The notes under the pieces were generated by a model. That model ran no database searches. It had not been told where the DNA came from and was given only the letters and a program-made list of their open reading frames with translations. A stretch of 64,000 bases of DNA from an uncultured Thermoplasmatales archaeon (GTDB lineage Archaea; Thermoplasmatota; E2; DHVEG-1): positions 6,656 to 70,655 of the forward strand of contig CAYPIF010000107.1 in assembly GCA_964410735.1 (NCBI GenBank). The letters run 5' to 3'. Made by a program: the position numbers and the translations under genes. Positions 1-64,000 of the stretch are shown in pieces (the stretch's first letter is position 1; the number at the start of each line of letters is the position of its first letter).

Positions 1-5
1 TGCAC

Positions 6-782
6 TTATCGGTCTTTCCAAACGGGTTTTCTTTTTTCCAGAAACGCTCTCATACCTTCCTGAGCATCCTCTGCAAGGCAATTCTCAGCCATGACCTCTA
101 TCGTATGGGAATATGCGGCCTCTTCATCTTTATTTATCTGATAATAGAAAGATCTTTTACCAAGCTCCAAAGTATAGAGACTGTGTTTTGCTATCTCATG
201 AGCTAGTTCCGCTGTTGCTATTTCAAGCTTCTCAGGTTCCACAACCTTATTGATAAGACCGATCTCTTTTGCCTCATGAGCGGACATGAACCGACCGGTG
301 AACAACATCTCAAGCGCTTTTTTCCTTCCAACGGATCTGCTTAGTGGTACTGCAGGGGTCGAACAGAACAGACCTATCTTTACGCCGGGTGTGGAGAACT
401 TTGCTTTCGTATCAGCTACGGCAAGGTCGCATTCTGCCACAAGCTGGCATCCTGCGGCCATAGCCTCACCATGTACTTGGGCAATAACAGGTTGAGGAAG
501 TTTCTGGATGGTTTGCATTAACAGGGAGCAGGTAGAAAAGATTTTGCGGAAATAATCCATATCATAGTCATCCCCAACCAATTCGCTCATATCATGACCG
601 GATGAAAAATTCTGACCGTTCCCTTTAATGATGACCGCATGAATATCCCGTTCCTTAGCAACCTCATAGAGAGCTTTCTGGAACTGTTCCATGAGCTCAA
701 GCGACAATGCATTCCGTTGTTTTGGACGATTAAGAATGATATATCCAAGATTTCCCTTTCTTTCCAGGAGTACCGATGTCAT
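6..782 (-). CDS. enoyl-CoA hydratase/isomerase (crotonase family)
   Basis: 258 aa. Crotonase-fold motifs: N-terminal 'GYIILNRPKQRNAL', an oxyanion-hole region 'AAGCQLVAECDL', and C-terminal 'AFLEKRKP'. Confidence 0.85.
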   Translation of the reverse strand: MTSVLLERKGNLGYIILNRPKQRNALSLELMEQFQKALYEVAKERDIHAVIIKGNGQNFSSGHDMSELVGDDYDMDYFRKIFSTCSLLMQTIQKLPQPVIAQVHGEAMAAGCQLVAECDLAVADTKAKFSTPGVKIGLFCSTPAVPLSRSVGRKKALEMLFTGRFMSAHEAKEIGLINKVVEPEKLEIATAELAHEIAKHSLYTLELGKRSFYYQINKDEEAAYSHTIEVMAENCLAEDAQEGMRAFLEKRKPVWKDR

Positions 783-836
783 CGACTATTTGTTATCCAT
801 TCAATCTATAAAAAATAATTCAATGTACCATAGTTT

Positions 837-2903
837 TTATTCAATATGCACCACACCGTAATCCTGTATCTTTGGAAGAAAGATTGTTATCATATCTTCC
901 GTAATTTCGTACAATAATGGAACTGATTTTTCTCCAGGGCGGGATAATGATACGGATCTAACCTCAAAAGATGGTTTCAATAGTTGGATCGTTATATCTG
1001 AGGCAGGCCATATAAAATCAAATAGACCAATATGATCATAATTGATAACATGAAGGATTATTCGGTCATCTTCTTCATCGATATATGGTGTTACTACAAG
1101 TTTTTTCCCATCCTTATTAACTGATACCACCGGTGGAACATAAGTGAAAACACAGTCGGCTAATTGCTGCCGATAGGCCTCGGTATATTCCTCAAAGTAC
1201 AACGTCCCATAATCTTTATCAAAAACATAAAAGAGACCATTACCATACGGTATTTCTCCTGAAACATTGTTGTATCCTAATTCTTCAGCATCAAACAACA
1301 AAGCAACACCCCCATTTTCAACAAATTGCTTTACCACCTGTTTCTGATCAGCTGTAACATCAACAAAGGAGGGAACTAGTATCAAAGAAAAATCTTCAAT
1401 GTCCGTTAGCGTGAGAGTTGAGTTGATATAATGATCATCTCCATCAAAAATCACTTCGAAAGGTATGTTAGATTCCGCTAAAGCTTGAGCGCAACCAAGA
1501 TAGGTATTCATATGATACCTCATGCCCTCACCATACAGATATAGTATACCTACCTCACCATACGATTTCATATCAAATGTGTATACTTCTTGGTTATTCA
1601 TCACAAATTCATGGATTTCCTCCACTTGATTCCAGTTTCGTTCGCGAGTAAACAACGGGAAATAATAATTTACAAAAGATCCCTTATTTGCACATGCCTC
1701 AGCACAGAGAACCCCCAATGAATTTGAGAAACCAAAAAGAGGAAAGAACCTCTCATTGATTTCACCAAAAAGAGCAGTATCAATAAGTGTAACTGCAGGA
1801 GCATCTGTTGCAGCAGCAGCAAGACGTTCCCACGCAAGCCATTTTGAACGGGGGAACCGTGGGATTGGTTGATCAAAAAAAGCAGTATATGTATTCTCAT
1901 AAGTGAATAGGTCTAAGAGGTCTGCAAATAAGAGACCTTTCGGCCAAAAACCAAATTGTTGATTGGTGCCAAGGGTATATGAATTTGCACTTATCACAAT
2001 ATCTTTGCCACATGATTCAGCGTATTCTCTTAAAGAGAGGATAAGATGTTTTTTCGCTTCAAAATTTGATTCTTCTAAAAACCGATCATATTCAATGAAT
2101 AATGAATCTGTTTGGGCTCGCTCATCATACGTTAGATTCATAGTAGATGCAATTCGAGATTTCAAATCGTAGGATAAAATGTCATGAATATCAAAAGATA
2201 TGCTAAGGTTCTTATCTGAAAAATGATCTATGAGATATGTTCTGAACCCTTCAATGGTTAGATTACTAAAACCTGGAGCTGGTTGACCAGTGTATTGAGA
2301 TGACCATTGATATAACGGTATAAGGCTGTTACCCTGTATCTCATCAAGAACGATGATATCTGCTCCCGCATCAATCGCTTTTTTACCATGATTAATGCAC
2401 CAGTCTATGAAATCAGGGTTAAGAGCATTCATCCAATATGAATCAGCATCAATATCCCAAGGACATAGCTCCCCATTCACACTTCGGCTTGCAAATACTT
2501 CAAAATCATCCAGTTGCAAGGTTCTATGCCCTTGAATTGTGAGAATAGTTGCAGGTACATAAACTCCTTTAGCATGTTGTGCATCAACAAAATCCTTATC
2601 CGAATCATAGTCTTCTCCATTTAATGCACTGGACAACAAACGTCCAAAAGCAAATGGGGATGAAATATTACCAATAAATCCATTCCAAAGTCCATTTACG
2701 GTAATGTGATACTTCTCAATGTTCTGGTTAGATAATGCACCCATGTCATAGATTTGTACCTGTTGATACCATTTCTCGTTTGTTTTGGTGAGAGGTTCAC
2801 AGGTTATCGTACCGATACCCAATGGAAAACAGGAGGATATAAAAATTGATAGAAACATAAAAAGGGAAAGGAGAAGGACATTATGTTTTTTCATAGAGAT
2901 CAT
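837..2903 (-). CDS. secreted/lipoprotein-like protein, possible glycoside-hydrolase-like TIM-barrel domain; function uncertain
   Basis: 688 aa. Hydrophobic N-terminal signal followed by Cys ('LSIFISSCFPLG') suggests a lipobox. The central 'DAGADIIVLDEIQG' region resembles the catalytic core of a glycosidase or hydrolase TIM barrel. No firm family assignment. Confidence 0.5.
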   Translation of the reverse strand: MISMKKHNVLLLSLFMFLSIFISSCFPLGIGTITCEPLTKTNEKWYQQVQIYDMGALSNQNIEKYHITVNGLWNGFIGNISSPFAFGRLLSSALNGEDYDSDKDFVDAQHAKGVYVPATILTIQGHRTLQLDDFEVFASRSVNGELCPWDIDADSYWMNALNPDFIDWCINHGKKAIDAGADIIVLDEIQGNSLIPLYQWSSQYTGQPAPGFSNLTIEGFRTYLIDHFSDKNLSISFDIHDILSYDLKSRIASTMNLTYDERAQTDSLFIEYDRFLEESNFEAKKHLILSLREYAESCGKDIVISANSYTLGTNQQFGFWPKGLLFADLLDLFTYENTYTAFFDQPIPRFPRSKWLAWERLAAAATDAPAVTLIDTALFGEINERFFPLFGFSNSLGVLCAEACANKGSFVNYYFPLFTRERNWNQVEEIHEFVMNNQEVYTFDMKSYGEVGILYLYGEGMRYHMNTYLGCAQALAESNIPFEVIFDGDDHYINSTLTLTDIEDFSLILVPSFVDVTADQKQVVKQFVENGGVALLFDAEELGYNNVSGEIPYGNGLFYVFDKDYGTLYFEEYTEAYRQQLADCVFTYVPPVVSVNKDGKKLVVTPYIDEEDDRIILHVINYDHIGLFDFIWPASDITIQLLKPSFEVRSVSLSRPGEKSVPLLYEITEDMITIFLPKIQDYGVVHIE

Positions 2904-2949
2904 TAAAATAAAACATTGATTATTATATAATATTTTTTAGTATTGATCG

Positions 2950-4878
2950 TTAATGAACAGTGAACAACCTATCAATCTCATTGATGATGTCATCATGGCT
3001 ATGACCCTGGTGTTTCATATAAGACCCTACTTGTTGGTTACTACCAGTTGTCTCCACAGGTTTTTGTTCAGTTGATTGTGTATGTTGAATGGGCAAGGTA
3101 AAGTAAAATGTGCTTCCTTTTCCAATACCATTACTTTCCGCCCAGATGCAACCACCATGTTTTTCTACGATCCTTTTAGATATAGGCATTCCTAGACCGC
3201 TGCTATCAAAATCATGTCTACTCTCATCTGCCTTATAAAATTCATCGAAAACATGGTTCAACTGCTCCTCATTCATACCAATGCCCTGATCGGCGATTGA
3301 GATGGTTATTTGAAAGAAATCAAGTTTTGTATCGATCCTAATAATACCATTTGGAGGACTGAACTTTATTGAGTTATTCAATAGATTCACAAAGAGCTCC
3401 TGCAGCCTTAAACGGTCACCTGTTACCATAAAATCAGTTGGTATCTTTGTTTCTACTTGAAGATTCTTTGTTTGAAGATTGTACCTGTTATCCCTTAGGA
3501 CCGTTTCTACCAAAGGGCCAAGTTGTATCTGTTCAAGATTGAACATTGTATTTGGTGAGCTTAATTGTGCAAGCTCGATAGTCTTAATAACAAGGTTCTT
3601 CATGTAATCTACATTTCGAATCAATGTATCAACGATTTCTTTATCCTTCCCCTCAGTAATATGTTTCTTAATGACTGGAAGAAGGTTGATAAGAGGCCCA
3701 AGAGGATTCTTAAGGTCATGACCAAGTTGGTTGATGAAATCATCTTTATGTTTTAATAAGGCTTTTACTTCAGCTGTTCGATGTTGAACCCGCATCTCAA
3801 GTGTCTTATTAAGCTCAGCTAGATTCTCTCGATTAATTTCAAGTTCGTTCAGAGCATTATTGATACCTTGGGCAAGCATGCTTACTTCATCGGTACCATT
3901 CAATTTTACCCGCTGCGAAAATGAATTATCTTTTCCAATTTCTTTTACCTGTTTGTTAAGATTAGTTACCCGATTAATAACTGTGCTATAAACGATAAAA
4001 AGAAAAAGACTACCAAATATCAACCCAAGTAGTCCAATAATGATTTGAATAGTGAGAATTGTATGTTTCCCTTGCTGGTAAAGAGCTCTGGATGATATCA
4101 ATTCAATGAGCAACCCTTTCGTACCTTCAGTAGATTCAACAATGGAATATCCTACAATAGTATCCTCAGATACTGGTTTTGTAACAATAGAACCCTCTTC
4201 TAAAGCAATGGAAATCTCACTATCCAAACCTTTTATGAAACTTCCACTGTCCAAAAGGCATAGTGTTACATTCAGATTTGTTAATTCCCTAAGATACTCA
4301 ATCTCATTTGAATCAAGATATCTACCCATAAATAAGGTTCCATGGCTAGGTCCTTCGTATCCACTGGTTATAATCGGCATTGTTGCATAAAACAGCGGGT
4401 CTTCTGATAGAATGAGTATACCTTTTTTGATTTCATCTAATGATTGATGATTGAAAATCGTATCACTGTATGAGATATAATCAATGAGACCTTCAGAAAG
4501 ATTGGTTGTTTCACCATTTAGATAATCTACAGATTTAGCATAATACAAAGAGCCTGTTGAATTTATAAAGACCATGATATTCATCCGGAGGTTCTGGAAT
4601 GTTTCGATCATAAGATTATCATTGATATACTCTGGATGCTCATCAACAACGAAATAATATGTGTCATCCCATGGCGCCCAATCACCAACTTTTGATGCAA
4701 CATCATTCATCTCGCTTTCAATTGCTTGTTGGAATTGAATGACCTGAGCTGAGATCATTTCATCTTCCAAATTTCTATAATTCTCATCGAGAATGATGTT
4801 TGATGCAAAAGACATAATTAAGACTGCGATACAACAGAAAATGGTGATAACTAGAATTATCTTCGCAATAATTTTCAT
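2950..4878 (-). CDS. sensor histidine kinase (N-terminal TM, extracytoplasmic domain, HAMP, HisKA, HATPase_c)
   Basis: 642 aa. N-terminal TM helix, a second TM near residue 280, then HAMP-like 'AQGINNALNELE'. HisKA H-box 'QLGHDLKNPL'. ATPase G-boxes 'DQGIGM' and 'GLGMPISKRIVEKHGG'. No response regulator adjacent. Confidence 0.85.
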   Translation of the reverse strand: MKIIAKIILVITIFCCIAVLIMSFASNIILDENYRNLEDEMISAQVIQFQQAIESEMNDVASKVGDWAPWDDTYYFVVDEHPEYINDNLMIETFQNLRMNIMVFINSTGSLYYAKSVDYLNGETTNLSEGLIDYISYSDTIFNHQSLDEIKKGILILSEDPLFYATMPIITSGYEGPSHGTLFMGRYLDSNEIEYLRELTNLNVTLCLLDSGSFIKGLDSEISIALEEGSIVTKPVSEDTIVGYSIVESTEGTKGLLIELISSRALYQQGKHTILTIQIIIGLLGLIFGSLFLFIVYSTVINRVTNLNKQVKEIGKDNSFSQRVKLNGTDEVSMLAQGINNALNELEINRENLAELNKTLEMRVQHRTAEVKALLKHKDDFINQLGHDLKNPLGPLINLLPVIKKHITEGKDKEIVDTLIRNVDYMKNLVIKTIELAQLSSPNTMFNLEQIQLGPLVETVLRDNRYNLQTKNLQVETKIPTDFMVTGDRLRLQELFVNLLNNSIKFSPPNGIIRIDTKLDFFQITISIADQGIGMNEEQLNHVFDEFYKADESRHDFDSSGLGMPISKRIVEKHGGCIWAESNGIGKGSTFYFTLPIQHTQSTEQKPVETTGSNQQVGSYMKHQGHSHDDIINEIDRLFTVH

Positions 4879-5085
4879 CTTGTTGTCATCCCATCCATGA
4901 AATTATGTTTCTCCTCTATCCTTTGAAATGGTATTGCCTGGGAATTACAATGAACATTTACATTGAATATGATACCGTTTTTCAGATTGATATGAACTAG
5001 AAGAACCTTTCGAAAAAATTAGAAGTTCGATACCCTCTTATCCAATGATCCATGAAGTCTGCATGTATAAAAAAGAACCATGAAG

Positions 5086-5093
5086 TATAAATA
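5086..5093 (+). promoter_or_regulatory. candidate archaeal TATA box (TATAAATA) upstream of the surface-protein/ABC operon
   Basis: TATAAATA lies about 49 nt upstream of ATG 5142. A GAGGAG Shine-Dalgarno sits at 5125-5130. A second TATA-like 'TATAAAAAAG' is at 5066-5075. Confidence 0.25.
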
Positions 5094-5141
5094 GCAAGCA
5101 CGTATAAGCATCATCACGGTGTATGAGGAGACGATTTAATT

Positions 5142-6362
5142 ATGAGATTCAGTCTAAAATTATTCATAGTCATTAGTGTACTGCTCGGTGTAACTTCAGT
5201 TAGTTTAGCAGACCCAACGATCATGGTTACATCATATGTTTTGACACCAAGTGTTCTCATGCCAGGGGATAGCGCTGAGCTGAAGGTAACTATTATGAAC
5301 ACAGAATTGACCTCTACCACAACCACCACCGCATATTATGAAAGTCTTCCAACAATAGTCTCAGTAGAAACAAACGCTGCACGCATTGAAAATATGTGGA
5401 TCGTCCCCGATGGCAATGGAGGCAACAGGATCCAGGTCAACGATAATATCCCAAATATCGGAGATCTCTCACCAGGTTCAAGTGTGACCGTGAGTTTTCT
5501 ACTGACCGCACATGAAAACCTCACAGCAGGATTATATTATCCTGTCTTTCATGCAGACGTTAAAAGCTATCAGGATGTTCAATACCCCATACCCATTCGT
5601 GTAAGCAATCTATCTGCATCACTTTTATCTAAAAACATCCCAAGTAAGATTTCAACAAGTGGATCTACCCCAATCACAGTAACAGCAGTCAATAAAAAAG
5701 AGATAAACGTCGAAGATGTAACGATAACTGCTGAGATCAACGGAACACTACGTATATCACCTCAGACCATCTACATTGGAACAATTGAACCAGAAACATC
5801 AGAGGACATCATGTTCTCCCTTCAACCAAAAACCACTGGATTTTTCAACACAACATTTACAATGACATATCGAATCGGAGAGAACATTCATACAGATACT
5901 CTTCAAGTTCCTATCGAGGTAATTGAAAATAGTGATGTGTCACCAATTATAAACTTCGTACCGAAAACAATGGCACGGAATTCAACGGAAAGAGTGTCTT
6001 TAGAAGTATATAATGCAAAAACCGAAGACATCACTGGCGCAATCGTGATCCCTGAGACCGATCTTTCCGTCTCACCTTCACAGTATTTTATCGGGGCAAT
6101 GGGCCCTGATGATGTATTCTCAGCATCATTTGATGTCACATCAGACGATGTAGAACTCGGCAATCATACGATCAGTTTCAAGGTCATTTTCAAGCAGGAT
6201 AATGAATACTTCGAATCACCCGTTATCACTCGATCTATACAGATTCTAAACCCACCACCGGTGGAAACTGAGTATACAACAGGTATCCTTGCAGCTTCAA
6301 TAATCATTCTCTTAGCAGTCATCGGTTTGTTTTACATGAAAAGGAAACGATCCCGTCGGTGA
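5142..6362 (+). CDS. cell-surface protein, COG1361/CARDB-like, with signal peptide and C-terminal TM anchor ending in a basic tail
   Basis: 406 aa. N-terminal signal 'VLLGVTSVSLA'. Thr/Ser-rich beta-rich body. C-terminal 'ILAASIIILLAVIGLFYMKRKRSRR'. The stop overlaps the downstream ABC ATPase start (ATGA). Confidence 0.7.
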   Translation: MRFSLKLFIVISVLLGVTSVSLADPTIMVTSYVLTPSVLMPGDSAELKVTIMNTELTSTTTTTAYYESLPTIVSVETNAARIENMWIVPDGNGGNRIQVNDNIPNIGDLSPGSSVTVSFLLTAHENLTAGLYYPVFHADVKSYQDVQYPIPIRVSNLSASLLSKNIPSKISTSGSTPITVTAVNKKEINVEDVTITAEINGTLRISPQTIYIGTIEPETSEDIMFSLQPKTTGFFNTTFTMTYRIGENIHTDTLQVPIEVIENSDVSPIINFVPKTMARNSTERVSLEVYNAKTEDITGAIVIPETDLSVSPSQYFIGAMGPDDVFSASFDVTSDDVELGNHTISFKVIFKQDNEYFESPVITRSIQILNPPPVETEYTTGILAASIIILLAVIGLFYMKRKRSRR

Positions 6363-7054
6363 TAGATATAAATCCTGTAATTGTTACAAAAAGCATCAAC
6401 AAGGTCTATGGCACCGGCACTATAACGGTCGAAGCGTTAAAAGACGTCAATCTTGTGATAAACAAAGGAGATTATATTTCCATCATTGGGCCGTCAGGTT
6501 CTGGAAAATCCACGTTGATGAATCTCATCGGTTGCCTCGATAAACCAACATCTGGGCAGCTATTCATCGATGATATCGATGTATCCACTTTAAAAGAGAA
6601 CCAATTGGCAAAGATACGAAGGGAAAAAATTGGATTTATCTTCCAAAAATATAACTTGATACCAACATTGAATGCGATTGAGAACGTTGCACTGGTCATG
6701 GGTTTTGCCGGGGTTGAAACCAAAAAAAGGATGTCACGTGCTCAGGATTTGCTCACAAAGGTTGGACTTTCCCAGCGGATTGATCATAAACCATCTGAGA
6801 TGAGCGGAGGCGAACAACAACGAGTTGCAATAGCCCGTGCATTGGCAAACAACCCATCGATATTACTAGGTGATGAACCAACAGGAAATGTTGACACCGC
6901 ATCAGGCAACACCATCATGGAGATACTTGAGACCATTAATAAAAATGGTGACACAGTTATCATCGTCACTCATGATCCAATGATCGCGAAACGTGCTAAA
7001 AGAATGATACGGATTCAAGATGGAATCGTACGTGAGGAACATGTTCAAGGATAA
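6359..7054 (+). CDS. ABC transporter ATP-binding protein (MacB/LolD-like)
   Basis: 231 aa. Walker A 'GPSGSGKST', ABC signature 'LSGGEQQRVAIARAL', Walker B 'ILLGDEPT', H-loop 'IIVTHD'. Confidence 0.9.
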   Translation: MIDINPVIVTKSINKVYGTGTITVEALKDVNLVINKGDYISIIGPSGSGKSTLMNLIGCLDKPTSGQLFIDDIDVSTLKENQLAKIRREKIGFIFQKYNLIPTLNAIENVALVMGFAGVETKKRMSRAQDLLTKVGLSQRIDHKPSEMSGGEQQRVAIARALANNPSILLGDEPTGNVDTASGNTIMEILETINKNGDTVIIVTHDPMIAKRAKRMIRIQDGIVREEHVQG

Positions 7055-8255
7055 TTTTAATCTTGCATTTAAGAACATCAAAGAGCGATTATCCCGTTCG
7101 ATATTAACACTTCTGGGTATAGCAATTGGAATCATGGCAATTATCTCCCTCATGGGGATCGGCGAAGGGATGAATGTCGCAGTAACCGGTGAACTTTCCT
7201 CATTATCTGATACCGTTCTTGTGAATGTTGGAGAAGGATTTTCAATCTTTTCAATGGGCTCACAGGATAACAACGGAGAATTTCTCACTCAACGAGATAT
7301 CTCAGATATTGAAAGGATCACAGGTGTAAAAGAAGTGACTACACAGTTAACTGGTGGAGGCATACTTACATACAATGGCCAGGATACTGCTGTCACCCTC
7401 ACAGGGATTGAAAGTGAGATGATGCAGGTTCAATATTCAATGGAGGGACTCGAATCAGGAAGATTACTTGAGGAAGCCGATCAAAACATGGTCATCATCG
7501 GATCAAAGGTCGCCCATGATTATTTTGATAATGAGATATATGTAGGCGGAAGGGTACATATAAACGGTCAGAAATTCTTTATCGCCGGAGTTTTCGGAGA
7601 AGAAGGTGCGGGTTTGACCTCCACTGATGATATCGTTCTCTTAAGCCCCAGGGATTTCAAAAAGGTGACTGGTGAGAGTAATATCCACTCAGCAACTGTT
7701 ACGGTGTACGATGTAAACACTGTTGAAGCTATTGCTTCTGAGATAGAACAAGCTATCAATGAAAATCATGGAGACGATGATTTTGCCAGTGCTACAACCA
7801 TGTCCTCCATACTTGAAAGCATTCAAATGGTTCTAGGCATCATCCAAACAGTCCTTGTGGCTATCGCCTCAATCGCATTGGTTGTTGCATCCATTGGTAT
7901 CATGAACACAATGTTGACCTCAGTCATGGAACGGACACGGGAAATCGGTATCATGAAGGCAATTGGCGCAACCAATAAGGACATCATGGTTATTTTCATC
8001 CTTGAAGGAATGCTTCTCAGCATCGCAGGTGGATCAATCGGAATCCTCTTAGGCGTGCTTGGGTCAAGAGGGGTCACAGCAGTTCTAGGCAACATAGGAG
8101 GCCCTCCAGGGAGTGGTTCTCTGCAGCCAGTGATTTCTCTAACCGCTGTCGTCCTTGCTGTGGGTGTTTCAATGATTGTTGGTATCTTCTCTAGTTTGTA
8201 TCCTGCTAGAAAAGCAGCAAAAATGAGCCCGATCGAGGCTGTTCGATACGAATAA
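7020..8255 (+). CDS. ABC transporter permease, FtsX/MacB-like
   Basis: 411 aa. N-terminal TM, a large extracytoplasmic loop, then three C-terminal TM helices; the FtsX-domain pattern 'GIMKAIGATNKDIMVIFILEG' is present. It overlaps the ATPase 3' end. The start is ambiguous (7020 or 7041). Confidence 0.85.
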   Translation: MESYVRNMFKDNFNLAFKNIKERLSRSILTLLGIAIGIMAIISLMGIGEGMNVAVTGELSSLSDTVLVNVGEGFSIFSMGSQDNNGEFLTQRDISDIERITGVKEVTTQLTGGGILTYNGQDTAVTLTGIESEMMQVQYSMEGLESGRLLEEADQNMVIIGSKVAHDYFDNEIYVGGRVHINGQKFFIAGVFGEEGAGLTSTDDIVLLSPRDFKKVTGESNIHSATVTVYDVNTVEAIASEIEQAINENHGDDDFASATTMSSILESIQMVLGIIQTVLVAIASIALVVASIGIMNTMLTSVMERTREIGIMKAIGATNKDIMVIFILEGMLLSIAGGSIGILLGVLGSRGVTAVLGNIGGPPGSGSLQPVISLTAVVLAVGVSMIVGIFSSLYPARKAAKMSPIEAVRYE

Positions 8256-8374
8256 CTGTTTAATTGAATATACTGATTTAAACTTGTTTTTTGTTTTTTT
8301 CTTCAGGAAAACCCATTTATGCTATGAAAATTTCATTACATTTATATATCCCATCCCATAACATACTAAACTTA

Positions 8375-8593
8375 ATGGCATCATTATGGACCTGCCCCAA
8401 CTGTGGAGCAGACATGAAACGTATCGATGATATTGAGCCACCATGCTATGTGTGTTCATCATGTGGTTGTTCAATGGAAGCAGAAGAGCAAAACTTTCAT
8501 AATGGCGAAGTTTGCCCGAACTGCCACAGGCTTTTGAATGGATCCTCTGAATGCCCTCATTGTGGATATGACCTTGGATCAGACTTTGACTGA
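8375..8593 (+). CDS. small double zinc-ribbon protein
   Basis: The protein has four CxxC pairs ('CPNC...CYVCSSCGC...CPNC...CPHC'). The ORF track starts it at 8291, but the likely start is the internal Met of 'MASLWTCPNCG'. No clear SD, so it may be leaderless. Confidence 0.4.
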   Translation: MASLWTCPNCGADMKRIDDIEPPCYVCSSCGCSMEAEEQNFHNGEVCPNCHRLLNGSSECPHCGYDLGSDFD

Positions 8594-8612
8594 CTGTTAT
8601 CACCCCGATACG

Positions 8613-8631
8613 AAAATATGCGATATTTTTT
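8613..8631 (+). terminator. weak AT-only hairpin plus T-run downstream of the zinc-ribbon gene
   Basis: AAAATAT-GCG-ATATTTT followed by TT, in a convergent intergenic region. Confidence 0.2.
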
Positions 8632-8671
8632 GTAGAGTAATCAACGGAACACATAAACCTGTTTTTGGTAA

Positions 8672-10843
8672 CTAGTTTCTCAGATGAAAACAAATATACA
8701 GCACTGGTACCTCTAGGAATGCTTTGTTACCCGACATATCAACTGCGGTGATATTCATGGTAAATCTGTTCAAGCCAAATCCATTCCATTGAATCTCATA
8801 GAGTCCCTTAAATCTGTTGAACTCAAGACGGGTATCCACCTTGTTCTCAACTATTACTGTAACTGCGATGTCCTCCATCTCATCAACATTATCAGCAACC
8901 TCCACCTGTATCGGTTTCCATGAAAATCCTCCAAGAACAACGATCTGGTTTGATGGTAATACTGGTATACCTCTCAGATGAACCCTGTCTGGTTTGGGAT
9001 TGATAAGCTGAAGTGTTGGTGGTTCAACATCATCAGAGTACCCGCCCACATGCAAGCTTGGATCTCCAAGAAGTACAAATTCCTCGATGGTGAACTCATC
9101 AGTGGGTATCTGATATCGATATCTTGTTTGAGCAGCTGCAAACATTTCTCCAAGTTGTATCCCTCGCTCATATGCATCGAAGAACTCCAATGATAGTTTT
9201 TCACATCCGAAATCCTCATCCCCAAAAGCGGTTCGAGTTGCGCCAATGGTCGCTATCGCTCCACCAGGGGGATGCTTGAGAAAACTATATGCAAAACAGG
9301 GTAGTTTTATCGAGGTGTTATAATCCATTATACGTGCGATAATATCAAAGAGCCGATATTGTTTATAATCAAGGACATCCTGAAGCGTAAAATCTAGTTT
9401 TGCAGTAAGACATGCATCAAAGAAGATAATAGGAAGTTCATATCCATTCCTCAAACCATTAACATAAGGTGTAAGGTATGTTTTAAGATGACGGCCATGT
9501 GGTTTGTACGTCCCTAGACCATGTTCGAATCCGTGACCTGAGTAATCTATGAATCCAGCTCCGTTGTTTATCGCCCTGTTTATCGTCCAAGGATGAAAGT
9601 TTCCTTCAGAGGTCCAAATGACCGCGGATGGTGAAAAATCATCCATCATGTCCATAACCAAAAGATTGTGTTTTTCTCCTTCATTACCTGGTTGGAAAAT
9701 GTTAGGGAATGTGTTACCCCCAATGAATATCATCTGATGGAACCAGTCTTGACCAAACGTGTTTTGCTCATATACGATGATCTTATCAACGATGATCGAT
9801 ACTTCTTCAACAGTACTGCAGGGCAATCTTCCTAGATAGACATCGGGGTAAAGATCAACAGTATCTTCACCGGTTTCTCCAAAGACATCATCGTTATCTG
9901 TATCCCAGCTGGAAAAACTTCCATTTCCATCATAGATATCCGCATAATACAGATCTGATAAAACAGGGTGGACCCAATTTCCAAAAATGGAGACGTTCGT
10001 GGTTCGTATCGGTACTTTGTAGATATCTCCAACAAGAAGAACATATGAGACCCCGTGTTGTTCTATCATATCTTTGATATAGTATTTGATTTTCTCAGAT
10101 TGATCTCTTCCAGGATATGTTGATGTTATCTCATCTAGGGGTTGAAATACTGTGTGGGTCCCAATACTTTTTTTATGGTATATCAATGGTGAAAGAGCAT
10201 CCTTATAACTTTCTGGCGCTATGATCACAAGATCAGTATCTGCTGTGCTCGAGCAGAGCATTGGTTCCGTCGGCGCCTCATACTCTACCGTTATATGTAC
10301 CGAGGGAACTGAGGAAATGGTTTGATTTGAGGCGTGATAGGTAACTGGGTATATATGAACGACCACATATTGAACATGTTCTTTGTTCTTGATCCCTGAA
10401 CCTAGATGATATTCATACTGTTGTAGAGGATAGCAGGCATCAGTATCAGAAACACTTTCTATTAATGAGATATTTGCTCTTTGCTGTTCTGAAAGGGTGT
10501 TTTGTATCATAGGCTGTGCAACATATGAAGGTTTATTTTCAAGGGAGAGCCATTTGGCAGCTTGGAACTTACAATCAACAGAGATGACTTTCGTACCAAA
10601 GGGCATGGTGAAAACTTCAACATAAGAGGGAAGATGAGGTTGGTCCGGTTCCGTTGTATGATACAATGTTTCTTCTAATGAGATATTGGTTACATTCTCA
10701 GAGACCTCGATGATTGGGTCTGAGAACGTTATTTCTTTTGAAAATGATTGGGTTGTGACGTCTAAAGTGCTTGTTGCTTGTGAGAAAAAACCTGAATTGA
10801 GTAGAAGGATAAAGAAAAGACCAATGGTAGCGATTTTGTACAT
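8672..10843 (-). CDS. secreted clan-CD cysteine peptidase, gingipain (C25)-like
   Basis: 723 aa. Signal peptide 'GLFFILLLNSGFFSQA'. Candidate catalytic His in 'DYSGHGFEHG' and Cys in 'IIFFDACLT', which parallels the gingipain/clostripain His-Gly ... Ala-Cys dyad. The N-terminal region resembles a C25 propeptide/catalytic domain ('VLLVGD...IP', 'DLYYADIYDG'). The C-terminus is beta-rich. Confidence 0.6.
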   Translation of the reverse strand: MYKIATIGLFFILLLNSGFFSQATSTLDVTTQSFSKEITFSDPIIEVSENVTNISLEETLYHTTEPDQPHLPSYVEVFTMPFGTKVISVDCKFQAAKWLSLENKPSYVAQPMIQNTLSEQQRANISLIESVSDTDACYPLQQYEYHLGSGIKNKEHVQYVVVHIYPVTYHASNQTISSVPSVHITVEYEAPTEPMLCSSTADTDLVIIAPESYKDALSPLIYHKKSIGTHTVFQPLDEITSTYPGRDQSEKIKYYIKDMIEQHGVSYVLLVGDIYKVPIRTTNVSIFGNWVHPVLSDLYYADIYDGNGSFSSWDTDNDDVFGETGEDTVDLYPDVYLGRLPCSTVEEVSIIVDKIIVYEQNTFGQDWFHQMIFIGGNTFPNIFQPGNEGEKHNLLVMDMMDDFSPSAVIWTSEGNFHPWTINRAINNGAGFIDYSGHGFEHGLGTYKPHGRHLKTYLTPYVNGLRNGYELPIIFFDACLTAKLDFTLQDVLDYKQYRLFDIIARIMDYNTSIKLPCFAYSFLKHPPGGAIATIGATRTAFGDEDFGCEKLSLEFFDAYERGIQLGEMFAAAQTRYRYQIPTDEFTIEEFVLLGDPSLHVGGYSDDVEPPTLQLINPKPDRVHLRGIPVLPSNQIVVLGGFSWKPIQVEVADNVDEMEDIAVTVIVENKVDTRLEFNRFKGLYEIQWNGFGLNRFTMNITAVDMSGNKAFLEVPVLYICFHLRN

Positions 10844-10957
10844 ATTTTATAACCCCCTTATACCAATAAGGTAAAGTAGCAACTCTAATATAAAAATATC
10901 TTCCCTTTAGGTATGAAAATCACATTGATTGACCACCCTCTTTTATGTGGTCAACGG

Positions 10958-11083
10958 TTATTCTTCGATCTCATCTTCATCAAGAAAAATCCCAAGTCCC
11001 TCTAATTCTTCAAGTTCAGATGTATCGAGATGAGACCTAAAAGGTTTCTGAAGTTTCTTCTTTTTCTCATCTTTTTCAATCAT
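10958..11083 (-). CDS. hypothetical small acidic protein (41 aa), not in the ORF track
   Basis: ATG at 11083, TAA at 10958-10960. Translation: MIEKDEKKKKLQKPFRSHLDTSELEELEGLGIFLDEDEIEE. No convincing SD. Confidence 0.2.
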   Translation of the reverse strand: MIEKDEKKKKLQKPFRSHLDTSELEELEGLGIFLDEDEIEE

Positions 11084-11241
11084 GACAAATAACCATCATG
11101 GATGTTGTTAGTGATGAATAGAATGCTGATGTTTTTAAGATTTGAGTTGTGTTTCCTCAAGAAACCGTAGATTTTATCAAAGTAAAAAAGGCCAAGTATT
11201 AAATAGAAAACTGTTTTCACTTCTTTGAACCTTACAAAATA

Positions 11242-11866
11242 GTGTACGATACTGTTGATCATATAGACATAGATATTCTTTCAAGCATGAATCTATATCA
11301 GTTTGTCATCCTTCCATTGCTCATCTTTTTCGCCAGGATCTGTGACGTAAGTCTTGGTACCATTCGTATCAGCTTTACCTCTAAAGGCATCAAATATCTT
11401 GCACCACTCATTGGATTCTTTGAGATCTTTATTTGGTTGTTGGCAATAGGACAAATCATGCAGAATCTTACAAATGTGTACTATTATTTCTTCTATGCCA
11501 GAGGGTTTACAACAGGGAATTTCGTCGGAATCCTTCTTGATGAGAAACTTTCCATTGGCACCGTTGGGATTCGTATCATCACAAAACATGATGCAAAGAA
11601 GCTCGTTGAAACATTGAAACAACGGAACTAAGGTATCTCTTTTGTTGATGGTGAAGGCATGAATGGAAAGATAAAGATCATTTACACAGTAATAGCACGT
11701 CAGAACATTTTCCGATGTCCTTAAAATCGTTAAACAGTATACTCCTAGTGTTTTTTATTCAATTGAGGATACCCGATTTGTCAATGAGGTTTTATCCCCG
11801 TCCGTTTCACCTCCCTGGAAAAAACCTTATGATATCCTGTTCAGACATTACCGGAAAGGAAAATGA
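11242..11866 (+). pseudogene. disrupted UPF0316/DUF2179-family membrane protein gene (in-frame TAA plus a later frame change)
   Basis: ORF 11242-11631 encodes the TM N-terminus and the start of the DUF2179 domain, ending at TAA 11629-11631. The same frame continues immediately with the conserved 'GISFVDGEGMNGKIKIIYTVIARQ', then stops at 11728-11730. The conserved C-terminal stretch 'KIVKQYTPSVFYSIEDTRFV' (compare 'IDEIDPNAFISVSDVRSV' in UPF0316 proteins) is found in a shifted frame, ending at TGA 11864-11866. Confidence 0.55.
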
Positions 11867-11877
11867 TACCAGCTTCA

Positions 11878-12330
11878 TTACGTTTCATGACCATTAGTTT
11901 GATGACGTAGATGGTTCACCATTGTTCGGGTACCGTAATACTTTTTTGTTGCACCCATATCTGAAAGTAAGGAGAAGAACAATGTTTTCACCTCTGCGAG
12001 CTCAGAATCATCCATACCATTCGATGTGTTATACGGACATTCAAGGCCCTCTGCAACACCTTGTAACCGACAAACAAGTGGCCTAACCGGGTAGATACGA
12101 CAACCGTCATCTGAAAGATAGGGGCATTGCATATGATGTTTTTTGAATTCCTCATTATCCCATTGGATATAAGGCATATCATGCTGTTCTAGGTATGATC
12201 GAATACGCATTTCCTCTGGCTCAAACCATATGATAGGTCCACAGCATACATGGCAATGATGACAGTCCATCGTTGGAATACGTGAATAAATATGGTCGAG
12301 TCGATTGAAAATCTCATCTTTAGTGATCAT
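11878..12330 (-). CDS. YkgJ-family (UPF0153) Fe-S/zinc-chelating CxxCxxCC domain protein
   Basis: 150 aa. 'CHHCHVCCGP' (CxxCxxCC) plus downstream Cys 'CPYLSDDGCRIYPVRPLVCR'. Confidence 0.7.
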   Translation of the reverse strand: MITKDEIFNRLDHIYSRIPTMDCHHCHVCCGPIIWFEPEEMRIRSYLEQHDMPYIQWDNEEFKKHHMQCPYLSDDGCRIYPVRPLVCRLQGVAEGLECPYNTSNGMDDSELAEVKTLFFSLLSDMGATKKYYGTRTMVNHLRHQTNGHET

Positions 12331-12344
12331 ATGTTATCGCTCTT

Positions 12345-12355
12345 AAAAAAAAAAA
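12345..12355 (-). terminator. oligo-T tract (11 T on the minus strand) downstream of the thermosome gene
   Basis: A11 run on the plus strand, 72 nt past the thermosome stop. This is the archaeal oligo-T terminator type. Confidence 0.35.
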
Positions 12356-12426
12356 TCAATTGTCACCGTTGTCTTACCAAGCTCTCAAGTTTAACTGATT
12401 AAATGAAGAGGGAAAAAAGAATTGGA

Positions 12427-14055
12427 TCATTCGAATCCCTCATCGTCACCCCCATAACCGCCTGATGTTGCTGAATGAGATCCCTTAGCGCTGATAACAT
12501 CATCAATCCGTAGGATCATACGTGCTGCCTCTGAAGCAGATGATATCTGTTGACGGCTGACCCGTAATGGTTCGACAATGTGAAGTTTTACCATGTCATC
12601 GACGGTCCCCGTCTCGACATTTATTCCTGCGTATTTGTTCCCTTTTTTATGCGCAGTTCTCATCTCAAGTATCATGTTGATTGGATCCAAGCCCGCATTT
12701 TCAGCAAGTGTCCGCGGAATAATCTCAAGTGCATTGGCAAAGGATTCGATAGCCATCTGCTCACGTCCTCCAACGGTCATTGAATAATTCCTTAGAGCTA
12801 ACGCAAGTTCAGCAGCGGTTGCACCGCCACCTGCAGCGATCTTTTGATCCTCCACTGCTATTTTTACAACTGACAAAGCATCATGAACAGCTCGTTCTAT
12901 ATCATCAACAACATGTTCGGTACTCCCACGAAGCAAAATGGATACCGCCTTAGGGTTTTTACAATCAGTTGCAAGGATCATTTTTTCATCCCCTATGAAT
13001 CGCTCCTCGACAGTTCCTGCGTATCCAAGGTCCTTTGATGTTAGGCCATCAAGGTTCGCTACGATCTTTGCACTAGTTGCCTTTGCCAGTTTTTTCATAT
13101 CGGTTTCTTTTACACTTGCTATAGATAAGATGCCTTTTTTTACAAGAAAATGTTGAGCGATATCGTCAATGGATTTCTCACAGAAAACCACATTTGCCCC
13201 ACTTTCACCCACCTTTTCAACCATATATGTTATCATCTTTTCCTCTTCGTCAAGGAATGCCTGTAACTGTGATGGATCTTGTATCTGTATACGTGCATCG
13301 ACCTCGGTTTTCTTTATTTCAAATGCTGTATTAATTAATGCGATCTTTGCATCAACTACTTTTGATGGCATAGCATGATGAGGCTTTTGTTTATCAAGGA
13401 TTATCCCCTTGATCATCTCTGTTTTTTCGATACCCGCACCTTGTTTCTTCTCTATTTTAATATTTCCAAGGTCCACATGGATATGGTCGTTCTGTTTTTC
13501 AGATATAGCGATAACTGATGAAACGGCAATATGAGCAAGAAGGTCTTTAGCGGAACGGGCACTTTTACTCGCCATTGACGTCCTTGCAATATGCTCCAAT
13601 GTCTTTGTATCATCGAATTTCAAGGGGATAGCAATTGAGTCTAGTGCTTCTATCGCCTTTTTCGCTGCAAGTTTATAGCCTGCATTTATGACCGTTGGAT
13701 GGATATGTTGATCTAAAAGATTTTGCGATTGTTTTAGGAGTTCACCAGCAAGAATGACTGCAGTGGTGGTTCCATCGCCGCATTCCTCATCCTGGGTCTT
13801 AGCGACTTCAACAATCATCCGTGCTGATGGATGTTCTATTTCGATCTCTTTTAAGATAGTGGCACCATCATTTGTGATGATAACGTCACCGCTTGAGTCA
13901 ACAAGCATTTTATCCATACCTTTTGGTCCAAGTGTTGATTTTATGGTGTCTGCTATTGCTACAGCTGCAGCGATATTGTTTGACTGTGCGTTTTTTCCTT
14001 TTTCTCTTGTTGTTCCTTCTTTTAGGATGATTATGGGTTGATTACCAAGCATCAT
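12427..14055 (-). CDS. ths: thermosome subunit (group II chaperonin)
   Basis: The region contains canonical '[10 protein letters not shown]', '[11 protein letters not shown]', '[15 protein letters not shown]' and a C-terminal GGY/GGDD tail. The ORF track extends to 14157, but GGAGGTGA lies 9 nt upstream of the ATG ATG at 14055/14052, so the shorter start is preferred. Confidence 0.95.
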
Positions 14056-14286
14056 ATACTCGCTCACCTCCAAAGATGATAGCTTATCAAAAAGCGAGAG
14101 GATCTCAGCCAGCCATCTTTTGGTTCTTTGGTTCGATACATCACACGAGCCGATCAAAATAACATCAAACGGAGCGTCTTCTTAAAAATAACCAGAAGAA
14201 TCCTTTGTAAAAATACAAAAAAAACTCGCAATATGAGATTTTTTCATTAAAAAGCAAGGAAAGAGCAAAGAGTATATCTTATATGG

Positions 14287-14742
14287 TTAAGGGATTTCCA
14301 GCGGTGAAATGAACTCTTGATCGGCTTGTAAAACCGTTATGATCTCCTCATTTATCATCCCTAACGGAAGGAGTTGGTTCTTGATGATCTCTTTAAGATG
14401 CGTATAGGATGGTGCAACGATGAAGATTGCGAGACGTTGTTCCCCTGAAATCTGATAGACGCGTAAGACATTCTTTACCTTTTTGATCTTCTCGGTTAAA
14501 TTATCAAGATCTCCAGATTTATCGGGATTTCCAAGAATAATAGCAAAAAAGTTCAATCCCAATGCAGTTTTATTAATGAGTGCAGTATAACCCTGGATGA
14601 TACCCACTCGTTCCATTGCTTTGATTCTGTCACGTATGGTTGTTTCTGATCGATGTAGTTCCTCTGCAATCTCCTTATAGGTCATTCTCGCATCTTTTTG
14701 CAAGAGAAATAATATTTTTTTGTTGATAGTATCTATCTTCAT
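14287..14742 (-). CDS. Lrp/AsnC-family transcriptional regulator
   Basis: 151 aa. HTH 'MTYKEIAEELHRSETTIRDRIKAMERVGII' and a C-terminal RAM domain. Confidence 0.85.
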   Translation of the reverse strand: MKIDTINKKILFLLQKDARMTYKEIAEELHRSETTIRDRIKAMERVGIIQGYTALINKTALGLNFFAIILGNPDKSGDLDNLTEKIKKVKNVLRVYQISGEQRLAIFIVAPSYTHLKEIIKNQLLPLGMINEEIITVLQADQEFISPLEIP

Positions 14743-14820
14743 AGTCTCTACATTGATAAGTGAAATCTACTTATTTATAAATACGTATAGAAAAAAAAAG
14801 GAAGAAGAAGAAGAAGATGG

Positions 14821-14907
14821 CTATCGATATTCTTCCTCGTCTTCATCCTCATACCATTTTTCTTTTTGTGGTTCCTCATCCTCATCCAATTTACGTCGAT
14901 GTTTCAT
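14821..14907 (-). CDS. candidate 28-aa highly charged peptide (MKHRRKLDEDEEPQKEKWYEDEDEEEYR), not in the ORF track
   Basis: ATG at 14907 is preceded by GGAGG 7 nt upstream; stop TAG at 14821-14823. It lies 79 nt upstream of, and co-oriented with, the Lrp gene. The plus-strand low-complexity ORF 14720-14968 is its antisense artefact. Confidence 0.3.
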   Translation of the reverse strand: MKHRRKLDEDEEPQKEKWYEDEDEEEYR

Positions 14908-15123
14908 TTTCGTACCTCCAACATATAGGTATGTATTGTTGACGTTCGATGACCGCATCATTAAATAAATTGATAAATATTAACCGCATGTTTCAAGGTA
15001 AAAAAGGGTAAAAATACTCTAAAAACAACCTATTTTTACGGGATTTTACAATTTTACATTTATTTCGTAGAAAAACATATAAAAAATAAGGTGATGTAAT
15101 TCATATAAACGGGAAGTGAGCAC

Positions 15124-15564
15124 ATGGGTGAAAACAAAAGTATACTTTCATTAATGATAGAGGAACATAAGAAAATTGAATCACTTGTTGACACACTTGA
15201 TGAACGTGTCGATGGCGAATATGATAAGATGAAAGAAGCATTTTCTCTGATGGAATGGCAACTTGAAAAACATCTTTTTCTGGAGGAAAAAGCAATTTTT
15301 ACCATGTACGAACCGGAAGACATCAACCAAGGCTATAATATGCTTCCAACTGTAACAACCCATCATAACGAGATTCTGGACAAACTCGGTTTGATGAGAC
15401 GGTCGATTCAGAATGGACAAACCCCTCAAGACCTCTACAAATTCAAGAAATTCCTTATCGTACATCGAACATTTGAAGAAAAGGACCTCTATCCAAAATT
15501 AGAAGATGTTCTCACTGATGCCCAAAAAGAAATAATAATCGAAAGGATTAATGAAATAATATAG
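15124..15564 (+). CDS. hemerythrin-like (HHE cation-binding) domain protein
   Basis: 146 aa. Four-helix-bundle pattern with His/Glu ligands ('EEHKKIE', 'HHNEILDKL', 'HRTFEEKDLYP'). Confidence 0.7.
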   Translation: MGENKSILSLMIEEHKKIESLVDTLDERVDGEYDKMKEAFSLMEWQLEKHLFLEEKAIFTMYEPEDINQGYNMLPTVTTHHNEILDKLGLMRRSIQNGQTPQDLYKFKKFLIVHRTFEEKDLYPKLEDVLTDAQKEIIIERINEII

Positions 15565-15579
15565 GATGGTTTATACCAT

Positions 15580-15771
15580 ATGAGTGAAAAAAAAGGATAT
15601 CAATGTAACACCTGTAAGAAAACAAAGATCGTGGATGATGATACGATTCCAACCTGCTGTGGCCAACAGATGAAACAAGTGCCACTAGATATCTGCATGC
15701 AACCATCACATGCAGAACATGCTCGGCCGATGGACGATGAAGAGCCCTGTGACGACTTTCGAGCAGGGTAA
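15580..15771 (+). CDS. desulforedoxin-like small metal-binding protein
   Basis: 63 aa. 'YQCNTCKK...TCCGQQMKQV' matches the desulforedoxin CxxC...CCG.xM signature. It is tandem with the hemerythrin gene. Confidence 0.5.
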   Translation: MSEKKGYQCNTCKKTKIVDDDTIPTCCGQQMKQVPLDICMQPSHAEHARPMDDEEPCDDFRAG

Positions 15772-15795
15772 TGCCACACAATAAACTAGGGAACA

Positions 15796-16323
15796 TTATT
15801 TTGAAAAGATCTCAAATCGATCCTTTGTCGCCCTACAGATAGGGCATCGTTCTGGAGGCTGTTCACGAGCACAGAGATACCCGCAGACCCTGCAACGCCA
15901 TACAACGATAGCATCATCGGTCTTCAAAGATAATTTTTGAGCGCTTTTTGCTTGTTTTCTTTTCAATCGAACTTCTTTTGAGGGGCGACGTTCAGGGATT
16001 GGTTCAACCTGTTTTTTTCCATTTACAATATCTTCTGAGACATACAGACCACAGTAACAGGAACCATATTCATCAATATCCTTGTCACGATAATCACAGG
16101 GACAGATGATATCCAGATCGTCTTGTTTCATACCCATCGAAAGACGACAGGGACATGCTTGATACCCATAGCGGTGTTGATTAACTATAAGGCTTCGTAC
16201 AAGGTCCTTGGTGAACTCTACATCAGGGTTCAAATGATACCCCGCTGCCTCCGTCTCTTTTTTAAGCCGATCATAGAATTTAGTAATATCCGATTCAGGG
16301 ATATCAATTGTTTTTTCATTCAT
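15796..16323 (-). CDS. ferredoxin:thioredoxin-reductase catalytic-subunit-like protein fused to a C-terminal rubredoxin domain (FDR-type)
   Basis: 175 aa. FTR-like 'CPCRL...CPCDY...CYCGLY' cysteine set. C-terminal rubredoxin 'WRCRVCGY...CPICRA'. Confidence 0.7.
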   Translation of the reverse strand: MNEKTIDIPESDITKFYDRLKKETEAAGYHLNPDVEFTKDLVRSLIVNQHRYGYQACPCRLSMGMKQDDLDIICPCDYRDKDIDEYGSCYCGLYVSEDIVNGKKQVEPIPERRPSKEVRLKRKQAKSAQKLSLKTDDAIVVWRCRVCGYLCAREQPPERCPICRATKDRFEIFSK

Positions 16324-16601
16324 GCAAACAACTCCCGGATCTTATCTTCCTTAAAACCAATGATGGACTCCTTTTCATTGATGACTATGGTTGGAAATGA
16401 TCCATAGGGATTCCATTTCTCGATCTCATCCATCACCGCATCTCTCGCATTACCCTCTAAAAGATCTACATATATATATTCATATGAAACTCCAAGTTTT
16501 TCAAGGAGTTTTCGTGTTTTTTTACACCAGACACAAGTGCTCAATGCATACAGTCGTATCTGACCTTTCTCCGTTCCTGTAACATACGTATATTCAATCA
16601 T
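16320..16601 (-). CDS. glutaredoxin-like (NrdH/YruB-type) thiol-disulfide oxidoreductase
   Basis: 93 aa. 'CVWC' active site in a thioredoxin fold. It overlaps the FTR-like gene by 4 nt. Confidence 0.75.
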   Translation of the reverse strand: MIEYTYVTGTEKGQIRLYALSTCVWCKKTRKLLEKLGVSYEYIYVDLLEGNARDAVMDEIEKWNPYGSFPTIVINEKESIIGFKEDKIRELFA

Positions 16602-17167
16602 TCTCTATCCACCTTAGTAAATCTATTATTATGCACGAACGCTGAAAATGGTTTTCTCAATGGCCTTTGAATTTCCTGTTCCTTTTGGTTATCAGATAAT
16701 ACCGGTTTTATCCTATCCGCATGTTTTCCCACAATGATCAATGCAATCACCTGCAAATCATCAGGAATAGAAAGTATCTGTCTTGTTTTCTTTGGACTGT
16801 ATCCTGCGATAGGATGAGCGACAAGGCCTAACTCTGTTGCTTGAAGGATCAAAAAACCAGTTGCGATACCCGTGTCAAAAAGATAGTATTCACGATCATA
16901 GATCACACAATCATCAGGTTTTTTTGCACAGACCGCTATATACATCGATGCATCATATGCCCATTCATTTCCCTTTGATAATGCAGCATGCATCTCATCA
17001 AGCTTTTCTTTCGAATGGACAAAGACATAATGCCATGGTTGATTATTGAAACAGGATGGTGCAAGTTGCGCAGCAGCCGCAAGTTGTTCGATGAGTTCTT
17101 TATCTATTTTAACAGAGTCTAATGAGCGGTACGCCCGTCTTTTTTCAATGATCTCTGTTACACTCAT
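16598..17167 (-). CDS. nitroreductase-family flavoprotein
   Basis: 189 aa. 'SCFNNQPWHYVFV' and 'DTGIATGFLILQATELG'. Confidence 0.8.
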   Translation of the reverse strand: MSVTEIIEKRRAYRSLDSVKIDKELIEQLAAAAQLAPSCFNNQPWHYVFVHSKEKLDEMHAALSKGNEWAYDASMYIAVCAKKPDDCVIYDREYYLFDTGIATGFLILQATELGLVAHPIAGYSPKKTRQILSIPDDLQVIALIIVGKHADRIKPVLSDNQKEQEIQRPLRKPFSAFVHNNRFTKVDRE

Positions 17168-17193
17168 TCGTTTTCACAACTAAGATATCTCTC

Positions 17194-18132
17194 TCATCGT
17201 AACAAACCCTGGATAATGATATCAGTTGCCTTCTCTTCATCAAGTCCACGGGCCATAAGGGTCTGTAATTGTTTAGTGTCCACACTGCCCAGGGATGCCT
17301 CATGGGTGATATGTGCCTTAGAATGATTCACTTTCACAATTGGGATCGCACTTACAATTCCATTATCCTGAACTATCTCCTTACAATCAACATGGCCTCG
17401 TGCATACGGTGCGGAGGCTGTAAGTTCACTATATACCTCAGCATTTGCAGAGTCTCGTACTGCAACTCTTGAAAGTAATACTCCATGAGCATGTTCGCCT
17501 TTCAGATGTCCTTTCTCTTTGATACGGACTTCATCAGTATGGGTCGCATTGACACGTGCATTCATTTCAAGGACACTATATGATTCAGCGATTGTCTCAT
17601 AATCAATGTCTATCTTTCCAACACGGCCTTTTAGGAGTTCAAAATCTGTCTTGTACCGCGCATGATCAAGAAGATGGATCTTTGATTTTGGTACAACAGT
17701 GATACCACCTGTGTTGCCATGAACATGTCGTTCTATATAAGAATATGATGCATGTTTACCTATGGTAATGGATGCATCCATAAGATGTTGGATATCAACC
17801 GCGTTAGGGAATGTACAATGTGCAAGGACCTGCATCGATGCATTATCCTCAATTTGTATATCCATGTTAATTCGTTGTATGCCTTGTTTATGCATTACTC
17901 CAAAACACATATGGACCGGCTGAGCAACAACTGTTCCTTTTTGTAATATAACCTTTAAAGATACTCCATCTTCAAGTTCTTCAGGTTCTATGATCAAACC
18001 TGGGACTGCATGGAGTCCGACAACCTTGTTATGATGTATAAAAAGATGAGCAATATCCTTTCTTTTGAAGATATCATGTTCGATACCAGATGCATCAGAT
18101 AACATTGTCTTTAATTTGTTCTCCTCGCTCAT
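17194..18132 (-). CDS. sufD: Fe-S cluster assembly protein SufB/SufD family
   Basis: 312 aa. It has a SufBD C-terminal beta-helix region and overlaps the sufC stop. Confidence 0.75.
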   Translation of the reverse strand: MSEENKLKTMLSDASGIEHDIFKRKDIAHLFIHHNKVVGLHAVPGLIIEPEELEDGVSLKVILQKGTVVAQPVHMCFGVMHKQGIQRINMDIQIEDNASMQVLAHCTFPNAVDIQHLMDASITIGKHASYSYIERHVHGNTGGITVVPKSKIHLLDHARYKTDFELLKGRVGKIDIDYETIAESYSVLEMNARVNATHTDEVRIKEKGHLKGEHAHGVLLSRVAVRDSANAEVYSELTASAPYARGHVDCKEIVQDNGIVSAIPIVKVNHSKAHITHEASLGSVDTKQLQTLMARGLDEEKATDIIIQGLLR

Positions 18133-18875
18133 GCAACTGCCCCCTTATCTGGCATATTCTTATGATTGCAAGGAATACAGTTGTTTTCAAAATAGGGGAT
18201 GATCTTCTTTGCCTCTGCTTTCTCTATGATCTGACCACCACACATTAAAAAAGCGTGATCTGCCTGTCTTAAGACCGCTAAGCTATGGGTAATAAGAAGT
18301 ATCGTTGTACCTTTTTTCTTTAGTTTTTTGATGACCTCGGCCATTTTATCAAGTGTTCCAACATCGATACCTGAATCTGGTTCATCAAGCATGATAAACG
18401 GTGGGTCCATCGCAAGTATCGAAGCAAGTTCAACCTTTTTTCGTTCACCACCACTTAATGTTTGATCTACGGATCTGTTAAGATATTCCTCCGGGTTCAG
18501 CCCCATCTGGATTAATGAATCGTTTATGATACCTTCAGCATCTTTCTTTCTTGAAGCTGGTATCCCTGCCGCAATGAAATCATGGATACTGATACCTTCA
18601 TATCGTGCTGGTTCTTGCCATCCAAAAGTGATGCCTTTTCGCGCTCGTTCATCAATCGAGAGGTCATTGATCTTTTCACCATTGAAGAAGATATCACCGG
18701 TCACATCACGGTATCCTTCGAGACCCATGATCGATGATGCAAGGGTTGATTTCCCTGCTCCATTCGTGCCAACTAATGCATGGATATGTCCGTTCCATAT
18801 GTCCAAGTTCACCTTCTTTAATATGTGATTTCCATTGATTTTTAAACTGAGGTCTTTTATCTCAACGATTCCCAT
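18129..18875 (-). CDS. sufC: Fe-S cluster assembly ATPase SufC
   Basis: Walker A 'GTNGAGKST', signature 'LSGGERKKVELAS', Walker B 'IMLDEPDSG'. The ORF track start (19031) adds an implausible 52-aa extension; 'MGIVEIKDLSL' is the expected SufC N-terminus. Confidence 0.85.
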   Translation of the reverse strand: MGIVEIKDLSLKINGNHILKKVNLDIWNGHIHALVGTNGAGKSTLASSIMGLEGYRDVTGDIFFNGEKINDLSIDERARKGITFGWQEPARYEGISIHDFIAAGIPASRKKDAEGIINDSLIQMGLNPEEYLNRSVDQTLSGGERKKVELASILAMDPPFIMLDEPDSGIDVGTLDKMAEVIKKLKKKGTTILLITHSLAVLRQADHAFLMCGGQIIEKAEAKKIIPYFENNCIPCNHKNMPDKGAVA

Positions 18876-18936
18876 GGTCTGTACCTTCATTTGATATATG
18901 CTATTTTTGAAACTGAAAAAAATGAAAGATGTGGTT

Positions 18937-19320
18937 TTAGGTTTTGTTTTTCCATAATCCATGCACGTTACAGTATTCCCGTGCTTCCACATCATCTGCG
19001 TGTAGTTCGAACAATGCCTCTGGTTTATCACCCGGTTTCAGGAATTTTCTCATACTTGTTCCATCTGCCAGGACCTGTATCCATTCGATGTAATGTTTTT
19101 CTTCCATTGGATGGGACTGATTCTGACCGACCTTCACAAGGATACCTTGCTCAGTTTTTTCAATATATGGTACATGTTTCTCTGTTGAGGCGTCCTGGGT
19201 TTTTTCGTCTTGTTTCTCCATTGGTTTGCCGCAGCATACAAGTTGTCCAGCACCAGCATGTAATACTTCCACAATATTTCCACAAATCATACATTTATAT
19301 ATTTCTCGGACCTTCGTCAT
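18937..19320 (-). CDS. dfx: desulfoferrodoxin (2Fe superoxide reductase) with N-terminal desulforedoxin domain
   Basis: 127 aa. '[12 protein letters not shown]...LVCCGKPM' is the Dx domain. The SOR domain has His ligands and C-terminal 'CNVHGLW'. Confidence 0.85.
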
Positions 19321-19341
19321 TTGTTACATTCCTCCTTATTT

Positions 19342-19917
19342 TCAATATGCTTCTACAAAGAGCTCGTAATAGCTCTGAGGATGTTGACAGGCAGGACAGA
19401 TCTTTGGTGGTTCAGGACCCTCATAGATATAGCCACAGTTCCGACATTTCCATTGGACCTTTTTCTCTCTTTTGAACACGAGACCGTTCTCCACGTTATG
19501 TAAAAGTGTTCTGTATCGTTTCTCATGAGCGGCTTCTACTTTTGCTATAGATGCAAAGCTTCGTGCGACCTCTGGGAATCCTTCTTGCTCCGCGGTTGTT
19601 GCAAAATCCGGGTAGAGTGTCCCCCATTCCATTTTTTCTCCTTCCGCAGCTGCAAGAAGGTTTTCTTTTGTCGTTCCGATCTTACCAGCTGGATAGGTTA
19701 CAGTGATCTCAACATCCCCACCTTGTAGATGTTTGAAGAAGACCTTTGCATGTTCCTTTTCGTTTTCAGCTGTTTCCTCAAATAAGGCAGCGATTTGTTC
19801 ATATCCTTCTTTTCGTGCTTGTGACGCAAAGTAGGTATATCTATTTCGTGCTTGGGATTCTCCTGCGAATGCTTTTAAGAGGTTTTGTTCTGTTTTTGTT
19901 CCTTTTAATGTTGCCAT
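19342..19917 (-). CDS. rbr: rubrerythrin
   Basis: 191 aa. Diiron ferritin-like domain with two E..H motifs. C-terminal rubredoxin 'WKCRNCGY...CPACQHP'. Confidence 0.9.
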
Positions 19918-19943
19918 GTTCCTTTCACCTTAATCTGCATTTT

Positions 19944-20438
19944 TTATGGTCCTGCATGGACCATTTCCCAGTAGACATCTGCCTGTTCGAACCGTTCAAT
20001 GCTCTCTTTTTCGGTTTGTAATATGCGGTAATGACCCATTTCCATATCAGCGAAATATCGTAACATCTGTGAGGTCTTGGTATCTGTGAATCTCTTTGAG
20101 AGCAGCTCATAGAAATCATGCGCTGCTTGTTCGGCCTCCATGGCTTGTGAGAGAATGGTGCTTAATGGGATATCCTCATCTGATGGTATCTGTATCTCAG
20201 GGAGCGGTACAGGCGATGTTTTTGGTATTGTTATCTCTTCCTTTGGAAAGGTTTTTTTAAAGAGTTTTTCGAGGTATTGTTTGTGTTTTGTTTCCTCGGA
20301 AGCAAGAAAATGGAATTTATCTTTCATAAGACCATTTTCCACTTTTTTCTCAAGTGTTGTATAGACCTTGTAACTTTCCATTTCGCTTTTAAGAGCAGTG
20401 AGTATAAGGTCTTTGATGTCATATTCTTCATAGTTCAT
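19944..20438 (-). CDS. ferritin-like/rubrerythrin-family diiron protein (no rubredoxin domain)
   Basis: 164 aa. Two helical halves with 'ASEETKH' and 'ADMEMGH' E...H-type motifs. Confidence 0.55.
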   Translation of the reverse strand: MNYEEYDIKDLILTALKSEMESYKVYTTLEKKVENGLMKDKFHFLASEETKHKQYLEKLFKKTFPKEEITIPKTSPVPLPEIQIPSDEDIPLSTILSQAMEAEQAAHDFYELLSKRFTDTKTSQMLRYFADMEMGHYRILQTEKESIERFEQADVYWEMVHAGP

Positions 20439-20448
20439 GGGTATTCAC

Positions 20449-20853
20449 CTAATCCAATAATCGTTGTTGACCTGTGAGTTTTTGGAGATCTGTTATATCC
20501 TGTGATGCCTCAAGACATCCTAGATATCCTCCGTTTTTATCACGTAAAGCATAGTATTCGATCATCACCTTATGAGGCGGAGTATTCTCATCAAATGTAA
20601 GGTCTATCCAGAATCGTGCTTTCTCTCTTTTTCCTGCTTTCATCTCTTCTAGGATCTGTTCAACCTTTCCGAGGCTCTTTTTGGGATGGCAGTTTCGAAC
20701 GTTCCTGCCAACAACGGCCTCAGGACGTTTGAATATCCTTGTGGCATGTTTGTTCCATGCCACAACGTTATCATCTTTGTCAACGATTGAAATCTCCACA
20801 GGTATTGTTTCTAACACCACGTCGATAAAATCTTCAGGTAGTTCTCCTATCAT
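20449..20853 (-). CDS. PAS-domain protein (putative sensor)
   Basis: 134 aa. PAS-fold pattern 'ISIVDKDDNVVAWNKHATRIF' with a conserved Cys/His 'RNCHP'. Family assignment is uncertain. Confidence 0.5.
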   Translation of the reverse strand: MIGELPEDFIDVVLETIPVEISIVDKDDNVVAWNKHATRIFKRPEAVVGRNVRNCHPKKSLGKVEQILEEMKAGKREKARFWIDLTFDENTPPHKVMIEYYALRDKNGGYLGCLEASQDITDLQKLTGQQRLLD

Positions 20854-20880
20854 TTTTCGTTCCTCTTGGTTCAGATTCCT

Positions 20881-21393
20881 CTATTCCTTTGCGATCTCCG
20901 AAACAAATGTCCTCTGCCCAAGTTCTTTATCGATCATGAAGAGTCCGTTTCCTTTTTCTCCAACGAGTTTAAGTTTGGCAATGATCTCATTGTCATTTGC
21001 CTCCTCTTCGATTTGTTCTGTGACGAACCATTGGAGAAATATCTGCGTCGCATGATCTTTTTCTTTGATAGCAAGGTCCATGAGGTCGTTGATGGATTTG
21101 GTTATGAATTGTTCATGTTCCAGTGTTTTCTCAAACATGTCCATCGGGTTTTCGAACGTAGATGGGGGTTCATCGATCTTTTTAAGATGGATCTTACTTC
21201 CTTGATCATTGAGGTAGTTGTAGATACGCATTGCGTGTTCCATCTCTTCATTGTATTGCACCATGAACCAGTTGGCAAACCCATCCAGACCAATGTTGGT
21301 TGTGTGACCTGACATTGAGAGATAAAGATACGCGGAATACATTTCTTTGTTCATTTGCTCGTTCAGTGCTTTTTCCATTGTTTTGCTTATCAT
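20881..21393 (-). CDS. ferritin (non-heme, FtnA-like)
   Basis: 170 aa. Ferroxidase-centre residues 'EMYSAYLY', 'EEMEHA', 'EHEQF', 'QWFVTEQIEEE'. Confidence 0.85.
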   Translation of the reverse strand: MISKTMEKALNEQMNKEMYSAYLYLSMSGHTTNIGLDGFANWFMVQYNEEMEHAMRIYNYLNDQGSKIHLKKIDEPPSTFENPMDMFEKTLEHEQFITKSINDLMDLAIKEKDHATQIFLQWFVTEQIEEEANDNEIIAKLKLVGEKGNGLFMIDKELGQRTFVSEIAKE

Positions 21394-21413
21394 TTTTCGT
21401 CACCACATTTAAT

Positions 21414-22055
21414 TTAGATCTTTTTATGACAGAACCACCAATCATAACAGTTGTATTCCTTTGTTCGTTTCTCAGCTGTTTTCACATCAGATGCAGGCGG
21501 GACGATGACCTCATCCTTGATCAGTTCATTATTTGGCCAGTTCGCGGGTATTGCAACACCATTACTATCTGCAACTTGGAATCCTTTGATCATGCGGAGG
21601 AATTCATCCATGTTCCGGCCTAATTCTTGAGGATAATACAAGATTGCTCTAATGGTCCCTTTTGGATCCACCATGAATATTGCCCTGACCGTATTTGTTC
21701 CCTTACCAGGGTGGATCAATCCAAGAGTGTTGGCGACTTTTCCGGTATCCGCTATGATAGGGAATTCTATTTTAACATCAAGTTTTTCTTTGATCCATTC
21801 TTCCCATTTGATATGAGCAAATACCTGATCAACGCTCAGTCCAATTAACTCGGTGTTCAATTCCTTGAACTGCTTCCAGCGTTTCTGAAAAGCAACGAAT
21901 TCAGTGGTACAGACCGGTGTGAAATCAGCAGGGTGGCTAAATAATATGAACCATTTACCTTTGTAATCACCGGGTAGTTTTTTCATTCCGTGAGTTGTTT
22001 GTACCTGCATTTCGGGGAATGCATCCCCAATTAATGGCATTTTCATTTCATCCAT
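21414..22055 (-). CDS. peroxiredoxin (AhpC/TSA, 1-Cys/Prx6-type archaeal)
   Basis: 213 aa. Peroxidatic 'FTPVCTTE'. C-terminal 'CYDWWFCHK'. Confidence 0.9.
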
Positions 22056-22126
22056 ATTCCTTTCACCTTCTTTTCAATCATTTTCTCTTTTTATTTTAAT
22101 ATCTTTTAATTCTCGTTCTTTTTCTG

Positions 22127-22288
22127 TTTTTATTTTATTCGTTTCATAGGAACACCACAGCAGTAGGGAATACTGTTGGGTGCTGAGTCAAATTCTATGA
22201 TGGAGTCACAGTTGCAATCCTCGTCCTTACAATTGCATTTGTATTGCACCGGTTTACCTGCCCCTTCACATCCACAACTATTACACAT
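22127..22288 (-). CDS. 52-aa Cys-rich metal-binding protein (9 Cys; C-terminal desulforedoxin-like CCG.PM), not in the ORF track
   Basis: Translation: MCNSCGCEGAGKPVQYKCNCKDEDCNCDSIIEFDSAPNSIPYCCGVPMKRIK. ATG at 22288 with GGGAGGTG 8 nt upstream; TAA at 22127-22129. It sits between fprA and the peroxiredoxin gene. Confidence 0.55.
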
Positions 22289-22324
22289 TTTTTAAACACC
22301 TCCCGGTTTATTACCACTTATAGT

Positions 22325-23509
22325 TCATTTTTTTATATATTTTACTATTTTTGAACCGATATCTCTCATTTTATCTAAATCATTTTCGCCGGGTATATAA
22401 TTGACATTCATACTTTTGATGGGGCGATCCCACCCAAGTCCATCAATGATCTTTTCAATCTCTCCTACCGCCTGACCACCCCACCCATAGGAACCAAAAA
22501 CAAATCCAACTCGGTTAGATGGTCGAAGTCCTTTCAGATAGGTCAGAAAACCACCCATTGTTGGAAGCATCCCATTGTTGAGTGTAGGTGAACCTAGTAG
22601 AACCAATCGTGACTCAAGGATATCAGTTATGATATCTGACATGTGATTTTTTTGAAGATGCCTCATACGCACATCCATTCCTTTGTCCCTGAGGCCGTCA
22701 AGCAATGCATATGCTAATTTTTCAGTTGACCCCCACATAGTGTCATAGATGATTACCGCTTTTTCTTCAGTTGTATCAGTTGACCATTTCTTGTAATATT
22801 CGATCATTTGTTTGTAGTGTTTCCGCCATATGATACCATGACTTGGAGCGATCATATCAAAGTCTAAGGAACCGATTGTTTCGAGGGCTTTTTGGACTTG
22901 CCCCCCATACGGTAAAACGATATTGGCATAGTATTTTGCAGCCTCATCCCTGAGTATATCAAAGGGAAGCTGATCATCAAAGCGTTCTGAAGTTGCTATA
23001 TGCTGACCAAACGCATCATTGGGTATGAGCAGCTTATCAAACGCACTGTATGTGACCATGGAATCAGGCCAATGGACCATCGGTATGTGGACGAACTGTA
23101 GTGTTCTTTTTCCAATAGATAGTGATTCGCCAGAAGTAACAACTTGGGTTTTCCAGTTGTGGTTGTAATGACGTAATAATCCTTTCTCTCCCCGTGTTGA
23201 GGTGATCAGTGTTGCATCAGGGATCATTGGCAGTATCTTTGGAAGGCTTCCTGAATGATCCATTTCCACATGGTTCGAGATGACATAGGCGATATCTTTT
23301 GGGTCTACAACTGATTTGATCCGTTCAAGCATCTCTTCAAAAAGATAATGTTTTACCGTGTCTATCAAAGTAACCTTCTCATCGATTATAAGATATGCAT
23401 TATATGTTGAGCCTTTCGGCGTCTTATATCCATGGAAATCACGGAGATCCCAATCGATGCCTCCAACCCAATAGACATTGGGTTTAATCTTGATTGCTTT
23501 CATCTCCAT
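22325..23509 (-). CDS. fprA: flavodiiron protein (rubredoxin:oxygen/NO oxidoreductase, FprA)
   Basis: Metallo-beta-lactamase-like diiron domain 'HVEMDHSG', plus a C-terminal flavodoxin domain. The ORF track start at 23512 is a GTG; ATG at 23509 overlaps the rubredoxin stop (TGATG). Confidence 0.9.
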   Translation of the reverse strand: MEMKAIKIKPNVYWVGGIDWDLRDFHGYKTPKGSTYNAYLIIDEKVTLIDTVKHYLFEEMLERIKSVVDPKDIAYVISNHVEMDHSGSLPKILPMIPDATLITSTRGEKGLLRHYNHNWKTQVVTSGESLSIGKRTLQFVHIPMVHWPDSMVTYSAFDKLLIPNDAFGQHIATSERFDDQLPFDILRDEAAKYYANIVLPYGGQVQKALETIGSLDFDMIAPSHGIIWRKHYKQMIEYYKKWSTDTTEEKAVIIYDTMWGSTEKLAYALLDGLRDKGMDVRMRHLQKNHMSDIITDILESRLVLLGSPTLNNGMLPTMGGFLTYLKGLRPSNRVGFVFGSYGWGGQAVGEIEKIIDGLGWDRPIKSMNVNYIPGENDLDKMRDIGSKIVKYIKK

Positions 23510-23667
23510 CACTGTACTTCAAATGCTTCTTTTCCTGCACCACAGACAGGACATACCCAATCATCTGGTAGTTCCTCAAAGGATGTTCCCGGGGCTATAC
23601 CCCCATCTGGATCTCCATTTGCAGGGTCATAGATATACCCACAGACGGTACATACATATTTTTCCAT
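23509..23667 (-). CDS. rub: rubredoxin, not in the ORF track
   Basis: Translation: [52 protein letters not shown] (52 aa). It has both CxxCG knuckles; GGAGG lies 6-7 nt upstream of the ATG. Confidence 0.85.
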
Positions 23668-24212
23668 ATTTTTTCCTCCAAATCCGTTTTTAACTGTTTT
23701 TTACTTTCTTTACCCACATAGGTCGGTGCTGTCTTAGGAGAATATCCACCTTTGACAGTATGATAGTACGCATAGGTCATTGGTTCTGCATCGTTCAGAA
23801 CCTCTGCGTTGATGATGTCACCAACAAAAATCGTATGTGTGCCAACATCTATTGATTGATTGACCTTAACTTCCATGAAAGCAATGGCGTGATCCGTGAC
23901 AATAGGCATGTTTGTTCTTTCAAAAATGCAACTTACCCCATTCATCTTGTCAATGTCACGACCGCATTTGAACCCAAATGTGCCAATAAAGGTCATCGGT
24001 GTATCCTTATCAAGGATAGAAAGTGTAAAAGATCTGCTCTTTTGGATAAGTTCATGGGTGAGGTTCTGTCTATTGATGCTGATTGCAAGTGTTGGTGGCT
24101 CCGAGGTAACTTGGAATGCCGCGTTAGCTATCTGACCATTCTCTTTTCCATCAAACTTAGAACATACAACGTAAAGGCCATAGGTGATCTTTTGTAATGC
24201 TTTTTTATCCAT
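23595..24212 (-). CDS. flavin reductase-like (FMN-binding split-barrel) protein
   Basis: 205 aa. 'ITYGLYVV...[11 protein letters not shown]' flavin-reductase domain. Its last ~24 codons overlap the rubredoxin gene in another frame. Confidence 0.75.
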
Positions 24213-24639
24213 TTTTATGCTCCCTTTTTTTTAGGCAGTTCTTGCAAATGCCTCTGAAATATCCGTGGACCTCATCGATCTGATGGCCATGTTTCTTGAT
24301 GTCCTTTTTGATGGTTTCAATATTTGGGCAGTGGAAATGAACATCGTATATCTGTCCACATTCCTTACAGATGAAATGGTGATGCATCTCCTGATGAAAA
24401 TCATATCTATGTTCTGTGGGACATATGGTCAATCGTTGGATGATACCGGAGTTTGTAAGTATTTCAAGGGTGTTATAGACCGTTGTTTTTGAAAGGGAAG
24501 GATATTTTGAGACCAAGGCCTGGTATATCTCGTCAGCAGTGGGGTGCGTGAGATGTGATTCCAGATAACGGAGTATCACAAGTCGTTGCTGTGTGACCTT
24601 CAGATCATGACCCCGGAGAAGCTCAACATAGGTTTTCAC
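24205..24639 (-). CDS. Fur-family metalloregulator (PerR-like, inferred from context)
   Basis: DNA-binding 'LKVTQQRLVILRYL' and a metal site 'HHHFICKECG...CKNC'. The ORF track start (24762) adds a hydrophobic extension of about 41 aa. GTG at 24639 with GGGGT about 8 nt upstream gives a typical ~144-aa Fur protein. Confidence 0.75.
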   Translation of the reverse strand: MKTYVELLRGHDLKVTQQRLVILRYLESHLTHPTADEIYQALVSKYPSLSKTTVYNTLEILTNSGIIQRLTICPTEHRYDFHQEMHHHFICKECGQIYDVHFHCPNIETIKKDIKKHGHQIDEVHGYFRGICKNCLKKREHKNG

Positions 24640-24755
24640 ATGAATTACCCCAATAGATGAAATGATTATTAATTTGAAATAATTACAATTTAAAACCAAA
24701 TACATTCTTTGGTATTTAAGCTTAATGGAAAAGATATAAAAAAGAGGGAAAAAAG

Positions 24756-24968
24756 TTAGCAAGAACTATGTTCAATTGCATCGTTAGGACAGGCACTGAC
24801 ACATGCACAGCATTCAATGCATTCTGCAACATTATTTGCTACAGCCTTCCCATCAACAAGTTCAAAAACATCCACGGGACAAACAGTAACACATTCGCCG
24901 GTACCAGTACATTTCTCATAATCGATAATGATTTTAATATCTCCCTCTTCAAACTCTTTTTTTACCAT
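24756..24968 (-). CDS. small Fe-S ferredoxin
   Basis: 70 aa. Two Cys clusters, 'CTGTGECVTVCP' and 'CIECCACVSACP'. GGAGG SD upstream of the ATG. Confidence 0.7.
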   Translation of the reverse strand: MVKKEFEEGDIKIIIDYEKCTGTGECVTVCPVDVFELVDGKAVANNVAECIECCACVSACPNDAIEHSSC

Positions 24969-25383
24969 ATAATCATAGCCTCCGTTTTTTGGAAGGGTGA
25001 AATAAATCAGGTCTTAAATTAGTTTCTATCACTCTATTTACATTCGATTCATCATATGCTAACCTACTTTGACAATATATTACCTTCGTTTGTATAACCG
25101 TACAACTAGGAGAACTATACGTTTCATAAACCCAAAAAGACCATTGGCACAGAAAATATTCAATTTGAAGCGAACTTGCACCACGCGCATATAATTCGCA
25201 ACATTTATGTAAAATGAACCCCATTGTAAATACAAAAATGCAATAATATCGAAAGATAAAATTCATATTTGCCGTCTTTTCAGCATTAAATGTTGTTATA
25301 TAATGTTTAAAGTTGGAATATTAGTTGTATAAAGTGTTGAGACACATAACTCATTACTTTTCAGCTCATCTTAAGGTGACCAT

Positions 25384-25833
25384 ATGATAGAAATTAAAAA
25401 AATCGAGAAAACAAATGAATTCCCAATGAACTTAGAAGAATCAGATATCATCGACTTTCTCTATACACATCTTGATAAATATGGAGATAGTAGAAGAGCA
25501 ATCAAGAAAGCAATAAATTACGCATTCTCTGAAGAATCTGGAAAAGGTGGTTTCCTACTGACAGCAACAGAGCATGACTCTCTTGTAGGCACTGTTGTCA
25601 TCAACCACACAGGTATGGCGGAGTACATCCCTCATCATATATTGGTATATATCGCAGTTGATAAGAGTAAACGAGGCAATGGAATAGGTAAAAAACTCAT
25701 GGAAAAAGCTGTTGACCTCTGCCCAGGGGATATCGCACTTCATGTTGAATACGATAACCCCGCAAAACGACTGTATGAACGATGTGGTTTTACTTCAAAA
25801 TATGCAGAGATGAGATATGAACAGCCAGCATAA
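25384..25833 (+). CDS. GNAT-family N-acetyltransferase
   Basis: 149 aa. Acetyl-CoA-binding motif 'RGNGIGKKLMEKAV'. Confidence 0.8.
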   Translation: MIEIKKIEKTNEFPMNLEESDIIDFLYTHLDKYGDSRRAIKKAINYAFSEESGKGGFLLTATEHDSLVGTVVINHTGMAEYIPHHILVYIAVDKSKRGNGIGKKLMEKAVDLCPGDIALHVEYDNPAKRLYERCGFTSKYAEMRYEQPA

Positions 25834-25842
25834 GGAGATACC

Positions 25843-26925
25843 ATGGCGACTTTAAAGATCCATCCAGACAGAATAATCAAAAACATCGAGAAAATGAACC
25901 GTTTTCTCTCAGAACAGGGCAAGGAATGGTCTCTTGTCACAAAGGTTCTCAATGGCCATAAACATACGCTCGAAAAGATTCTAGATTCGGATGTTATCAA
26001 AGGTACCCACTCCATCGCCGACTCAAGGATATCCAGTATAAGGACGATAAAAAAAATCAATAATGACATTGTGACGATGTATCTCAAACCACCCGCTAAA
26101 TCAACAATCAAGAACATCATTCGATATGCAGATATCTCTTTAAATACAGATTTTCAGACGATCAAACTTCTCAATGATGAAGCAAAAAATCAGGATATCA
26201 TCCATAGGATCATCATAATGATTGAGATGGGGGAATTAAGAGAAGGAGTGGTCCGTGATAGATTCCTTGAATTTTATGAGAAGGTTTTCGATCTATCCAA
26301 CATAAACGTCATAGGTCTCGGAACAAACCTAGGATGCATGTATGGTATAGAACCAACCTTCGATAAGTTGATACAGCTCTGTCTGTACGAACAACTCATT
26401 GAAACAAGATTCAACCAAAATCTCGAGCTCGTCTCCGGCGGCAGCAGCATTACATTACCACTGCTTAAACAAAAAAAAGTACCAAAAGGGGTAAATCATC
26501 TCAGAATAGGAGAAGCGGTCTTTTTAGGCACCTCACCCCTCCAACAGAGAAAGTTCATGAGGATGTCGACCAATGCATTCGAATTCATTGGAAATATTGT
26601 CGAGTTGCAAAAGAAGGAAAATATGCCTGACGGGATCATGGGATCCGGTAACGTTGGTCATGCTGAAACAATAGATACCGAGGAAAAACTACAGGAGGAG
26701 TACAAAGCATTGCTTGATTTCGGTGTTATCGATGTGGATAGCCCCAATCTCACCCCAAAGAACAGAGACGCTCAGTTTTTAGGAACAACATCCGATCTGA
26801 CCGTGTATAGTGTTGGATTGGATATCAGCAGATATCAGAAACAAAAACTTATGCACTTCGACCCAAATTATATGGCAGTCGCACGGTTAATGAACTCGAA
26901 ATTCATTACAAAGCAAGTTACATAA
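25843..26925 (+). CDS. PLP-dependent alanine-racemase-fold protein (YhfX-like putative amino-acid racemase)
   Basis: 360 aa. N-terminal TIM-barrel with 'LVTKVL' around a putative PLP-Lys. The C-terminal beta domain is similar in length and organisation to Alr/ornithine-racemase-like proteins. Family assignment is moderate. Confidence 0.5.
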   Translation: MATLKIHPDRIIKNIEKMNRFLSEQGKEWSLVTKVLNGHKHTLEKILDSDVIKGTHSIADSRISSIRTIKKINNDIVTMYLKPPAKSTIKNIIRYADISLNTDFQTIKLLNDEAKNQDIIHRIIIMIEMGELREGVVRDRFLEFYEKVFDLSNINVIGLGTNLGCMYGIEPTFDKLIQLCLYEQLIETRFNQNLELVSGGSSITLPLLKQKKVPKGVNHLRIGEAVFLGTSPLQQRKFMRMSTNAFEFIGNIVELQKKENMPDGIMGSGNVGHAETIDTEEKLQEEYKALLDFGVIDVDSPNLTPKNRDAQFLGTTSDLTVYSVGLDISRYQKQKLMHFDPNYMAVARLMNSKFITKQVT

Positions 26926-26994
26926 CAGGAGGCAGTTTAGTAGAGAATGGGATGGAATTAAGGAGTTATAAACGTAGAAAATCAGTGAGGAAAT

Positions 26995-28158
26995 GTGATG
27001 AGAGAGGATGGATTAATTAAACTAAGACATATGCTCCATAAATATGCGGAAATATCAGGCAATGAAAAGAAAACATCCACTATCATCATCTCACATCTCA
27101 AAGAATTCCACCCTACAAAAATTGTAACAAATCTCGGAAAAGGATTTGGTGTTGCCGCGGTCTTTGAATCAGGAAACCCAGGCCCAACAATCATGATTCG
27201 TGCAGAGTTGGATGCATTACCGATCAACGAAGAAATAAACCAACCATATCGTAGTTTAACAAAAGGAGTTAGCCACAAGTGTGGCCATGATGGCCATATG
27301 ACAATTCTCTGTGGCGTAGCTAAAAAACTAGATTCTTTAAAGGAAAAATATAATGGAATAGTAGTGTTATTATTCCAACCCTCGGAGGAAACAGCAACCG
27401 GTGCTAGAGATCTGATGGATGATGAGCATTTTCATAAACTAAACCCTGATCTAATCATAGGGTTCCATAACATCCCAAGTTTTCCAATGGGAACGGTTTT
27501 AGTTCGAAAAGACGTATTTTCTATTGCATCTCAAGGGCTCATTGTAAGACTTTATGGCCAAACGTCCCACGCCGGTAACCCTGAGCTTGGAAAAAATCCA
27601 ATGGATGCACTTTTAGACATTGTTGAATCAACAAAAGAAATTTCCAAATCATTCCAAACAACGGATCCTTTCTCATTCATTACTATCATACATTTTAACC
27701 TTGGTGAAATCGCCTTTGGAACAAGTCCTGGAGAAGCTACGTTTATGGCCACATTCCGTAGTTCGAGCGACAAAACGATGGACGAGATGAGTAAAAGGGT
27801 ATTAGAGTCCATTTCAAAGGTGATACCTAAGTATGGCATCAAATGGGATCATAAGTGGGTGGAGATATTCCCCGCTTTGACAAACAGAGGCCCAGGAATC
27901 TCTGAAATTATCAGTAGTGCAAAAAATTTAATGATGCCATTTGAAGAGTTGCCTAGCCCATTCAGCTGGTCGGAAGATTTCTCATATTACCAACAGAGAT
28001 ATACTACTGTTTTCTTTGGTATAGGCTCAGGGAAGCAACAACCATCACTTCATTACAAATCATATGATTTTCCGGATGAACTACTCAACCAAGGCGTGGA
28101 TCTATGCTTTGAGATACTTTGCACTTGTTCAAAACAAATTTGGAGGGCAGATAGATGA
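26995..28158 (+). CDS. M20-family amidohydrolase (aminoacylase/hippurate-hydrolase-type)
   Basis: 387 aa. 'IRAELDALPI', 'HKCGHDGH', 'GQTSHAG' metal and catalytic motifs. Confidence 0.8.
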   Translation: MMREDGLIKLRHMLHKYAEISGNEKKTSTIIISHLKEFHPTKIVTNLGKGFGVAAVFESGNPGPTIMIRAELDALPINEEINQPYRSLTKGVSHKCGHDGHMTILCGVAKKLDSLKEKYNGIVVLLFQPSEETATGARDLMDDEHFHKLNPDLIIGFHNIPSFPMGTVLVRKDVFSIASQGLIVRLYGQTSHAGNPELGKNPMDALLDIVESTKEISKSFQTTDPFSFITIIHFNLGEIAFGTSPGEATFMATFRSSSDKTMDEMSKRVLESISKVIPKYGIKWDHKWVEIFPALTNRGPGISEIISSAKNLMMPFEELPSPFSWSEDFSYYQQRYTTVFFGIGSGKQQPSLHYKSYDFPDELLNQGVDLCFEILCTCSKQIWRADR

Positions 28159-29315
28159 AGTATACTTCGTATATTGAACTAAACCAGAAAGCATTGTCTA
28201 AAAATATACATTATCTACAGATTGTCATCGGCCCCAATGTCAAATTCGTTTCAGTCATCAAAGGTAACGCATATGGCCATGGTATCAAAGCATTTGTTCC
28301 AATGGCTGAAAAATGTGGTATCGACTACTTTGCGGTTTTTGATGTTTTTGAGGCTCAACAAGCATACTGTGTCAAAGAGGAAGATACAAAGGTTATAATC
28401 ATGGGCATGATAGATGAAGAAGATCTCCCATGGGTAATATCAAATAAGTGTTCTTTCTTCGTAAGTAGTCTGAGAACGCTGGAGAAAGCACTCTCTGTTG
28501 CTGAGGTTCTTGACAAGAGAGCAGTGATTCATCTTGAGATTGAAACAGGTCTCCACCGGACAGGATTTGAGGAAAATGAATTGAATCGTGTCGTTAAACT
28601 TCTAAAAATGAAAAGTGATTCGGTCATTATTGAGGGTATATGTACACATCTCGCAGGAGCAGAGAGCATCTCAAATTATGTTCGCATCCATAAACAAATG
28701 GGAATATTCAGAAGGATAAAGGATTGGCTGATAGAACAAGATATCTCAGCGACATATTATCATGTTGCATGTTCCGCTGCAGCTTTGATGTATCCTGAAT
28801 CTCGGATGAACATGGTACGGATGGGAATTGCTCAGTATGGTTTTTGGCCAAGTAATGAAACAAAGATACATAAATTATTATCAGACAACTCTTTGTACAA
28901 GAGAAACCACTTGCACCGAATCTTAACTTGGAAAAGTAAGGTGGGTGGAATCAAGATCGTATCCCCCGGAGAATTTGTAGGCTACGGAAATGAGTATCAG
29001 ACCATGAAAACAACTCGTATTGCAACCATCCCCGTAGGCTATTACCATGGATACAGACGAAGTTTAAGCAACGTTGGACATGTTCTCATTCAAGGAAAAA
29101 AGGCCCCGATCATAGGTATGGTAAACATGAGTATCATGATAACCGATGTTACAAATATTCCTAATGCTTCAAAGGGTGATGAAGTTGTTCTCATTGGAAA
29201 CCAGGGGAATCAAAAAATCAGTGTTGGGTCCTTTTCTGAACGTTTAAACCTCGTGAACTACGAATTACTCTCAAGATTACCAATGCATATTCCTCGATTT
29301 GTTAAACAAGTATGA
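28155..29315 (+). CDS. alr: alanine racemase
   Basis: 386 aa. PLP-Lys motif 'VIKGNAYGHGI'. C-terminal 'GYYHGYRRSLSN' with the catalytic Tyr region. Confidence 0.85.
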   Translation: MKYTSYIELNQKALSKNIHYLQIVIGPNVKFVSVIKGNAYGHGIKAFVPMAEKCGIDYFAVFDVFEAQQAYCVKEEDTKVIIMGMIDEEDLPWVISNKCSFFVSSLRTLEKALSVAEVLDKRAVIHLEIETGLHRTGFEENELNRVVKLLKMKSDSVIIEGICTHLAGAESISNYVRIHKQMGIFRRIKDWLIEQDISATYYHVACSAAALMYPESRMNMVRMGIAQYGFWPSNETKIHKLLSDNSLYKRNHLHRILTWKSKVGGIKIVSPGEFVGYGNEYQTMKTTRIATIPVGYYHGYRRSLSNVGHVLIQGKKAPIIGMVNMSIMITDVTNIPNASKGDEVVLIGNQGNQKISVGSFSERLNLVNYELLSRLPMHIPRFVKQV

Positions 29316-29510
29316 CGCAAAACCTGTAATAAACGATATTTGTTGTCAGAGCCTTTGTCCAGTCAATAAATTACGTGGTTTTTTCCTACTCGGAAAAAAG
29401 ACTGTATTTTGTTTATTAACGACTCTATGCAATTCATCTCATAAGCCAATTTTTTTGATGGTTTGCTCGATTGATCCCTCATTAAAAAAAAATGATATAG
29501 AAATGAGAGA

Positions 29511-29930
29511 TTAGTAGAGTTTAAGACCCATACTGATTCTATCCTCAACCTTAAAACCGTTTTTCTCATAAAACGGGACTATTTCAGAGTTATCTCCTTC
29601 GACCTGCAAGTTCACCTTGAGACATCCGCGCTTTTTTAGCTCTTCAAGAGCTTTTTTTAAAAGAAGTGACCCAACTCCTTTATTCCGGTATTGTTTTTTC
29701 ACCGCCAATGAGTAGATCCATCCTCGGTGTCCATCGAATCCAGCAATGATAGTACCAATGAGTTGTTGTTCATCCGTTGCAATAAAGATAAGACCATCAT
29801 TATGTTTCGTTTTCATATCAATTGAGATACCGGGATCATTGTGAAAATCAGGAAGGTGAAAACTCTCCTCCCAAAGGGAGATAACAGATGCCCGATCCTT
29901 ATCATCATACTCTCTAATGCCCACAATCAT
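29511..29930 (-). CDS. GNAT-family N-acetyltransferase
   Basis: 139 aa. 'YRNKGVGSLLLKKALEEL'. Confidence 0.8.
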   Translation of the reverse strand: MIVGIREYDDKDRASVISLWEESFHLPDFHNDPGISIDMKTKHNDGLIFIATDEQQLIGTIIAGFDGHRGWIYSLAVKKQYRNKGVGSLLLKKALEELKKRGCLKVNLQVEGDNSEIVPFYEKNGFKVEDRISMGLKLY

Positions 29931-30031
29931 CTCAGTGAGTTATATGGTAAAAGATGATTAAAACATTGCCTATTGATATATACGACTAAAAATTTAAAAA
30001 AGATAAGGTTTGATAAACTGATCACGGATTT

Positions 30032-30448
30032 TTACAAATCCGCTTTTATCGGGTTTGGCCCTAACTTTCTGATATCCTCTGTCATATCATTAATAAGGTC
30101 TGCATACTTTTTCCCCTCGGATGCTGAGACATATTCAAATCGTACCCGTTCAGGTTCCAATCCGAACTCGGCTAACATCTTCTTCAAGAGTTTCATCCGC
30201 CTATTTGCCTTATAATTTCCTGATTGATAATGACAATCACCTGGATGGCAACCAGCTACAAGCACACCATCAGCCCCTTTTTTCAAAGCCTCAAGAATGT
30301 AAACAGGGTCAACCCTCCCTGAACACATGACACGGATGGTCTTGATATTCGCAGGGTATTTCATCCTACTGGTACCGGCAAGGTCCGCTCCAGCATAGGA
30401 ACACCAGTTGCATAAAAACCCAATAATATTTGGTTCGAATTCACTCAT
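30032..30448 (-). CDS. mvhD: methyl-viologen-reducing hydrogenase delta subunit (MvhD)
   Basis: 138 aa. 'FLCNWCSYAGADLAG...CSGRVDP...AGCHPGDCHY' is the MvhD/FlpD fold. Confidence 0.85.
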   Translation of the reverse strand: MSEFEPNIIGFLCNWCSYAGADLAGTSRMKYPANIKTIRVMCSGRVDPVYILEALKKGADGVLVAGCHPGDCHYQSGNYKANRRMKLLKKMLAEFGLEPERVRFEYVSASEGKKYADLINDMTEDIRKLGPNPIKADL

Positions 30449-30969
30449 ATCTGTTTCACCTCATTTTTTATACGAAATTTTTCCATGGACACGTTTTCAA
30501 TCTTTTTATTTAAAGAGAGCTCAGAGAGGATCATCTGTACAGCTTTTGGAACTACCTTTTGAATCTCAGAACTTAGCGATTCATTGAACTCTGTTGGTAT
30601 CGTTTTAAGATTAACTCCAATGATGATGATGTTCTCCGGTATCTGATCATCACCGATCTTTTTTGAAAGATCAATTGCTTCCATAAGCGTAACATCATGA
30701 GGATTACATGAATGAACCGTTTCGATCTCTTTTATATTAAACCGTCTGATAGATCCCGGAGGTACCCCATTCATACAGACCGCATCGACTAGTATTGCAC
30801 GGTCATAACCTCGCATGAAATCTAAGAGATTCATCCCACCTGTTTGCGCTTCCTCAATGATTACGTTTGATGTTTCATTGACCCTTTGTTTGAGTTCCCT
30901 AACAATGTGGATACCTGCTCCATCATCACCAAGGATAGGATTTCCAATTCCAAGGATAATTGTTTTCAT
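30445..30969 (-). CDS. [NiFe]-hydrogenase maturation endopeptidase (HycI/HoxM family)
   Basis: 'ILGIGNPILGDDGAG' and 'DAV' motifs. The ORF track start (31113) lies inside mvhA, so 'MKTIILGIGN' at 30969 is preferred. Confidence 0.8.
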   Translation of the reverse strand: MKTIILGIGNPILGDDGAGIHIVRELKQRVNETSNVIIEEAQTGGMNLLDFMRGYDRAILVDAVCMNGVPPGSIRRFNIKEIETVHSCNPHDVTLMEAIDLSKKIGDDQIPENIIIIGVNLKTIPTEFNESLSSEIQKVVPKAVQMILSELSLNKKIENVSMEKFRIKNEVKQI

Positions 30970-30985
30970 GACTATAATATCACTC

Positions 30986-32440
30986 TTATTGTGTAAATGT
31001 CTTATACGGTTGTTTGTTGCTATTATAGATGTCAATTTGCATGGGCATCCCACCAGGTATCGAATGAGTCGCACACGCAAAACATGGATCATATGCACGG
31101 AACGCCATCTCAACCTTGTTCAGGATTCCATCATCGACCTTACCCTCTGAAATGATACCTTTTGCTGCATCTCGTACGCTCATTGTTATGGCACCAGCAT
31201 TGTTTGTTGTCGCAACGATAAGATTTGCTTTTTCAATGAGTCCTTTCTTATCAAGTTTATAATGATGTATCAAGGTTCCTCGTGCTGCCTCAGTGACCCC
31301 AAACCCTTCGCCTGGTTCTCCAACAGGATTTCTGATATCTTGAGAGGTTATTTCGGGATCTTTGATAAGTTCCATGCTCCGCTCAGTAGCATAAAGTAGT
31401 TCGATCAATCGTGCCCAATGATAAGCAAGGGTTGAGTTCACTGGTTTGCCACCAAGTGTCTTGAACATCGCCTTGTATTCTTTATCTGCTAAGGGGGTTG
31501 CCATGCCATCCGATGCGTTCAAACGGCCGAGTGGCCCAACCCGATAGATACCGCTTTTCTCACCATCGGTCAACCCATTCCAGCCGATATCCTTGAGATA
31601 AGGATATTTCATATAACTCCATTCCTCGACCCGTTCAGCAACAATTTTGTGATAATCCTGAACATCAAATTTCACATGCTCCTTACCTTTTTGATCGGTA
31701 ACACGTATCAGCCCATCATAGAAATTCACTTTATTGTTCCCATCAACCAGACCCATGTTGTACGTATTGAGTTGATACGGGTCACTTTTGATGAGGTCAA
31801 CATACTCATTATTTCCAAGGACAAGGTCATGGAAGAGTTTCAGAGAGAACTGCGCAAAACCAACACATGATTTTGCCATTTCCTCAATATTTATGACCTC
31901 TTCATCATTCAATCCTTTAGAAACACCCCCTGGAAGCCCACAGACTGGATGAGTTGCTTTGCCTCCAAGGATACCGGTGATCCGTTGGCCATATGCTCGA
32001 TGTTTAATGACCTCTTTTCCAATATCAACTCCTGCTTTCTCGATGACACCAAGAACATTTCGTTTTGCTGGTGGCGCATCAGGCCCTACAACAAAATCAG
32101 GACCTCCAAGATAGTAAAAATGAAGGATGTGATCATAGATGAAATATCCACAGTACATGAGTTCCCGTAGTTTCTTTGCCGCATTGGTCGGTTCGACATT
32201 GAATGCATCATCCAATGCTTTGGTACTGGCAAAATGATGAGCAACAGGACATACACCGCAGATACGACTGGTTATCTGAGGCATGTCCTCAGCTCTTCTT
32301 CCCTGCGCGAATCGTTCAAACCCTCGAAGTTCAGGGATCTGTAGATATGCATTCTCAACGTTTCCTGCATCATTTAAAAAAATATTGATCTTTCCATGAC
32401 CTTCAAGCCGGGTGATCGGATCTATTGTTATAGTCTTCAT
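30986..32440 (-). CDS. mvhA: [NiFe]-hydrogenase large subunit, F420-non-reducing (MvhA-type)
   Basis: 484 aa. N-terminal 'RLEGHG' and 'CGVCPVAHH'. C-terminal 'DPCFACATH' Ni-binding motifs, all Cys with no in-frame TGA. Confidence 0.9.
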   Translation of the reverse strand: MKTITIDPITRLEGHGKINIFLNDAGNVENAYLQIPELRGFERFAQGRRAEDMPQITSRICGVCPVAHHFASTKALDDAFNVEPTNAAKKLRELMYCGYFIYDHILHFYYLGGPDFVVGPDAPPAKRNVLGVIEKAGVDIGKEVIKHRAYGQRITGILGGKATHPVCGLPGGVSKGLNDEEVINIEEMAKSCVGFAQFSLKLFHDLVLGNNEYVDLIKSDPYQLNTYNMGLVDGNNKVNFYDGLIRVTDQKGKEHVKFDVQDYHKIVAERVEEWSYMKYPYLKDIGWNGLTDGEKSGIYRVGPLGRLNASDGMATPLADKEYKAMFKTLGGKPVNSTLAYHWARLIELLYATERSMELIKDPEITSQDIRNPVGEPGEGFGVTEAARGTLIHHYKLDKKGLIEKANLIVATTNNAGAITMSVRDAAKGIISEGKVDDGILNKVEMAFRAYDPCFACATHSIPGGMPMQIDIYNSNKQPYKTFTQ

Positions 32441-33438
32441 TCCCGTATCACCTTCCGGTTTATGATTGAGGTAGGTAACGTATATTTGTAAAATGTTCCA
32501 AGTGGGTCTACGATATCCTCAATGAGCTTATCAACATCCTCATCGCTCATCCCTTCCTCACCCTCAACACCAAGGATCGCTGCAAGACTTGATATCATCT
32601 TTCCGCCTTGCTCAAGACTATTTGGTGTGGGCCCACCACAACCGGTACAAGGCATATTCGCATCAAGACATCGTGCATCACAGCCCCCACGTGTTGCAGG
32701 TCCCATACAGATGATCCCTTGTTCCAGGAGACATTTTTCCTCGATATGATCAACCTCGTAAACACGTCGAATCTTGGTAATTTTCTTTTCAGTTTTTTCA
32801 AATCGACATTCATCACAGACAGATTTCAAGGGACCGATGACGGATCCTTTTGGTGGAAGTCTATTCTCAACGATTGCGTTGACCGCGGTCATGATCTGAT
32901 CGGGTGTCGGTGGACATCCATGAAGATAATAGTCGACCTCAACAGTTTGATCAAGACTTTTTACAGTATCAAAAAAATCCGGAAGGCTCAATTCTCCTTC
33001 TTTGACCTTACTTTTTGTCTTCGGTGTGACTTTCTCGGCATTCTCCGTCGATGGGTTATCAAGATATGCCACATCGAATATCTCTTTTTTATTGGCAATA
33101 TTCGCAAGGCCAGGGATGCCACCATGTACTGCACATGCACCGAATGCGACAAGGATCTTTGATTTTTTCCGTAAGAGGAATGCCATGTTTTCCTGTTCCT
33201 CTGTTCGGATAGCCCCATTGAAAAAACAGACATCGATATGATGATCATCCATTTCTTCAACATCTTTGTACTTTGTATCAAGTGCCACTGGCCAGAAAAG
33301 GATTTCCGCTATCGCTGCAACATCAAGGATTTTTTCGTCGATATCGAGTACGGCAATCTCGCAACCACCGCAACTAGCTGCCCAATAAAAAGCAATATTC
33401 ATTTTTTTATTCTGAGAAGACAGGTTTTTTTTAACCAT
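32437..33438 (-). CDS. mvhG: [NiFe]-hydrogenase small subunit (MvhG-type)
   Basis: 333 aa. Proximal-cluster 'SCGGCE' with further Cys clusters. Overlaps the mvhA start. Confidence 0.8.
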   Translation of the reverse strand: MVKKNLSSQNKKMNIAFYWAASCGGCEIAVLDIDEKILDVAAIAEILFWPVALDTKYKDVEEMDDHHIDVCFFNGAIRTEEQENMAFLLRKKSKILVAFGACAVHGGIPGLANIANKKEIFDVAYLDNPSTENAEKVTPKTKSKVKEGELSLPDFFDTVKSLDQTVEVDYYLHGCPPTPDQIMTAVNAIVENRLPPKGSVIGPLKSVCDECRFEKTEKKITKIRRVYEVDHIEEKCLLEQGIICMGPATRGGCDARCLDANMPCTGCGGPTPNSLEQGGKMISSLAAILGVEGEEGMSDEDVDKLIEDIVDPLGTFYKYTLPTSIINRKVIRE

Positions 33439-33612
33439 ACGTACTCTCCAGTATCAATTGGAAATGCAGCACGTTTTATAATATCTTCCCTAAGATTATC
33501 GACAATATCTGATATATTCTCCCAAAAGGCCAAATCTCTTTAAATAATAATCAAAGAACAGTCATAGAATAGGTACACATATGTTTAAAAATCATAATCA
33601 TTTTCATCTCAT

Positions 33613-34404
33613 TTGATATATATGAACTATGAGACAGTTACAACGGAAACAAAGGATCATTGCATGTACATTACCCTCTGCAGACCAGAGAGGTTAAATG
33701 CTTTTGACATTAAACTAGGGATGGAACTTGGTGAGGTTCTTGAACATGCTTCAAAGGATCAAACGGTAAAAGCCGTTGTAATGAAGGGAACAGGAAAAGG
33801 GTTCTGCGGTGGTGGAGATGTCAAAGAGATGCATACTGCAAAGGATAAACCAGCATTCCTTCGAGAATTAACCAAAGTCATCCATCGATGCGTCATTGCT
33901 ATGAGAACAATGGAAAAACCGGTCATCGCAGCGGTCAATGGAGCCTCATTTGGAGCTGGATTTTCGCTTGCATTAGCCGCTGATATCATCATTGCCTCGG
34001 AAAATGCTACGTTTGGAACAGCATTCATAGGAATCGGTCTTGCCCCTGGTTGCGGTACGCAATTGTTCACACAGCTTGTCGGGTATCAAAAAGCATGCGA
34101 ATACATCTTAACCTCAAAATCATTCTCTGCAAAAGAAGCAGAAAAATTAGGAGTCATAAACAAGATCGTTGAAGAGGCAGAGTTAGATTCAACTGTCGAA
34201 TCATTTGTAGATATCTTTCGAAGATCACCCACCATTGCAGTAGGCAAGGCAAAAGTTCTGATCAATAAAAGCCTTGACAATAATTTTATCAATCATTTGG
34301 AACTTGAAAGTATCACCGCAGCATATACCGCTGGAACAAATGATTTCTCAGAAGGCGTGCAAGCATTTACTGAAAAACGTAAACCAACCTTTTCAGGAAC
34401 CTAA
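33613..34404 (+). CDS. enoyl-CoA hydratase/isomerase (crotonase)
   Basis: 263 aa. 'LNAFD', 'GGGDV', 'GASFGAGFSLALAADI'. Confidence 0.85.
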   Translation: MIYMNYETVTTETKDHCMYITLCRPERLNAFDIKLGMELGEVLEHASKDQTVKAVVMKGTGKGFCGGGDVKEMHTAKDKPAFLRELTKVIHRCVIAMRTMEKPVIAAVNGASFGAGFSLALAADIIIASENATFGTAFIGIGLAPGCGTQLFTQLVGYQKACEYILTSKSFSAKEAEKLGVINKIVEEAELDSTVESFVDIFRRSPTIAVGKAKVLINKSLDNNFINHLELESITAAYTAGTNDFSEGVQAFTEKRKPTFSGT

Positions 34405-34514
34405 TTTTTATCGGCAATTCATGTAAATTTTTTGAGAAAACTTTATGTATTTTACCTAATATGGAAGGGCAACTACGAAAGAAAAGATGGACAAATACAC
34501 CCTGGTGAATAGAT

Positions 34515-35300
34515 ATGGACTACACAACAATTCAAATCGAAAAGGATCAGGATGTTGCAACAATCTATCTCAATAGACCTGATGTACATAACGCGATGGA
34601 TGAAACGTTAATGAGAGAGCTTACCGATTGTTTTACAAAATTGGATAACGATATTGATATCAGGATAATTATTTTAACAGGGAACGGGAAATCATTCTGC
34701 GCTGGTGCAGATCTTAAATGGATGAAAAGCATGGTACACTATTCAAAGGAAGAAAACATCAGAGACAGTCGGTTGCTCCTAGACCTTTATGAGTCGATTT
34801 ACCATTGTGATAAACCAACGATTGCACGAGTAAATGGACATGCATTCGGAGGAGGAATTGGGTTATTTGCCGCATGCGATATTGTTGTTGCTGTTCCTGA
34901 ATGTAAATTTGCATTCAGCGAGGCAAAACTTGGTATCATCCCTTCCGTTATATCTACCTATATCCTTCGTAGAGCCCATTCGTTATCACAGGTCAGACGC
35001 CTGTTCATAACTGGTGAGCGGTTTTCCTCAGAATATGGTGAAAAAATAGGTTTGATTGATTATGTTGTTAACTTTGAGGAGATCGATACCTTTATTCAAA
35101 AATACATTACAATCATTCAATCATCAGGACCAAAGGCGATAACTGAAGTGAAAGGATTATTATATGCGTATGAGACCCATCCAAAAGAGAAATATAAAGA
35201 ATATACTGTTAACAAGATATCTGAATTACGAGTATCAGAGGAAGGGCAAGAAGGAATCAACGCATTTTTGGAAAAACGAAAAGCAAGGTGGTGTGAATAA
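34515..35300 (+). CDS. enoyl-CoA hydratase (crotonase; methylglutaconyl-CoA-hydratase-like)
   Basis: 261 aa. 'FCAGADLKWM', 'GHAFGGGIGLFAACDI'. Confidence 0.85.
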   Translation: MDYTTIQIEKDQDVATIYLNRPDVHNAMDETLMRELTDCFTKLDNDIDIRIIILTGNGKSFCAGADLKWMKSMVHYSKEENIRDSRLLLDLYESIYHCDKPTIARVNGHAFGGGIGLFAACDIVVAVPECKFAFSEAKLGIIPSVISTYILRRAHSLSQVRRLFITGERFSSEYGEKIGLIDYVVNFEEIDTFIQKYITIIQSSGPKAITEVKGLLYAYETHPKEKYKEYTVNKISELRVSEEGQEGINAFLEKRKARWCE

Positions 35301-35303
35301 ACG

Positions 35304-36806
35304 ATGTTTCAGAAAATATTGATCGCAAATCGTGGTGAGATCGCCGTTAGGATCATCAAAGCCTGCCAGGAACTTGGCATAAAAACCGTTACCATCTATT
35401 CAGACGTTGACATGAAATCTCCTCATGTCCTTCTTGCTGATGAGGCAGTGAACCTCGGAGACCCAACACCAGTGGAAAGCTATCTAAATATACCAAAGAT
35501 CATCAAGGTGGCCCAGGCAAAAAAATGTGAAGCTATCCATCCTGGATATGGTTTCCTTGCTGAAAACCCGGATTTTGCTGAAACCTGTAACAAAGCAGGA
35601 ATAAAATTTATTGGACCCTCCCCCAAGGTCATCGGTCTTATGGGGGATAAGATCGCTGCGAAGATAACAATGGAAAAGGCTGGTGTCCCAGTCATTCCAG
35701 GATATCATGGCCCCAGTCAAGATAATGACACATTAGTGAAAGAAGGAAAGAAGATTGGTTTTCCCCTTCTTGTCAAAGCTGCAGCTGGTGGCGGCGGAAA
35801 GGGCATGCGGATTGTTAAATCCGAAAATACACTCCTTGAATCAATTGAAAGTGCAAAACGTGAATCAAAATCCTCTTTTGGAAATGACACCGTTTTTCTT
35901 GAACGATATCTTGAAAAACCTCGTCATATCGAATTTCAGATCCTTGGTGATGAACATGGGAACATTATCCATCTTTTTGAAAGGGAATGTTCCATTCAAC
36001 GCAGACATCAGAAGATCATTGAAGAATCACCTTCGCCAGTAATGACTCCTGAACTCAGAGAGAAAATGGGTAAAGCCGCAGTTACTGCAGCAAAAGCCGT
36101 CGGGTATACGAATGCGGGAACAGTAGAGTTCATGGTCGATGGTTCTCTAAATTATTATTTCATGGAGATGAATACTCGATTACAAGTTGAACATCCTATA
36201 ACAGAGTTAACAACGGGTATCGACCTTGCAAAATGGCAACTTCGTATCGCAAGCGGGGAAAAACTCACCCTAAAACAAAAGGATGTGTTTCAACGGGGTC
36301 ATGCTATTGAATGCCGTATCTATGCAGAGGATCCAAAGAATGGTTTCCTCCCCAGTGTTGGCACCTTATTAAAACTTGAGGAACCGACTGGTCCAAACAT
36401 CAGGGTTGACTCAGGCATCCTCGCAAACAATCAGATCTCACCCTATTATGATCCCATGTTATCAAAATTGATCACCTATGCGGAGAACAGGGAGGATTGC
36501 ATACATAAGATGACCTGGGCATTATCACATTATGTGGTCCTCGGGGTCACATCTAATATCTCATTTTCAAATGAGGTCCTTAAACATAAAGAATTCCAAA
36601 AAGGGAATACCACAACACATTTCATTGATAATTATTTCAAAGAATGGACTGTTTCAAAGAAAACATTGCCAGTTGATGCACTGATAGCTCTAGCAGTGTA
36701 TGATTCAATGCATTCGAAAAAAGAGGAAATCGTTAGATACAAAGAAGCTGACCCACATTCCCCTTGGAAACATGTGGGAAGATGGCGTGTGAGCGGAGGT
36801 GAATGA
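35304..36806 (+). CDS. biotin carboxylase subunit of an acyl-CoA carboxylase
   Basis: 500 aa. ATP-grasp 'GGGGKGMRIV', 'EMNTRLQVEHPITE'. No BCCP domain. Confidence 0.9.
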   Translation: MFQKILIANRGEIAVRIIKACQELGIKTVTIYSDVDMKSPHVLLADEAVNLGDPTPVESYLNIPKIIKVAQAKKCEAIHPGYGFLAENPDFAETCNKAGIKFIGPSPKVIGLMGDKIAAKITMEKAGVPVIPGYHGPSQDNDTLVKEGKKIGFPLLVKAAAGGGGKGMRIVKSENTLLESIESAKRESKSSFGNDTVFLERYLEKPRHIEFQILGDEHGNIIHLFERECSIQRRHQKIIEESPSPVMTPELREKMGKAAVTAAKAVGYTNAGTVEFMVDGSLNYYFMEMNTRLQVEHPITELTTGIDLAKWQLRIASGEKLTLKQKDVFQRGHAIECRIYAEDPKNGFLPSVGTLLKLEEPTGPNIRVDSGILANNQISPYYDPMLSKLITYAENREDCIHKMTWALSHYVVLGVTSNISFSNEVLKHKEFQKGNTTTHFIDNYFKEWTVSKKTLPVDALIALAVYDSMHSKKEEIVRYKEADPHSPWKHVGRWRVSGGE

Positions 36807-36810
36807 TCCT

Positions 36811-37305
36811 ATGTTTATTAATTATGAGCACGAAAATCATGTCTATAAAGTGACCATTGAGCGAAGAAATGACAATTTTTTTGTCACCTATGATAACACA
36901 GAGTACAAGGTTACCGCTGAGGAAATCGAACAGGGACATTTGAAGATAAAGGTTGGAGACCGGGTCATTAAATCTGTTGTCACCGAAGGGGAAAAGGAGA
37001 AATTCGTTTTCATTGACGGCAGTGTGTTTAAGGTCAAACCTGTGGAGCTCACCGGTCGAACGAAAAAAAGGAAGAAAGAGGCTGGAGAGAGCGACCTTGA
37101 CTCACCAATCTCAGGTAAAATCGTTCAGGTCAAAGTAAAGAAAGGTGATACCGTAAAGAAAGGCGATGTCCTCATCGTCATCGAAGCTATGAAGATGGAA
37201 TATCTGATACGTTCACCATTCAATGGTAATGTAGCAAAAATTCATTTCAAAGAAAATGATCAGATAGAAATCGGTCAAAAAACCGTGGATATCACAAAAA
37301 AATAA
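36811..37305 (+). CDS. biotin carboxyl carrier protein (biotinyl domain)
   Basis: Biotinylation motif 'IEAMKMEY'. GGAGG at 36795-36799 favours ATG 36811 over the track's GTG at 36799. Confidence 0.8.
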   Translation: MFINYEHENHVYKVTIERRNDNFFVTYDNTEYKVTAEEIEQGHLKIKVGDRVIKSVVTEGEKEKFVFIDGSVFKVKPVELTGRTKKRKKEAGESDLDSPISGKIVQVKVKKGDTVKKGDVLIVIEAMKMEYLIRSPFNGNVAKIHFKENDQIEIGQKTVDITKK

Positions 37306-37317
37306 GGAGATGGAATC

Positions 37318-38925
37318 ATGGATGTTATTGAAAGTTCAATAGATACATCAAGTAAGGAATTCAAGGAGAACTTTGTTCATTATCAGAAATTGGTCAAACA
37401 TCTAAAAGATGATATAACTAAAGCTCAACAAGGTGGAGGAGAAGAAAAGATAAAACTTCATAAGAGCAGAAACAAGATGCTCGCCCGCGAAAGAATCGAT
37501 GCTCTCATCGATCCTGACACCCCATTCATGGAATTCAATCCTCTTGCTGCATACGGTATGTATGATGATAAGGCACCTAGCGCTGGTATCGTTACAGGCA
37601 TTGGCATTGTGCACGGTCGAGAGGTTGTTATCGTCGCTAATGATGCAACGGTCACAGGTGGAACATATTATCCAATGACTGTGAAGAAGCATCTAAGGGC
37701 TCAAGAGATAGCACTTGAGAATAACATACCATGTATCTATCTTGTTGATTCTGGTGGAGCATTCCTCCCTATGCAGGATGAAGTGTTTCCAGATCGGGAG
37801 CATTTTGGAAGGATATTTTATAACCAAGCGGTCATGTCCTCAAAGAACATCCCTCAGATCTCATCTGTGATGGGTTCTTGTACAGCTGGTGGTGCATATG
37901 TTCCTGCTATGAGCGATGAGACCATTATTGTTAAAGGAACTGGGACTATTTTTTTAGGAGGACCACCTCTTGTAAAAGCTGCAACCGGTGAGGAGGTTTC
38001 TGCTGAAGATCTTGGTGGTGCTGATGTTCATTGTAAGGAAAGTGGCGTCTCAGATCATTATGCTCATGATGATCCTGAAGCTATTTCCATGGTTCGTAAC
38101 ATTGTTGAGAACCTGAACAGGCCAACGAAGACATATCTTGATGTTCAAAAACCTGAGGAACCCGCCTATGATGTTAAAGAGATCTATGGTATCATTTCCA
38201 AGGATGCTCGGAAGCCATTTGAGGTACGGGAGATCATTGCCCGCATCGTTGATGGGTCTAAATTCCATGAGTTCAAGGCATTGTATGGGACAACAATCGT
38301 GTGTGGATTTGGCCGTATCATGGGTTACCCAGTTGGGATTCTTGCTAATAATGGTGTGCTTTTCTCAGAGTCCGCATTGAAAGGTACTCATTTCATTGAG
38401 ATGTGTTGCCAACGAAAGATACCACTTGTATTCCTTCAGAACATCACTGGTTTCATGGTTGGAAGGAAATATGAGGCAGGTGGTATCGCAAAGGATGGAG
38501 CAAAGATGGTGAGTGCTGTTGCAACAGCAAATGTTCCAAAGTTCACGGTCATCATCGGTGGTTCCTTTGGCGCAGGAAATTACGGTATGTGCGGTCGAGC
38601 GTATCAACCAAGGCAACTATGGATGTGGCCAAATTCAAGGATATCAGTGATGGGTGGTGAACAGGCAGCGAATGTACTTTTGACCGTGAAACGTGACCAA
38701 CTTTGGAGAAAAGGTATTGAATTGACAAAGGAAGAAGAAAAGAAGATCACCGACCCTATCTATAAGAAATATGAACTTGAAGGTAACCCGTATTACAGTA
38801 CTGCTCGTATCTGGGATGATGGTATTATCGATCCGGCTGATACAAGGCTTGTTTTAGGCCTGAGCATCTCAGCTGCGTTAAATGCACCAATTCCAGATTG
38901 GAGACCGGGTGTGTTCAGAATGTAG
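37318..38925 (+). CDS. acyl-CoA carboxylase carboxyltransferase subunit (MccB/PccB-like)
   Basis: 535 aa. '[11 protein letters not shown]...FMEF' and two crotonase-like CT domains, most like methylcrotonyl-CoA carboxylase beta. Confidence 0.85.
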
Positions 38926-39068
38926 ATTGTGCTCTCATCATGCCTTCTTCTAATGGGCATGTTTTATAAAGAGACCCCCGATAATAAATAAATGTGCACT
39001 GTGTTAACTCGCTTCGTGGGACAGGCAAGGAACAGTGGATAGAGAAGAGTGGGTAAATGTGATGACGT

Positions 39069-39596
39069 ATGGGTATCGTAGATCTAACCTCGATGGGAAA
39101 ACCTCAGACTGAGATTAAGGATGAGATAAACAGACGCCTTGTGACACTGAAAGATGAATTCTCCGAATACTGCTATCAATGTGGGAAATGTACCTCCGGT
39201 TGTGAGGCACATAAGCTCTTAGAATTGGAACCGCATAAGATCGTAGCATTGCTAAAACGTGGTCTGATAGATGAGATGGTGAACTCGGATATCATTTGGA
39301 CGTGTATGAGTTGTTTCAAATGCAGGGAACGCTGCCCTCAAAAGGTCGCCCCGGTGGAGATCCTTTTTGCATTGAAGAACATGGTTGTTGCAAGTGGGAA
39401 ACAGATCCCAGGCAATTATTCAATGTACCTTCAATCAGTCCTTTCAAAAGGTTTATTACAGGATGAAAAAGAGATCTCAACCCGGGATAATAGAACAATG
39501 AAACGAGGTGAATTAGGGTTACCGGAGATTTCAAAACCTGTTGATATGATTAAGTTCATGGGAGTGCTTTCAAAACTTGCCATGGAGAAGGTATGA
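39069..39596 (+). CDS. hdrC: heterodisulfide reductase subunit C-like
   Basis: 175 aa. Two 4Fe-4S motifs, 'CYQCGKCTSGC' and 'CMSCFKCRERCP'. Confidence 0.85.
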   Translation: MGIVDLTSMGKPQTEIKDEINRRLVTLKDEFSEYCYQCGKCTSGCEAHKLLELEPHKIVALLKRGLIDEMVNSDIIWTCMSCFKCRERCPQKVAPVEILFALKNMVVASGKQIPGNYSMYLQSVLSKGLLQDEKEISTRDNRTMKRGELGLPEISKPVDMIKFMGVLSKLAMEKV

Positions 39597-40483
39597 TGGA
39601 GGAGTTGAATATGAAGAAATTAGTTTTTTATCCGGGTTGCATGATGCAAACAGAGCAATATGCCTATGAACTCTCCCTTCGCGAGGTCCTCCCAAAGCTT
39701 GACGTTGAACTTGTGGATGTTCAGGGGTTTTCTTGTTGTGGTGAACCATTGAAAAGTGTGAATCAGATGCTCTCTATATCCCTTGCCGCTCGTAATATCG
39801 CCCTTGCGGAGAAACAGGGTCTTGACATATTTGTTCCCTGCCCTCTGTGTCATCTTGCCATGAGTGAATGTAAACGGATCCTTGATGCTGATGGTAAAAT
39901 GAAAGAACGGGTGAATTCATTTCTTAAAGATGATAATCTCACCTATACAGGCAAAGCAGGACTCGTAAGCATCCTTGACCTGTTCCATGACGTCGTTGGC
40001 CTGGAGAAAGTAAAAAAACTTGTCAAGCAACCATTATCCTCTATGAAAGCTGCTACTCATTATGGCTGCCATCTTATCAGACCATCAGAGATCGGTCGTC
40101 CTGATGATGCGGAGAATCCTCAAAAAATGGAACAGATCCTGAAAACAATTGGTGCAAAACCGGAGGATTACCCTGAAAAACTTGATTGTTGTGGTGGCTT
40201 ATTGAATGCGAATCTGCCAGAGACCGCACTCACAAAGACCGGGCAGAAACTGCAAAAGGTCCAAGAGTATGGTTTCAATGTATTCGTCGATGTGTGCCCA
40301 TGGTGTCATCGTCAGTTCGATGCCCGGCAGAAAAAAGCAGGTGAGACCGTTGCGGCAAAGCTCAATATTCCTGTGATGTATCTCACACAATTGATCGGTC
40401 TTTCATTTGGTATCAGTGAGGAGAAACTTGGTCTAGACCTAAACCTGAGCCCTGTTGAGGCAATTATACCAGGAGGGAACTAA
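39593..40483 (+). CDS. hdrB: heterodisulfide reductase subunit B-like (CCG domains)
   Basis: 296 aa. CCG motifs 'FSCCGEP' and 'LDCCGG'. Confidence 0.85.
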   Translation: MMEELNMKKLVFYPGCMMQTEQYAYELSLREVLPKLDVELVDVQGFSCCGEPLKSVNQMLSISLAARNIALAEKQGLDIFVPCPLCHLAMSECKRILDADGKMKERVNSFLKDDNLTYTGKAGLVSILDLFHDVVGLEKVKKLVKQPLSSMKAATHYGCHLIRPSEIGRPDDAENPQKMEQILKTIGAKPEDYPEKLDCCGGLLNANLPETALTKTGQKLQKVQEYGFNVFVDVCPWCHRQFDARQKKAGETVAAKLNIPVMYLTQLIGLSFGISEEKLGLDLNLSPVEAIIPGGN

Positions 40484-40484
40484 G

Positions 40485-42452
40485 ATGACCAATAAGATCG
40501 GTGTGTTCGTCTGTCATTGTGGTATCAACATTTCTCAAAACGTTGATGTAAAGGCACTTACAAAGTATGCAAAAGATTTGAAGGATGTGGTGGTGAGCGA
40601 GTCGTACAAATATATGTGTTCGGACTCTGGTGCTAATCTTATTAAGGATTCAATCAAAAAGCATAAGCTTGATAGTGTTGTCATCGCTTGTTGTTCTCCT
40701 CGTATGCATGAGCACACCTTCCGTGGCGTCGTTGAGACCGGTAGTGTGAACGCATTTAATCTTGAGATCGCTAACATCCGCGAACAATGTTCCTGGGTCC
40801 ATGATGATAAGGAAAAGGCTACAGAGAAGGCAAAAGCGTTGGTTCGTGGTGCGGTTGCAAAGGCCCGTTTTCTTGAACCCTTGGAACCTACGAAGGTTAC
40901 TGTTACCCCAAAGGCATTGGTCATCGGTGGTGGTATCGCAGGGATCCAAACAGCACTAGATATCGCTGATAAAGGGTACAAGGTACATCTTGTCGAAAAG
41001 ACACCGAGTATCGGTGGCCGGATGGCTCAGCTTGATAAAACATTTCCAACCCTTGATTGTTCAGGTTGTATCTTGACCCCTAAGATGAGTGAGGTAGCTA
41101 ATCACCCTAATATTGACCTTCTAACATATTCTGAGGTGAAGAATGTTGAGGGAAGCATCGGTAATTTCACGGTAACGGTAACAAAAAAGGCCCGGTATGT
41201 AGACCTTGATACCTGTACAGGGTGTGGGGATTGTGTACAAGCCTGCAGGTTAAAGGGACGTATCAGCAGTGAATTCGATGAGCATATCGGAAAGCGAAGC
41301 GCTATCTATATGCCGTTCCCACAAGCGGTTCCATTGAAATGTACCATTGATGAATCAACATGTTTGATGCTTACGAAGGGAAAATGTGGGACAGGTCCTC
41401 TCTGTGTGGAGGCGTGTGAACCTGGTGCGATCGATTTTGATCAAAAGGATGAAGATATCAGTTTATCTGTTGGAGCAATCGTTGCAGCAACAGGGTTTGA
41501 CCTCATCGATGAGGATCTTGTGTATGAATATGGATATTCTCGATCTAAGGATGTTATCACAAGTTTAGAGATGGAACGGCTTATCAATTCCTCTGGTCCA
41601 ACTGGGGGAGAGATACGTCTCCCAGGTAATGGTGAAAAACCGGAGAGTATCACCTATCTTCTTTGTGTTGGTTCTCGGGATCAAAACAGTTGTAGTTGGT
41701 GCTGCAGGATCGGTTGTATGAGTGCATTGAAACAAATGTATCTTCTCCGCGAGAAACTTCCTGATGTCGAACTGAATCTGTGTTATATGGATATCAGGAG
41801 TTATGGGAAGAAATATGAGGAGTTCTATCGAACCGTCCGTGGTATCAACAGTAATGTCTTCCGGGGGCGCCCTTCAGAGGTGAGGCAGAATGGTGATCAA
41901 CTCATCGTTGATGTCTTCGACACAACAACTGGTAAACTCTTTGAGATATCTTCAGATCTGGTCGTATTAGTCCCAGCCATTGTTCCTCGGAATGATGCAG
42001 GGGATGTCGCTCGTACATTACGTATCTCTCAGAGCGATGATGGTTTCTTTTTAGAGGCGCATCCAAAACTAAGGCCAATGGATACCGCAACCGGTGGTAT
42101 TTTCTTATCTGGTACCTGTCAAGGGCCAAAGGATATTCAGGATACGGTAGCTCAGGCAAGTGGTGCAGCATCTCGAGTGGTAAATATTCTATCAAAAAAC
42201 ACCCTTGAGGTTGAACCATTGATCGCTTGTGTTGATGAGGATCTATGCTCCGGGTGTGGTACCTGTGTGAGTGTATGTCCGTATCAGGCGATCGATCTCA
42301 TAAAAATGGAGGATGGTAAATCCCATGCAAAGGTCAATGAGGCATTATGTATGGGCTGTGGCGCCTGTGCTGCTTCATGTCCTTCTGGTGCAATGCAACA
42401 AAAAGGTTTCAAGGATAAACAACTCATTCCAATGATCGATGCGACAGTATAA
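40485..42452 (+). CDS. hdrA: heterodisulfide reductase subunit A-like FAD/Fe-S flavoprotein
   Basis: N-terminal 'CHCG', FAD 'GGGIAGIQTALDIA'. Multiple ferredoxin CxxCxxCxxxCP motifs. GGAGGGAA lies upstream of ATG 40485; the track start at 40455 is inside hdrB. Confidence 0.9.
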   Translation: MTNKIGVFVCHCGINISQNVDVKALTKYAKDLKDVVVSESYKYMCSDSGANLIKDSIKKHKLDSVVIACCSPRMHEHTFRGVVETGSVNAFNLEIANIREQCSWVHDDKEKATEKAKALVRGAVAKARFLEPLEPTKVTVTPKALVIGGGIAGIQTALDIADKGYKVHLVEKTPSIGGRMAQLDKTFPTLDCSGCILTPKMSEVANHPNIDLLTYSEVKNVEGSIGNFTVTVTKKARYVDLDTCTGCGDCVQACRLKGRISSEFDEHIGKRSAIYMPFPQAVPLKCTIDESTCLMLTKGKCGTGPLCVEACEPGAIDFDQKDEDISLSVGAIVAATGFDLIDEDLVYEYGYSRSKDVITSLEMERLINSSGPTGGEIRLPGNGEKPESITYLLCVGSRDQNSCSWCCRIGCMSALKQMYLLREKLPDVELNLCYMDIRSYGKKYEEFYRTVRGINSNVFRGRPSEVRQNGDQLIVDVFDTTTGKLFEISSDLVVLVPAIVPRNDAGDVARTLRISQSDDGFFLEAHPKLRPMDTATGGIFLSGTCQGPKDIQDTVAQASGAASRVVNILSKNTLEVEPLIACVDEDLCSGCGTCVSVCPYQAIDLIKMEDGKSHAKVNEALCMGCGACAASCPSGAMQQKGFKDKQLIPMIDATV

Positions 42453-42480
42453 CAATAAAAAAATAAAATAAAAAAGGGAA

Positions 42481-42497
42481 GGAGATTGTAAATCTCC
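42481..42497. terminator. stem-loop GGAGATT-GTA-AATCTCC followed by a T-rich tract, between convergent hdrA and the 4-hydroxybutyryl-CoA dehydratase gene
   Basis: Perfect 7-bp inverted repeat directly between the two stop codons, flanked by A-rich (upstream) and T-rich (downstream) runs. Confidence 0.4.
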
Positions 42498-42498
42498 A

Positions 42499-43959
42499 TT
42501 ATTTCTTCTTTTTCGATTCGACAACGATATCTTCATCAATATTGCCTATTCTTTTTGCTAGGTCAATGTAATGATTGATATCTGATTTTGCATTGATCAA
42601 AAGCTTTGCACCATCTGGTGATCCACCACCATGCATACATCCTGGTACTCCGGCTCCAAGGGTCAACCATTCAATGAGACGAGCGATCTTTGCCCGTGCT
42701 TCACCAGATGAGTTTGCTTTCAGGTATTTTTTAAGAAGATCACCATACCGTGGATCATCAAGGTCCTTATATGATGGCAAACACCCTGTTTCTCCGATAC
42801 CACCAGAGATATCCTGCACGATGCGTTTTGTCTCATACGGAAGTGTTCCAACATGGACCTTATTCACGTTTGAAAGAAGGGTATCAGGTACCCACACCCC
42901 ACTGGGATGTTTCTTCCCTAGAGCACTTGCAGCAACACCCATACCAAAGGTTGTCTCATTGTTGATCATCATCTGGATCAATTTCTCTCTGAACACTTTC
43001 TCAGAGAGCCCATTTGCTCGAGCCATAAGCGCTGCAGCACCGATCATCACATCACCTTGACCTGCGACACAACCACCGATAGCTGCTCGGTATGGTGCAA
43101 CAAAGTTCATCACTGCTTTAATCGCATATGGATACTCACGACACATGAACACCCTTTCATTTGGGATGAACACATCATCGAAGAGCAGGTACGCTTGAGT
43201 AATACCCCCATGTTCCACAGGGTTATCAAAACCTTCTTCACTTTCTCGGCTATCCGATGGATGTCTTGTTTCAATGATGGTAAGATCCTTGTTGTCCCGT
43301 GGGATAGTAAAGGAGACCGCATAATCCTTATCTTCCTCACGATAACTTGTCCCAGGCATAACAAATATCTCATTTGAAGCTGCTACACCACAGATCATGA
43401 CCTTTGCTCCTCGGACCGTTATACCTTTGTTATCAGTATCAACGATATGAAGACTCATATCAGGATCAACTTGTTGAGATGGTGATTTCGTCCTATCGCC
43501 CTTTGGATCGGTCAATGCTCCTGCAAGGGCGATATCCTGTTCCTGCGCCTGTTTCAACCATTTTTTCAGACGAGTATGATACTCCGTTCCATATTCATTG
43601 TCCATATCAAAGGTTGCAGCATACATAGCATTTAACGCATTGAACCCTGCACACCGTCCTCCGGTACAGGTCCCTGTGAGATTGAACATCAATCGTTTCA
43701 TGCGGACATTTGCGATCATATCCTCAGCATTTTGAAGGATAGAAAGATACCGGACAACAGGTTTTTTAGTAAGACAGGAGGTGGTTGTAAGGATATCAGC
43801 GTATTCATCTTTTAAGGCAGCAGCATAAATCTGAGCATGCCCCTCAACGGTTCGTTTTGTCGCTGGATGTGTGGTCACATCCTTGATCAGCTCACCAAAT
43901 TTGTAGATATTTGGTTTTAGTTTTTGAAGTGATTTCTTATATTCTTCAGGTGTTTTCAT
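42499..43959 (-). CDS. 4-hydroxybutyryl-CoA dehydratase / vinylacetyl-CoA isomerase family (AbfD-like)
   Basis: N-terminus 'MKTPEEYKKSLQKLKPNIY' and overall length are typical of the 4-HBD/HpaB flavoprotein family. GAGGA SD lies upstream of ATG 43959; the track start at 43989 overlaps the upstream gene. Confidence 0.8.
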   Translation of the reverse strand: MKTPEEYKKSLQKLKPNIYKFGELIKDVTTHPATKRTVEGHAQIYAAALKDEYADILTTTSCLTKKPVVRYLSILQNAEDMIANVRMKRLMFNLTGTCTGGRCAGFNALNAMYAATFDMDNEYGTEYHTRLKKWLKQAQEQDIALAGALTDPKGDRTKSPSQQVDPDMSLHIVDTDNKGITVRGAKVMICGVAASNEIFVMPGTSYREEDKDYAVSFTIPRDNKDLTIIETRHPSDSRESEEGFDNPVEHGGITQAYLLFDDVFIPNERVFMCREYPYAIKAVMNFVAPYRAAIGGCVAGQGDVMIGAAALMARANGLSEKVFREKLIQMMINNETTFGMGVAASALGKKHPSGVWVPDTLLSNVNKVHVGTLPYETKRIVQDISGGIGETGCLPSYKDLDDPRYGDLLKKYLKANSSGEARAKIARLIEWLTLGAGVPGCMHGGGSPDGAKLLINAKSDINHYIDLAKRIGNIDEDIVVESKKKK

Positions 43960-43961
43960 AT

Positions 43962-44492
43962 TTATTCCTCTTTGAGAATAAATTCCCATTCACACCAGAG
44001 ATCATCTGGATGTTCATCTGGTGGGCAAATGTTACAGTTCACAACAATGTTCTCATTTATCTCCTTTGCAAAGGCTTTGAGAAAACCCCAGCGAACTGGT
44101 TTACATGCAAATTCTCCAAGACCTTTCTGTATGCGTGTGTTCTGTACACGGCATTTTACATTTCGAAGGATGGCTTTATCCTTTTCTATCTCGATCTCCT
44201 TGTCTTCAAGGTCCAATGACCAGCCAGAATACCCTAATGCAGTCATCAGGCTATCAATATCTGATCCCTTTATATCAAAGAGAGCTTTGATACGTCGGGC
44301 TTCGATCTTTCCCATGACCTCCCAGACGAACCTATCGATCTCTGTGGCTTCCTTTGTGCCAAATTTCTTTTCAATCCCCATGTAATACAGCCCATCAACA
44401 GCCCACATATCTCTAAGATGCATGAACACGAAATCCGCTAGTTTTTCCCTTGGGATCGACTCGATTATCTTTCTATCTCTTTCTCGGTCCAT
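43962..44492 (-). CDS. uncharacterised Cys-containing protein (possibly ATC-hydrolase-like)
   Basis: 176 aa. C-terminal 'VNCNICPPDEHPDDLWCEWE'. Its stop abuts the 4-HBD start, so it is likely in the same operon. Family uncertain. Confidence 0.4.
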   Translation of the reverse strand: MDRERDRKIIESIPREKLADFVFMHLRDMWAVDGLYYMGIEKKFGTKEATEIDRFVWEVMGKIEARRIKALFDIKGSDIDSLMTALGYSGWSLDLEDKEIEIEKDKAILRNVKCRVQNTRIQKGLGEFACKPVRWGFLKAFAKEINENIVVNCNICPPDEHPDDLWCEWEFILKEE

Positions 44493-44550
44493 AGTGTATC
44501 ACCCTAAAAAAAAAGAAAAAGGTTGAGAGCGTTGTCAAAGCAGACATGGG

Positions 44551-45507
44551 TTATCCCATCTTTGCTTTGATCGCCTCTGTGAGTCTTGGTAGGACCTTGT
44601 AAAGGTCACCAACGATTCCATAATCTGCAGATTTGAAGATCAACGCATCTGCATCCTTGTTAATAGCGACAACGATACCTGAATCACGCATACCAGCGAT
44701 ATGTTGGATCTGCCCAGAGATACCTGCAGCAATGTAGAGCTTTGGTTTGACCTTATGCCCTGAAAGCCCGATCCAATGTTCCTCCGGGAGCCATTTAAGG
44801 TCAGCAGCGATCGGACGGCTGCAACCAATGGTTTTTCCCTTTAGCACATCAGCAAGTTCGTTGACAAGTTTCAGATCCTCTTTGTTCTTAAGGCCTCGCC
44901 CGCAGGAGACAATGATCTCCGCATCCTCAACATTTACTCCGCCGCTCTGTAATTCAGCAACCGTCGCAATGGTCGAAGGTGATGTTTCAAAGACTGCCTT
45001 TGTTTTCTCGATGTCACCTTTCCGTTTATCATCCTTTGGCAAGGGATCGAACACCTTTGAAGGAACAGTGACAACCGACGGGGTTGTATTGAATTGTTCA
45101 ACCGCTATTGCATTGCCACTGTAAACAACACGTTCCGCGGTTACCTTACCATCTTTCATGCACACATTGGTTGCATCAATGATACATCCTGCATCAAGCG
45201 TACCTGCAATACGGGATGCAAGTTCCTTTCCGTTCTTATCTGATCCAATGAGAACAACCTGAGCTTTTGTATCATTTATGATATGTTTAAGGATATCAGT
45301 GTATTCCTCTGCCTTATAATGTTCAAGGTCCGATTCAACGTGAACGACCTTATCTGCACCATATGCAATATATTCCTTTGCGAGAGCCTCATCATAGGTT
45401 CCAATGCTGACCGCTATTGTCTTTGTCTTAAGTTCTTTTGCAAGATCTGCTGCTTTGTGTAAGAGTTCAAGAGTTAGATTTTTTGAATCTGAGTAAACAA
45501 GTATCAT
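44551..45507 (-). CDS. etfA: electron transfer flavoprotein alpha subunit
   Basis: 318 aa. FAD-binding C-terminal domain 'IAAGISGQIQHIAGM'. Confidence 0.9.
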   Translation of the reverse strand: MILVYSDSKNLTLELLHKAADLAKELKTKTIAVSIGTYDEALAKEYIAYGADKVVHVESDLEHYKAEEYTDILKHIINDTKAQVVLIGSDKNGKELASRIAGTLDAGCIIDATNVCMKDGKVTAERVVYSGNAIAVEQFNTTPSVVTVPSKVFDPLPKDDKRKGDIEKTKAVFETSPSTIATVAELQSGGVNVEDAEIIVSCGRGLKNKEDLKLVNELADVLKGKTIGCSRPIAADLKWLPEEHWIGLSGHKVKPKLYIAAGISGQIQHIAGMRDSGIVVAINKDADALIFKSADYGIVGDLYKVLPRLTEAIKAKMG

Positions 45508-45511
45508 GATA

Positions 45512-46273
45512 TCACCTCAACACTCCATCCTTTGCAAGATTATCCACTAATTTCTTAATAGTATCATCACTGTCGTCATCATAGATAACGTTTTTACGAT
45601 CACTTGAAACACCTTGTAAATCTATTGTCTGAACCTTTGGTTCAAGTGTTATATCAAGTGATTCAACGGTCCAGTCCTGTATTGGTTTACTTGCTGATGC
45701 AAGGATCTGCATAAGACTTGGAAGCCGTGGTTCATTGATCTCTTTTGTCACTGAAACGAGCACGGGATATGGTGATTCCATGGTAACGACCATATCACCA
45801 AGATTTCGTTCTGCATTGACCTTGTCCTTTTCAGCAGTGACCTTTTGTGCATAGGTTATTTGAGGAACATTGAGCATACCTGCAAGTCGTGGACCAACCT
45901 GACCAGAGAACATATCAATTGATGCCTCTCCACAGAGAATAACATCATACTCCCCGATCTTTTTAATGGCACCTGCTAGAATCTTTGTCAGCATAGCGTA
46001 ATCCATGTTCTCAGGAGGCGGAATTAGGATCCCTTCATCGGCACCCATAGCAAGTAGTTCTTTGATACGTTCCTTTGCATCAGCTTCTCCAACGGTGAGA
46101 ACGGTTATCTTCCCACCATTTGCATCCTTTATCTTTATCGCTTCTTCAACTGCGTTTTTATCGATCTCATTTACTTTTTTGCTAAGACCTGTAAGAATTG
46201 GTTTATTTGTTTTGCTATCGATCTTCATCTCTGAAATATCAACTACTTGTTTTGCACATACGATTATGTTCAT
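45512..46273 (-). CDS. etfB: electron transfer flavoprotein beta subunit
   Basis: 253 aa. 'MNIIVCAKQVVD' N-terminus. 'VLCGEASIDMFSGQVG'. Confidence 0.9.
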   Translation of the reverse strand: MNIIVCAKQVVDISEMKIDSKTNKPILTGLSKKVNEIDKNAVEEAIKIKDANGGKITVLTVGEADAKERIKELLAMGADEGILIPPPENMDYAMLTKILAGAIKKIGEYDVILCGEASIDMFSGQVGPRLAGMLNVPQITYAQKVTAEKDKVNAERNLGDMVVTMESPYPVLVSVTKEINEPRLPSLMQILASASKPIQDWTVESLDITLEPKVQTIDLQGVSSDRKNVIYDDDSDDTIKKLVDNLAKDGVLR

Positions 46274-47913
46274 AGGTTTCTATCTCCCAATTTCTTCTCT
46301 TTCTCTTGTTCCCGTAGAACCTTTCTTTTGATTTTACCACTTTGAGTCTTTGGAAGCTCTTCTACAAACTCGATCTCACGAGGATATTTGTAGGGAGCTG
46401 AGACATTTCTAGTATGATCCTGTAATATCCTGACCATCTCGTCACTTGCTTTCTTTTTATCATGTAAAATAACAAATGCTTTGACAATGACCCCTCGTAT
46501 CTCATCTGGACTCGCTACCACCGCAGCCTCTAGTACATCAGGATGTGATACCAGAGCTGATTCCACCTCAAACGGTGATATACGGTATCCTGCAGCCATG
46601 ATAAGGTCATCATCTCGTCCGCTGAACCAGAAATAGCCATCTTCATCTTTGTATAAGACATCACCAGTGAGGAACCAGTCTCCTTTGAAACTTGCCTTTG
46701 TCTTATCAGGTTTGTTCCAATATTCTTTAAGAAGCCCAGGATCAGTTTTATGAACCGCAAGCATCCCTGGTTTTCCAGGAGGAAGTGGTTTTCCTTCATT
46801 ATCAATGACATCACATTGTTTCCCTGGCTGTGGACGACCGCAGGACCCTGGTTTTATCGGCATGCCTTTCATATTGGACAGATAGACCATGACCTCGGTC
46901 ATACCTATACCATCGTATATATCAAGGTTGAACCGTTGTTTCCATTCCTTGATAACCTCAGGGTTCAATGGCTCACCAGCGGATATACAATGTCTCAGAC
47001 TTGAAAGATCATATGTTTTTTCAGCATCCTTAATCGTCACAAACATTCGATAACACGTTGGAACACTTGCAAGATTCGTAATCTTATATTTCTCGATGAA
47101 ATGATACCATTTCTCAGGGTTGAACCGTCCATCATACACAAAGGTGGTTATCCCTTGTCTCCAAACATAGAGGAAGCCGTTTCCCAGCGGGAATATCCAT
47201 GAGAGATCCCCTGTATGCCCAATGATATCATCTTGTTTACCATCCTGCCAATAGAGTACACTTGGATCGTTTCCTATCACCCATCGATGAAGATGCACCG
47301 CACCTTTAGGATTCCCCGTTGTACCTGAGGTGTAACAGAAGAAAGCCATATCATCCTTCTTTGTTTTTTCCAGTACGAGCTTGTCAGATGCGTCTTCCAT
47401 CCGTTCCTTGTAAGAGATCTCGTTTTTTCCAGGTTCATCAACAATAATGACATATTGTAGACTTGGACAGTTCCCTCGAATCTTTCGTAGCTCATCTGCA
47501 AACTTAGCAGTGGTGATAACTGCTTTGGATTCACTATCCTTTATCCGGTATTCTATCTCATGACTACGGAACATCACACTTGATGGGATAGGTACCGCAC
47601 CGATCTTCACACCACCAATAAAACTAATCTGAAAAGCGGGTATATTCGGAAGTCTAATAAGGAAACGGTCGCCTTTTTTGAAACCAAGGTCACGCAGGAT
47701 GTTTCCAAACTTGTTTGAAAGTTTTTTCATTTCCAAAAACGTATATGTCTCAGTCTCACCCTTTTCATTCTCCCAGAGAAGAGCGATCTTGTCCTTGTTT
47801 TCTCCCTCCGCATGTTTATCTACACAGTCATATCCAACGTTATATTGGTCAGGGATATCCCATTTCCAATTACCTGCCTCTTTCCCATAATTAAAAGCAC
47901 CCATACGCCTCAC
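46270..47913 (-). CDS. AMP-forming acyl-CoA synthetase (medium-chain/ACS-like)
   Basis: 547 aa. 'YTSGTTGNPKG' AMP motif, 'GYRISPFEVES', 'PKTQSGKIKRK'. Confidence 0.85.
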   Translation of the reverse strand: MRRMGAFNYGKEAGNWKWDIPDQYNVGYDCVDKHAEGENKDKIALLWENEKGETETYTFLEMKKLSNKFGNILRDLGFKKGDRFLIRLPNIPAFQISFIGGVKIGAVPIPSSVMFRSHEIEYRIKDSESKAVITTAKFADELRKIRGNCPSLQYVIIVDEPGKNEISYKERMEDASDKLVLEKTKKDDMAFFCYTSGTTGNPKGAVHLHRWVIGNDPSVLYWQDGKQDDIIGHTGDLSWIFPLGNGFLYVWRQGITTFVYDGRFNPEKWYHFIEKYKITNLASVPTCYRMFVTIKDAEKTYDLSSLRHCISAGEPLNPEVIKEWKQRFNLDIYDGIGMTEVMVYLSNMKGMPIKPGSCGRPQPGKQCDVIDNEGKPLPPGKPGMLAVHKTDPGLLKEYWNKPDKTKASFKGDWFLTGDVLYKDEDGYFWFSGRDDDLIMAAGYRISPFEVESALVSHPDVLEAAVVASPDEIRGVIVKAFVILHDKKKASDEMVRILQDHTRNVSAPYKYPREIEFVEELPKTQSGKIKRKVLREQEKEKKLGDRNL

Positions 47914-47944
47914 CTAAATAAATGAAAGAGAGATGAAGGTGTTA

Positions 47945-49111
47945 TTACCTTAAAAGATTGCCAGCGATGACCATCTTTTGTACTTCAGAGGTACCTTCAT
48001 AGATCTCCGTTATCTTTGCATCTCGGAACAACCTTTCAATGGTATATTCCTTGGTGTACCCATATCCACCATGGATCTGTACTCCTTTAATGACACAATC
48101 CATAGCGGTCTCTGATGCAAAGAGTTTTGCCATAGCAGCTTCCTTACTATATCGTTCTCCGGAATCTTTTTTGTATGCCGCATTATATGCAAGGAATCGA
48201 GCTGCTTCGATACGTGTTGCCATTTCTGCTATCATCCATTGGATAGCTTGGAATTTAGCTATCGGTCTTCCAAATTGCTGTCGCTGTTTTGAATACTCGA
48301 TACATTCATCAAGCGCTGCTTGAGCGATTCCAACCGCTTGACATGCGATACCAATTCGACCACCGTCAAGTGCACTTAATGCTATTTTGAAGCCGTCGCC
48401 TTCTTTCCCAAGAAGGTTTTCCTGTGGAACTTCAAGATTATCAAAGATAATTTCCGATACAAGGTTTGCGTTGATCCCCATTTTATCAAAAACACTTCCA
48501 ACCTTGAAACCTTTCATGGTGTTTTCGACAATGAACGCGCTGATACCATGAGAACCAGCTGATTTATCTGTTACTGCAAAGGCAATGAAAATACCTGCTT
48601 TTGGACCACTTGTGATAAAGGTCTTATCACCATTTATAATGTATTTATTACCCTTTAACACCGCCGTGGTCTGCATTGCACCAAGATCTGATCCTGCGTT
48701 TGGTTCAGTCCCAGCAAATGCACCTATCTGTTCACCTTTTGCAAGTATCGGTAGGTATTTCTTCTTTTGTTCCTCATTACCATATTTCATGATGGGCCAT
48801 GCAGTCAATGAATTATGAACCGATGTGATGACGCCTGTTGAAGCACATTTTCTGGATATCTCCTCTATAACAGTTGCATAACTGACGATATCAAGACCAG
48901 CCCCACCATATTCAGTTGGTATAATAATCCCAAGAAGCCCAAGTTTTGCCATTTTTTTAAGTGTCTCTGTTGGATACTCTGATTTCTCATCGAGTTTAGC
49001 AGCAATTGGTGCAATCTCCTTTTCTGCGAATTCCCGGACCATTTTCTGTATCATTTTTTGTTGATCATTAAGTTCCAATTTCATGGGGTTTCGAATATAG
49101 TTTTGAAACAT
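47945..49111 (-). CDS. acyl-CoA dehydrogenase (short/branched-chain type)
   Basis: 388 aa. 'GSDLGAMQTTA', C-terminal 'IYEGTSEVQKMVIA'. Possible later start at 49084. Confidence 0.9.
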   Translation of the reverse strand: MFQNYIRNPMKLELNDQQKMIQKMVREFAEKEIAPIAAKLDEKSEYPTETLKKMAKLGLLGIIIPTEYGGAGLDIVSYATVIEEISRKCASTGVITSVHNSLTAWPIMKYGNEEQKKKYLPILAKGEQIGAFAGTEPNAGSDLGAMQTTAVLKGNKYIINGDKTFITSGPKAGIFIAFAVTDKSAGSHGISAFIVENTMKGFKVGSVFDKMGINANLVSEIIFDNLEVPQENLLGKEGDGFKIALSALDGGRIGIACQAVGIAQAALDECIEYSKQRQQFGRPIAKFQAIQWMIAEMATRIEAARFLAYNAAYKKDSGERYSKEAAMAKLFASETAMDCVIKGVQIHGGYGYTKEYTIERLFRDAKITEIYEGTSEVQKMVIAGNLLR

Positions 49112-49190
49112 AAAGCTTTCTATATTATATTCGACAATTTAAGGAAAGAAATATAACAAACAAGTCGTTTCACATGCTGGGGAGATCACA

Positions 49191-49709
49191 GTGAAAAAAG
49201 GGTATGTCCATGTGTATACCGGCAATGGCAAAGGCAAAACAACCGCGGCTCTTGGACTTGGTCTGCGGGCTGCAGGGGCAGGGTTTAAAGTTCACATGAT
49301 TCAATTCATGAAAGGAAGAAGGTATAGCGAGATCGATAGTCTTGAGCATATTGCAAATTTTTCTGTTTCTCAGCATGGCCGAGATGAATTTGTAAACAAG
49401 GAAGATCCTGAGCCCATTGACATTCAGTTAGCACAAGAAGGTTTTTCCAAAGCTAAAAAATTGATAGCTGATAACAAATATGATATGATTATTCTTGATG
49501 AGATCAATGTTGCTGTCGATTTTAAACTGATAGATTTGGAGGATGTTTTAAATCTTGTAAGGGAAAAGCCTGAAAAACTTGAACTTGTTCTCACTGGTCG
49601 TTATGCTACACCAGAAATTGTGAAAAATGCGGATTATGTTTCAGAGGTTCTAGAGATTAAACATCCATACCAAAACGGATTACTGGGCAGAAAAGGAGTT
49701 GAGTTCTAG
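49191..49709 (+). CDS. cob(I)alamin adenosyltransferase (CobA/BtuR family)
   Basis: 172 aa. P-loop 'GNGKGKTTAALGLGLRA'. GTG start with GGGGAGA SD. Confidence 0.8.
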   Translation: MKKGYVHVYTGNGKGKTTAALGLGLRAAGAGFKVHMIQFMKGRRYSEIDSLEHIANFSVSQHGRDEFVNKEDPEPIDIQLAQEGFSKAKKLIADNKYDMIILDEINVAVDFKLIDLEDVLNLVREKPEKLELVLTGRYATPEIVKNADYVSEVLEIKHPYQNGLLGRKGVEF

Positions 49710-49726
49710 ATCAAGAGGCGGATCAT

Positions 49727-51403
49727 ATGTTTGACAAAAAAAAACTGGAACAGATAAAGAAACAAAGGGAAGAGTGGGAAAAAAATCACTATGAACCTTT
49801 GATAAAAAAGCATCCTGAACGTCGGGAACGATTTGAGAATCTGTCTAACAATGAGATCAAAAAAATATACACACCTGAGGATATAGGTGATTTAGATTAC
49901 ATTAAGGACATTGGTTTCCCAAGCCAACCTCCGTTTCTACGAGGCATCCATGCAACAATGCACCGTGGACGACTCTGGACCATGCGTCAATTCGCAGGTT
50001 TCGGATCTGCTGAAGAGACCAATGAACGATACAAATACCTCCTTGATCATGGTGAGACAGGTCTGAGCGTTGCTTTTGATTATCCTACCTTGTATGGGTA
50101 TGATACTGATCATCCAATGTCTCGAGGTGAGTTTGGAAAATGTGGCGTGGCAATAAGCAGTCTTAAGGATATGGAGATACTCTTTGATGGCATCCCTATT
50201 GATAAGATCACAACATCTATGACGATTAATGGGCCCGCTGCCATCGTCTGGGCATTCTATATCGCTAATGCTGAGAACCGGGGGATATCTAAAGATATCA
50301 TAGGGGGAACTATTCAAAATGATATTTTAAAAGAATATATCGCTCAGAAAAGCTATATTTTCCCACCAGAACCATCCATGCGTCTCATTGTGGATACCTT
50401 TGAATATGGTTCGAAATATGTTCCCCGCTGGAACACCATTAGTATCTCTGGGTATCATATTAGAGAGGCTGGTTCCACCGCTGTTCAGGAACTCGCGTTC
50501 ACTGTGGGTGATGGAGTTGAATATGTGAAATGGGCGATGGAACGTGGGTTGAACATCGATGATTTCGCGCCACGGTTAAGTTTCTTTTTCAATGCGCATA
50601 ATGATCTTTTCGAAGAGATAGCAAAGTATCGTGCTGCTCGGAGGATCTGGGCAAAGGAACTAAAAAAGCTTGGTGCGAAGAAACCTCGAAGTATGCTCAT
50701 GCGTTTTCATACTCAAACCGCTGGTTGTTCCTTGACAGCTCAACAACCAGAGATCAACATCGTTCGTGTTACCTTACAGGCATTAGCTGCGGTCCTGGGT
50801 GGAACTCAGTCATTACATACAAACTCTATGGATGAAGCTCTTGCGCTCCCCTCTGAAAAAGCGGTGCGTATCGCATTGAGGACCCAACAGATCATTGCAG
50901 AGGAAAGTGGTATAACTGATACCATTGATCCTTTAGGTGGTAGTTATTATATTGAATGGCTCACCAATGAGATGGAGGAGCAGACATACAAATACTGGGA
51001 TAGGGTTGAGAAACTTGGCGGTGTGCTCGCTGCCATTGAAAAAGGATTCTATCAACGGGAGATAGCTGCTGCGGCGTACAAATATCAAAAAGAGATCGAT
51101 AACAAAAAACGTGTTATCGTTGGTGTCAATGAGTATAAGGCCGATGAAGCAGTGGATATACCGATCCTTAAGATGGATGAAAAAGGTGAAGAACGTCAGA
51201 TAAAACGTCTGAACAAACTCAAGAAAGAGAGAAATAATCAGAAGGTACAACATAATCTTGATGAGTTACGAAAGATCGCTGAAACTAAGGGTAATATGAT
51301 GCCTGCCATCTTGGATTGTGTTCATAGTTATGCGACACTCGGTGAAACCTGTCAGGTGTTACGTGATGTGTTCGGCGAATATGAGGAACCTGCGATTTAT
51401 TGA
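49727..51403 (+). CDS. methylmalonyl-CoA mutase, catalytic (large) subunit
   Basis: 558 aa. TIM-barrel substrate domain 'FAGFGSAEETNERYKYLL', 'TISISGYHIREAGS'. Confidence 0.9.
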   Translation: MFDKKKLEQIKKQREEWEKNHYEPLIKKHPERRERFENLSNNEIKKIYTPEDIGDLDYIKDIGFPSQPPFLRGIHATMHRGRLWTMRQFAGFGSAEETNERYKYLLDHGETGLSVAFDYPTLYGYDTDHPMSRGEFGKCGVAISSLKDMEILFDGIPIDKITTSMTINGPAAIVWAFYIANAENRGISKDIIGGTIQNDILKEYIAQKSYIFPPEPSMRLIVDTFEYGSKYVPRWNTISISGYHIREAGSTAVQELAFTVGDGVEYVKWAMERGLNIDDFAPRLSFFFNAHNDLFEEIAKYRAARRIWAKELKKLGAKKPRSMLMRFHTQTAGCSLTAQQPEINIVRVTLQALAAVLGGTQSLHTNSMDEALALPSEKAVRIALRTQQIIAEESGITDTIDPLGGSYYIEWLTNEMEEQTYKYWDRVEKLGGVLAAIEKGFYQREIAAAAYKYQKEIDNKKRVIVGVNEYKADEAVDIPILKMDEKGEERQIKRLNKLKKERNNQKVQHNLDELRKIAETKGNMMPAILDCVHSYATLGETCQVLRDVFGEYEEPAIY

Positions 51404-51415
51404 GGTGAAAGAAAT

Positions 51416-51814
51416 ATGGTTGAAAGAAAGATACGAGTTCTTGTAGCAAAACCAGGTCTTGATGGACATGACCGTGGCGCAAAGATCGTTGCCCGTGCCC
51501 TTCGTGATGCTGGTATGGAGGTCATCTATACTGGGCTTCATCAAACAGCAGATATGATCGTTGAAGCAGCGATACAGGAGGATGTGGATGTGGTTGGTCT
51601 AAGTTTACTCTCAGGTGCACATATGACCCTTTTTGTTGATGTTGCTAAGCTTTTGAAGAAAAAAGGACTCGCTGACGTATTGATCGTTGGTGGTGGGATC
51701 ATCCCTGACGAGGATATTCCAAGGTTGCAAAATGAGGGCATCTCTACAGTTTTCGGACCAGGCACCCCAACTGAGAAAATCGTTGAATATATCCAGAAGA
51801 ATGTGAAACGATGA
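51416..51814 (+). CDS. methylmalonyl-CoA mutase B12-binding subunit
   Basis: 132 aa. 'GLDGHDRG' DxHxxG cobalamin motif. Split archaeal-type arrangement. Confidence 0.9.
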
Positions 51815-52752
51815 ATGATATTGTCCAAAAGGTCCTCGAGGGAGATCAACGAAGTATCGCCAGGTTGATCACATTAGCTGAGAACAATGATGAGATCGCT
51901 ACAAAAGCGATGAAACAGATCCACCCACATACTGGTCATGCACAGGTCATAGGGATAACTGGTGTGATGGGTTCTGGGAAGAGCACTCTTATTTGTGAAC
52001 TGACGCGGTTATATAGAAAACAAGGCAAGACCGTTGGTATCATCGCTATTGATCCAACGAGCCCATTCAGTGGAGGCGCACTTCTTGGAGACAGGGTCCG
52101 GATGATGGAACTTGCCATGGATAATGGCGTGTTCATTCGAAGTATGGGCACTCGGGGGATGCTTGGTGGGCTCACTAGTGCCGTGTATGATGTCGTGGAG
52201 ATACTAGATGCATCAGGCAAGGATGTTGTCATTGTTGAAACGGTTGGTGTTGGTCAGGCAGAAGTAGATATCATCAAAATCGCTGATACCACTCTTGTTG
52301 TTGTAGTACCCGGTCTTGGTGATAGTATACAAACATTGAAAGCTGGTGTAATGGAGATCGCTGATATCTATGTGGTAAACAAAGCGGATAGACCAGGGGT
52401 TGACAATACAGTTGCGGAAGTAGAAAGCCTTGTGGATATCACCTGTTCAGGAAAGGACAGGCAGATACCGGTTCTTTCAACGATCGCGAAACAAAGCAAG
52501 GGTATTGATACACTTTTAAACGAGATCGATAATCATAGAACGTATCTAGAAAAGACCAATGTTTTTGAAAAACAAAGAAGACTTCGTTATGAGGCTGAGC
52601 TTATTGAGATCATCCGGAAACGTTTGATGAGCTTTATCTTTGATGAGAGTTCAGTGAAGGAACGAATCGATGTACTTCTTGATAATATCAAGGAGAAAAA
52701 AACAGATCCGTATACTGCTGCTGATGAGATCCTTGGAAAGATATTAAAATAA
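51811..52752 (+). CDS. meaB: methylmalonyl-CoA mutase-associated GTPase MeaB/ArgK
   Basis: 313 aa. P-loop 'GVMGSGKST', 'VETVGVGQ', 'NKAD'. Confidence 0.9.
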
Positions 52753-52762
52753 AAAAATGGGG

Positions 52763-52782
52763 AAAGATGATTACTCATCTTT
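52763..52782. terminator. stem-loop AAAGATGA-TTAC-TCATCTTT between convergent meaB and a crotonase gene
   Basis: 8-bp perfect inverted repeat. The loop contains the crotonase stop codon. An A-rich run lies on the meaB side. Confidence 0.3.
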
Positions 52783-53550
52783 GAAGTTTGGTTTACGTTT
52801 CTCAAGGAATGCACCCATTCCTTCTTTTTGATCATGGGTGGAGAAACTTGTCGAGAAGTATAATATTTCTAGACTACAGGCACTGGTAAGATCAACATGT
52901 GATCCTTTATTGACCAATGCTTTGATAAACGATATCTGCACCGCGGATTTACTTGCGATGTTCTTTGCAAGTGTCTCTACTTCATCCATAAGTGATCCAT
53001 CATCGACGATCTTATTGACAAGACCAATGTCCAATGCTTCTTGCGCATCGATGTTTCGCCCAGTGAGGAGAAGTTCTTTTGCTTTCATCAGACCGACGAT
53101 ACGGGGCAGACGTTGTGTTCCACCAAACCCTGGGTTGATACCAAGGTTGATCTCTGGTTGGCCGATCTTTGCGTTTGTTGATGCGATACAGATATCACAG
53201 GACATCATCACCTCACAGCCACCACCAAGAGCATACCCATTGACCGCTGCGATGAAGGGAAGGCGTGACTCCTCGATCTTCACCGGCAGACTATGACCAA
53301 GTTCAGCAAATTCCTTTGCTTCTAGCGGCGTCATATCCTTCATCTGTTTGATATCCGCTCCTGCGATGAACGCTTTACCTTCACCAGTGAGTATCGCTGC
53401 TTTGATCTTTTTATCATCCTCAAGTTCAGAGACCGCGTTGAGAAGTTCACGTATTGTCTCTTTATTCAAAGCGTTAAGGACATTTGGCCGGTTGATTTTG
53501 ATGATACCAACAGTATCTTTTTTTTCAACGATGATGTTCTTGTATGTCAT
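52771..53550 (-). CDS. enoyl-CoA hydratase (crotonase; 3-hydroxybutyryl-CoA dehydratase-like)
   Basis: 259 aa. 'FIAGADIKQM', 'GYALGGGCEVMMSCDI'. Confidence 0.85.
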   Translation of the reverse strand: MTYKNIIVEKKDTVGIIKINRPNVLNALNKETIRELLNAVSELEDDKKIKAAILTGEGKAFIAGADIKQMKDMTPLEAKEFAELGHSLPVKIEESRLPFIAAVNGYALGGGCEVMMSCDICIASTNAKIGQPEINLGINPGFGGTQRLPRIVGLMKAKELLLTGRNIDAQEALDIGLVNKIVDDGSLMDEVETLAKNIASKSAVQISFIKALVNKGSHVDLTSACSLEILYFSTSFSTHDQKEGMGAFLEKRKPNFKDE

Positions 53551-53561
53551 ACTCCTTTCAC

Positions 53562-54425
53562 CTATTTAGAATAATCATAGAATCCTTTTCCTGTTTTCCT
53601 ACCGAGGTAGCCTGCTTGTACCATTTTTTTCAGCAGCGGATTAGGACGGTATTTCGAATCATTGAATCCTTCATAGAGAACGGTCATAATGTTCAACACG
53701 ACATCAAGTCCAATAAGATCAGCAAGGGCAAGGGGGCCCATAGGATGGTTCATCCCTAGTTTCATGACCTGATCAATGTTCTCCGCAGCCCCAATTCCTT
53801 CATTGAGACAGGTGATGGCTTCATTGATCATTGGCATGAGCAGTCGGTTGCTAACAAAACCGGGTCCATCATTGACCTCAACAGGTATCTTTCCCATGTT
53901 CTCTGAGAGCTCATGGATGAGTTTGGCGGTCTTATCATCTGTCCGTAGTCCACGGATGACCTCTACTAGTTTCATCAAAGGTACCGGGTTCATGAAATGC
54001 ATACCGATGAATTGCTCAGGCCGTTGTGTAACTGAAGCTAGATCGGTTATTGGTATCGTGCTTGTGTTGCTAGCAAGGATGCAGTCTTTTTTACAGATAC
54101 CATCGAGCTCTTTGAACAGATCCTTTTTTACTTGAACGTTTTCAAAGATGGCTTCGATGATAAGGTCCACATCTTTCATATCTGACAACTTGGTCGTTGT
54201 TTTGATATGACCTAGTATCTTTGTTTTTTCATCCACGCTCATTTTTCCTTTTTCAATGCTTTTATCAAGGAATTTTTCGATCTTTGAAAGGCCTTTTTTC
54301 ACGTATTCCTCTTTTATATCACGTAGGATGACATCAAATCCTGCTTGTGCAGAGACAAGAGCGATACCATGGCCCATTTGTCCTGCACCAATTACTCCAA
54401 TTTTTTTAACAGCCATTTTTTCCAC
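53562..54425 (-). CDS. 3-hydroxyacyl-CoA (3-hydroxybutyryl-CoA) dehydrogenase
   Basis: 287 aa. Rossmann '[14 protein letters not shown]', C-terminal dimerisation domain. Confidence 0.9.
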
Positions 54426-55604
54426 CTACCGTTCAACGACCATGGATACAGCGTTTCCGCCTCCAAGGCATATTGTTGCGAGTCCCCGTTTCTTATTCAT
54501 TCTGTTCATAGCATGCATAAGGGTCACAAGGATCCTTGATCCACTGCAACCAATAGGATGACCAAGAGCAACTGCGCCACCATGGACATTGAATTTTTCT
54601 TTTGGTATCTTGAAATACTTCATCACCGCAAGTGATGCACTGGAAAACGCTTCGTTATGTTCAACAAGATCAATATCTTTGATCGTAAGTTTCATCTTTT
54701 TCAGAAGAGCATCCACACCAGGTAAGGGTGCTTCCATCACTAGCTCCGGTTTAACCCCTGAGGTGTTGTAGCCTTTGATGGTCACCATTGGCTTGATCCC
54801 CATCTCTTTAGCTTTTTCTTTGCTCATGAGAATTGTTGCACTGGCACCATCTGTTATCTGTGATGCATTCCCCGCAGTGACCACGCCATCCTTTTTGAAG
54901 AATGGTTTGAGTTTTGCTAGACTTTCAGCGGTTGTACCATAGCGGATACCTTCATCCTTATCAAAGAGTATCGGGTCCTTTTTCTTCTGTGGTATCTCAA
55001 CCGGAAGAATCTCATCTTTAAACCATCCGTTCTCTGTTGCCTTCTCTGCCTTCTGATGACTTGACGCTGCGAACTCATCACAATCCTGTCGAGTGATATC
55101 GTTTCGCTCAGCAACGATCTCCCCCGTGTTGCCCATATGGAAATCATTGTAGATGTCCCATAATCCATCATTGACCATAAGATCTACTATCTTAGCATCA
55201 AACATCCTTGCCCCATACCGTGCCTTTGGAATGCTATACGGTACATTGCTCATGCTTTCCATACCACCAGCTACAACGATATCTGCATCATCACATTTGA
55301 TAGCCTGTGCAGCAAGCACCACGGCCTTTAATGAGGATCCACAGACCTTATCCACATGCAAGGCTCCTGCCTCATAGGGTATTCCCGCTCCGATCGCTGC
55401 TTGCCGGGCAACATTTTGACCGAGGCCCGCGGGGACAACACAGCCCATGATGACCTCATCAACATCTTTTGCTGTTATCCCTGCTTTCTCAACGGCTCCT
55501 TTGATAGCTATGCTTCCCAGCTGTGGCGCAGAAAAATCCTTTAATGCTCCTGAAAATTTCCCTTGTGCTATTCTCACACCGGATACTATTACGACATCTT
55601 TCAT
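54426..55604 (-). CDS. acetyl-CoA C-acetyltransferase (thiolase II)
   Basis: 392 aa. Active-site Cys in 'KVCGSSLKA'. C-terminal 'GHPIGCSG', 'CLGGGNAV'. Confidence 0.9.
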
Positions 55605-55725
55605 GTATTCAAGCCTCCTCCTATTAGAAAAGTAAGTGTGCTAATGAGTAAACTATTTAAAATCTTTTTCAAAAAAATGTGAACAAGGTTTCAAAAAGAA
55701 AAAAAGGAAAAGAGCTTTGATACAT

Positions 55726-57369
55726 TCAGCTCTTACGGAGTTCTCTACGGAGTATCTTTCCCGAGATTGTTTTTGGAAGTTCATCAGCGTATTCAATGAT
55801 ACGAGGATATTTGTAAGGTGCAGTGGTTGTTTTTACATGTTCCTGCAGTTCCTTTGTAAGTGCATCTGATGGTTTGTATCCTTTTGCAAGGACGACAAAT
55901 GCTTTTACGACGATTCCCCGAACACCCTTAGGATCTGTTGCACCGACCACGGCGCATTCTGCCACCGCATCATGCTCGATGAGAGCGGATTCTACTTCAA
56001 ATGGTCCAATACGATATCCAGATGATTTGATGACATCATCATCACGACCCACGAACCAGAAATATCCATCTTGATCCTTGTAACCCCTGTCACCGGTATA
56101 GTAATACTCTCCACGGAACGCTCGTTTCATGATATCCTCATCTTTCCAGTATTCCTTGAAAAGCCCTGGAGGTCGTGTCTTCCCGATATATAAGGCGATG
56201 TTACCTTCTTCCTCAGGTGAAAGTTCTTTACCATCATCATCAACGATACGGACATCATGACCCGGTGTTGGTTTACCAACAGATCCATATTTAATCTTCA
56301 TGAAAGGATAGTTAGAGAGGACACAAACGGTCTCCGTTTGACCATAGAAATCATATATCTCAAGTCCAAACGCCTTTTTCCATACACGGATGACCTCAGG
56401 GTTCAATGGTTCACCTGCACTCATAGAATGTCGGAGTTTCAGATCATATTTTGAAAGATCCATCTGTATCAATAATCGATACACGGTTGGTGGTGCACAG
56501 AAGGAGGTGACACCATATCTTTCCATTGCTCGCAGTAATCCATCAGGGTCAAATCGTCCAGGGGTCTCCCATTGGATGACTGCTGCACCAGCGATCATTT
56601 GACCAAAAAGTTTGCCCCATGCAGCTTTTGCCCAGCCGGTCTCTGACACAGTCCAATGAAGATCTTTATCACTGAGTGCTTGTGCAAATCGTGCAGTGAC
56701 CTCATGTCCAAGTGGATAGCTATGGGTATGAAGAACCATTTTTGGATGACCTGTTGTTCCCGATGTGAAATAGATAAGCATGGGATCTGATGATTTGGTC
56801 TTCTCAATTTTATCTTTATCTAATGAAGATGTTACCTCGACCATCTCTTCATCGTAATTATACCATCCTGATCGTTTTCCATCCACAAGCATCAGGTGTT
56901 TAAGTGTTGGACACTTGGCTTTTACCGAGTCAACACTATCCGCATGGTCCATATCAGTTAGTATCATCGTTGCCTCAGCACGATTTATTCGAAACTCGAT
57001 ATCTTTACCTGTGAGAAGCACGGTCCCTGGCATTGGTATGACACCTAATTTGAACATACCAATAAGAGCGATATACCATTCAGGGATGCTCTGAAGGATA
57101 ACAAGTACTCGATCTCCTTTTTTGAGACCTATTTTCTGAAGCATTGCCGCAAAACGATCTGATGACCGGCTGAGATCATAAAAGGTATGATATCGATCAT
57201 GCTTACCCGTTCGATCTATTGATATAAGGGCTAGCTTTGTTCGATCCTCTGCCCATTTATCAACGACATCGAACCCAAAATTGTAGTATTTTGGGACTTC
57301 CCATTTGAAGTTCTTGTAAAGTTCATCGTAATTCTTTATCTGTTCTATTGTTTTGGCTTTCTCAGTCAT
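55726..57369 (-). CDS. AMP-forming acyl-CoA synthetase (paralog of 46270-47913)
   Basis: 547 aa. 'FTSGTTGHPKM', 'GYRIGPFEVES', 'PKTISGKILRR'. Confidence 0.85.
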   Translation of the reverse strand: MTEKAKTIEQIKNYDELYKNFKWEVPKYYNFGFDVVDKWAEDRTKLALISIDRTGKHDRYHTFYDLSRSSDRFAAMLQKIGLKKGDRVLVILQSIPEWYIALIGMFKLGVIPMPGTVLLTGKDIEFRINRAEATMILTDMDHADSVDSVKAKCPTLKHLMLVDGKRSGWYNYDEEMVEVTSSLDKDKIEKTKSSDPMLIYFTSGTTGHPKMVLHTHSYPLGHEVTARFAQALSDKDLHWTVSETGWAKAAWGKLFGQMIAGAAVIQWETPGRFDPDGLLRAMERYGVTSFCAPPTVYRLLIQMDLSKYDLKLRHSMSAGEPLNPEVIRVWKKAFGLEIYDFYGQTETVCVLSNYPFMKIKYGSVGKPTPGHDVRIVDDDGKELSPEEEGNIALYIGKTRPPGLFKEYWKDEDIMKRAFRGEYYYTGDRGYKDQDGYFWFVGRDDDVIKSSGYRIGPFEVESALIEHDAVAECAVVGATDPKGVRGIVVKAFVVLAKGYKPSDALTKELQEHVKTTTAPYKYPRIIEYADELPKTISGKILRRELRKS

Positions 57370-57393
57370 ACATTTTTCCTCTTCATTCTTGTT

Positions 57394-58554
57394 TTATAAA
57401 CCTAATTGACGAGCGATGACCATCTTTTGTACTTCAGATGTTCCCTCGCCTATCTGACATAATTTAACATCACGGTAAAATCGTTCCAAGGGGTATTCAC
57501 GCATGTACCCATTGCCCCCAAAGATCTGCATCGCTTTGACTGTTGCATTCATTGCTATCTCTGATGCATAGTATTTTGCCATCGCTGCTTCTTTTGTGAA
57601 GCGGATGTTTTGATCCTCCATGTGCGCCGCTCTATGGACAAGGAGCCGAGCTGCATCGATCTGTGTGGCCATGTCAGCGATCATCCATTGGATAGCTTGG
57701 TTCTTCCCGATAGGTTTTCCAAACTGTTGACGTTGTTTTGCATATTCCAAACTTTCTTCCAAAGCACCACGAGCGATACCTACGCTCATCGCACCGATAG
57801 CGGTTCGCCCTCGATCCAGGATATTCATCGCACCAATGAAACCGTTTCCCACTGTATCAAGAAGATTTTCTTTAGGTATCCGACAATCCTCTAAAATGAT
57901 CTCAGCGGTATGACTCCCTCGAAGACCAAGTTTATCTTCTAATTGCCCTACATTGTATCCAGGTGTTCCTTGTTCCACGATAAATGCACTGATCCCTTTT
58001 GCACCCTGTGTCTTATCTGTTTTTGCCATGACCGTTGTGACCAATGCGATATCCCCACTTGTAATGAATTGTTTTGTTCCATTGAGCACCCATTCATCCC
58101 CATCAAGAACCGCTGTTGTCTGTAATGATGCTGCATCTGACCCTGCATTTGGTTCGCTTAATGCCCAGGCAGCTATCCCATCACCATTGAGCAGTTTGGG
58201 AAGATATTTCTTTCGTTGTTCTTCGGTTCCTTTCTCATAGATGTGTCCTACGCCAAGGCTGTTATGCGCTTCGAGCGTTAATCCGGTTGATCCGCAATAT
58301 CGGGATATCTCCTCTAGGGCTATCATGTAACTGATCCTATCAATACCGGAACCACCATATGCTTGTGGCACGGTCATTCCCATAAGTCCCATGGCACCCA
58401 TTTTCTTGTAGAGTTTTTTTGGGAAATACTCTTCTTTATCGATCTTTGATGCTAATGGTTTGAGTTCTTTCTCACAAAATTCATGTACCGTTTTTTGGAA
58501 CAATTTTTGTTCGGAGGTAAGGTTAAAATCCACTGAAATCACCATCCCCGTCAT
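57394..58554 (-). CDS. acyl-CoA dehydrogenase (paralog of 47945-49111)
   Basis: 386 aa. 'GSDAASLQTTA', 'IGEGTSEVQKMVIA'. Confidence 0.9.
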   Translation of the reverse strand: MTGMVISVDFNLTSEQKLFQKTVHEFCEKELKPLASKIDKEEYFPKKLYKKMGAMGLMGMTVPQAYGGSGIDRISYMIALEEISRYCGSTGLTLEAHNSLGVGHIYEKGTEEQRKKYLPKLLNGDGIAAWALSEPNAGSDAASLQTTAVLDGDEWVLNGTKQFITSGDIALVTTVMAKTDKTQGAKGISAFIVEQGTPGYNVGQLEDKLGLRGSHTAEIILEDCRIPKENLLDTVGNGFIGAMNILDRGRTAIGAMSVGIARGALEESLEYAKQRQQFGKPIGKNQAIQWMIADMATQIDAARLLVHRAAHMEDQNIRFTKEAAMAKYYASEIAMNATVKAMQIFGGNGYMREYPLERFYRDVKLCQIGEGTSEVQKMVIARQLGL

Positions 58555-58654
58555 ATTGTAATCCTAAAAAAAGCTTTAGGTAAACGTATACGGCAGAAGC
58601 CGATAAGATATAGTTGCAACAGATATCATACGGTACATTTATTGAATGCAAGGA

Positions 58655-60280
58655 TTATAGTTTAAGTCGATCTTTTGCGATTCCCCTAAGATCTATCTTT
58701 CGTATTTTGCCACTTGCGGTCATCGGAAAATCATCGGTGAACAGGATATATTTTGGTATCTTGAAACGAGAGATACCCTCTTTACAATACTTCTTGACAT
58801 CCTCCTCAGTCACATTCATACCTTCACGGACCTTTATAAAAGCACAGACCTCCTCACCATATTTTTTATTAGGCACACCTACAACAGCAACATCCTGGAT
58901 CTTATCATAGGTATAAAGGAACTCTTCTATCTCACGGGGATATACATTCTCTCCACCGCGTATGATCATATCATCGATACGGCCGTGGATGCTAAAGTAT
59001 CCATCTTCATCCTTCACCGCAAGATCCTTTGTATGCAACCAACCATCTCTAATGACCTCTTGTGTCTTTTCAGGCATTTTATAATAACCTTTCATAACAC
59101 CAAATCCTCTTGCAACCAGTTCACCTGATTTACCCGGGAGTAATTCCTTACCGGTATCAGGATCAATGATCTTTACTTCCACATTTGGTATCGGTTTACC
59201 AACGGTCTCCACACGTTTTTGTACTGGGTCATCACGTCGGGTCTGAGTGAGAACAGGTGACGTCTCTGTAAGCCCATAAGCAATGGTTATCTCTTGAAGG
59301 TTCATCTTGCTCATCGCATCGACCATTACCTCTATTGGGCAGGACGCACCAGCCATGATACCAGTTCGAAGGGAGGACATATCATAGTTAGTGAAATTCG
59401 GATGGTATAGCTCTGCAGTGAACATCGTGGGAACTCCTTGGAGCGCAGTACATTTCTCAGCTTCAACAGCCTGTAAAACCTCCTCAGCATCGAATATCTC
59501 TATAGGAACCATTGCTGATCCATGTATGACACAGTTAAGGGTTGACATGACACAGCCAAAACAATGGAAGAATGGCACGGGTATGCACAGACGATCATAT
59601 TCGGTCATGCCCATGATCTCTCCAACATAGTATGCATTATTAACAATATTATTATGGGTTAACTCGACTCCTTTTGGAAACCCTGTGGTACCTGATGTAT
59701 ATTGCATATTGATAGTATCATGGATATCGCAGGTTTCCTGACGAGCGAGAAGCTCTTCATCAGATATCTTTTTGTGAAGTTTCAGGAGATCTTCGAAGAG
59801 AAGCATGCCCTTTTGTTTTGTATCACCAATGAAAACAATGTTTTCCAAAAAAGGGAGTTTCTCAAGGTTAAGTTTACCTGGTTCGGTCGTTTTAATCTCA
59901 GGAGCGACCTTGTAGACCACATCGATATAGTTTACATCCTTGAATTCTTCAACAAGGAACAATGTCGTGGTATCAGATTGCTTAAGTAGATATTCTAATT
60001 CTTTTGCTTTGTAATACGTGTTGACCGTGACAAGGACCGCACCTATTTTAGCTGATGCGAATTGAAGGAGCACCCATTCTGGTACATTGTATGCCCATAT
60101 AGCAATATGATCTCCTTTCTTGATGCCTAGAGCCATCAGCGATTTTGCAAGTTTGTCCACTTCTTCTTTGAATTCCTTATACGTTAATCGTATTCCCCGT
60201 TTTATATAGACCATGGCATCATGGTCTGGATATTTCTTCGCTGTTTCATCAACAATTTCACCGATGGTCTTTGATAGCAT
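58655..60280 (-). CDS. AMP-dependent fatty-acid--CoA ligase
   Basis: 541 aa. 'YTSGTTGFPKG', 'GYGLTETS', 'PMTASGKIRK'. Confidence 0.85.
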   Translation of the reverse strand: MLSKTIGEIVDETAKKYPDHDAMVYIKRGIRLTYKEFKEEVDKLAKSLMALGIKKGDHIAIWAYNVPEWVLLQFASAKIGAVLVTVNTYYKAKELEYLLKQSDTTTLFLVEEFKDVNYIDVVYKVAPEIKTTEPGKLNLEKLPFLENIVFIGDTKQKGMLLFEDLLKLHKKISDEELLARQETCDIHDTINMQYTSGTTGFPKGVELTHNNIVNNAYYVGEIMGMTEYDRLCIPVPFFHCFGCVMSTLNCVIHGSAMVPIEIFDAEEVLQAVEAEKCTALQGVPTMFTAELYHPNFTNYDMSSLRTGIMAGASCPIEVMVDAMSKMNLQEITIAYGLTETSPVLTQTRRDDPVQKRVETVGKPIPNVEVKIIDPDTGKELLPGKSGELVARGFGVMKGYYKMPEKTQEVIRDGWLHTKDLAVKDEDGYFSIHGRIDDMIIRGGENVYPREIEEFLYTYDKIQDVAVVGVPNKKYGEEVCAFIKVREGMNVTEEDVKKYCKEGISRFKIPKYILFTDDFPMTASGKIRKIDLRGIAKDRLKL

Positions 60281-60483
60281 ACATAAGTACCCCCATATCT
60301 TTGAGTTAGCTAGGTTCAGGCATCATCATAACGAAATGAAGAGGCATCTGATTTTTAAAACCCATATTGATGTTTTTTTAATAAACATTACCCTTTTTCG
60401 CTACTTTAACACTTGATAAAAATTCTGTGTAGTATGATCGATTTGTTGAGGAAAACCTTTAATCGAAAATTGGATACCTTGTT

Positions 60484-61080
60484 TTGAGATATATGAAAGT
60501 TGTCGCATTTAATGCTAGCCCGCGCAAGAACGGTAACACTTGTGCCCTCATTTCAATGGTGTTTGATGTACTGAAGAAAGAGGGAATCGACTGTGAATCG
60601 ATCCATATCGGTGGAAAACCAATACATGGTTGTCGCGCATGTGATCAGTGTTACAAACTAAAGAACAACAGCTGTTCATATGAGGATGATCCACTTAATG
60701 ACTATGTTCAAAAGATGATCGAGGCAGATGGGATTATCTTAGGTTCACCAACTTATTTTTCCAACGTTACCGCGGAGATGAAATCATTGATCGATAGAGC
60801 AGGTCGAGTAGGGAGAGCAAATGGATATTTGTTCAAACATAAGGTTGGGGTAGCAGTTGTCGCGGTGAGACGAGCGGGGTCATTGATAGCATTTGATGCG
60901 ATTAATCATTTCTTCCTTATTGAACAGATGATTATCCCGGGTTCAACCTACTGGAATCTTGGTATCGGTGGGGATATGGGTGAGGTCCAATACGATGATG
61001 AAGCAAAAAAGAACATGGAGAATCTCGGTAAGAACATGGCATGGTTACTTCAAAAGGTACATGCATCATCAACTGATTAG
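60484..61080 (+). CDS. iron-sulfur flavoprotein (Isf; NADPH-dependent FMN reductase fold)
   Basis: 198 aa. 'MKVVAFNASPRKNGNT' flavodoxin-like N-terminus. Compact 'CRACDQCYKLKNNSC' CxxCxxCx5C motif. Confidence 0.75.
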   Translation: MRYMKVVAFNASPRKNGNTCALISMVFDVLKKEGIDCESIHIGGKPIHGCRACDQCYKLKNNSCSYEDDPLNDYVQKMIEADGIILGSPTYFSNVTAEMKSLIDRAGRVGRANGYLFKHKVGVAVVAVRRAGSLIAFDAINHFFLIEQMIIPGSTYWNLGIGGDMGEVQYDDEAKKNMENLGKNMAWLLQKVHASSTD

Positions 61081-61126
61081 CACGGTTTTTTATCTAAAGA
61101 TTTAAGAGTCTAAGACGTTACCTTCT

Positions 61127-62158
61127 GTGACGATCATGGAGTATGTAAGTGGTCATATTTTATCAGAAGATGGGTTCCATAAAGGGTATATTTGCATCAA
61201 GGATGGCCATGTTATCAATCAAAAAAAGGGTGTACCACCAAAGACTCCTTTTAAGAGCGGGTTGATCGTTCCTACATTCATCAATATGCACACCCATGTA
61301 GGTGACGCGTTCATACGTAACAGGAACATTTCTTTACCCAACGATATTATGCAGCTGGTGGCTCCACCAGATGGACTGAAACATAGACTTTTAAAGGACG
61401 CAAGTGAAAAAGAGATTGCTGAGGGTATCAAAAAAAATCTGAAACAAATGAACGATAATGGTACCTGCCATTTTGTGGATTTTAGGGAGAACGGGGTACA
61501 GGGAATTACTCTTTTGAGAAAAGCATTGGAAATAGTTCCAATGACCGCAACTATTTTAGCAAGACCCACATCGATGAGCGTTGATAAAAACGAGATCAAT
61601 GATCTTCTCAGGAATGCTGAGGGGGTAGGTCTAAGCAGTATATCAGATTGGGACACGAATGAGATACAGGAAATTGCTGCTCTGACACATAAAGCTGATA
61701 AATTGTTCGCACTTCATGCAAGTGAAAGGGTCCGTGAGGATATTGAATCTATTTTGAATTTAGAACCATCCTTTCTTGTTCATATGAGCAATGCAAAGGA
61801 ATCCGATTTAATGAAAACAAAAAAAGCAGATATACCAATCGTGATCTGTCCACGCTCAAATCATTTTTTCAATGTGCCTATAAACATATCACTGTTGAAA
61901 AAGACAGAAAATACCATTCTCATAGGAACAGACAATGCAATGTTACACGAGCCATCAATTATCATGGAGATACAATTTATTTTGAAACGTTTTCCAGATA
62001 TGTTCACTATTGCTGAATTACTTTCTATGATAACATATGCTCCAAGGAAAGCTTTAAATTTAAAAGATGGTATTCCACAACTCACATTCCCAGCATCTTT
62101 CCTGGTATTACACCAAGAAACTTTGGAGCCATTATACCGGTTTCAATCGGATGAATAA
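61127..62158 (+). CDS. metal-dependent amidohydrolase-superfamily protein
   Basis: 343 aa. Metal-binding 'NMHTHVGDA' near the N-terminus and 'HASE' later in the sequence. Confidence 0.65.
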   Translation: MTIMEYVSGHILSEDGFHKGYICIKDGHVINQKKGVPPKTPFKSGLIVPTFINMHTHVGDAFIRNRNISLPNDIMQLVAPPDGLKHRLLKDASEKEIAEGIKKNLKQMNDNGTCHFVDFRENGVQGITLLRKALEIVPMTATILARPTSMSVDKNEINDLLRNAEGVGLSSISDWDTNEIQEIAALTHKADKLFALHASERVREDIESILNLEPSFLVHMSNAKESDLMKTKKADIPIVICPRSNHFFNVPINISLLKKTENTILIGTDNAMLHEPSIIMEIQFILKRFPDMFTIAELLSMITYAPRKALNLKDGIPQLTFPASFLVLHQETLEPLYRFQSDE

Positions 62159-62167
62159 AAGGTTGAG

Positions 62168-63019
62168 ATGGATGAAATGAACGTTGAAGAAGTTATGTCA
62201 AAGGATTTAATTGTAGGATATGTCCCTGGAACAGTCCAAAGTGCATTACAGATATTAAGTGAGCATAATGTCTCAGGCATACCGGTCATAAAAAAGGGAA
62301 CCGATAAGCTTGTTGGCGTTGTCACTCGTTCTGATATTTTCAAGAACGCGGAAGAGGATCAGCTTGCTATGATCATCAAAAATGAATATTATTATTTGAA
62401 ACAAGGTCAGGACATAAAGGAAGCAGCCGAGGTATTCTACCATAAACGTATTCATGGTCTCCCTGTTGTCAACAAACAGCAGAAACTCATTGGTGTTCTC
62501 AGTCCAACTGAGCTGCTAAAAGAACTTGTAAAAGAGGAACGATCGGATAATGCGGGGGATCATATCAGTAATCTTGTTGTCCCCGTTCATGTGGGCACCC
62601 CTATTAATATAATCATGGAGATCATAAATATCACTAATGAGAATGCATTGCCAGTCCTTGATGATAACTTAAAAGTGGTTGGTATCGTCACTGATGGTGA
62701 TCTTTTCAAGCTCAGTGAATTAAAAGAGGATATCGAGCAGTCCCATATGGGCATTGGTAATGATGAGGATCAATGGACTTGGGAAGGTATACGTGATACA
62801 GTTCGAATGTACCATGCAACCTCGGAGGTCTTATTGCCAAATATCCCAGTGAAAGAGGTAATGATAACCGATGTGAAGACTGCGACGAAGAACACACCGG
62901 TCTGTGAGATCGCGAAATTGATGATTAAGAACAATATCAGCCATATCCCTATCGTTTCTTCCGATAACCGACTTGTTGGAATGGTCACTGATATGGATCT
63001 AATGAGCTGCATGATTTAA
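62168..63019 (+). CDS. CBS-domain protein (two CBS pairs)
   Basis: 283 aa. Four repeats of the CBS pattern ('GIPVI', 'GLPVV', 'ALPVL', 'HIPIV'). Confidence 0.8.
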   Translation: MDEMNVEEVMSKDLIVGYVPGTVQSALQILSEHNVSGIPVIKKGTDKLVGVVTRSDIFKNAEEDQLAMIIKNEYYYLKQGQDIKEAAEVFYHKRIHGLPVVNKQQKLIGVLSPTELLKELVKEERSDNAGDHISNLVVPVHVGTPINIIMEIINITNENALPVLDDNLKVVGIVTDGDLFKLSELKEDIEQSHMGIGNDEDQWTWEGIRDTVRMYHATSEVLLPNIPVKEVMITDVKTATKNTPVCEIAKLMIKNNISHIPIVSSDNRLVGMVTDMDLMSCMI

Positions 63020-63086
63020 ATCTCATGAGCTTATTTCCTTTTTTTAATTTCATTTGTAAAAAACATGGTAGGAGGATGATTGTGAA

Positions 63087-64000
63087 ATGCCGCAGGATAT
63101 ATATGATAAAATAATGGTGCTTGCGAAACGCAGGGGTTTTTTGTATCCCTCTTTTGAGATCTATGGTGGTGTCGCAGGGTTCTTTGATTATGGACCACTT
63201 GGTGCCCAACTGAAACAAAATGTTGAGGATCTGTGGAGATCATATTTCCTCTTGCAGGATTCCTGTTTTGAGATCAATACACCGACGATTACGTTGTTTG
63301 AAGTTCTGAAGGCATCAGGTCATGTTGATGAGTTCACCGATCTTACCGTGGATTGTCCTCAATGTGAGACATCGTTTAAGGTCGAAGACATCATCGATGA
63401 TACAATGACTGTAGAAGATGCAGTTGAAAAGGATGACATGCATTGCCCTACCTGTGGAACCAAACTTGTTAACCCTCATCCAGTGAATCTGATGTTTGCC
63501 ACACAGATAGGTATCGGTAAAACTCGAGATGCGTTCCTTAGGCCAGAGACCGCTCAAGGCATATTCACTGGTTTTCATCTGTTGTACCGGTATGCTCGGG
63601 AGAAACTCCCGTTTGGTGTGTGTCAACTTGGGAAGGGTTACCGTAATGAGGTCTCGCCGCGTCAGGGTCCATTGCGAATGCGTGAGTTCTCCATGGCAGA
63701 AGCAGAGGTCTTCTTTGATCCATTGAACAAGAAACATGAACGATTTGGCTTTGTAAAGGAGAATGAGTTATTCCTTTTTGATAATGTGAAGGAGATGAAG
63801 TTGAGCCTAAAAGATGCCGTTGGGACGGGTGTTATCAACAACCAGGCGCTGGCGTATTATATGTATCTTACTCAGTCATTCCTTCTGGATGCAGGTATTG
63901 ATCCTAAAAAATGTAGGTTCCGGAAGCATGCAGATGATGAAATGGCCCATTATGCTCAGGAATGCTGGGATGTTGAGCTTTTTAGTGAACGATTCGGTTG
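63087..64000 (+). CDS. glyS: glycine--tRNA ligase, archaeal/eukaryotic-type class II (5' partial, runs off the window)
   Basis: 'KRRGFLYPSFEIYGGVAGFFDYGPLG' and motif-2 'YRNEVSPRQGPLRMREF'. GGAGG lies 11 nt upstream of ATG 63087. No stop before the window end, which is why it is absent from the ORF track. Confidence 0.85.
   Translation, partial: MPQDIYDKIMVLAKRRGFLYPSFEIYGGVAGFFDYGPLGAQLKQNVEDLWRSYFLLQDSCFEINTPTITLFEVLKASGHVDEFTDLTVDCPQCETSFKVEDIIDDTMTVEDAVEKDDMHCPTCGTKLVNPHPVNLMFATQIGIGKTRDAFLRPETAQGIFTGFHLLYRYAREKLPFGVCQLGKGYRNEVSPRQGPLRMREFSMAEAEVFFDPLNKKHERFGFVKENELFLFDNVKEMKLSLKDAVGTGVINNQALAYYMYLTQSFLLDAGIDPKKCRFRKHADDEMAHYAQECWDVELFSERFG

What the first reader, a model, noticed from the sequence alone, without database searches (positions are those of the whole stretch)
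30032..60280. MvhADG hydrogenase, HdrABC, EtfAB and a full acyl-CoA oxidation/4-hydroxybutyrate gene set packed in one 30 kb locus
In methanogens MvhADG-HdrABC is the electron-bifurcating heterodisulfide reductase. There are no methanogenesis genes here. The mvh and hdr operons instead bracket an acyl-CoA carboxylase/crotonase operon, and they lie next to etfBA, two acyl-CoA dehydrogenases, three acyl-CoA synthetases, 4-hydroxybutyryl-CoA dehydratase, 3-hydroxyacyl-CoA dehydrogenase, thiolase and a B12-mutase.

This arrangement is what a flavin-based electron bifurcation/confurcation route would need. Such a route would couple the unfavourable acyl-CoA dehydrogenase/ETF step to H2 formation or consumption, for syntrophic fatty-acid or amino-acid oxidation or crotonate/butyrate fermentation. 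Close physical linkage of all the partners is rarely this complete.

The gene order mvhG-mvhA-hycI-mvhD is atypical: the maturation protease is embedded and there is no mvhB polyferredoxin. The hdr operon lies 5.6 kb away and is ordered C-B-A.
Basis: partly seen in the sequence, partly recalled or inferred. Interest (0 to 1): 0.7.

Follow-up and report, generated by a model that had tools for sequence, protein, structure and literature searches.

The report
Acyl-CoA dehydrogenase/Etf wired to Hdr–hydrogenase
An uncultured sediment archaeon (Thermoprofundales, formerly MBG-D) keeps its fatty-acid and amino-acid oxidation genes next to a methanogen-type hydrogenase/heterodisulfide-reductase, and in its relatives these genes form one operon, which suggests that acyl-CoA oxidation, not a methanogenic disulfide, is this enzyme's redox partner.

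Summary
All 28 genes lie at the stated coordinates with the stated families. The organism is a non-methanogenic Thermoplasmatota archaeon of the Thermoprofundales (MBG-D) type.

Two labels need refinement. The carboxylase is of the 3-methylcrotonyl-CoA carboxylase type, which points to leucine catabolism. The "4-hydroxybutyryl-CoA dehydratase" is a divergent AbfD paralogue without the His cluster ligand.

The window is a rearranged copy of a tighter arrangement. In many related genomes the genes form one co-directional string: ACAD-(ACS)-EtfB-EtfA-(DUF6125)-HdrC-HdrB-HdrA-MvhD-MvhG-MvhA-HycI. Gaps are 5-60 nt or the stop and start codons overlap. In another set of relatives the same ACAD-EtfBA-HdrCBA core is followed by a NuoEF-like NADH module in place of the hydrogenase.

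HdrA is a complete methanogen-type bifurcating subunit. The Etf lacks the residues that hold the bifurcating FAD.

Best reading: Etf passes acyl-CoA electrons to or from HdrBC, so the enoyl-CoA/acyl-CoA couple replaces CoM-S-S-CoB. HdrA then con/bifurcates with ferredoxin and H2. The direction in situ is unresolved. I lean towards H2 evolution at low H2.

I found no description of this operon in the searchable literature. I rate it a new variant of a known kind, supported by synteny and motifs but not by biochemistry.

The parts
30032..30448 (-). mvhD: [2Fe-2S] MvhD/FlpD subunit, the electron link between hydrogenase and HdrA
   Evidence: Pfam FlpD 198 bits. NCBIfam VhuD 159 bits. Its start overlaps the hycI stop (ATGA).
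30445..30969 (-). hycI-type hydrogenase maturation endopeptidase
   Evidence: Pfam HycI 77 bits. The true start is the ATG at 30969. MvhA carries a 25-residue C-terminal extension after the L2 His, which by established knowledge of [NiFe] large-subunit maturation this protease would remove (inference).
30986..32440 (-). mvhA: group 3c [NiFe]-hydrogenase large subunit
   Evidence: L1 motif RICGVCPVAHH and L2 motif AYDPCFACATH, matching the 3c motifs quoted in PMC6085437. 378 bits to MvhA 5ODC_F. Best NCBIfam hit is VhuA.
32437..33438 (-). mvhG: hydrogenase small subunit
   Evidence: Pfam Oxidored_q6. Best NCBIfam hit is VhuG, 198 bits.
33613..34404 (+). crotonase-family enoyl-CoA hydratase/isomerase (ECH1)
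   Evidence: Pfam ECH_1 201 bits. No specific NCBIfam equivalog.
34515..35300 (+). crotonase resembling methylglutaconyl-/carboxygeranoyl-CoA hydratase (ECH2)
   Evidence: NCBIfam PRK07468 255 bits and gamma-carboxygeranoyl-CoA hydratase 205 bits.
35304..36806 (+). biotin carboxylase subunit
   Evidence: Pfam CPSase_L_D2, Biotin_carb_N and Biotin_carb_C. NCBIfam accC 640 bits.
36799..37305 (+). biotin carboxyl carrier protein
   Evidence: Pfam Biotin_lipoyl.
37318..38925 (+). carboxyltransferase of the 3-methylcrotonyl-CoA carboxylase beta type
   Evidence: 798 bits to human MCCB 8J4Z and 779 bits to P. aeruginosa MCC 3U9R, against about 250 bits to PCC beta.
39069..39596 (+). hdrC: 2x[4Fe-4S] subunit
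   Evidence: Pfam Fer4_8/9/17. NCBIfam CoB_CoM_SS_C 81 bits, below the cutoff of 160.
39593..40483 (+). hdrB: two CCG domains (non-cubane [4Fe-4S] clusters)
   Evidence: Pfam CCG x2. 189 bits, end to end, to methanogen HdrB 8RVU_b. NCBIfam 222 bits, below the cutoff of 345.
40485..42452 (+). hdrA: FAD-containing bifurcating subunit with all four domains
   Evidence: 755 bits to 5ODC_A, residues 4-652 against 5-647. 55.8% identity with 27 conserved Cys columns.
42499..43989 (-). AbfD/4-hydroxybutyryl-CoA-dehydratase-family paralogue with an altered active site
   Evidence: 345 bits to 6VJR and 339 bits to 1U8V. Motif APYRAAIGGCVAG replaces CYHRRSY-VCKTG, and this is conserved in 5 relatives.
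43962..44492 (-). DUF6125: small V4R/Bet3-like ligand-binding protein with a probable Cys3His metal site
   Evidence: Pfam DUF6125. AF2 model with pLDDT 86. Foldseek matches to MopR/DmpR sensor domains and to TRAPP Bet3. Invariant C153, C156, H161 and C167.
44551..45507 (-). etfA (large subunit, no ferredoxin domain)
   Evidence: Pfam ETF and ETF_alpha. PDB hits listed.
45512..46273 (-). etfB (small subunit) with a non-group-1, non-group-2 nucleotide motif
   Evidence: Pfam ETF. GEASIDMFSGQVGP and DYAMLT replace the bifurcating-type GRQAIDGDTAQVGP and DTWATS.
46270..47913 (-). AMP-forming acyl-CoA synthetase (ACS1), translationally coupled to etfB
   Evidence: Pfam AMP-binding. Best NCBIfam hit is MbcS, 557 bits. 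ATGA overlap.
47945..49111 (-). Bcd-like acyl-CoA dehydrogenase (ACAD1)
   Evidence: 478 bits to 5OL2_C. NCBIfam AcrC 527 bits.
49191..49709 (+). ATP:corrinoid adenosyltransferase
   Evidence: Pfam CobA_CobO_BtuR 215 bits.
49727..51403 (+). methylmalonyl-CoA mutase catalytic subunit
   Evidence: Pfam MM_CoA_mutase 748 bits. NCBIfam result.
51416..51814 (+). mutase B12-binding subunit
   Evidence: Pfam B12-binding.
51811..52752 (+). MeaB G-protein chaperone of the mutase
   Evidence: Pfam MeaB 288 bits.
52771..53550 (-). short-chain enoyl-CoA hydratase (crotonase, ECH3)
   Evidence: Pfam ECH_1 247 bits. NCBIfam PRK05809 339 bits.
53562..54425 (-). 3-hydroxybutyryl-CoA dehydrogenase
   Evidence: NCBIfam PRK05808 451 bits, above the cutoff of 408.
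54426..55604 (-). acetyl-CoA C-acetyltransferase (thiolase)
   Evidence: Pfam Thiolase_N and Thiolase_C. NCBIfam TIGR01930 463 bits.
55726..57369 (-). AMP-forming acyl-CoA synthetase (ACS2)
   Evidence: Pfam AMP-binding. MbcS-like, 502 bits.
57394..58554 (-). second Bcd-like acyl-CoA dehydrogenase (ACAD2)
   Evidence: Pfam result. AcrC 489 bits. In L036 and L083 this paralogue, rather than ACAD1, heads the etf-hdr-mvh string.
58655..60280 (-). AMP-forming fatty-acid CoA ligase (ACS3)
   Evidence: NCBIfam PRK12583 789 bits.

Best explanation
The locus is a catabolic island of a peptide-degrading Thermoprofundales archaeon for short and branched-chain acyl-CoA metabolism. It covers beta-oxidation, leucine catabolism via methylcrotonyl-CoA carboxylase, and propionyl-CoA conversion via methylmalonyl-CoA mutase. 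It carries its own soluble electron-disposal machine.

Proposed mechanism (inferred):
1. Bcd-like ACADs oxidise acyl-CoA and reduce a one-FAD, non-bifurcating Etf.
2. Etf exchanges electrons with the HdrC/HdrB iron-sulfur module. This parallels Etf and the CCG-domain 'DUF224' oxidoreductase of syntrophic bacteria.
3. At the HdrA flavin these high-potential electrons are combined with low-potential electrons from reduced ferredoxin, for example from 2-oxoacid:ferredoxin oxidoreductases.
4. The pair leaves through MvhD to the group 3c [NiFe] hydrogenase MvhAG as H2.

The enoyl-CoA/acyl-CoA couple therefore takes the place that CoM-S-S-CoB holds in methanogens. The machine should be reversible. 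At higher H2 it would run as an H2-driven enoyl-CoA reductase that generates reduced ferredoxin. I lean roughly 55:45 towards H2 evolution in low-H2 sediment.

What is shown: gene identities, motifs, conserved operon structure and module swapping.

What is inferred: Etf-Hdr electron transfer, the stoichiometry and the direction.
For: 1. Synteny from the Hdr side. Of 59 related Thermoplasmatota loci with at least 2.6 kb upstream of hdrC, 15 have etfA co-directional directly upstream. In L064 the gaps are ACAD-EtfB-EtfA-46 nt-HdrC-10-HdrB-26-HdrA-47-MvhD-11-MvhG-(-1)-MvhA-6-HycI.

2. Synteny from the Etf side. Three of three sampled EtfB homologues from independent assemblies lie in the same 12-gene string, with overlapping stop/start codons in the HdrA-to-HycI stretch.

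3. Age of the linkage. Etf-linked loci fall in at least four separate clades of the HdrA tree. The orthologous Mvh is found almost only where Etf is also present (Fisher p = 3e-4).

4. Module swapping. The L067/L080-type relatives keep ACAD-EtfBA-HdrCBA but follow it with NuoE-like, NuoF-like, HdrA-like and MvhD genes instead of the hydrogenase. The constant partner of Hdr is therefore ACAD/Etf and the variable partner is H2 or NADH.

5. HdrA is complete: 55.8% identical to the crystallised bifurcating HdrA, with 27 conserved Cys columns. HdrB keeps both CCG motifs.

6. The Etf is unlikely to bifurcate itself. All 21 Hdr-linked EtfBs replace D-G-D-T-A-Q with D-x-F-S-G-Q and lose Thr94 and Thr97. 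The T94,97A variant of a bifurcating Etf loses the bifurcating FAD and binds AMP (PMC8958531).

7. Precedent. In S. wolfei and Smithella, EtfAB is encoded next to a DUF224 FeS oxidoreductase that takes electrons from butyryl-CoA dehydrogenase (PMC5606693). More distant members of the same broad Etf family sit next to FixCX-like ETF oxidoreductases. Hdr therefore occupies the 'Etf oxidoreductase slot'.

8. HdrB and HdrC score below NCBIfam's CoB-CoM equivalog cutoffs while HdrA scores very high. This fits a changed partner on the HdrBC side.

9. An ATP-dependent MCC-type carboxylase operon is conserved next to the string. Its substrate can only arise from ACAD-catalysed oxidation, which supports the oxidative direction.

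10. Thermodynamics. The reverse (H2-evolving) reaction becomes feasible below about 0.4-13 Pa H2 if ferredoxin is at -500 mV (potentials from PMC5861303).
Against: - There is no biochemical, structural or expression evidence. Synteny shows functional association, not direct electron transfer.
- In 32 of 50 related loci with both flanks available, a closely related hdrCBA (up to 77% identical HdrA) stands alone among unrelated genes. This Hdr therefore does not need an adjacent Etf or Mvh, and it may have another substrate.
- In the window itself the genes are split into three divergent or convergent transcription units.
- HdrB retains the full disulfide-reducing cluster motifs, so a thiol/disulfide substrate cannot be excluded.
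- The forward H2-consuming reaction is about -61 to -77 kJ/mol. Buckel and Thauer regard the analogous Bcd-Etf reaction as essentially irreversible in vivo, so H2 evolution would need very low H2.
- The mapping of Thr94/Thr97 onto the R. palustris numbering rests on an alignment to 5OL2_B and on my recollection of the DTWATS motif.
Confidence: 0.5

Rival explanations
1. Conventional reading. MvhADG-HdrABC bifurcates electrons from H2 to ferredoxin and to an as yet unknown disulfide or sulfur compound. ACAD/Etf is a separate system whose electrons go elsewhere. The genes are neighbours only because they share regulation, or the ferredoxin pool, within an anaerobic catabolic island.
For: - This is the published proposal for non-methanogenic Thermoplasmata (bioRxiv 10.1101/2020.03.09.984617, citing Lazar 2017).
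- HdrB keeps both CCG motifs that reduce disulfides in methanogens.
- 32 of 50 related loci have hdrCBA with no Etf or Mvh nearby.
- In the window the three gene sets are separate transcription units.
Against: - It does not explain the etfA-hdrC spacing of 46-53 nt in one co-directional string in several clades.
- It does not explain why ACAD-Etf-Hdr is retained when the hydrogenase is exchanged for an NADH module.
- The Etf has lost the bifurcating-FAD residues, and no other Etf acceptor (FixCX or a DUF224 membrane protein) lies in any of these clusters.
- No candidate thiol carrier gene is conserved in the cluster.
Confidence: 0.25
2. The same physical coupling, but physiologically reductive. 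The complex is an H2-dependent (in the variant, NADH-dependent) enoyl-CoA reductase that produces reduced ferredoxin. The ferredoxin is then re-oxidised by the membrane-bound Mbh hydrogenase for ion-gradient formation. This would be an 'enoyl-CoA respiration' or butyrate-type fermentation.
For: - The reaction is strongly exergonic in this direction, -61 to -77 kJ/mol.
- The analogous Bcd-Etf reaction is considered irreversible in vivo (PMC5861303).
- Thiolase, 3-hydroxybutyryl-CoA dehydrogenase, crotonase, Bcd and EtfBA together are the clostridial butyrate-synthesis gene set.
- 71% of Thermoprofundales genomes encode Mbh (PMC9585477).
- The synthetase + ACAD + EtfBA combination resembles the caffeate-respiration genes carA, carC, carD and carE (the CarCDE structure 6FAH is among the best hits).
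Against: - The conserved ATP-dependent MCC-type carboxylase and methylglutaconyl-CoA hydratase need 3-methylcrotonyl-CoA, which is made by ACAD oxidation.
- No CoA-transferase, or phosphotransacylase and kinase, for product release is present in the window.
- Thermoprofundales are documented peptide degraders living at low H2.
Confidence: 0.2
3. The cluster encodes an anaerobic, H2-driven CO2-fixation route related to the hydroxypropionate/4-hydroxybutyrate or dicarboxylate/4-hydroxybutyrate cycles. The components would be the carboxylase, the mutase, 4-hydroxybutyryl-CoA dehydratase, crotonase, 3-hydroxybutyryl-CoA dehydrogenase and thiolase, with ACAD/Etf acting as acryloyl-CoA reductase.
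For: - Superficially, all the enzyme classes of the second half of these cycles are present.
- The best NCBIfam hit of both ACADs is acryloyl-CoA reductase AcrC.
Against: - The carboxyltransferase is MCC-type, about 800 bits, against 249 bits to the archaeal acetyl-CoA carboxylase 7W5U.
- The AbfD-like enzyme lacks the His ligand and neighbouring active-site residues.
- No malonyl-CoA, succinyl-CoA or succinic-semialdehyde reductases are in the window.
Confidence: 0.03

Closest known systems
MvhADG-HdrABC of hydrogenotrophic methanogens (structure 5ODC; H2:CoM-S-S-CoB, ferredoxin oxidoreductase)
   Same: All six subunit types are present. HdrA is collinear with and 55.8% identical to the crystallised enzyme, with its cluster cysteines conserved. 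HdrB has two CCG motifs. MvhA has the group 3c L1 and L2 motifs. In relatives the order hdrA-mvhD-mvhG-mvhA matches the methanogen D-G-A order.
   Different: - No mcr or other methanogenesis genes occur in the 64 kb.
- There is no MvhB polyferredoxin; a HycI protease gene sits in its place.
- HdrB and HdrC fall below the CoB-CoM equivalog cutoffs.
- The operon is fused to ACAD-EtfBA, which suggests that an enoyl-CoA/acyl-CoA couple replaces the heterodisulfide.
- The window's mvh order is G-A-hycI-D.
Electron-bifurcating Bcd-EtfAB / CarCDE of clostridia and acetogens (5OL2, 6FAH)
   Same: ACAD1, EtfA and EtfB each have their best solved-structure match in these complexes. The overall chemistry, an enoyl-CoA/acyl-CoA couple tied to ferredoxin, would be the same.
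   Different: - EtfB lacks the group 2 'zipper' DGDTAQ and both Thr residues of DTWATS.
- EtfA has xYSGN instead of PAFGGN.
- The mid-potential partner would be H2 via Hdr/Mvh, not NADH at the Etf.
- The bifurcating flavin would be in HdrA.
EtfAB : DUF224 (CCG-domain FeS oxidoreductase) of Syntrophomonas, Syntrophus and Smithella
   Same: The Etf genes are adjacent to genes for a protein module with a 4Fe-4S dicluster and CCG domains, which accepts ACAD electrons (PMC5606693). HdrB carries the same Pfam CCG domain.
   Different: The bacterial protein is membrane-bound and reduces menaquinone using the proton-motive force. Here HdrB and HdrC are soluble (no hydrophobic segment), are attached to a bifurcating HdrA, and no quinone link is evident.
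MvhADG-HdrABC proposed as a confurcating H2-evolving hydrogenase in the Asgard archaeon Prometheoarchaeum syntrophicum MK-D1
   Same: It is a non-methanogenic, amino-acid-degrading, syntrophic archaeon in which Mvh-Hdr is proposed to evolve H2 from reduced ferredoxin. ACADs associated with EtfAB were also noted there (PMC7015854).
   Different: In the passages of that paper I searched (term search), the second (high-potential) electron donor is not named and no etf-hdr-mvh operon is mentioned. Here the gene order itself nominates ACAD/Etf.
FlxABCD-HdrABC and other NADH-linked HdrA modules (for example class II benzoyl-CoA reductase BamB-I)
   Same: An HdrABC core is combined with MvhD and an NADH-oxidising NuoEF-like module. 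The L067/L080-type relatives of this locus have exactly that downstream of ACAD-EtfBA-HdrCBA.
   Different: The window uses a [NiFe] hydrogenase instead of the NADH module. In the Flx systems the high-potential acceptor is thought to be DsrC or an unknown disulfide, not Etf.

Membership tests
MvhADG-HdrABC (group 3c [NiFe] hydrogenase : heterodisulfide reductase) | Large subunit with the group 3c L1 (ICGxCxxxH) and L2 (AYDPCxxCATH) motifs | tested here: met
   RICGVCPVAHH and AYDPCFACATH are in the translation. The motif definition is from PMC6085437. 378 bits to MvhA 5ODC_F.
MvhADG-HdrABC (group 3c [NiFe] hydrogenase : heterodisulfide reductase) | MvhG small subunit and MvhD [2Fe-2S] subunit encoded with the large subunit | tested here: met
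   Pfam Oxidored_q6 and FlpD. VhuG and VhuD are the best NCBIfam hits.
MvhADG-HdrABC (group 3c [NiFe] hydrogenase : heterodisulfide reductase) | HdrA with an N-terminal cluster domain, a thioredoxin-reductase-like FAD domain, and inserted and C-terminal ferredoxin domains | tested here: met
   End-to-end alignment to 5ODC_A at 755 bits. 55.8% identity with 27 of 37 Cys columns shared.
MvhADG-HdrABC (group 3c [NiFe] hydrogenase : heterodisulfide reductase) | HdrB with two CCG motifs and HdrC with two [4Fe-4S] motifs | tested here: met
   Pfam CCG with 2 stretches, and Fer4 dicluster families. Alignment to 8RVU_b.
MvhADG-HdrABC (group 3c [NiFe] hydrogenase : heterodisulfide reductase) | The substrate is CoM-S-S-CoB (the organism makes CoM and CoB and has Mcr) | tested here: inconclusive
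   No methanogenesis family occurs in the 64 kb. HdrB scores 222 against a cutoff of 345 and HdrC 81 against 160, both below the CoB-CoM equivalog cutoffs. The lineage is described as non-methanogenic. The whole genome could not be searched.
MvhADG-HdrABC (group 3c [NiFe] hydrogenase : heterodisulfide reductase) | A physical hexameric complex that catalyses ferredoxin-dependent H2 oxidation | not testable with these tools
   Needs protein biochemistry. The only support here is translational coupling in the hdrA-mvhD-mvhG-mvhA-hycI stretch in relatives.
Bifurcating (group 2) Etf, as in Bcd-EtfAB | EtfB residues that hold the bifurcating FAD: the 'zipper' D-G-D-T-A-Q and Thr94/Thr97 of DTWATS | tested here: not met
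   The window has D-M-F-S-G-Q and DYAMLT, and all 21 Hdr-linked relatives are similar. T94,97A abolishes bifurcating-FAD binding, and the zipper conservation figures are given in PMC8958531.
Bifurcating (group 2) Etf, as in Bcd-EtfAB | A Bcd-type acyl-CoA dehydrogenase partner encoded next to etfBA | tested here: met
   ACAD1 scores 478 bits to 5OL2_C. It lies in the same operon as etfBA.
Bifurcating (group 2) Etf, as in Bcd-EtfAB | NADH is the hydride donor at the Etf | not testable with these tools
   Needs an enzyme assay. The motif loss argues against it.
Canonical (group 1) Etf | AMP-site motif D-D-D-x-N-Q in the beta subunit | tested here: not met
   The motif is D-M-F-S-G-Q. Among the 141 full-length sequences (200-320 aa) of the 150 nearest 50%-identity cluster representatives, 114 carry related GE[AG]SxDx[YF]SxQ-like motifs, 23 are bifurcating-like and none is canonical.
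EtfAB : CCG-domain FeS oxidoreductase (DUF224 type) | Etf genes adjacent to gene(s) encoding a 4Fe-4S dicluster and CCG domains | tested here: met
   etfA and hdrC are 46-53 nt apart in L064, L050 and L067. DUF6125 lies between them in L027, L031, L036 and L082-L084. In the window they are 2 kb apart and convergent.
EtfAB : CCG-domain FeS oxidoreductase (DUF224 type) | Membrane anchoring and quinone reduction | tested here: not met
   No 19-residue window with Kyte-Doolittle score above 1.6 occurs in HdrB, HdrC or any other subunit. HdrB and HdrC align over their full length with soluble methanogen subunits.
4-hydroxybutyryl-CoA dehydratase (AbfD) | [4Fe-4S] ligands Cys99, Cys103, His292 and Cys299 (numbering recalled from the C. 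aminobutyricum enzyme) | tested here: not met
   The three Cys are present, but the first pair is spaced CxxxxC. The His is replaced (APYRAAIGGC against CYHRRSY-VC), and this is conserved in 5 relatives.
4-hydroxybutyryl-CoA dehydratase (AbfD) | Overall homology to solved AbfD enzymes | tested here: met
   345 bits to 6VJR and 339 bits to 1U8V, against 116 bits to HpaB.
3-methylcrotonyl-CoA carboxylase with methylglutaconyl-CoA hydratase (leucine catabolism) | MCC-beta-type carboxyltransferase, with biotin carboxylase and BCCP, and a hydratase of the methylglutaconyl type | tested here: met
   779-798 bits to chains deposited as MCC beta, against about 250 bits to PCC beta. The top hit, 9TPS at 806 bits, is deposited under a propionyl-CoA carboxylase beta name. 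BC and BCCP by Pfam. ECH2 is closest to the PRK07468 and carboxygeranoyl-CoA hydratase models, though below their cutoffs.
3-methylcrotonyl-CoA carboxylase with methylglutaconyl-CoA hydratase (leucine catabolism) | HMG-CoA lyase and an isovaleryl-CoA-specific dehydrogenase | tested here: inconclusive
   No HMG-CoA lyase family was found in the window. The ACADs are closest to Bcd and AcrC, and their substrate range cannot be read from sequence.

The most novel reading that the evidence does not exclude
ACAD-EtfAB-HdrABC-MvhADG is a previously unrecognised class of flavin-based electron-bifurcating/confurcating supercomplex. In it a one-FAD Etf docks on HdrBC, so that the enoyl-CoA/acyl-CoA couple replaces the heterodisulfide. 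This would give quinone-independent, soluble H2 evolution from acyl-CoA oxidation in archaea. A sister form would use NADH through a NuoEF-like module. It would also identify, for one lineage, the long-sought 'unknown substrate' of Hdr in non-methanogens.
Probability: 0.4. Interest if true: 0.85.

Novelty: new variant of a known kind. Interest (0 to 1): 0.66.

Why it matters
HdrABC-MvhADG homologues are widespread in non-methanogenic archaea and bacteria. Their high-potential substrate is routinely written as 'unknown disulfide'. How anaerobes dispose of the high-potential electrons from acyl-CoA dehydrogenases is also a classic thermodynamic problem. Syntrophic bacteria solve it with membrane-bound, proton-motive-force-driven reverse electron transport.

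An operon that joins ACAD/Etf directly to a bifurcating Hdr and a hydrogenase gives a concrete, testable answer to both questions for Thermoprofundales, one of the most abundant sediment archaeal groups. It predicts a soluble, ferredoxin-assisted route from fatty-acid and branched-chain amino-acid oxidation to H2.

It also shows modular evolution of Hdr machines. The same ACAD-Etf-Hdr core occurs with either a hydrogenase or an NADH module. The cluster is small, at 10-12 genes, and could be expressed heterologously.

Tried and rejected
- Exact-sequence look-ups of HdrA failed with either start. The contig was found through EtfB instead.
- I first read HdrA matches of about 2450 nt in some loci as a 160-residue insertion. 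Translation showed a stop after about 655 aa, so the 'insertion' is tblastn joining HdrA to a downstream HdrA-like gene.
- I took the best PDB hits of EtfA and EtfB (bifurcating Etfs) as a sign of a bifurcating Etf. The motif analysis and the survey of cluster representatives showed the protein belongs to a large family with no solved structure and without the bifurcating-FAD residues.
- I considered DUF6125 as an Fe-S adaptor between Etf and Hdr. The model shows a V4R/Bet3/MopR-like ligand-binding fold with a probable Zn site, not an electron-transfer fold, and it is absent from several Etf-Hdr strings (L064, L050, L067).
- I rejected the reading as a hydroxypropionate/4-hydroxybutyrate-type CO2-fixation set, because the carboxylase is MCC-type and AbfD lacks the His ligand.
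- The Garcia Costas et al. Etf classification paper (PMC5626958) is not held, so group 3-5 assignment could not be made.
- Full-text searches for Etf-Hdr terms returned nothing.
- One look-up of a distant Etf representative landed on a 1-kb contig and gave no context.
- The sigma-70 promoter scan was not used, because the organism is an archaeon.
- I did not attempt a fused-chain AlphaFold test of an Etf-HdrBC interface. The tool returns no inter-domain error map and would probably refuse artificial sequences.

Full report
**What is in the window**

- On the minus strand lie mvhG (32437-33438), mvhA (30986-32440), a hycI-type protease (true start 30969) and mvhD (30032-30448).
- mvhG/mvhA and hycI/mvhD overlap by ATGA.
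- Divergent from mvhG is a five-gene plus-strand operon: two crotonases, biotin carboxylase, BCCP and carboxyltransferase (33613-38925).
- After 143 nt comes hdrC-hdrB-hdrA (39069-42452). The real HdrA start is the ATG at 40485.
- Convergent on hdrA is a minus-strand operon: ACAD1-ACS1-etfB-etfA-DUF6125-abfD-like (49111 down to 42499).
- Next come cobA, the two methylmalonyl-CoA mutase subunits and meaB (49191-52752, plus strand).
- A minus-strand set follows: thiolase, 3-hydroxybutyryl-CoA dehydrogenase and crotonase, with ACS2, ACAD2 and ACS3 (52771-60280).
- There are no tRNA or Rfam hits.
- The rest of the window carries a thermosome, a C25 gingipain-like peptidase and an oxidative-stress island.

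**Whose genome it is**

The thermosome marks an archaeon. A scan of one genome per species with HdrA found 444 relatives. The best 80 are all Thermoplasmatota MAGs, including SM1-50 and M11B2D, which are MBG-D (Thermoprofundales) genomes. EtfB is 100% identical to a protein on a 72.9-kb JGI metagenome contig with the same gene order and gene calls. Published genomics describes this lineage as a non-methanogenic peptide degrader.

**Identity of the redox proteins**

- MvhA carries the group 3c L1 and L2 motifs (definition) and scores 378 bits to MvhA of the crystallised Mvh-Hdr complex.
- HdrA aligns end to end with M. thermolithotrophicus HdrA: 755 bits, 55.8% identity, 27 shared Cys columns.
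- HdrB keeps both CCG motifs.
- HdrB and HdrC fall below NCBIfam's CoB-CoM equivalog cutoffs, while HdrA scores very high.
- None of the subunits has a membrane-like segment.

**Refinements of the metabolic labels**

- The carboxyltransferase scores about 800 bits to 3-methylcrotonyl-CoA carboxylase beta subunits and only about 250 to propionyl-CoA carboxylase beta.
- The adjacent crotonase is nearest to methylglutaconyl-/carboxygeranoyl-CoA hydratase models.
- This operon therefore looks like the leucine-catabolic MCC module.
- ACS1 and ACS2 are nearest to the branched short-chain acyl-CoA synthetase MbcS.
- Both ACADs are nearest to clostridial Bcd and AcrC.
- The 'dehydratase' is clearly in the AbfD family (345 bits to 6VJR). 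It has a CxxxxC first Cys pair and lacks the His ligand and its neighbours, and this state is conserved in five relatives. It should not be called a bona fide 4-hydroxybutyryl-CoA dehydratase.

**The key comparative result**

I ran tblastn of the 30 window proteins against the 80 related loci. The window turns out to be a rearranged version of a tighter arrangement.

- In L027, L031, L033, L036, L046, L048, L064 and L068, the genes ACAD-(ACS)-EtfB-EtfA-(DUF6125)-(AbfD-like)-HdrC-HdrB-HdrA-MvhD-MvhG-MvhA-HycI lie on one strand.
- In L064 the EtfA-HdrC gap is 46 nt, and all the later gaps are 47 nt or less or negative.
- The MCC operon lies convergent at the end of the string. The cobA-mutase operon lies divergent at its start.
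- From the Etf side, three of three EtfB homologues taken from independent NCBI and ENA assemblies lie in the same string, with overlapping stop/start codons in the hdrA-to-hycI stretch.
- Of 59 loci with enough upstream sequence, 15 have etfA directly upstream of hdrC.
- Among 50 loci with both flanks available, Etf and the orthologous Mvh co-occur (8 both, 9 Etf only, 1 Mvh only, 32 neither; Fisher p = 3e-4).
- On an HdrA tree the Etf-linked loci fall in at least four separate clades. The linkage is therefore old and has been repeatedly lost or scrambled.

**Module swapping**

In the L050, L067, L069-L073 and L080 group, the ACAD-EtfB-EtfA-HdrC-HdrB-HdrA core is followed on the same strand by other genes instead of MvhAG. 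These are a NuoE-like [2Fe-2S] protein, a NuoF-like FMN/NADH subunit, a 1088-residue 2Fe-2S/HdrA-like fusion, MvhD and FeS proteins. Another group has hdrCBA with a 1558-residue GltD/HdrA-like fusion, MvhD and an FrhB-like protein, but no Etf.

The constant neighbour of this Hdr, when it has one on the 'substrate' side, is ACAD/Etf. The variable neighbour is the mid-potential module, either H2 or NADH.

**The Etf is probably not itself bifurcating**

Its best solved-structure matches are bifurcating Etfs. All 21 Hdr-linked EtfBs nevertheless replace the group 2 'zipper' D-G-D-T-A-Q with D-x-F-S-G-Q. They also replace DT94WAT97S with DY-type sequences.

PMC8958531 reports that T94,97A converts a bifurcating Etf into a one-FAD, AMP-binding protein. 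It also reports that the zipper is almost invariant in group 2 and is D-D-D-x-N-Q in group 1.

A full HMMER scan of 1.8 billion cluster representatives gave the 150 nearest clusters, of which 141 are full-length (200-320 aa). Of these, 114 share GE[AG]SxDx[YF]SxQ-like motifs and only 23 are bifurcating-like. This is a large Etf family with no solved structure.

More distant members of that family lie next to ACAD and FixC/FixX-like ETF oxidoreductases. They include members from Syntrophomonadaceae and other Thermoplasmata. In the Thermoprofundales clusters hdrCBA sits where an Etf oxidoreductase is normally encoded. In syntrophic bacteria the Etf partner is a DUF224 FeS oxidoreductase. By my own knowledge, DUF224 is the former name of the CCG domain that defines HdrB.

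**Proposed mechanism**

Shown: gene identities, motifs, conserved operon structure and module exchange.

Inferred:
1. ACAD reduces a one-FAD Etf.
2. Etf exchanges electrons with HdrC and HdrB.
3. HdrA's FAD combines these electrons with reduced-ferredoxin electrons (confurcation).
4. The electrons pass via MvhD to MvhAG and are released as H2.

The reverse direction would bifurcate H2 electrons to ferredoxin and enoyl-CoA.

I used the potentials in Buckel and Thauer's review: crotonyl-CoA -10 mV, CoM-S-S-CoB -140 mV, H2 -414 mV, Fd -420 mV. On those values the H2-consuming reaction is -77 kJ/mol, or -61 kJ/mol with Fd at -500 mV. H2 evolution becomes possible only below about 0.4-13 Pa H2, depending on the acyl/enoyl-CoA ratio. 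Such values are typical of sediments with hydrogenotrophic partners (my knowledge).

The conserved ATP-dependent MCC operon needs 3-methylcrotonyl-CoA, which is made by ACAD oxidation. This tilts me towards the oxidative, H2-evolving direction. The butyrate-synthesis-like gene set and the energetics keep the reductive reading alive.

**Comparison with the literature**

- Confurcating H2 evolution by MvhADG-HdrABC in a non-methanogenic, amino-acid-degrading archaeon has been proposed for Prometheoarchaeum. The passages I searched name no high-potential donor.
- For non-methanogenic Thermoplasmata the published view is H2 oxidation coupled to an 'unknown heterodisulfide or other sulfur compound'.
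- Term searches of the two main Thermoprofundales genome papers found no mention of Mvh or Etf.
- Full-text searches for Etf-Hdr terms returned nothing.
- The literature library is limited to open-access papers, so prior description elsewhere cannot be excluded.

**Caveats**

- Most related loci (32 of 50) have hdrCBA alone among unrelated genes.
- The window itself splits the genes into separate transcription units.
- HdrB keeps a complete disulfide-reducing site.
- No expression or protein data exist.
- Whether the linkage occurs outside Thermoplasmatota was not tested.

**Verdict**

This is a new variant of a known kind of system, with a specific biochemical prediction that can be tested.

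Noticed in passing
window 43962-44492 (-): DUF6125 is conserved between etfA and hdrC, or upstream of the AbfD-like gene. Its AF2 model (pLDDT 86) has a V4R/Bet3/MopR-sensor-like ligand-binding fold. Invariant residues C153-x2-C156-x4-H161-x5-C167 resemble a zinc site. Its function is unknown; it may be a small-molecule or acyl-binding accessory.
   Followed up: partly
window 42499-43989 (-); also L003, L006, L023, L033, L046: The AbfD-family protein has a CxxxxC first cysteine pair. It lacks the His cluster ligand and the adjacent Tyr and Lys (APYRAAIGGCVAG). This is conserved across relatives, so it is a distinct subfamily of unknown reaction.
   Followed up: partly
L067 11954-20205; similar in L050, L069-L073, L080: A sister operon: ACAD-EtfBA-HdrCBA is followed by NuoE-like, NuoF-like, a 1088-aa Fer2_4/HdrA-like fusion, MvhD and FeS proteins. 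An NADH module stands in place of the hydrogenase.
   Followed up: partly
L044 11838-21790; similar in L038, L041, L045, L052-L062: hdrCBA is followed by a 1558-aa GltD-like/HdrA-like fusion, MvhD, an FrhB-like protein and a 1016-aa HdrA-like protein. A divergent, distantly related [NiFe] hydrogenase (28-31% identity) lies upstream in several of these loci.
   Followed up: partly
L083 7338-7550: A 70-residue 2x[4Fe-4S] ferredoxin gene lies inside the ACS-ACAD-EtfBA-Hdr-Mvh string of one relative. It is a candidate for the ferredoxin partner.
   Followed up: partly
window 41361-41417 (HdrA residues 293-311): The second cluster motif of the inserted ferredoxin domain is expanded to C-x7-C-x5-C-x3-C, where methanogen HdrA has CxxCxxCxxxC. 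A relative (L041) shares this.
   Followed up: no
window 15796-24762 (-): A dense oxidative-stress island: a fusion of a ferredoxin:thioredoxin-reductase-like catalytic subunit with rubredoxin, a nitroreductase, SufBD/SufC-like proteins, two rubrerythrins, a PAS protein, ferritin, a 1-Cys peroxiredoxin, a flavodiiron protein, a flavin reductase and Fur.
   Followed up: no
window 8672-10843 (-) and 5142-8255 (+): A 723-aa C25 (gingipain-like) peptidase lies next to a CARDB-like protein and a MacB/FtsX-type ABC transporter. This fits the extracellular protein degradation reported for MBG-D.
   Followed up: no
window 837-2903 (-): A 688-aa ORF with no Pfam match, downstream of a CHASE4/HAMP histidine kinase (2950-4878).
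   Followed up: no
window 25843-29315 (+): A trio of an alanine-racemase-N-domain protein, an M20 peptidase and a full alanine racemase, flanked by GNAT acetyltransferases. It may be used for D-amino-acid or peptidoglycan-peptide salvage.
   Followed up: no
L086, L087, L088: More distant members of the same broad Etf family, from Thermoplasmata and Syntrophomonadaceae, are encoded next to ACAD and FixC/FixX-like ETF oxidoreductase genes rather than Hdr.
   Followed up: partly
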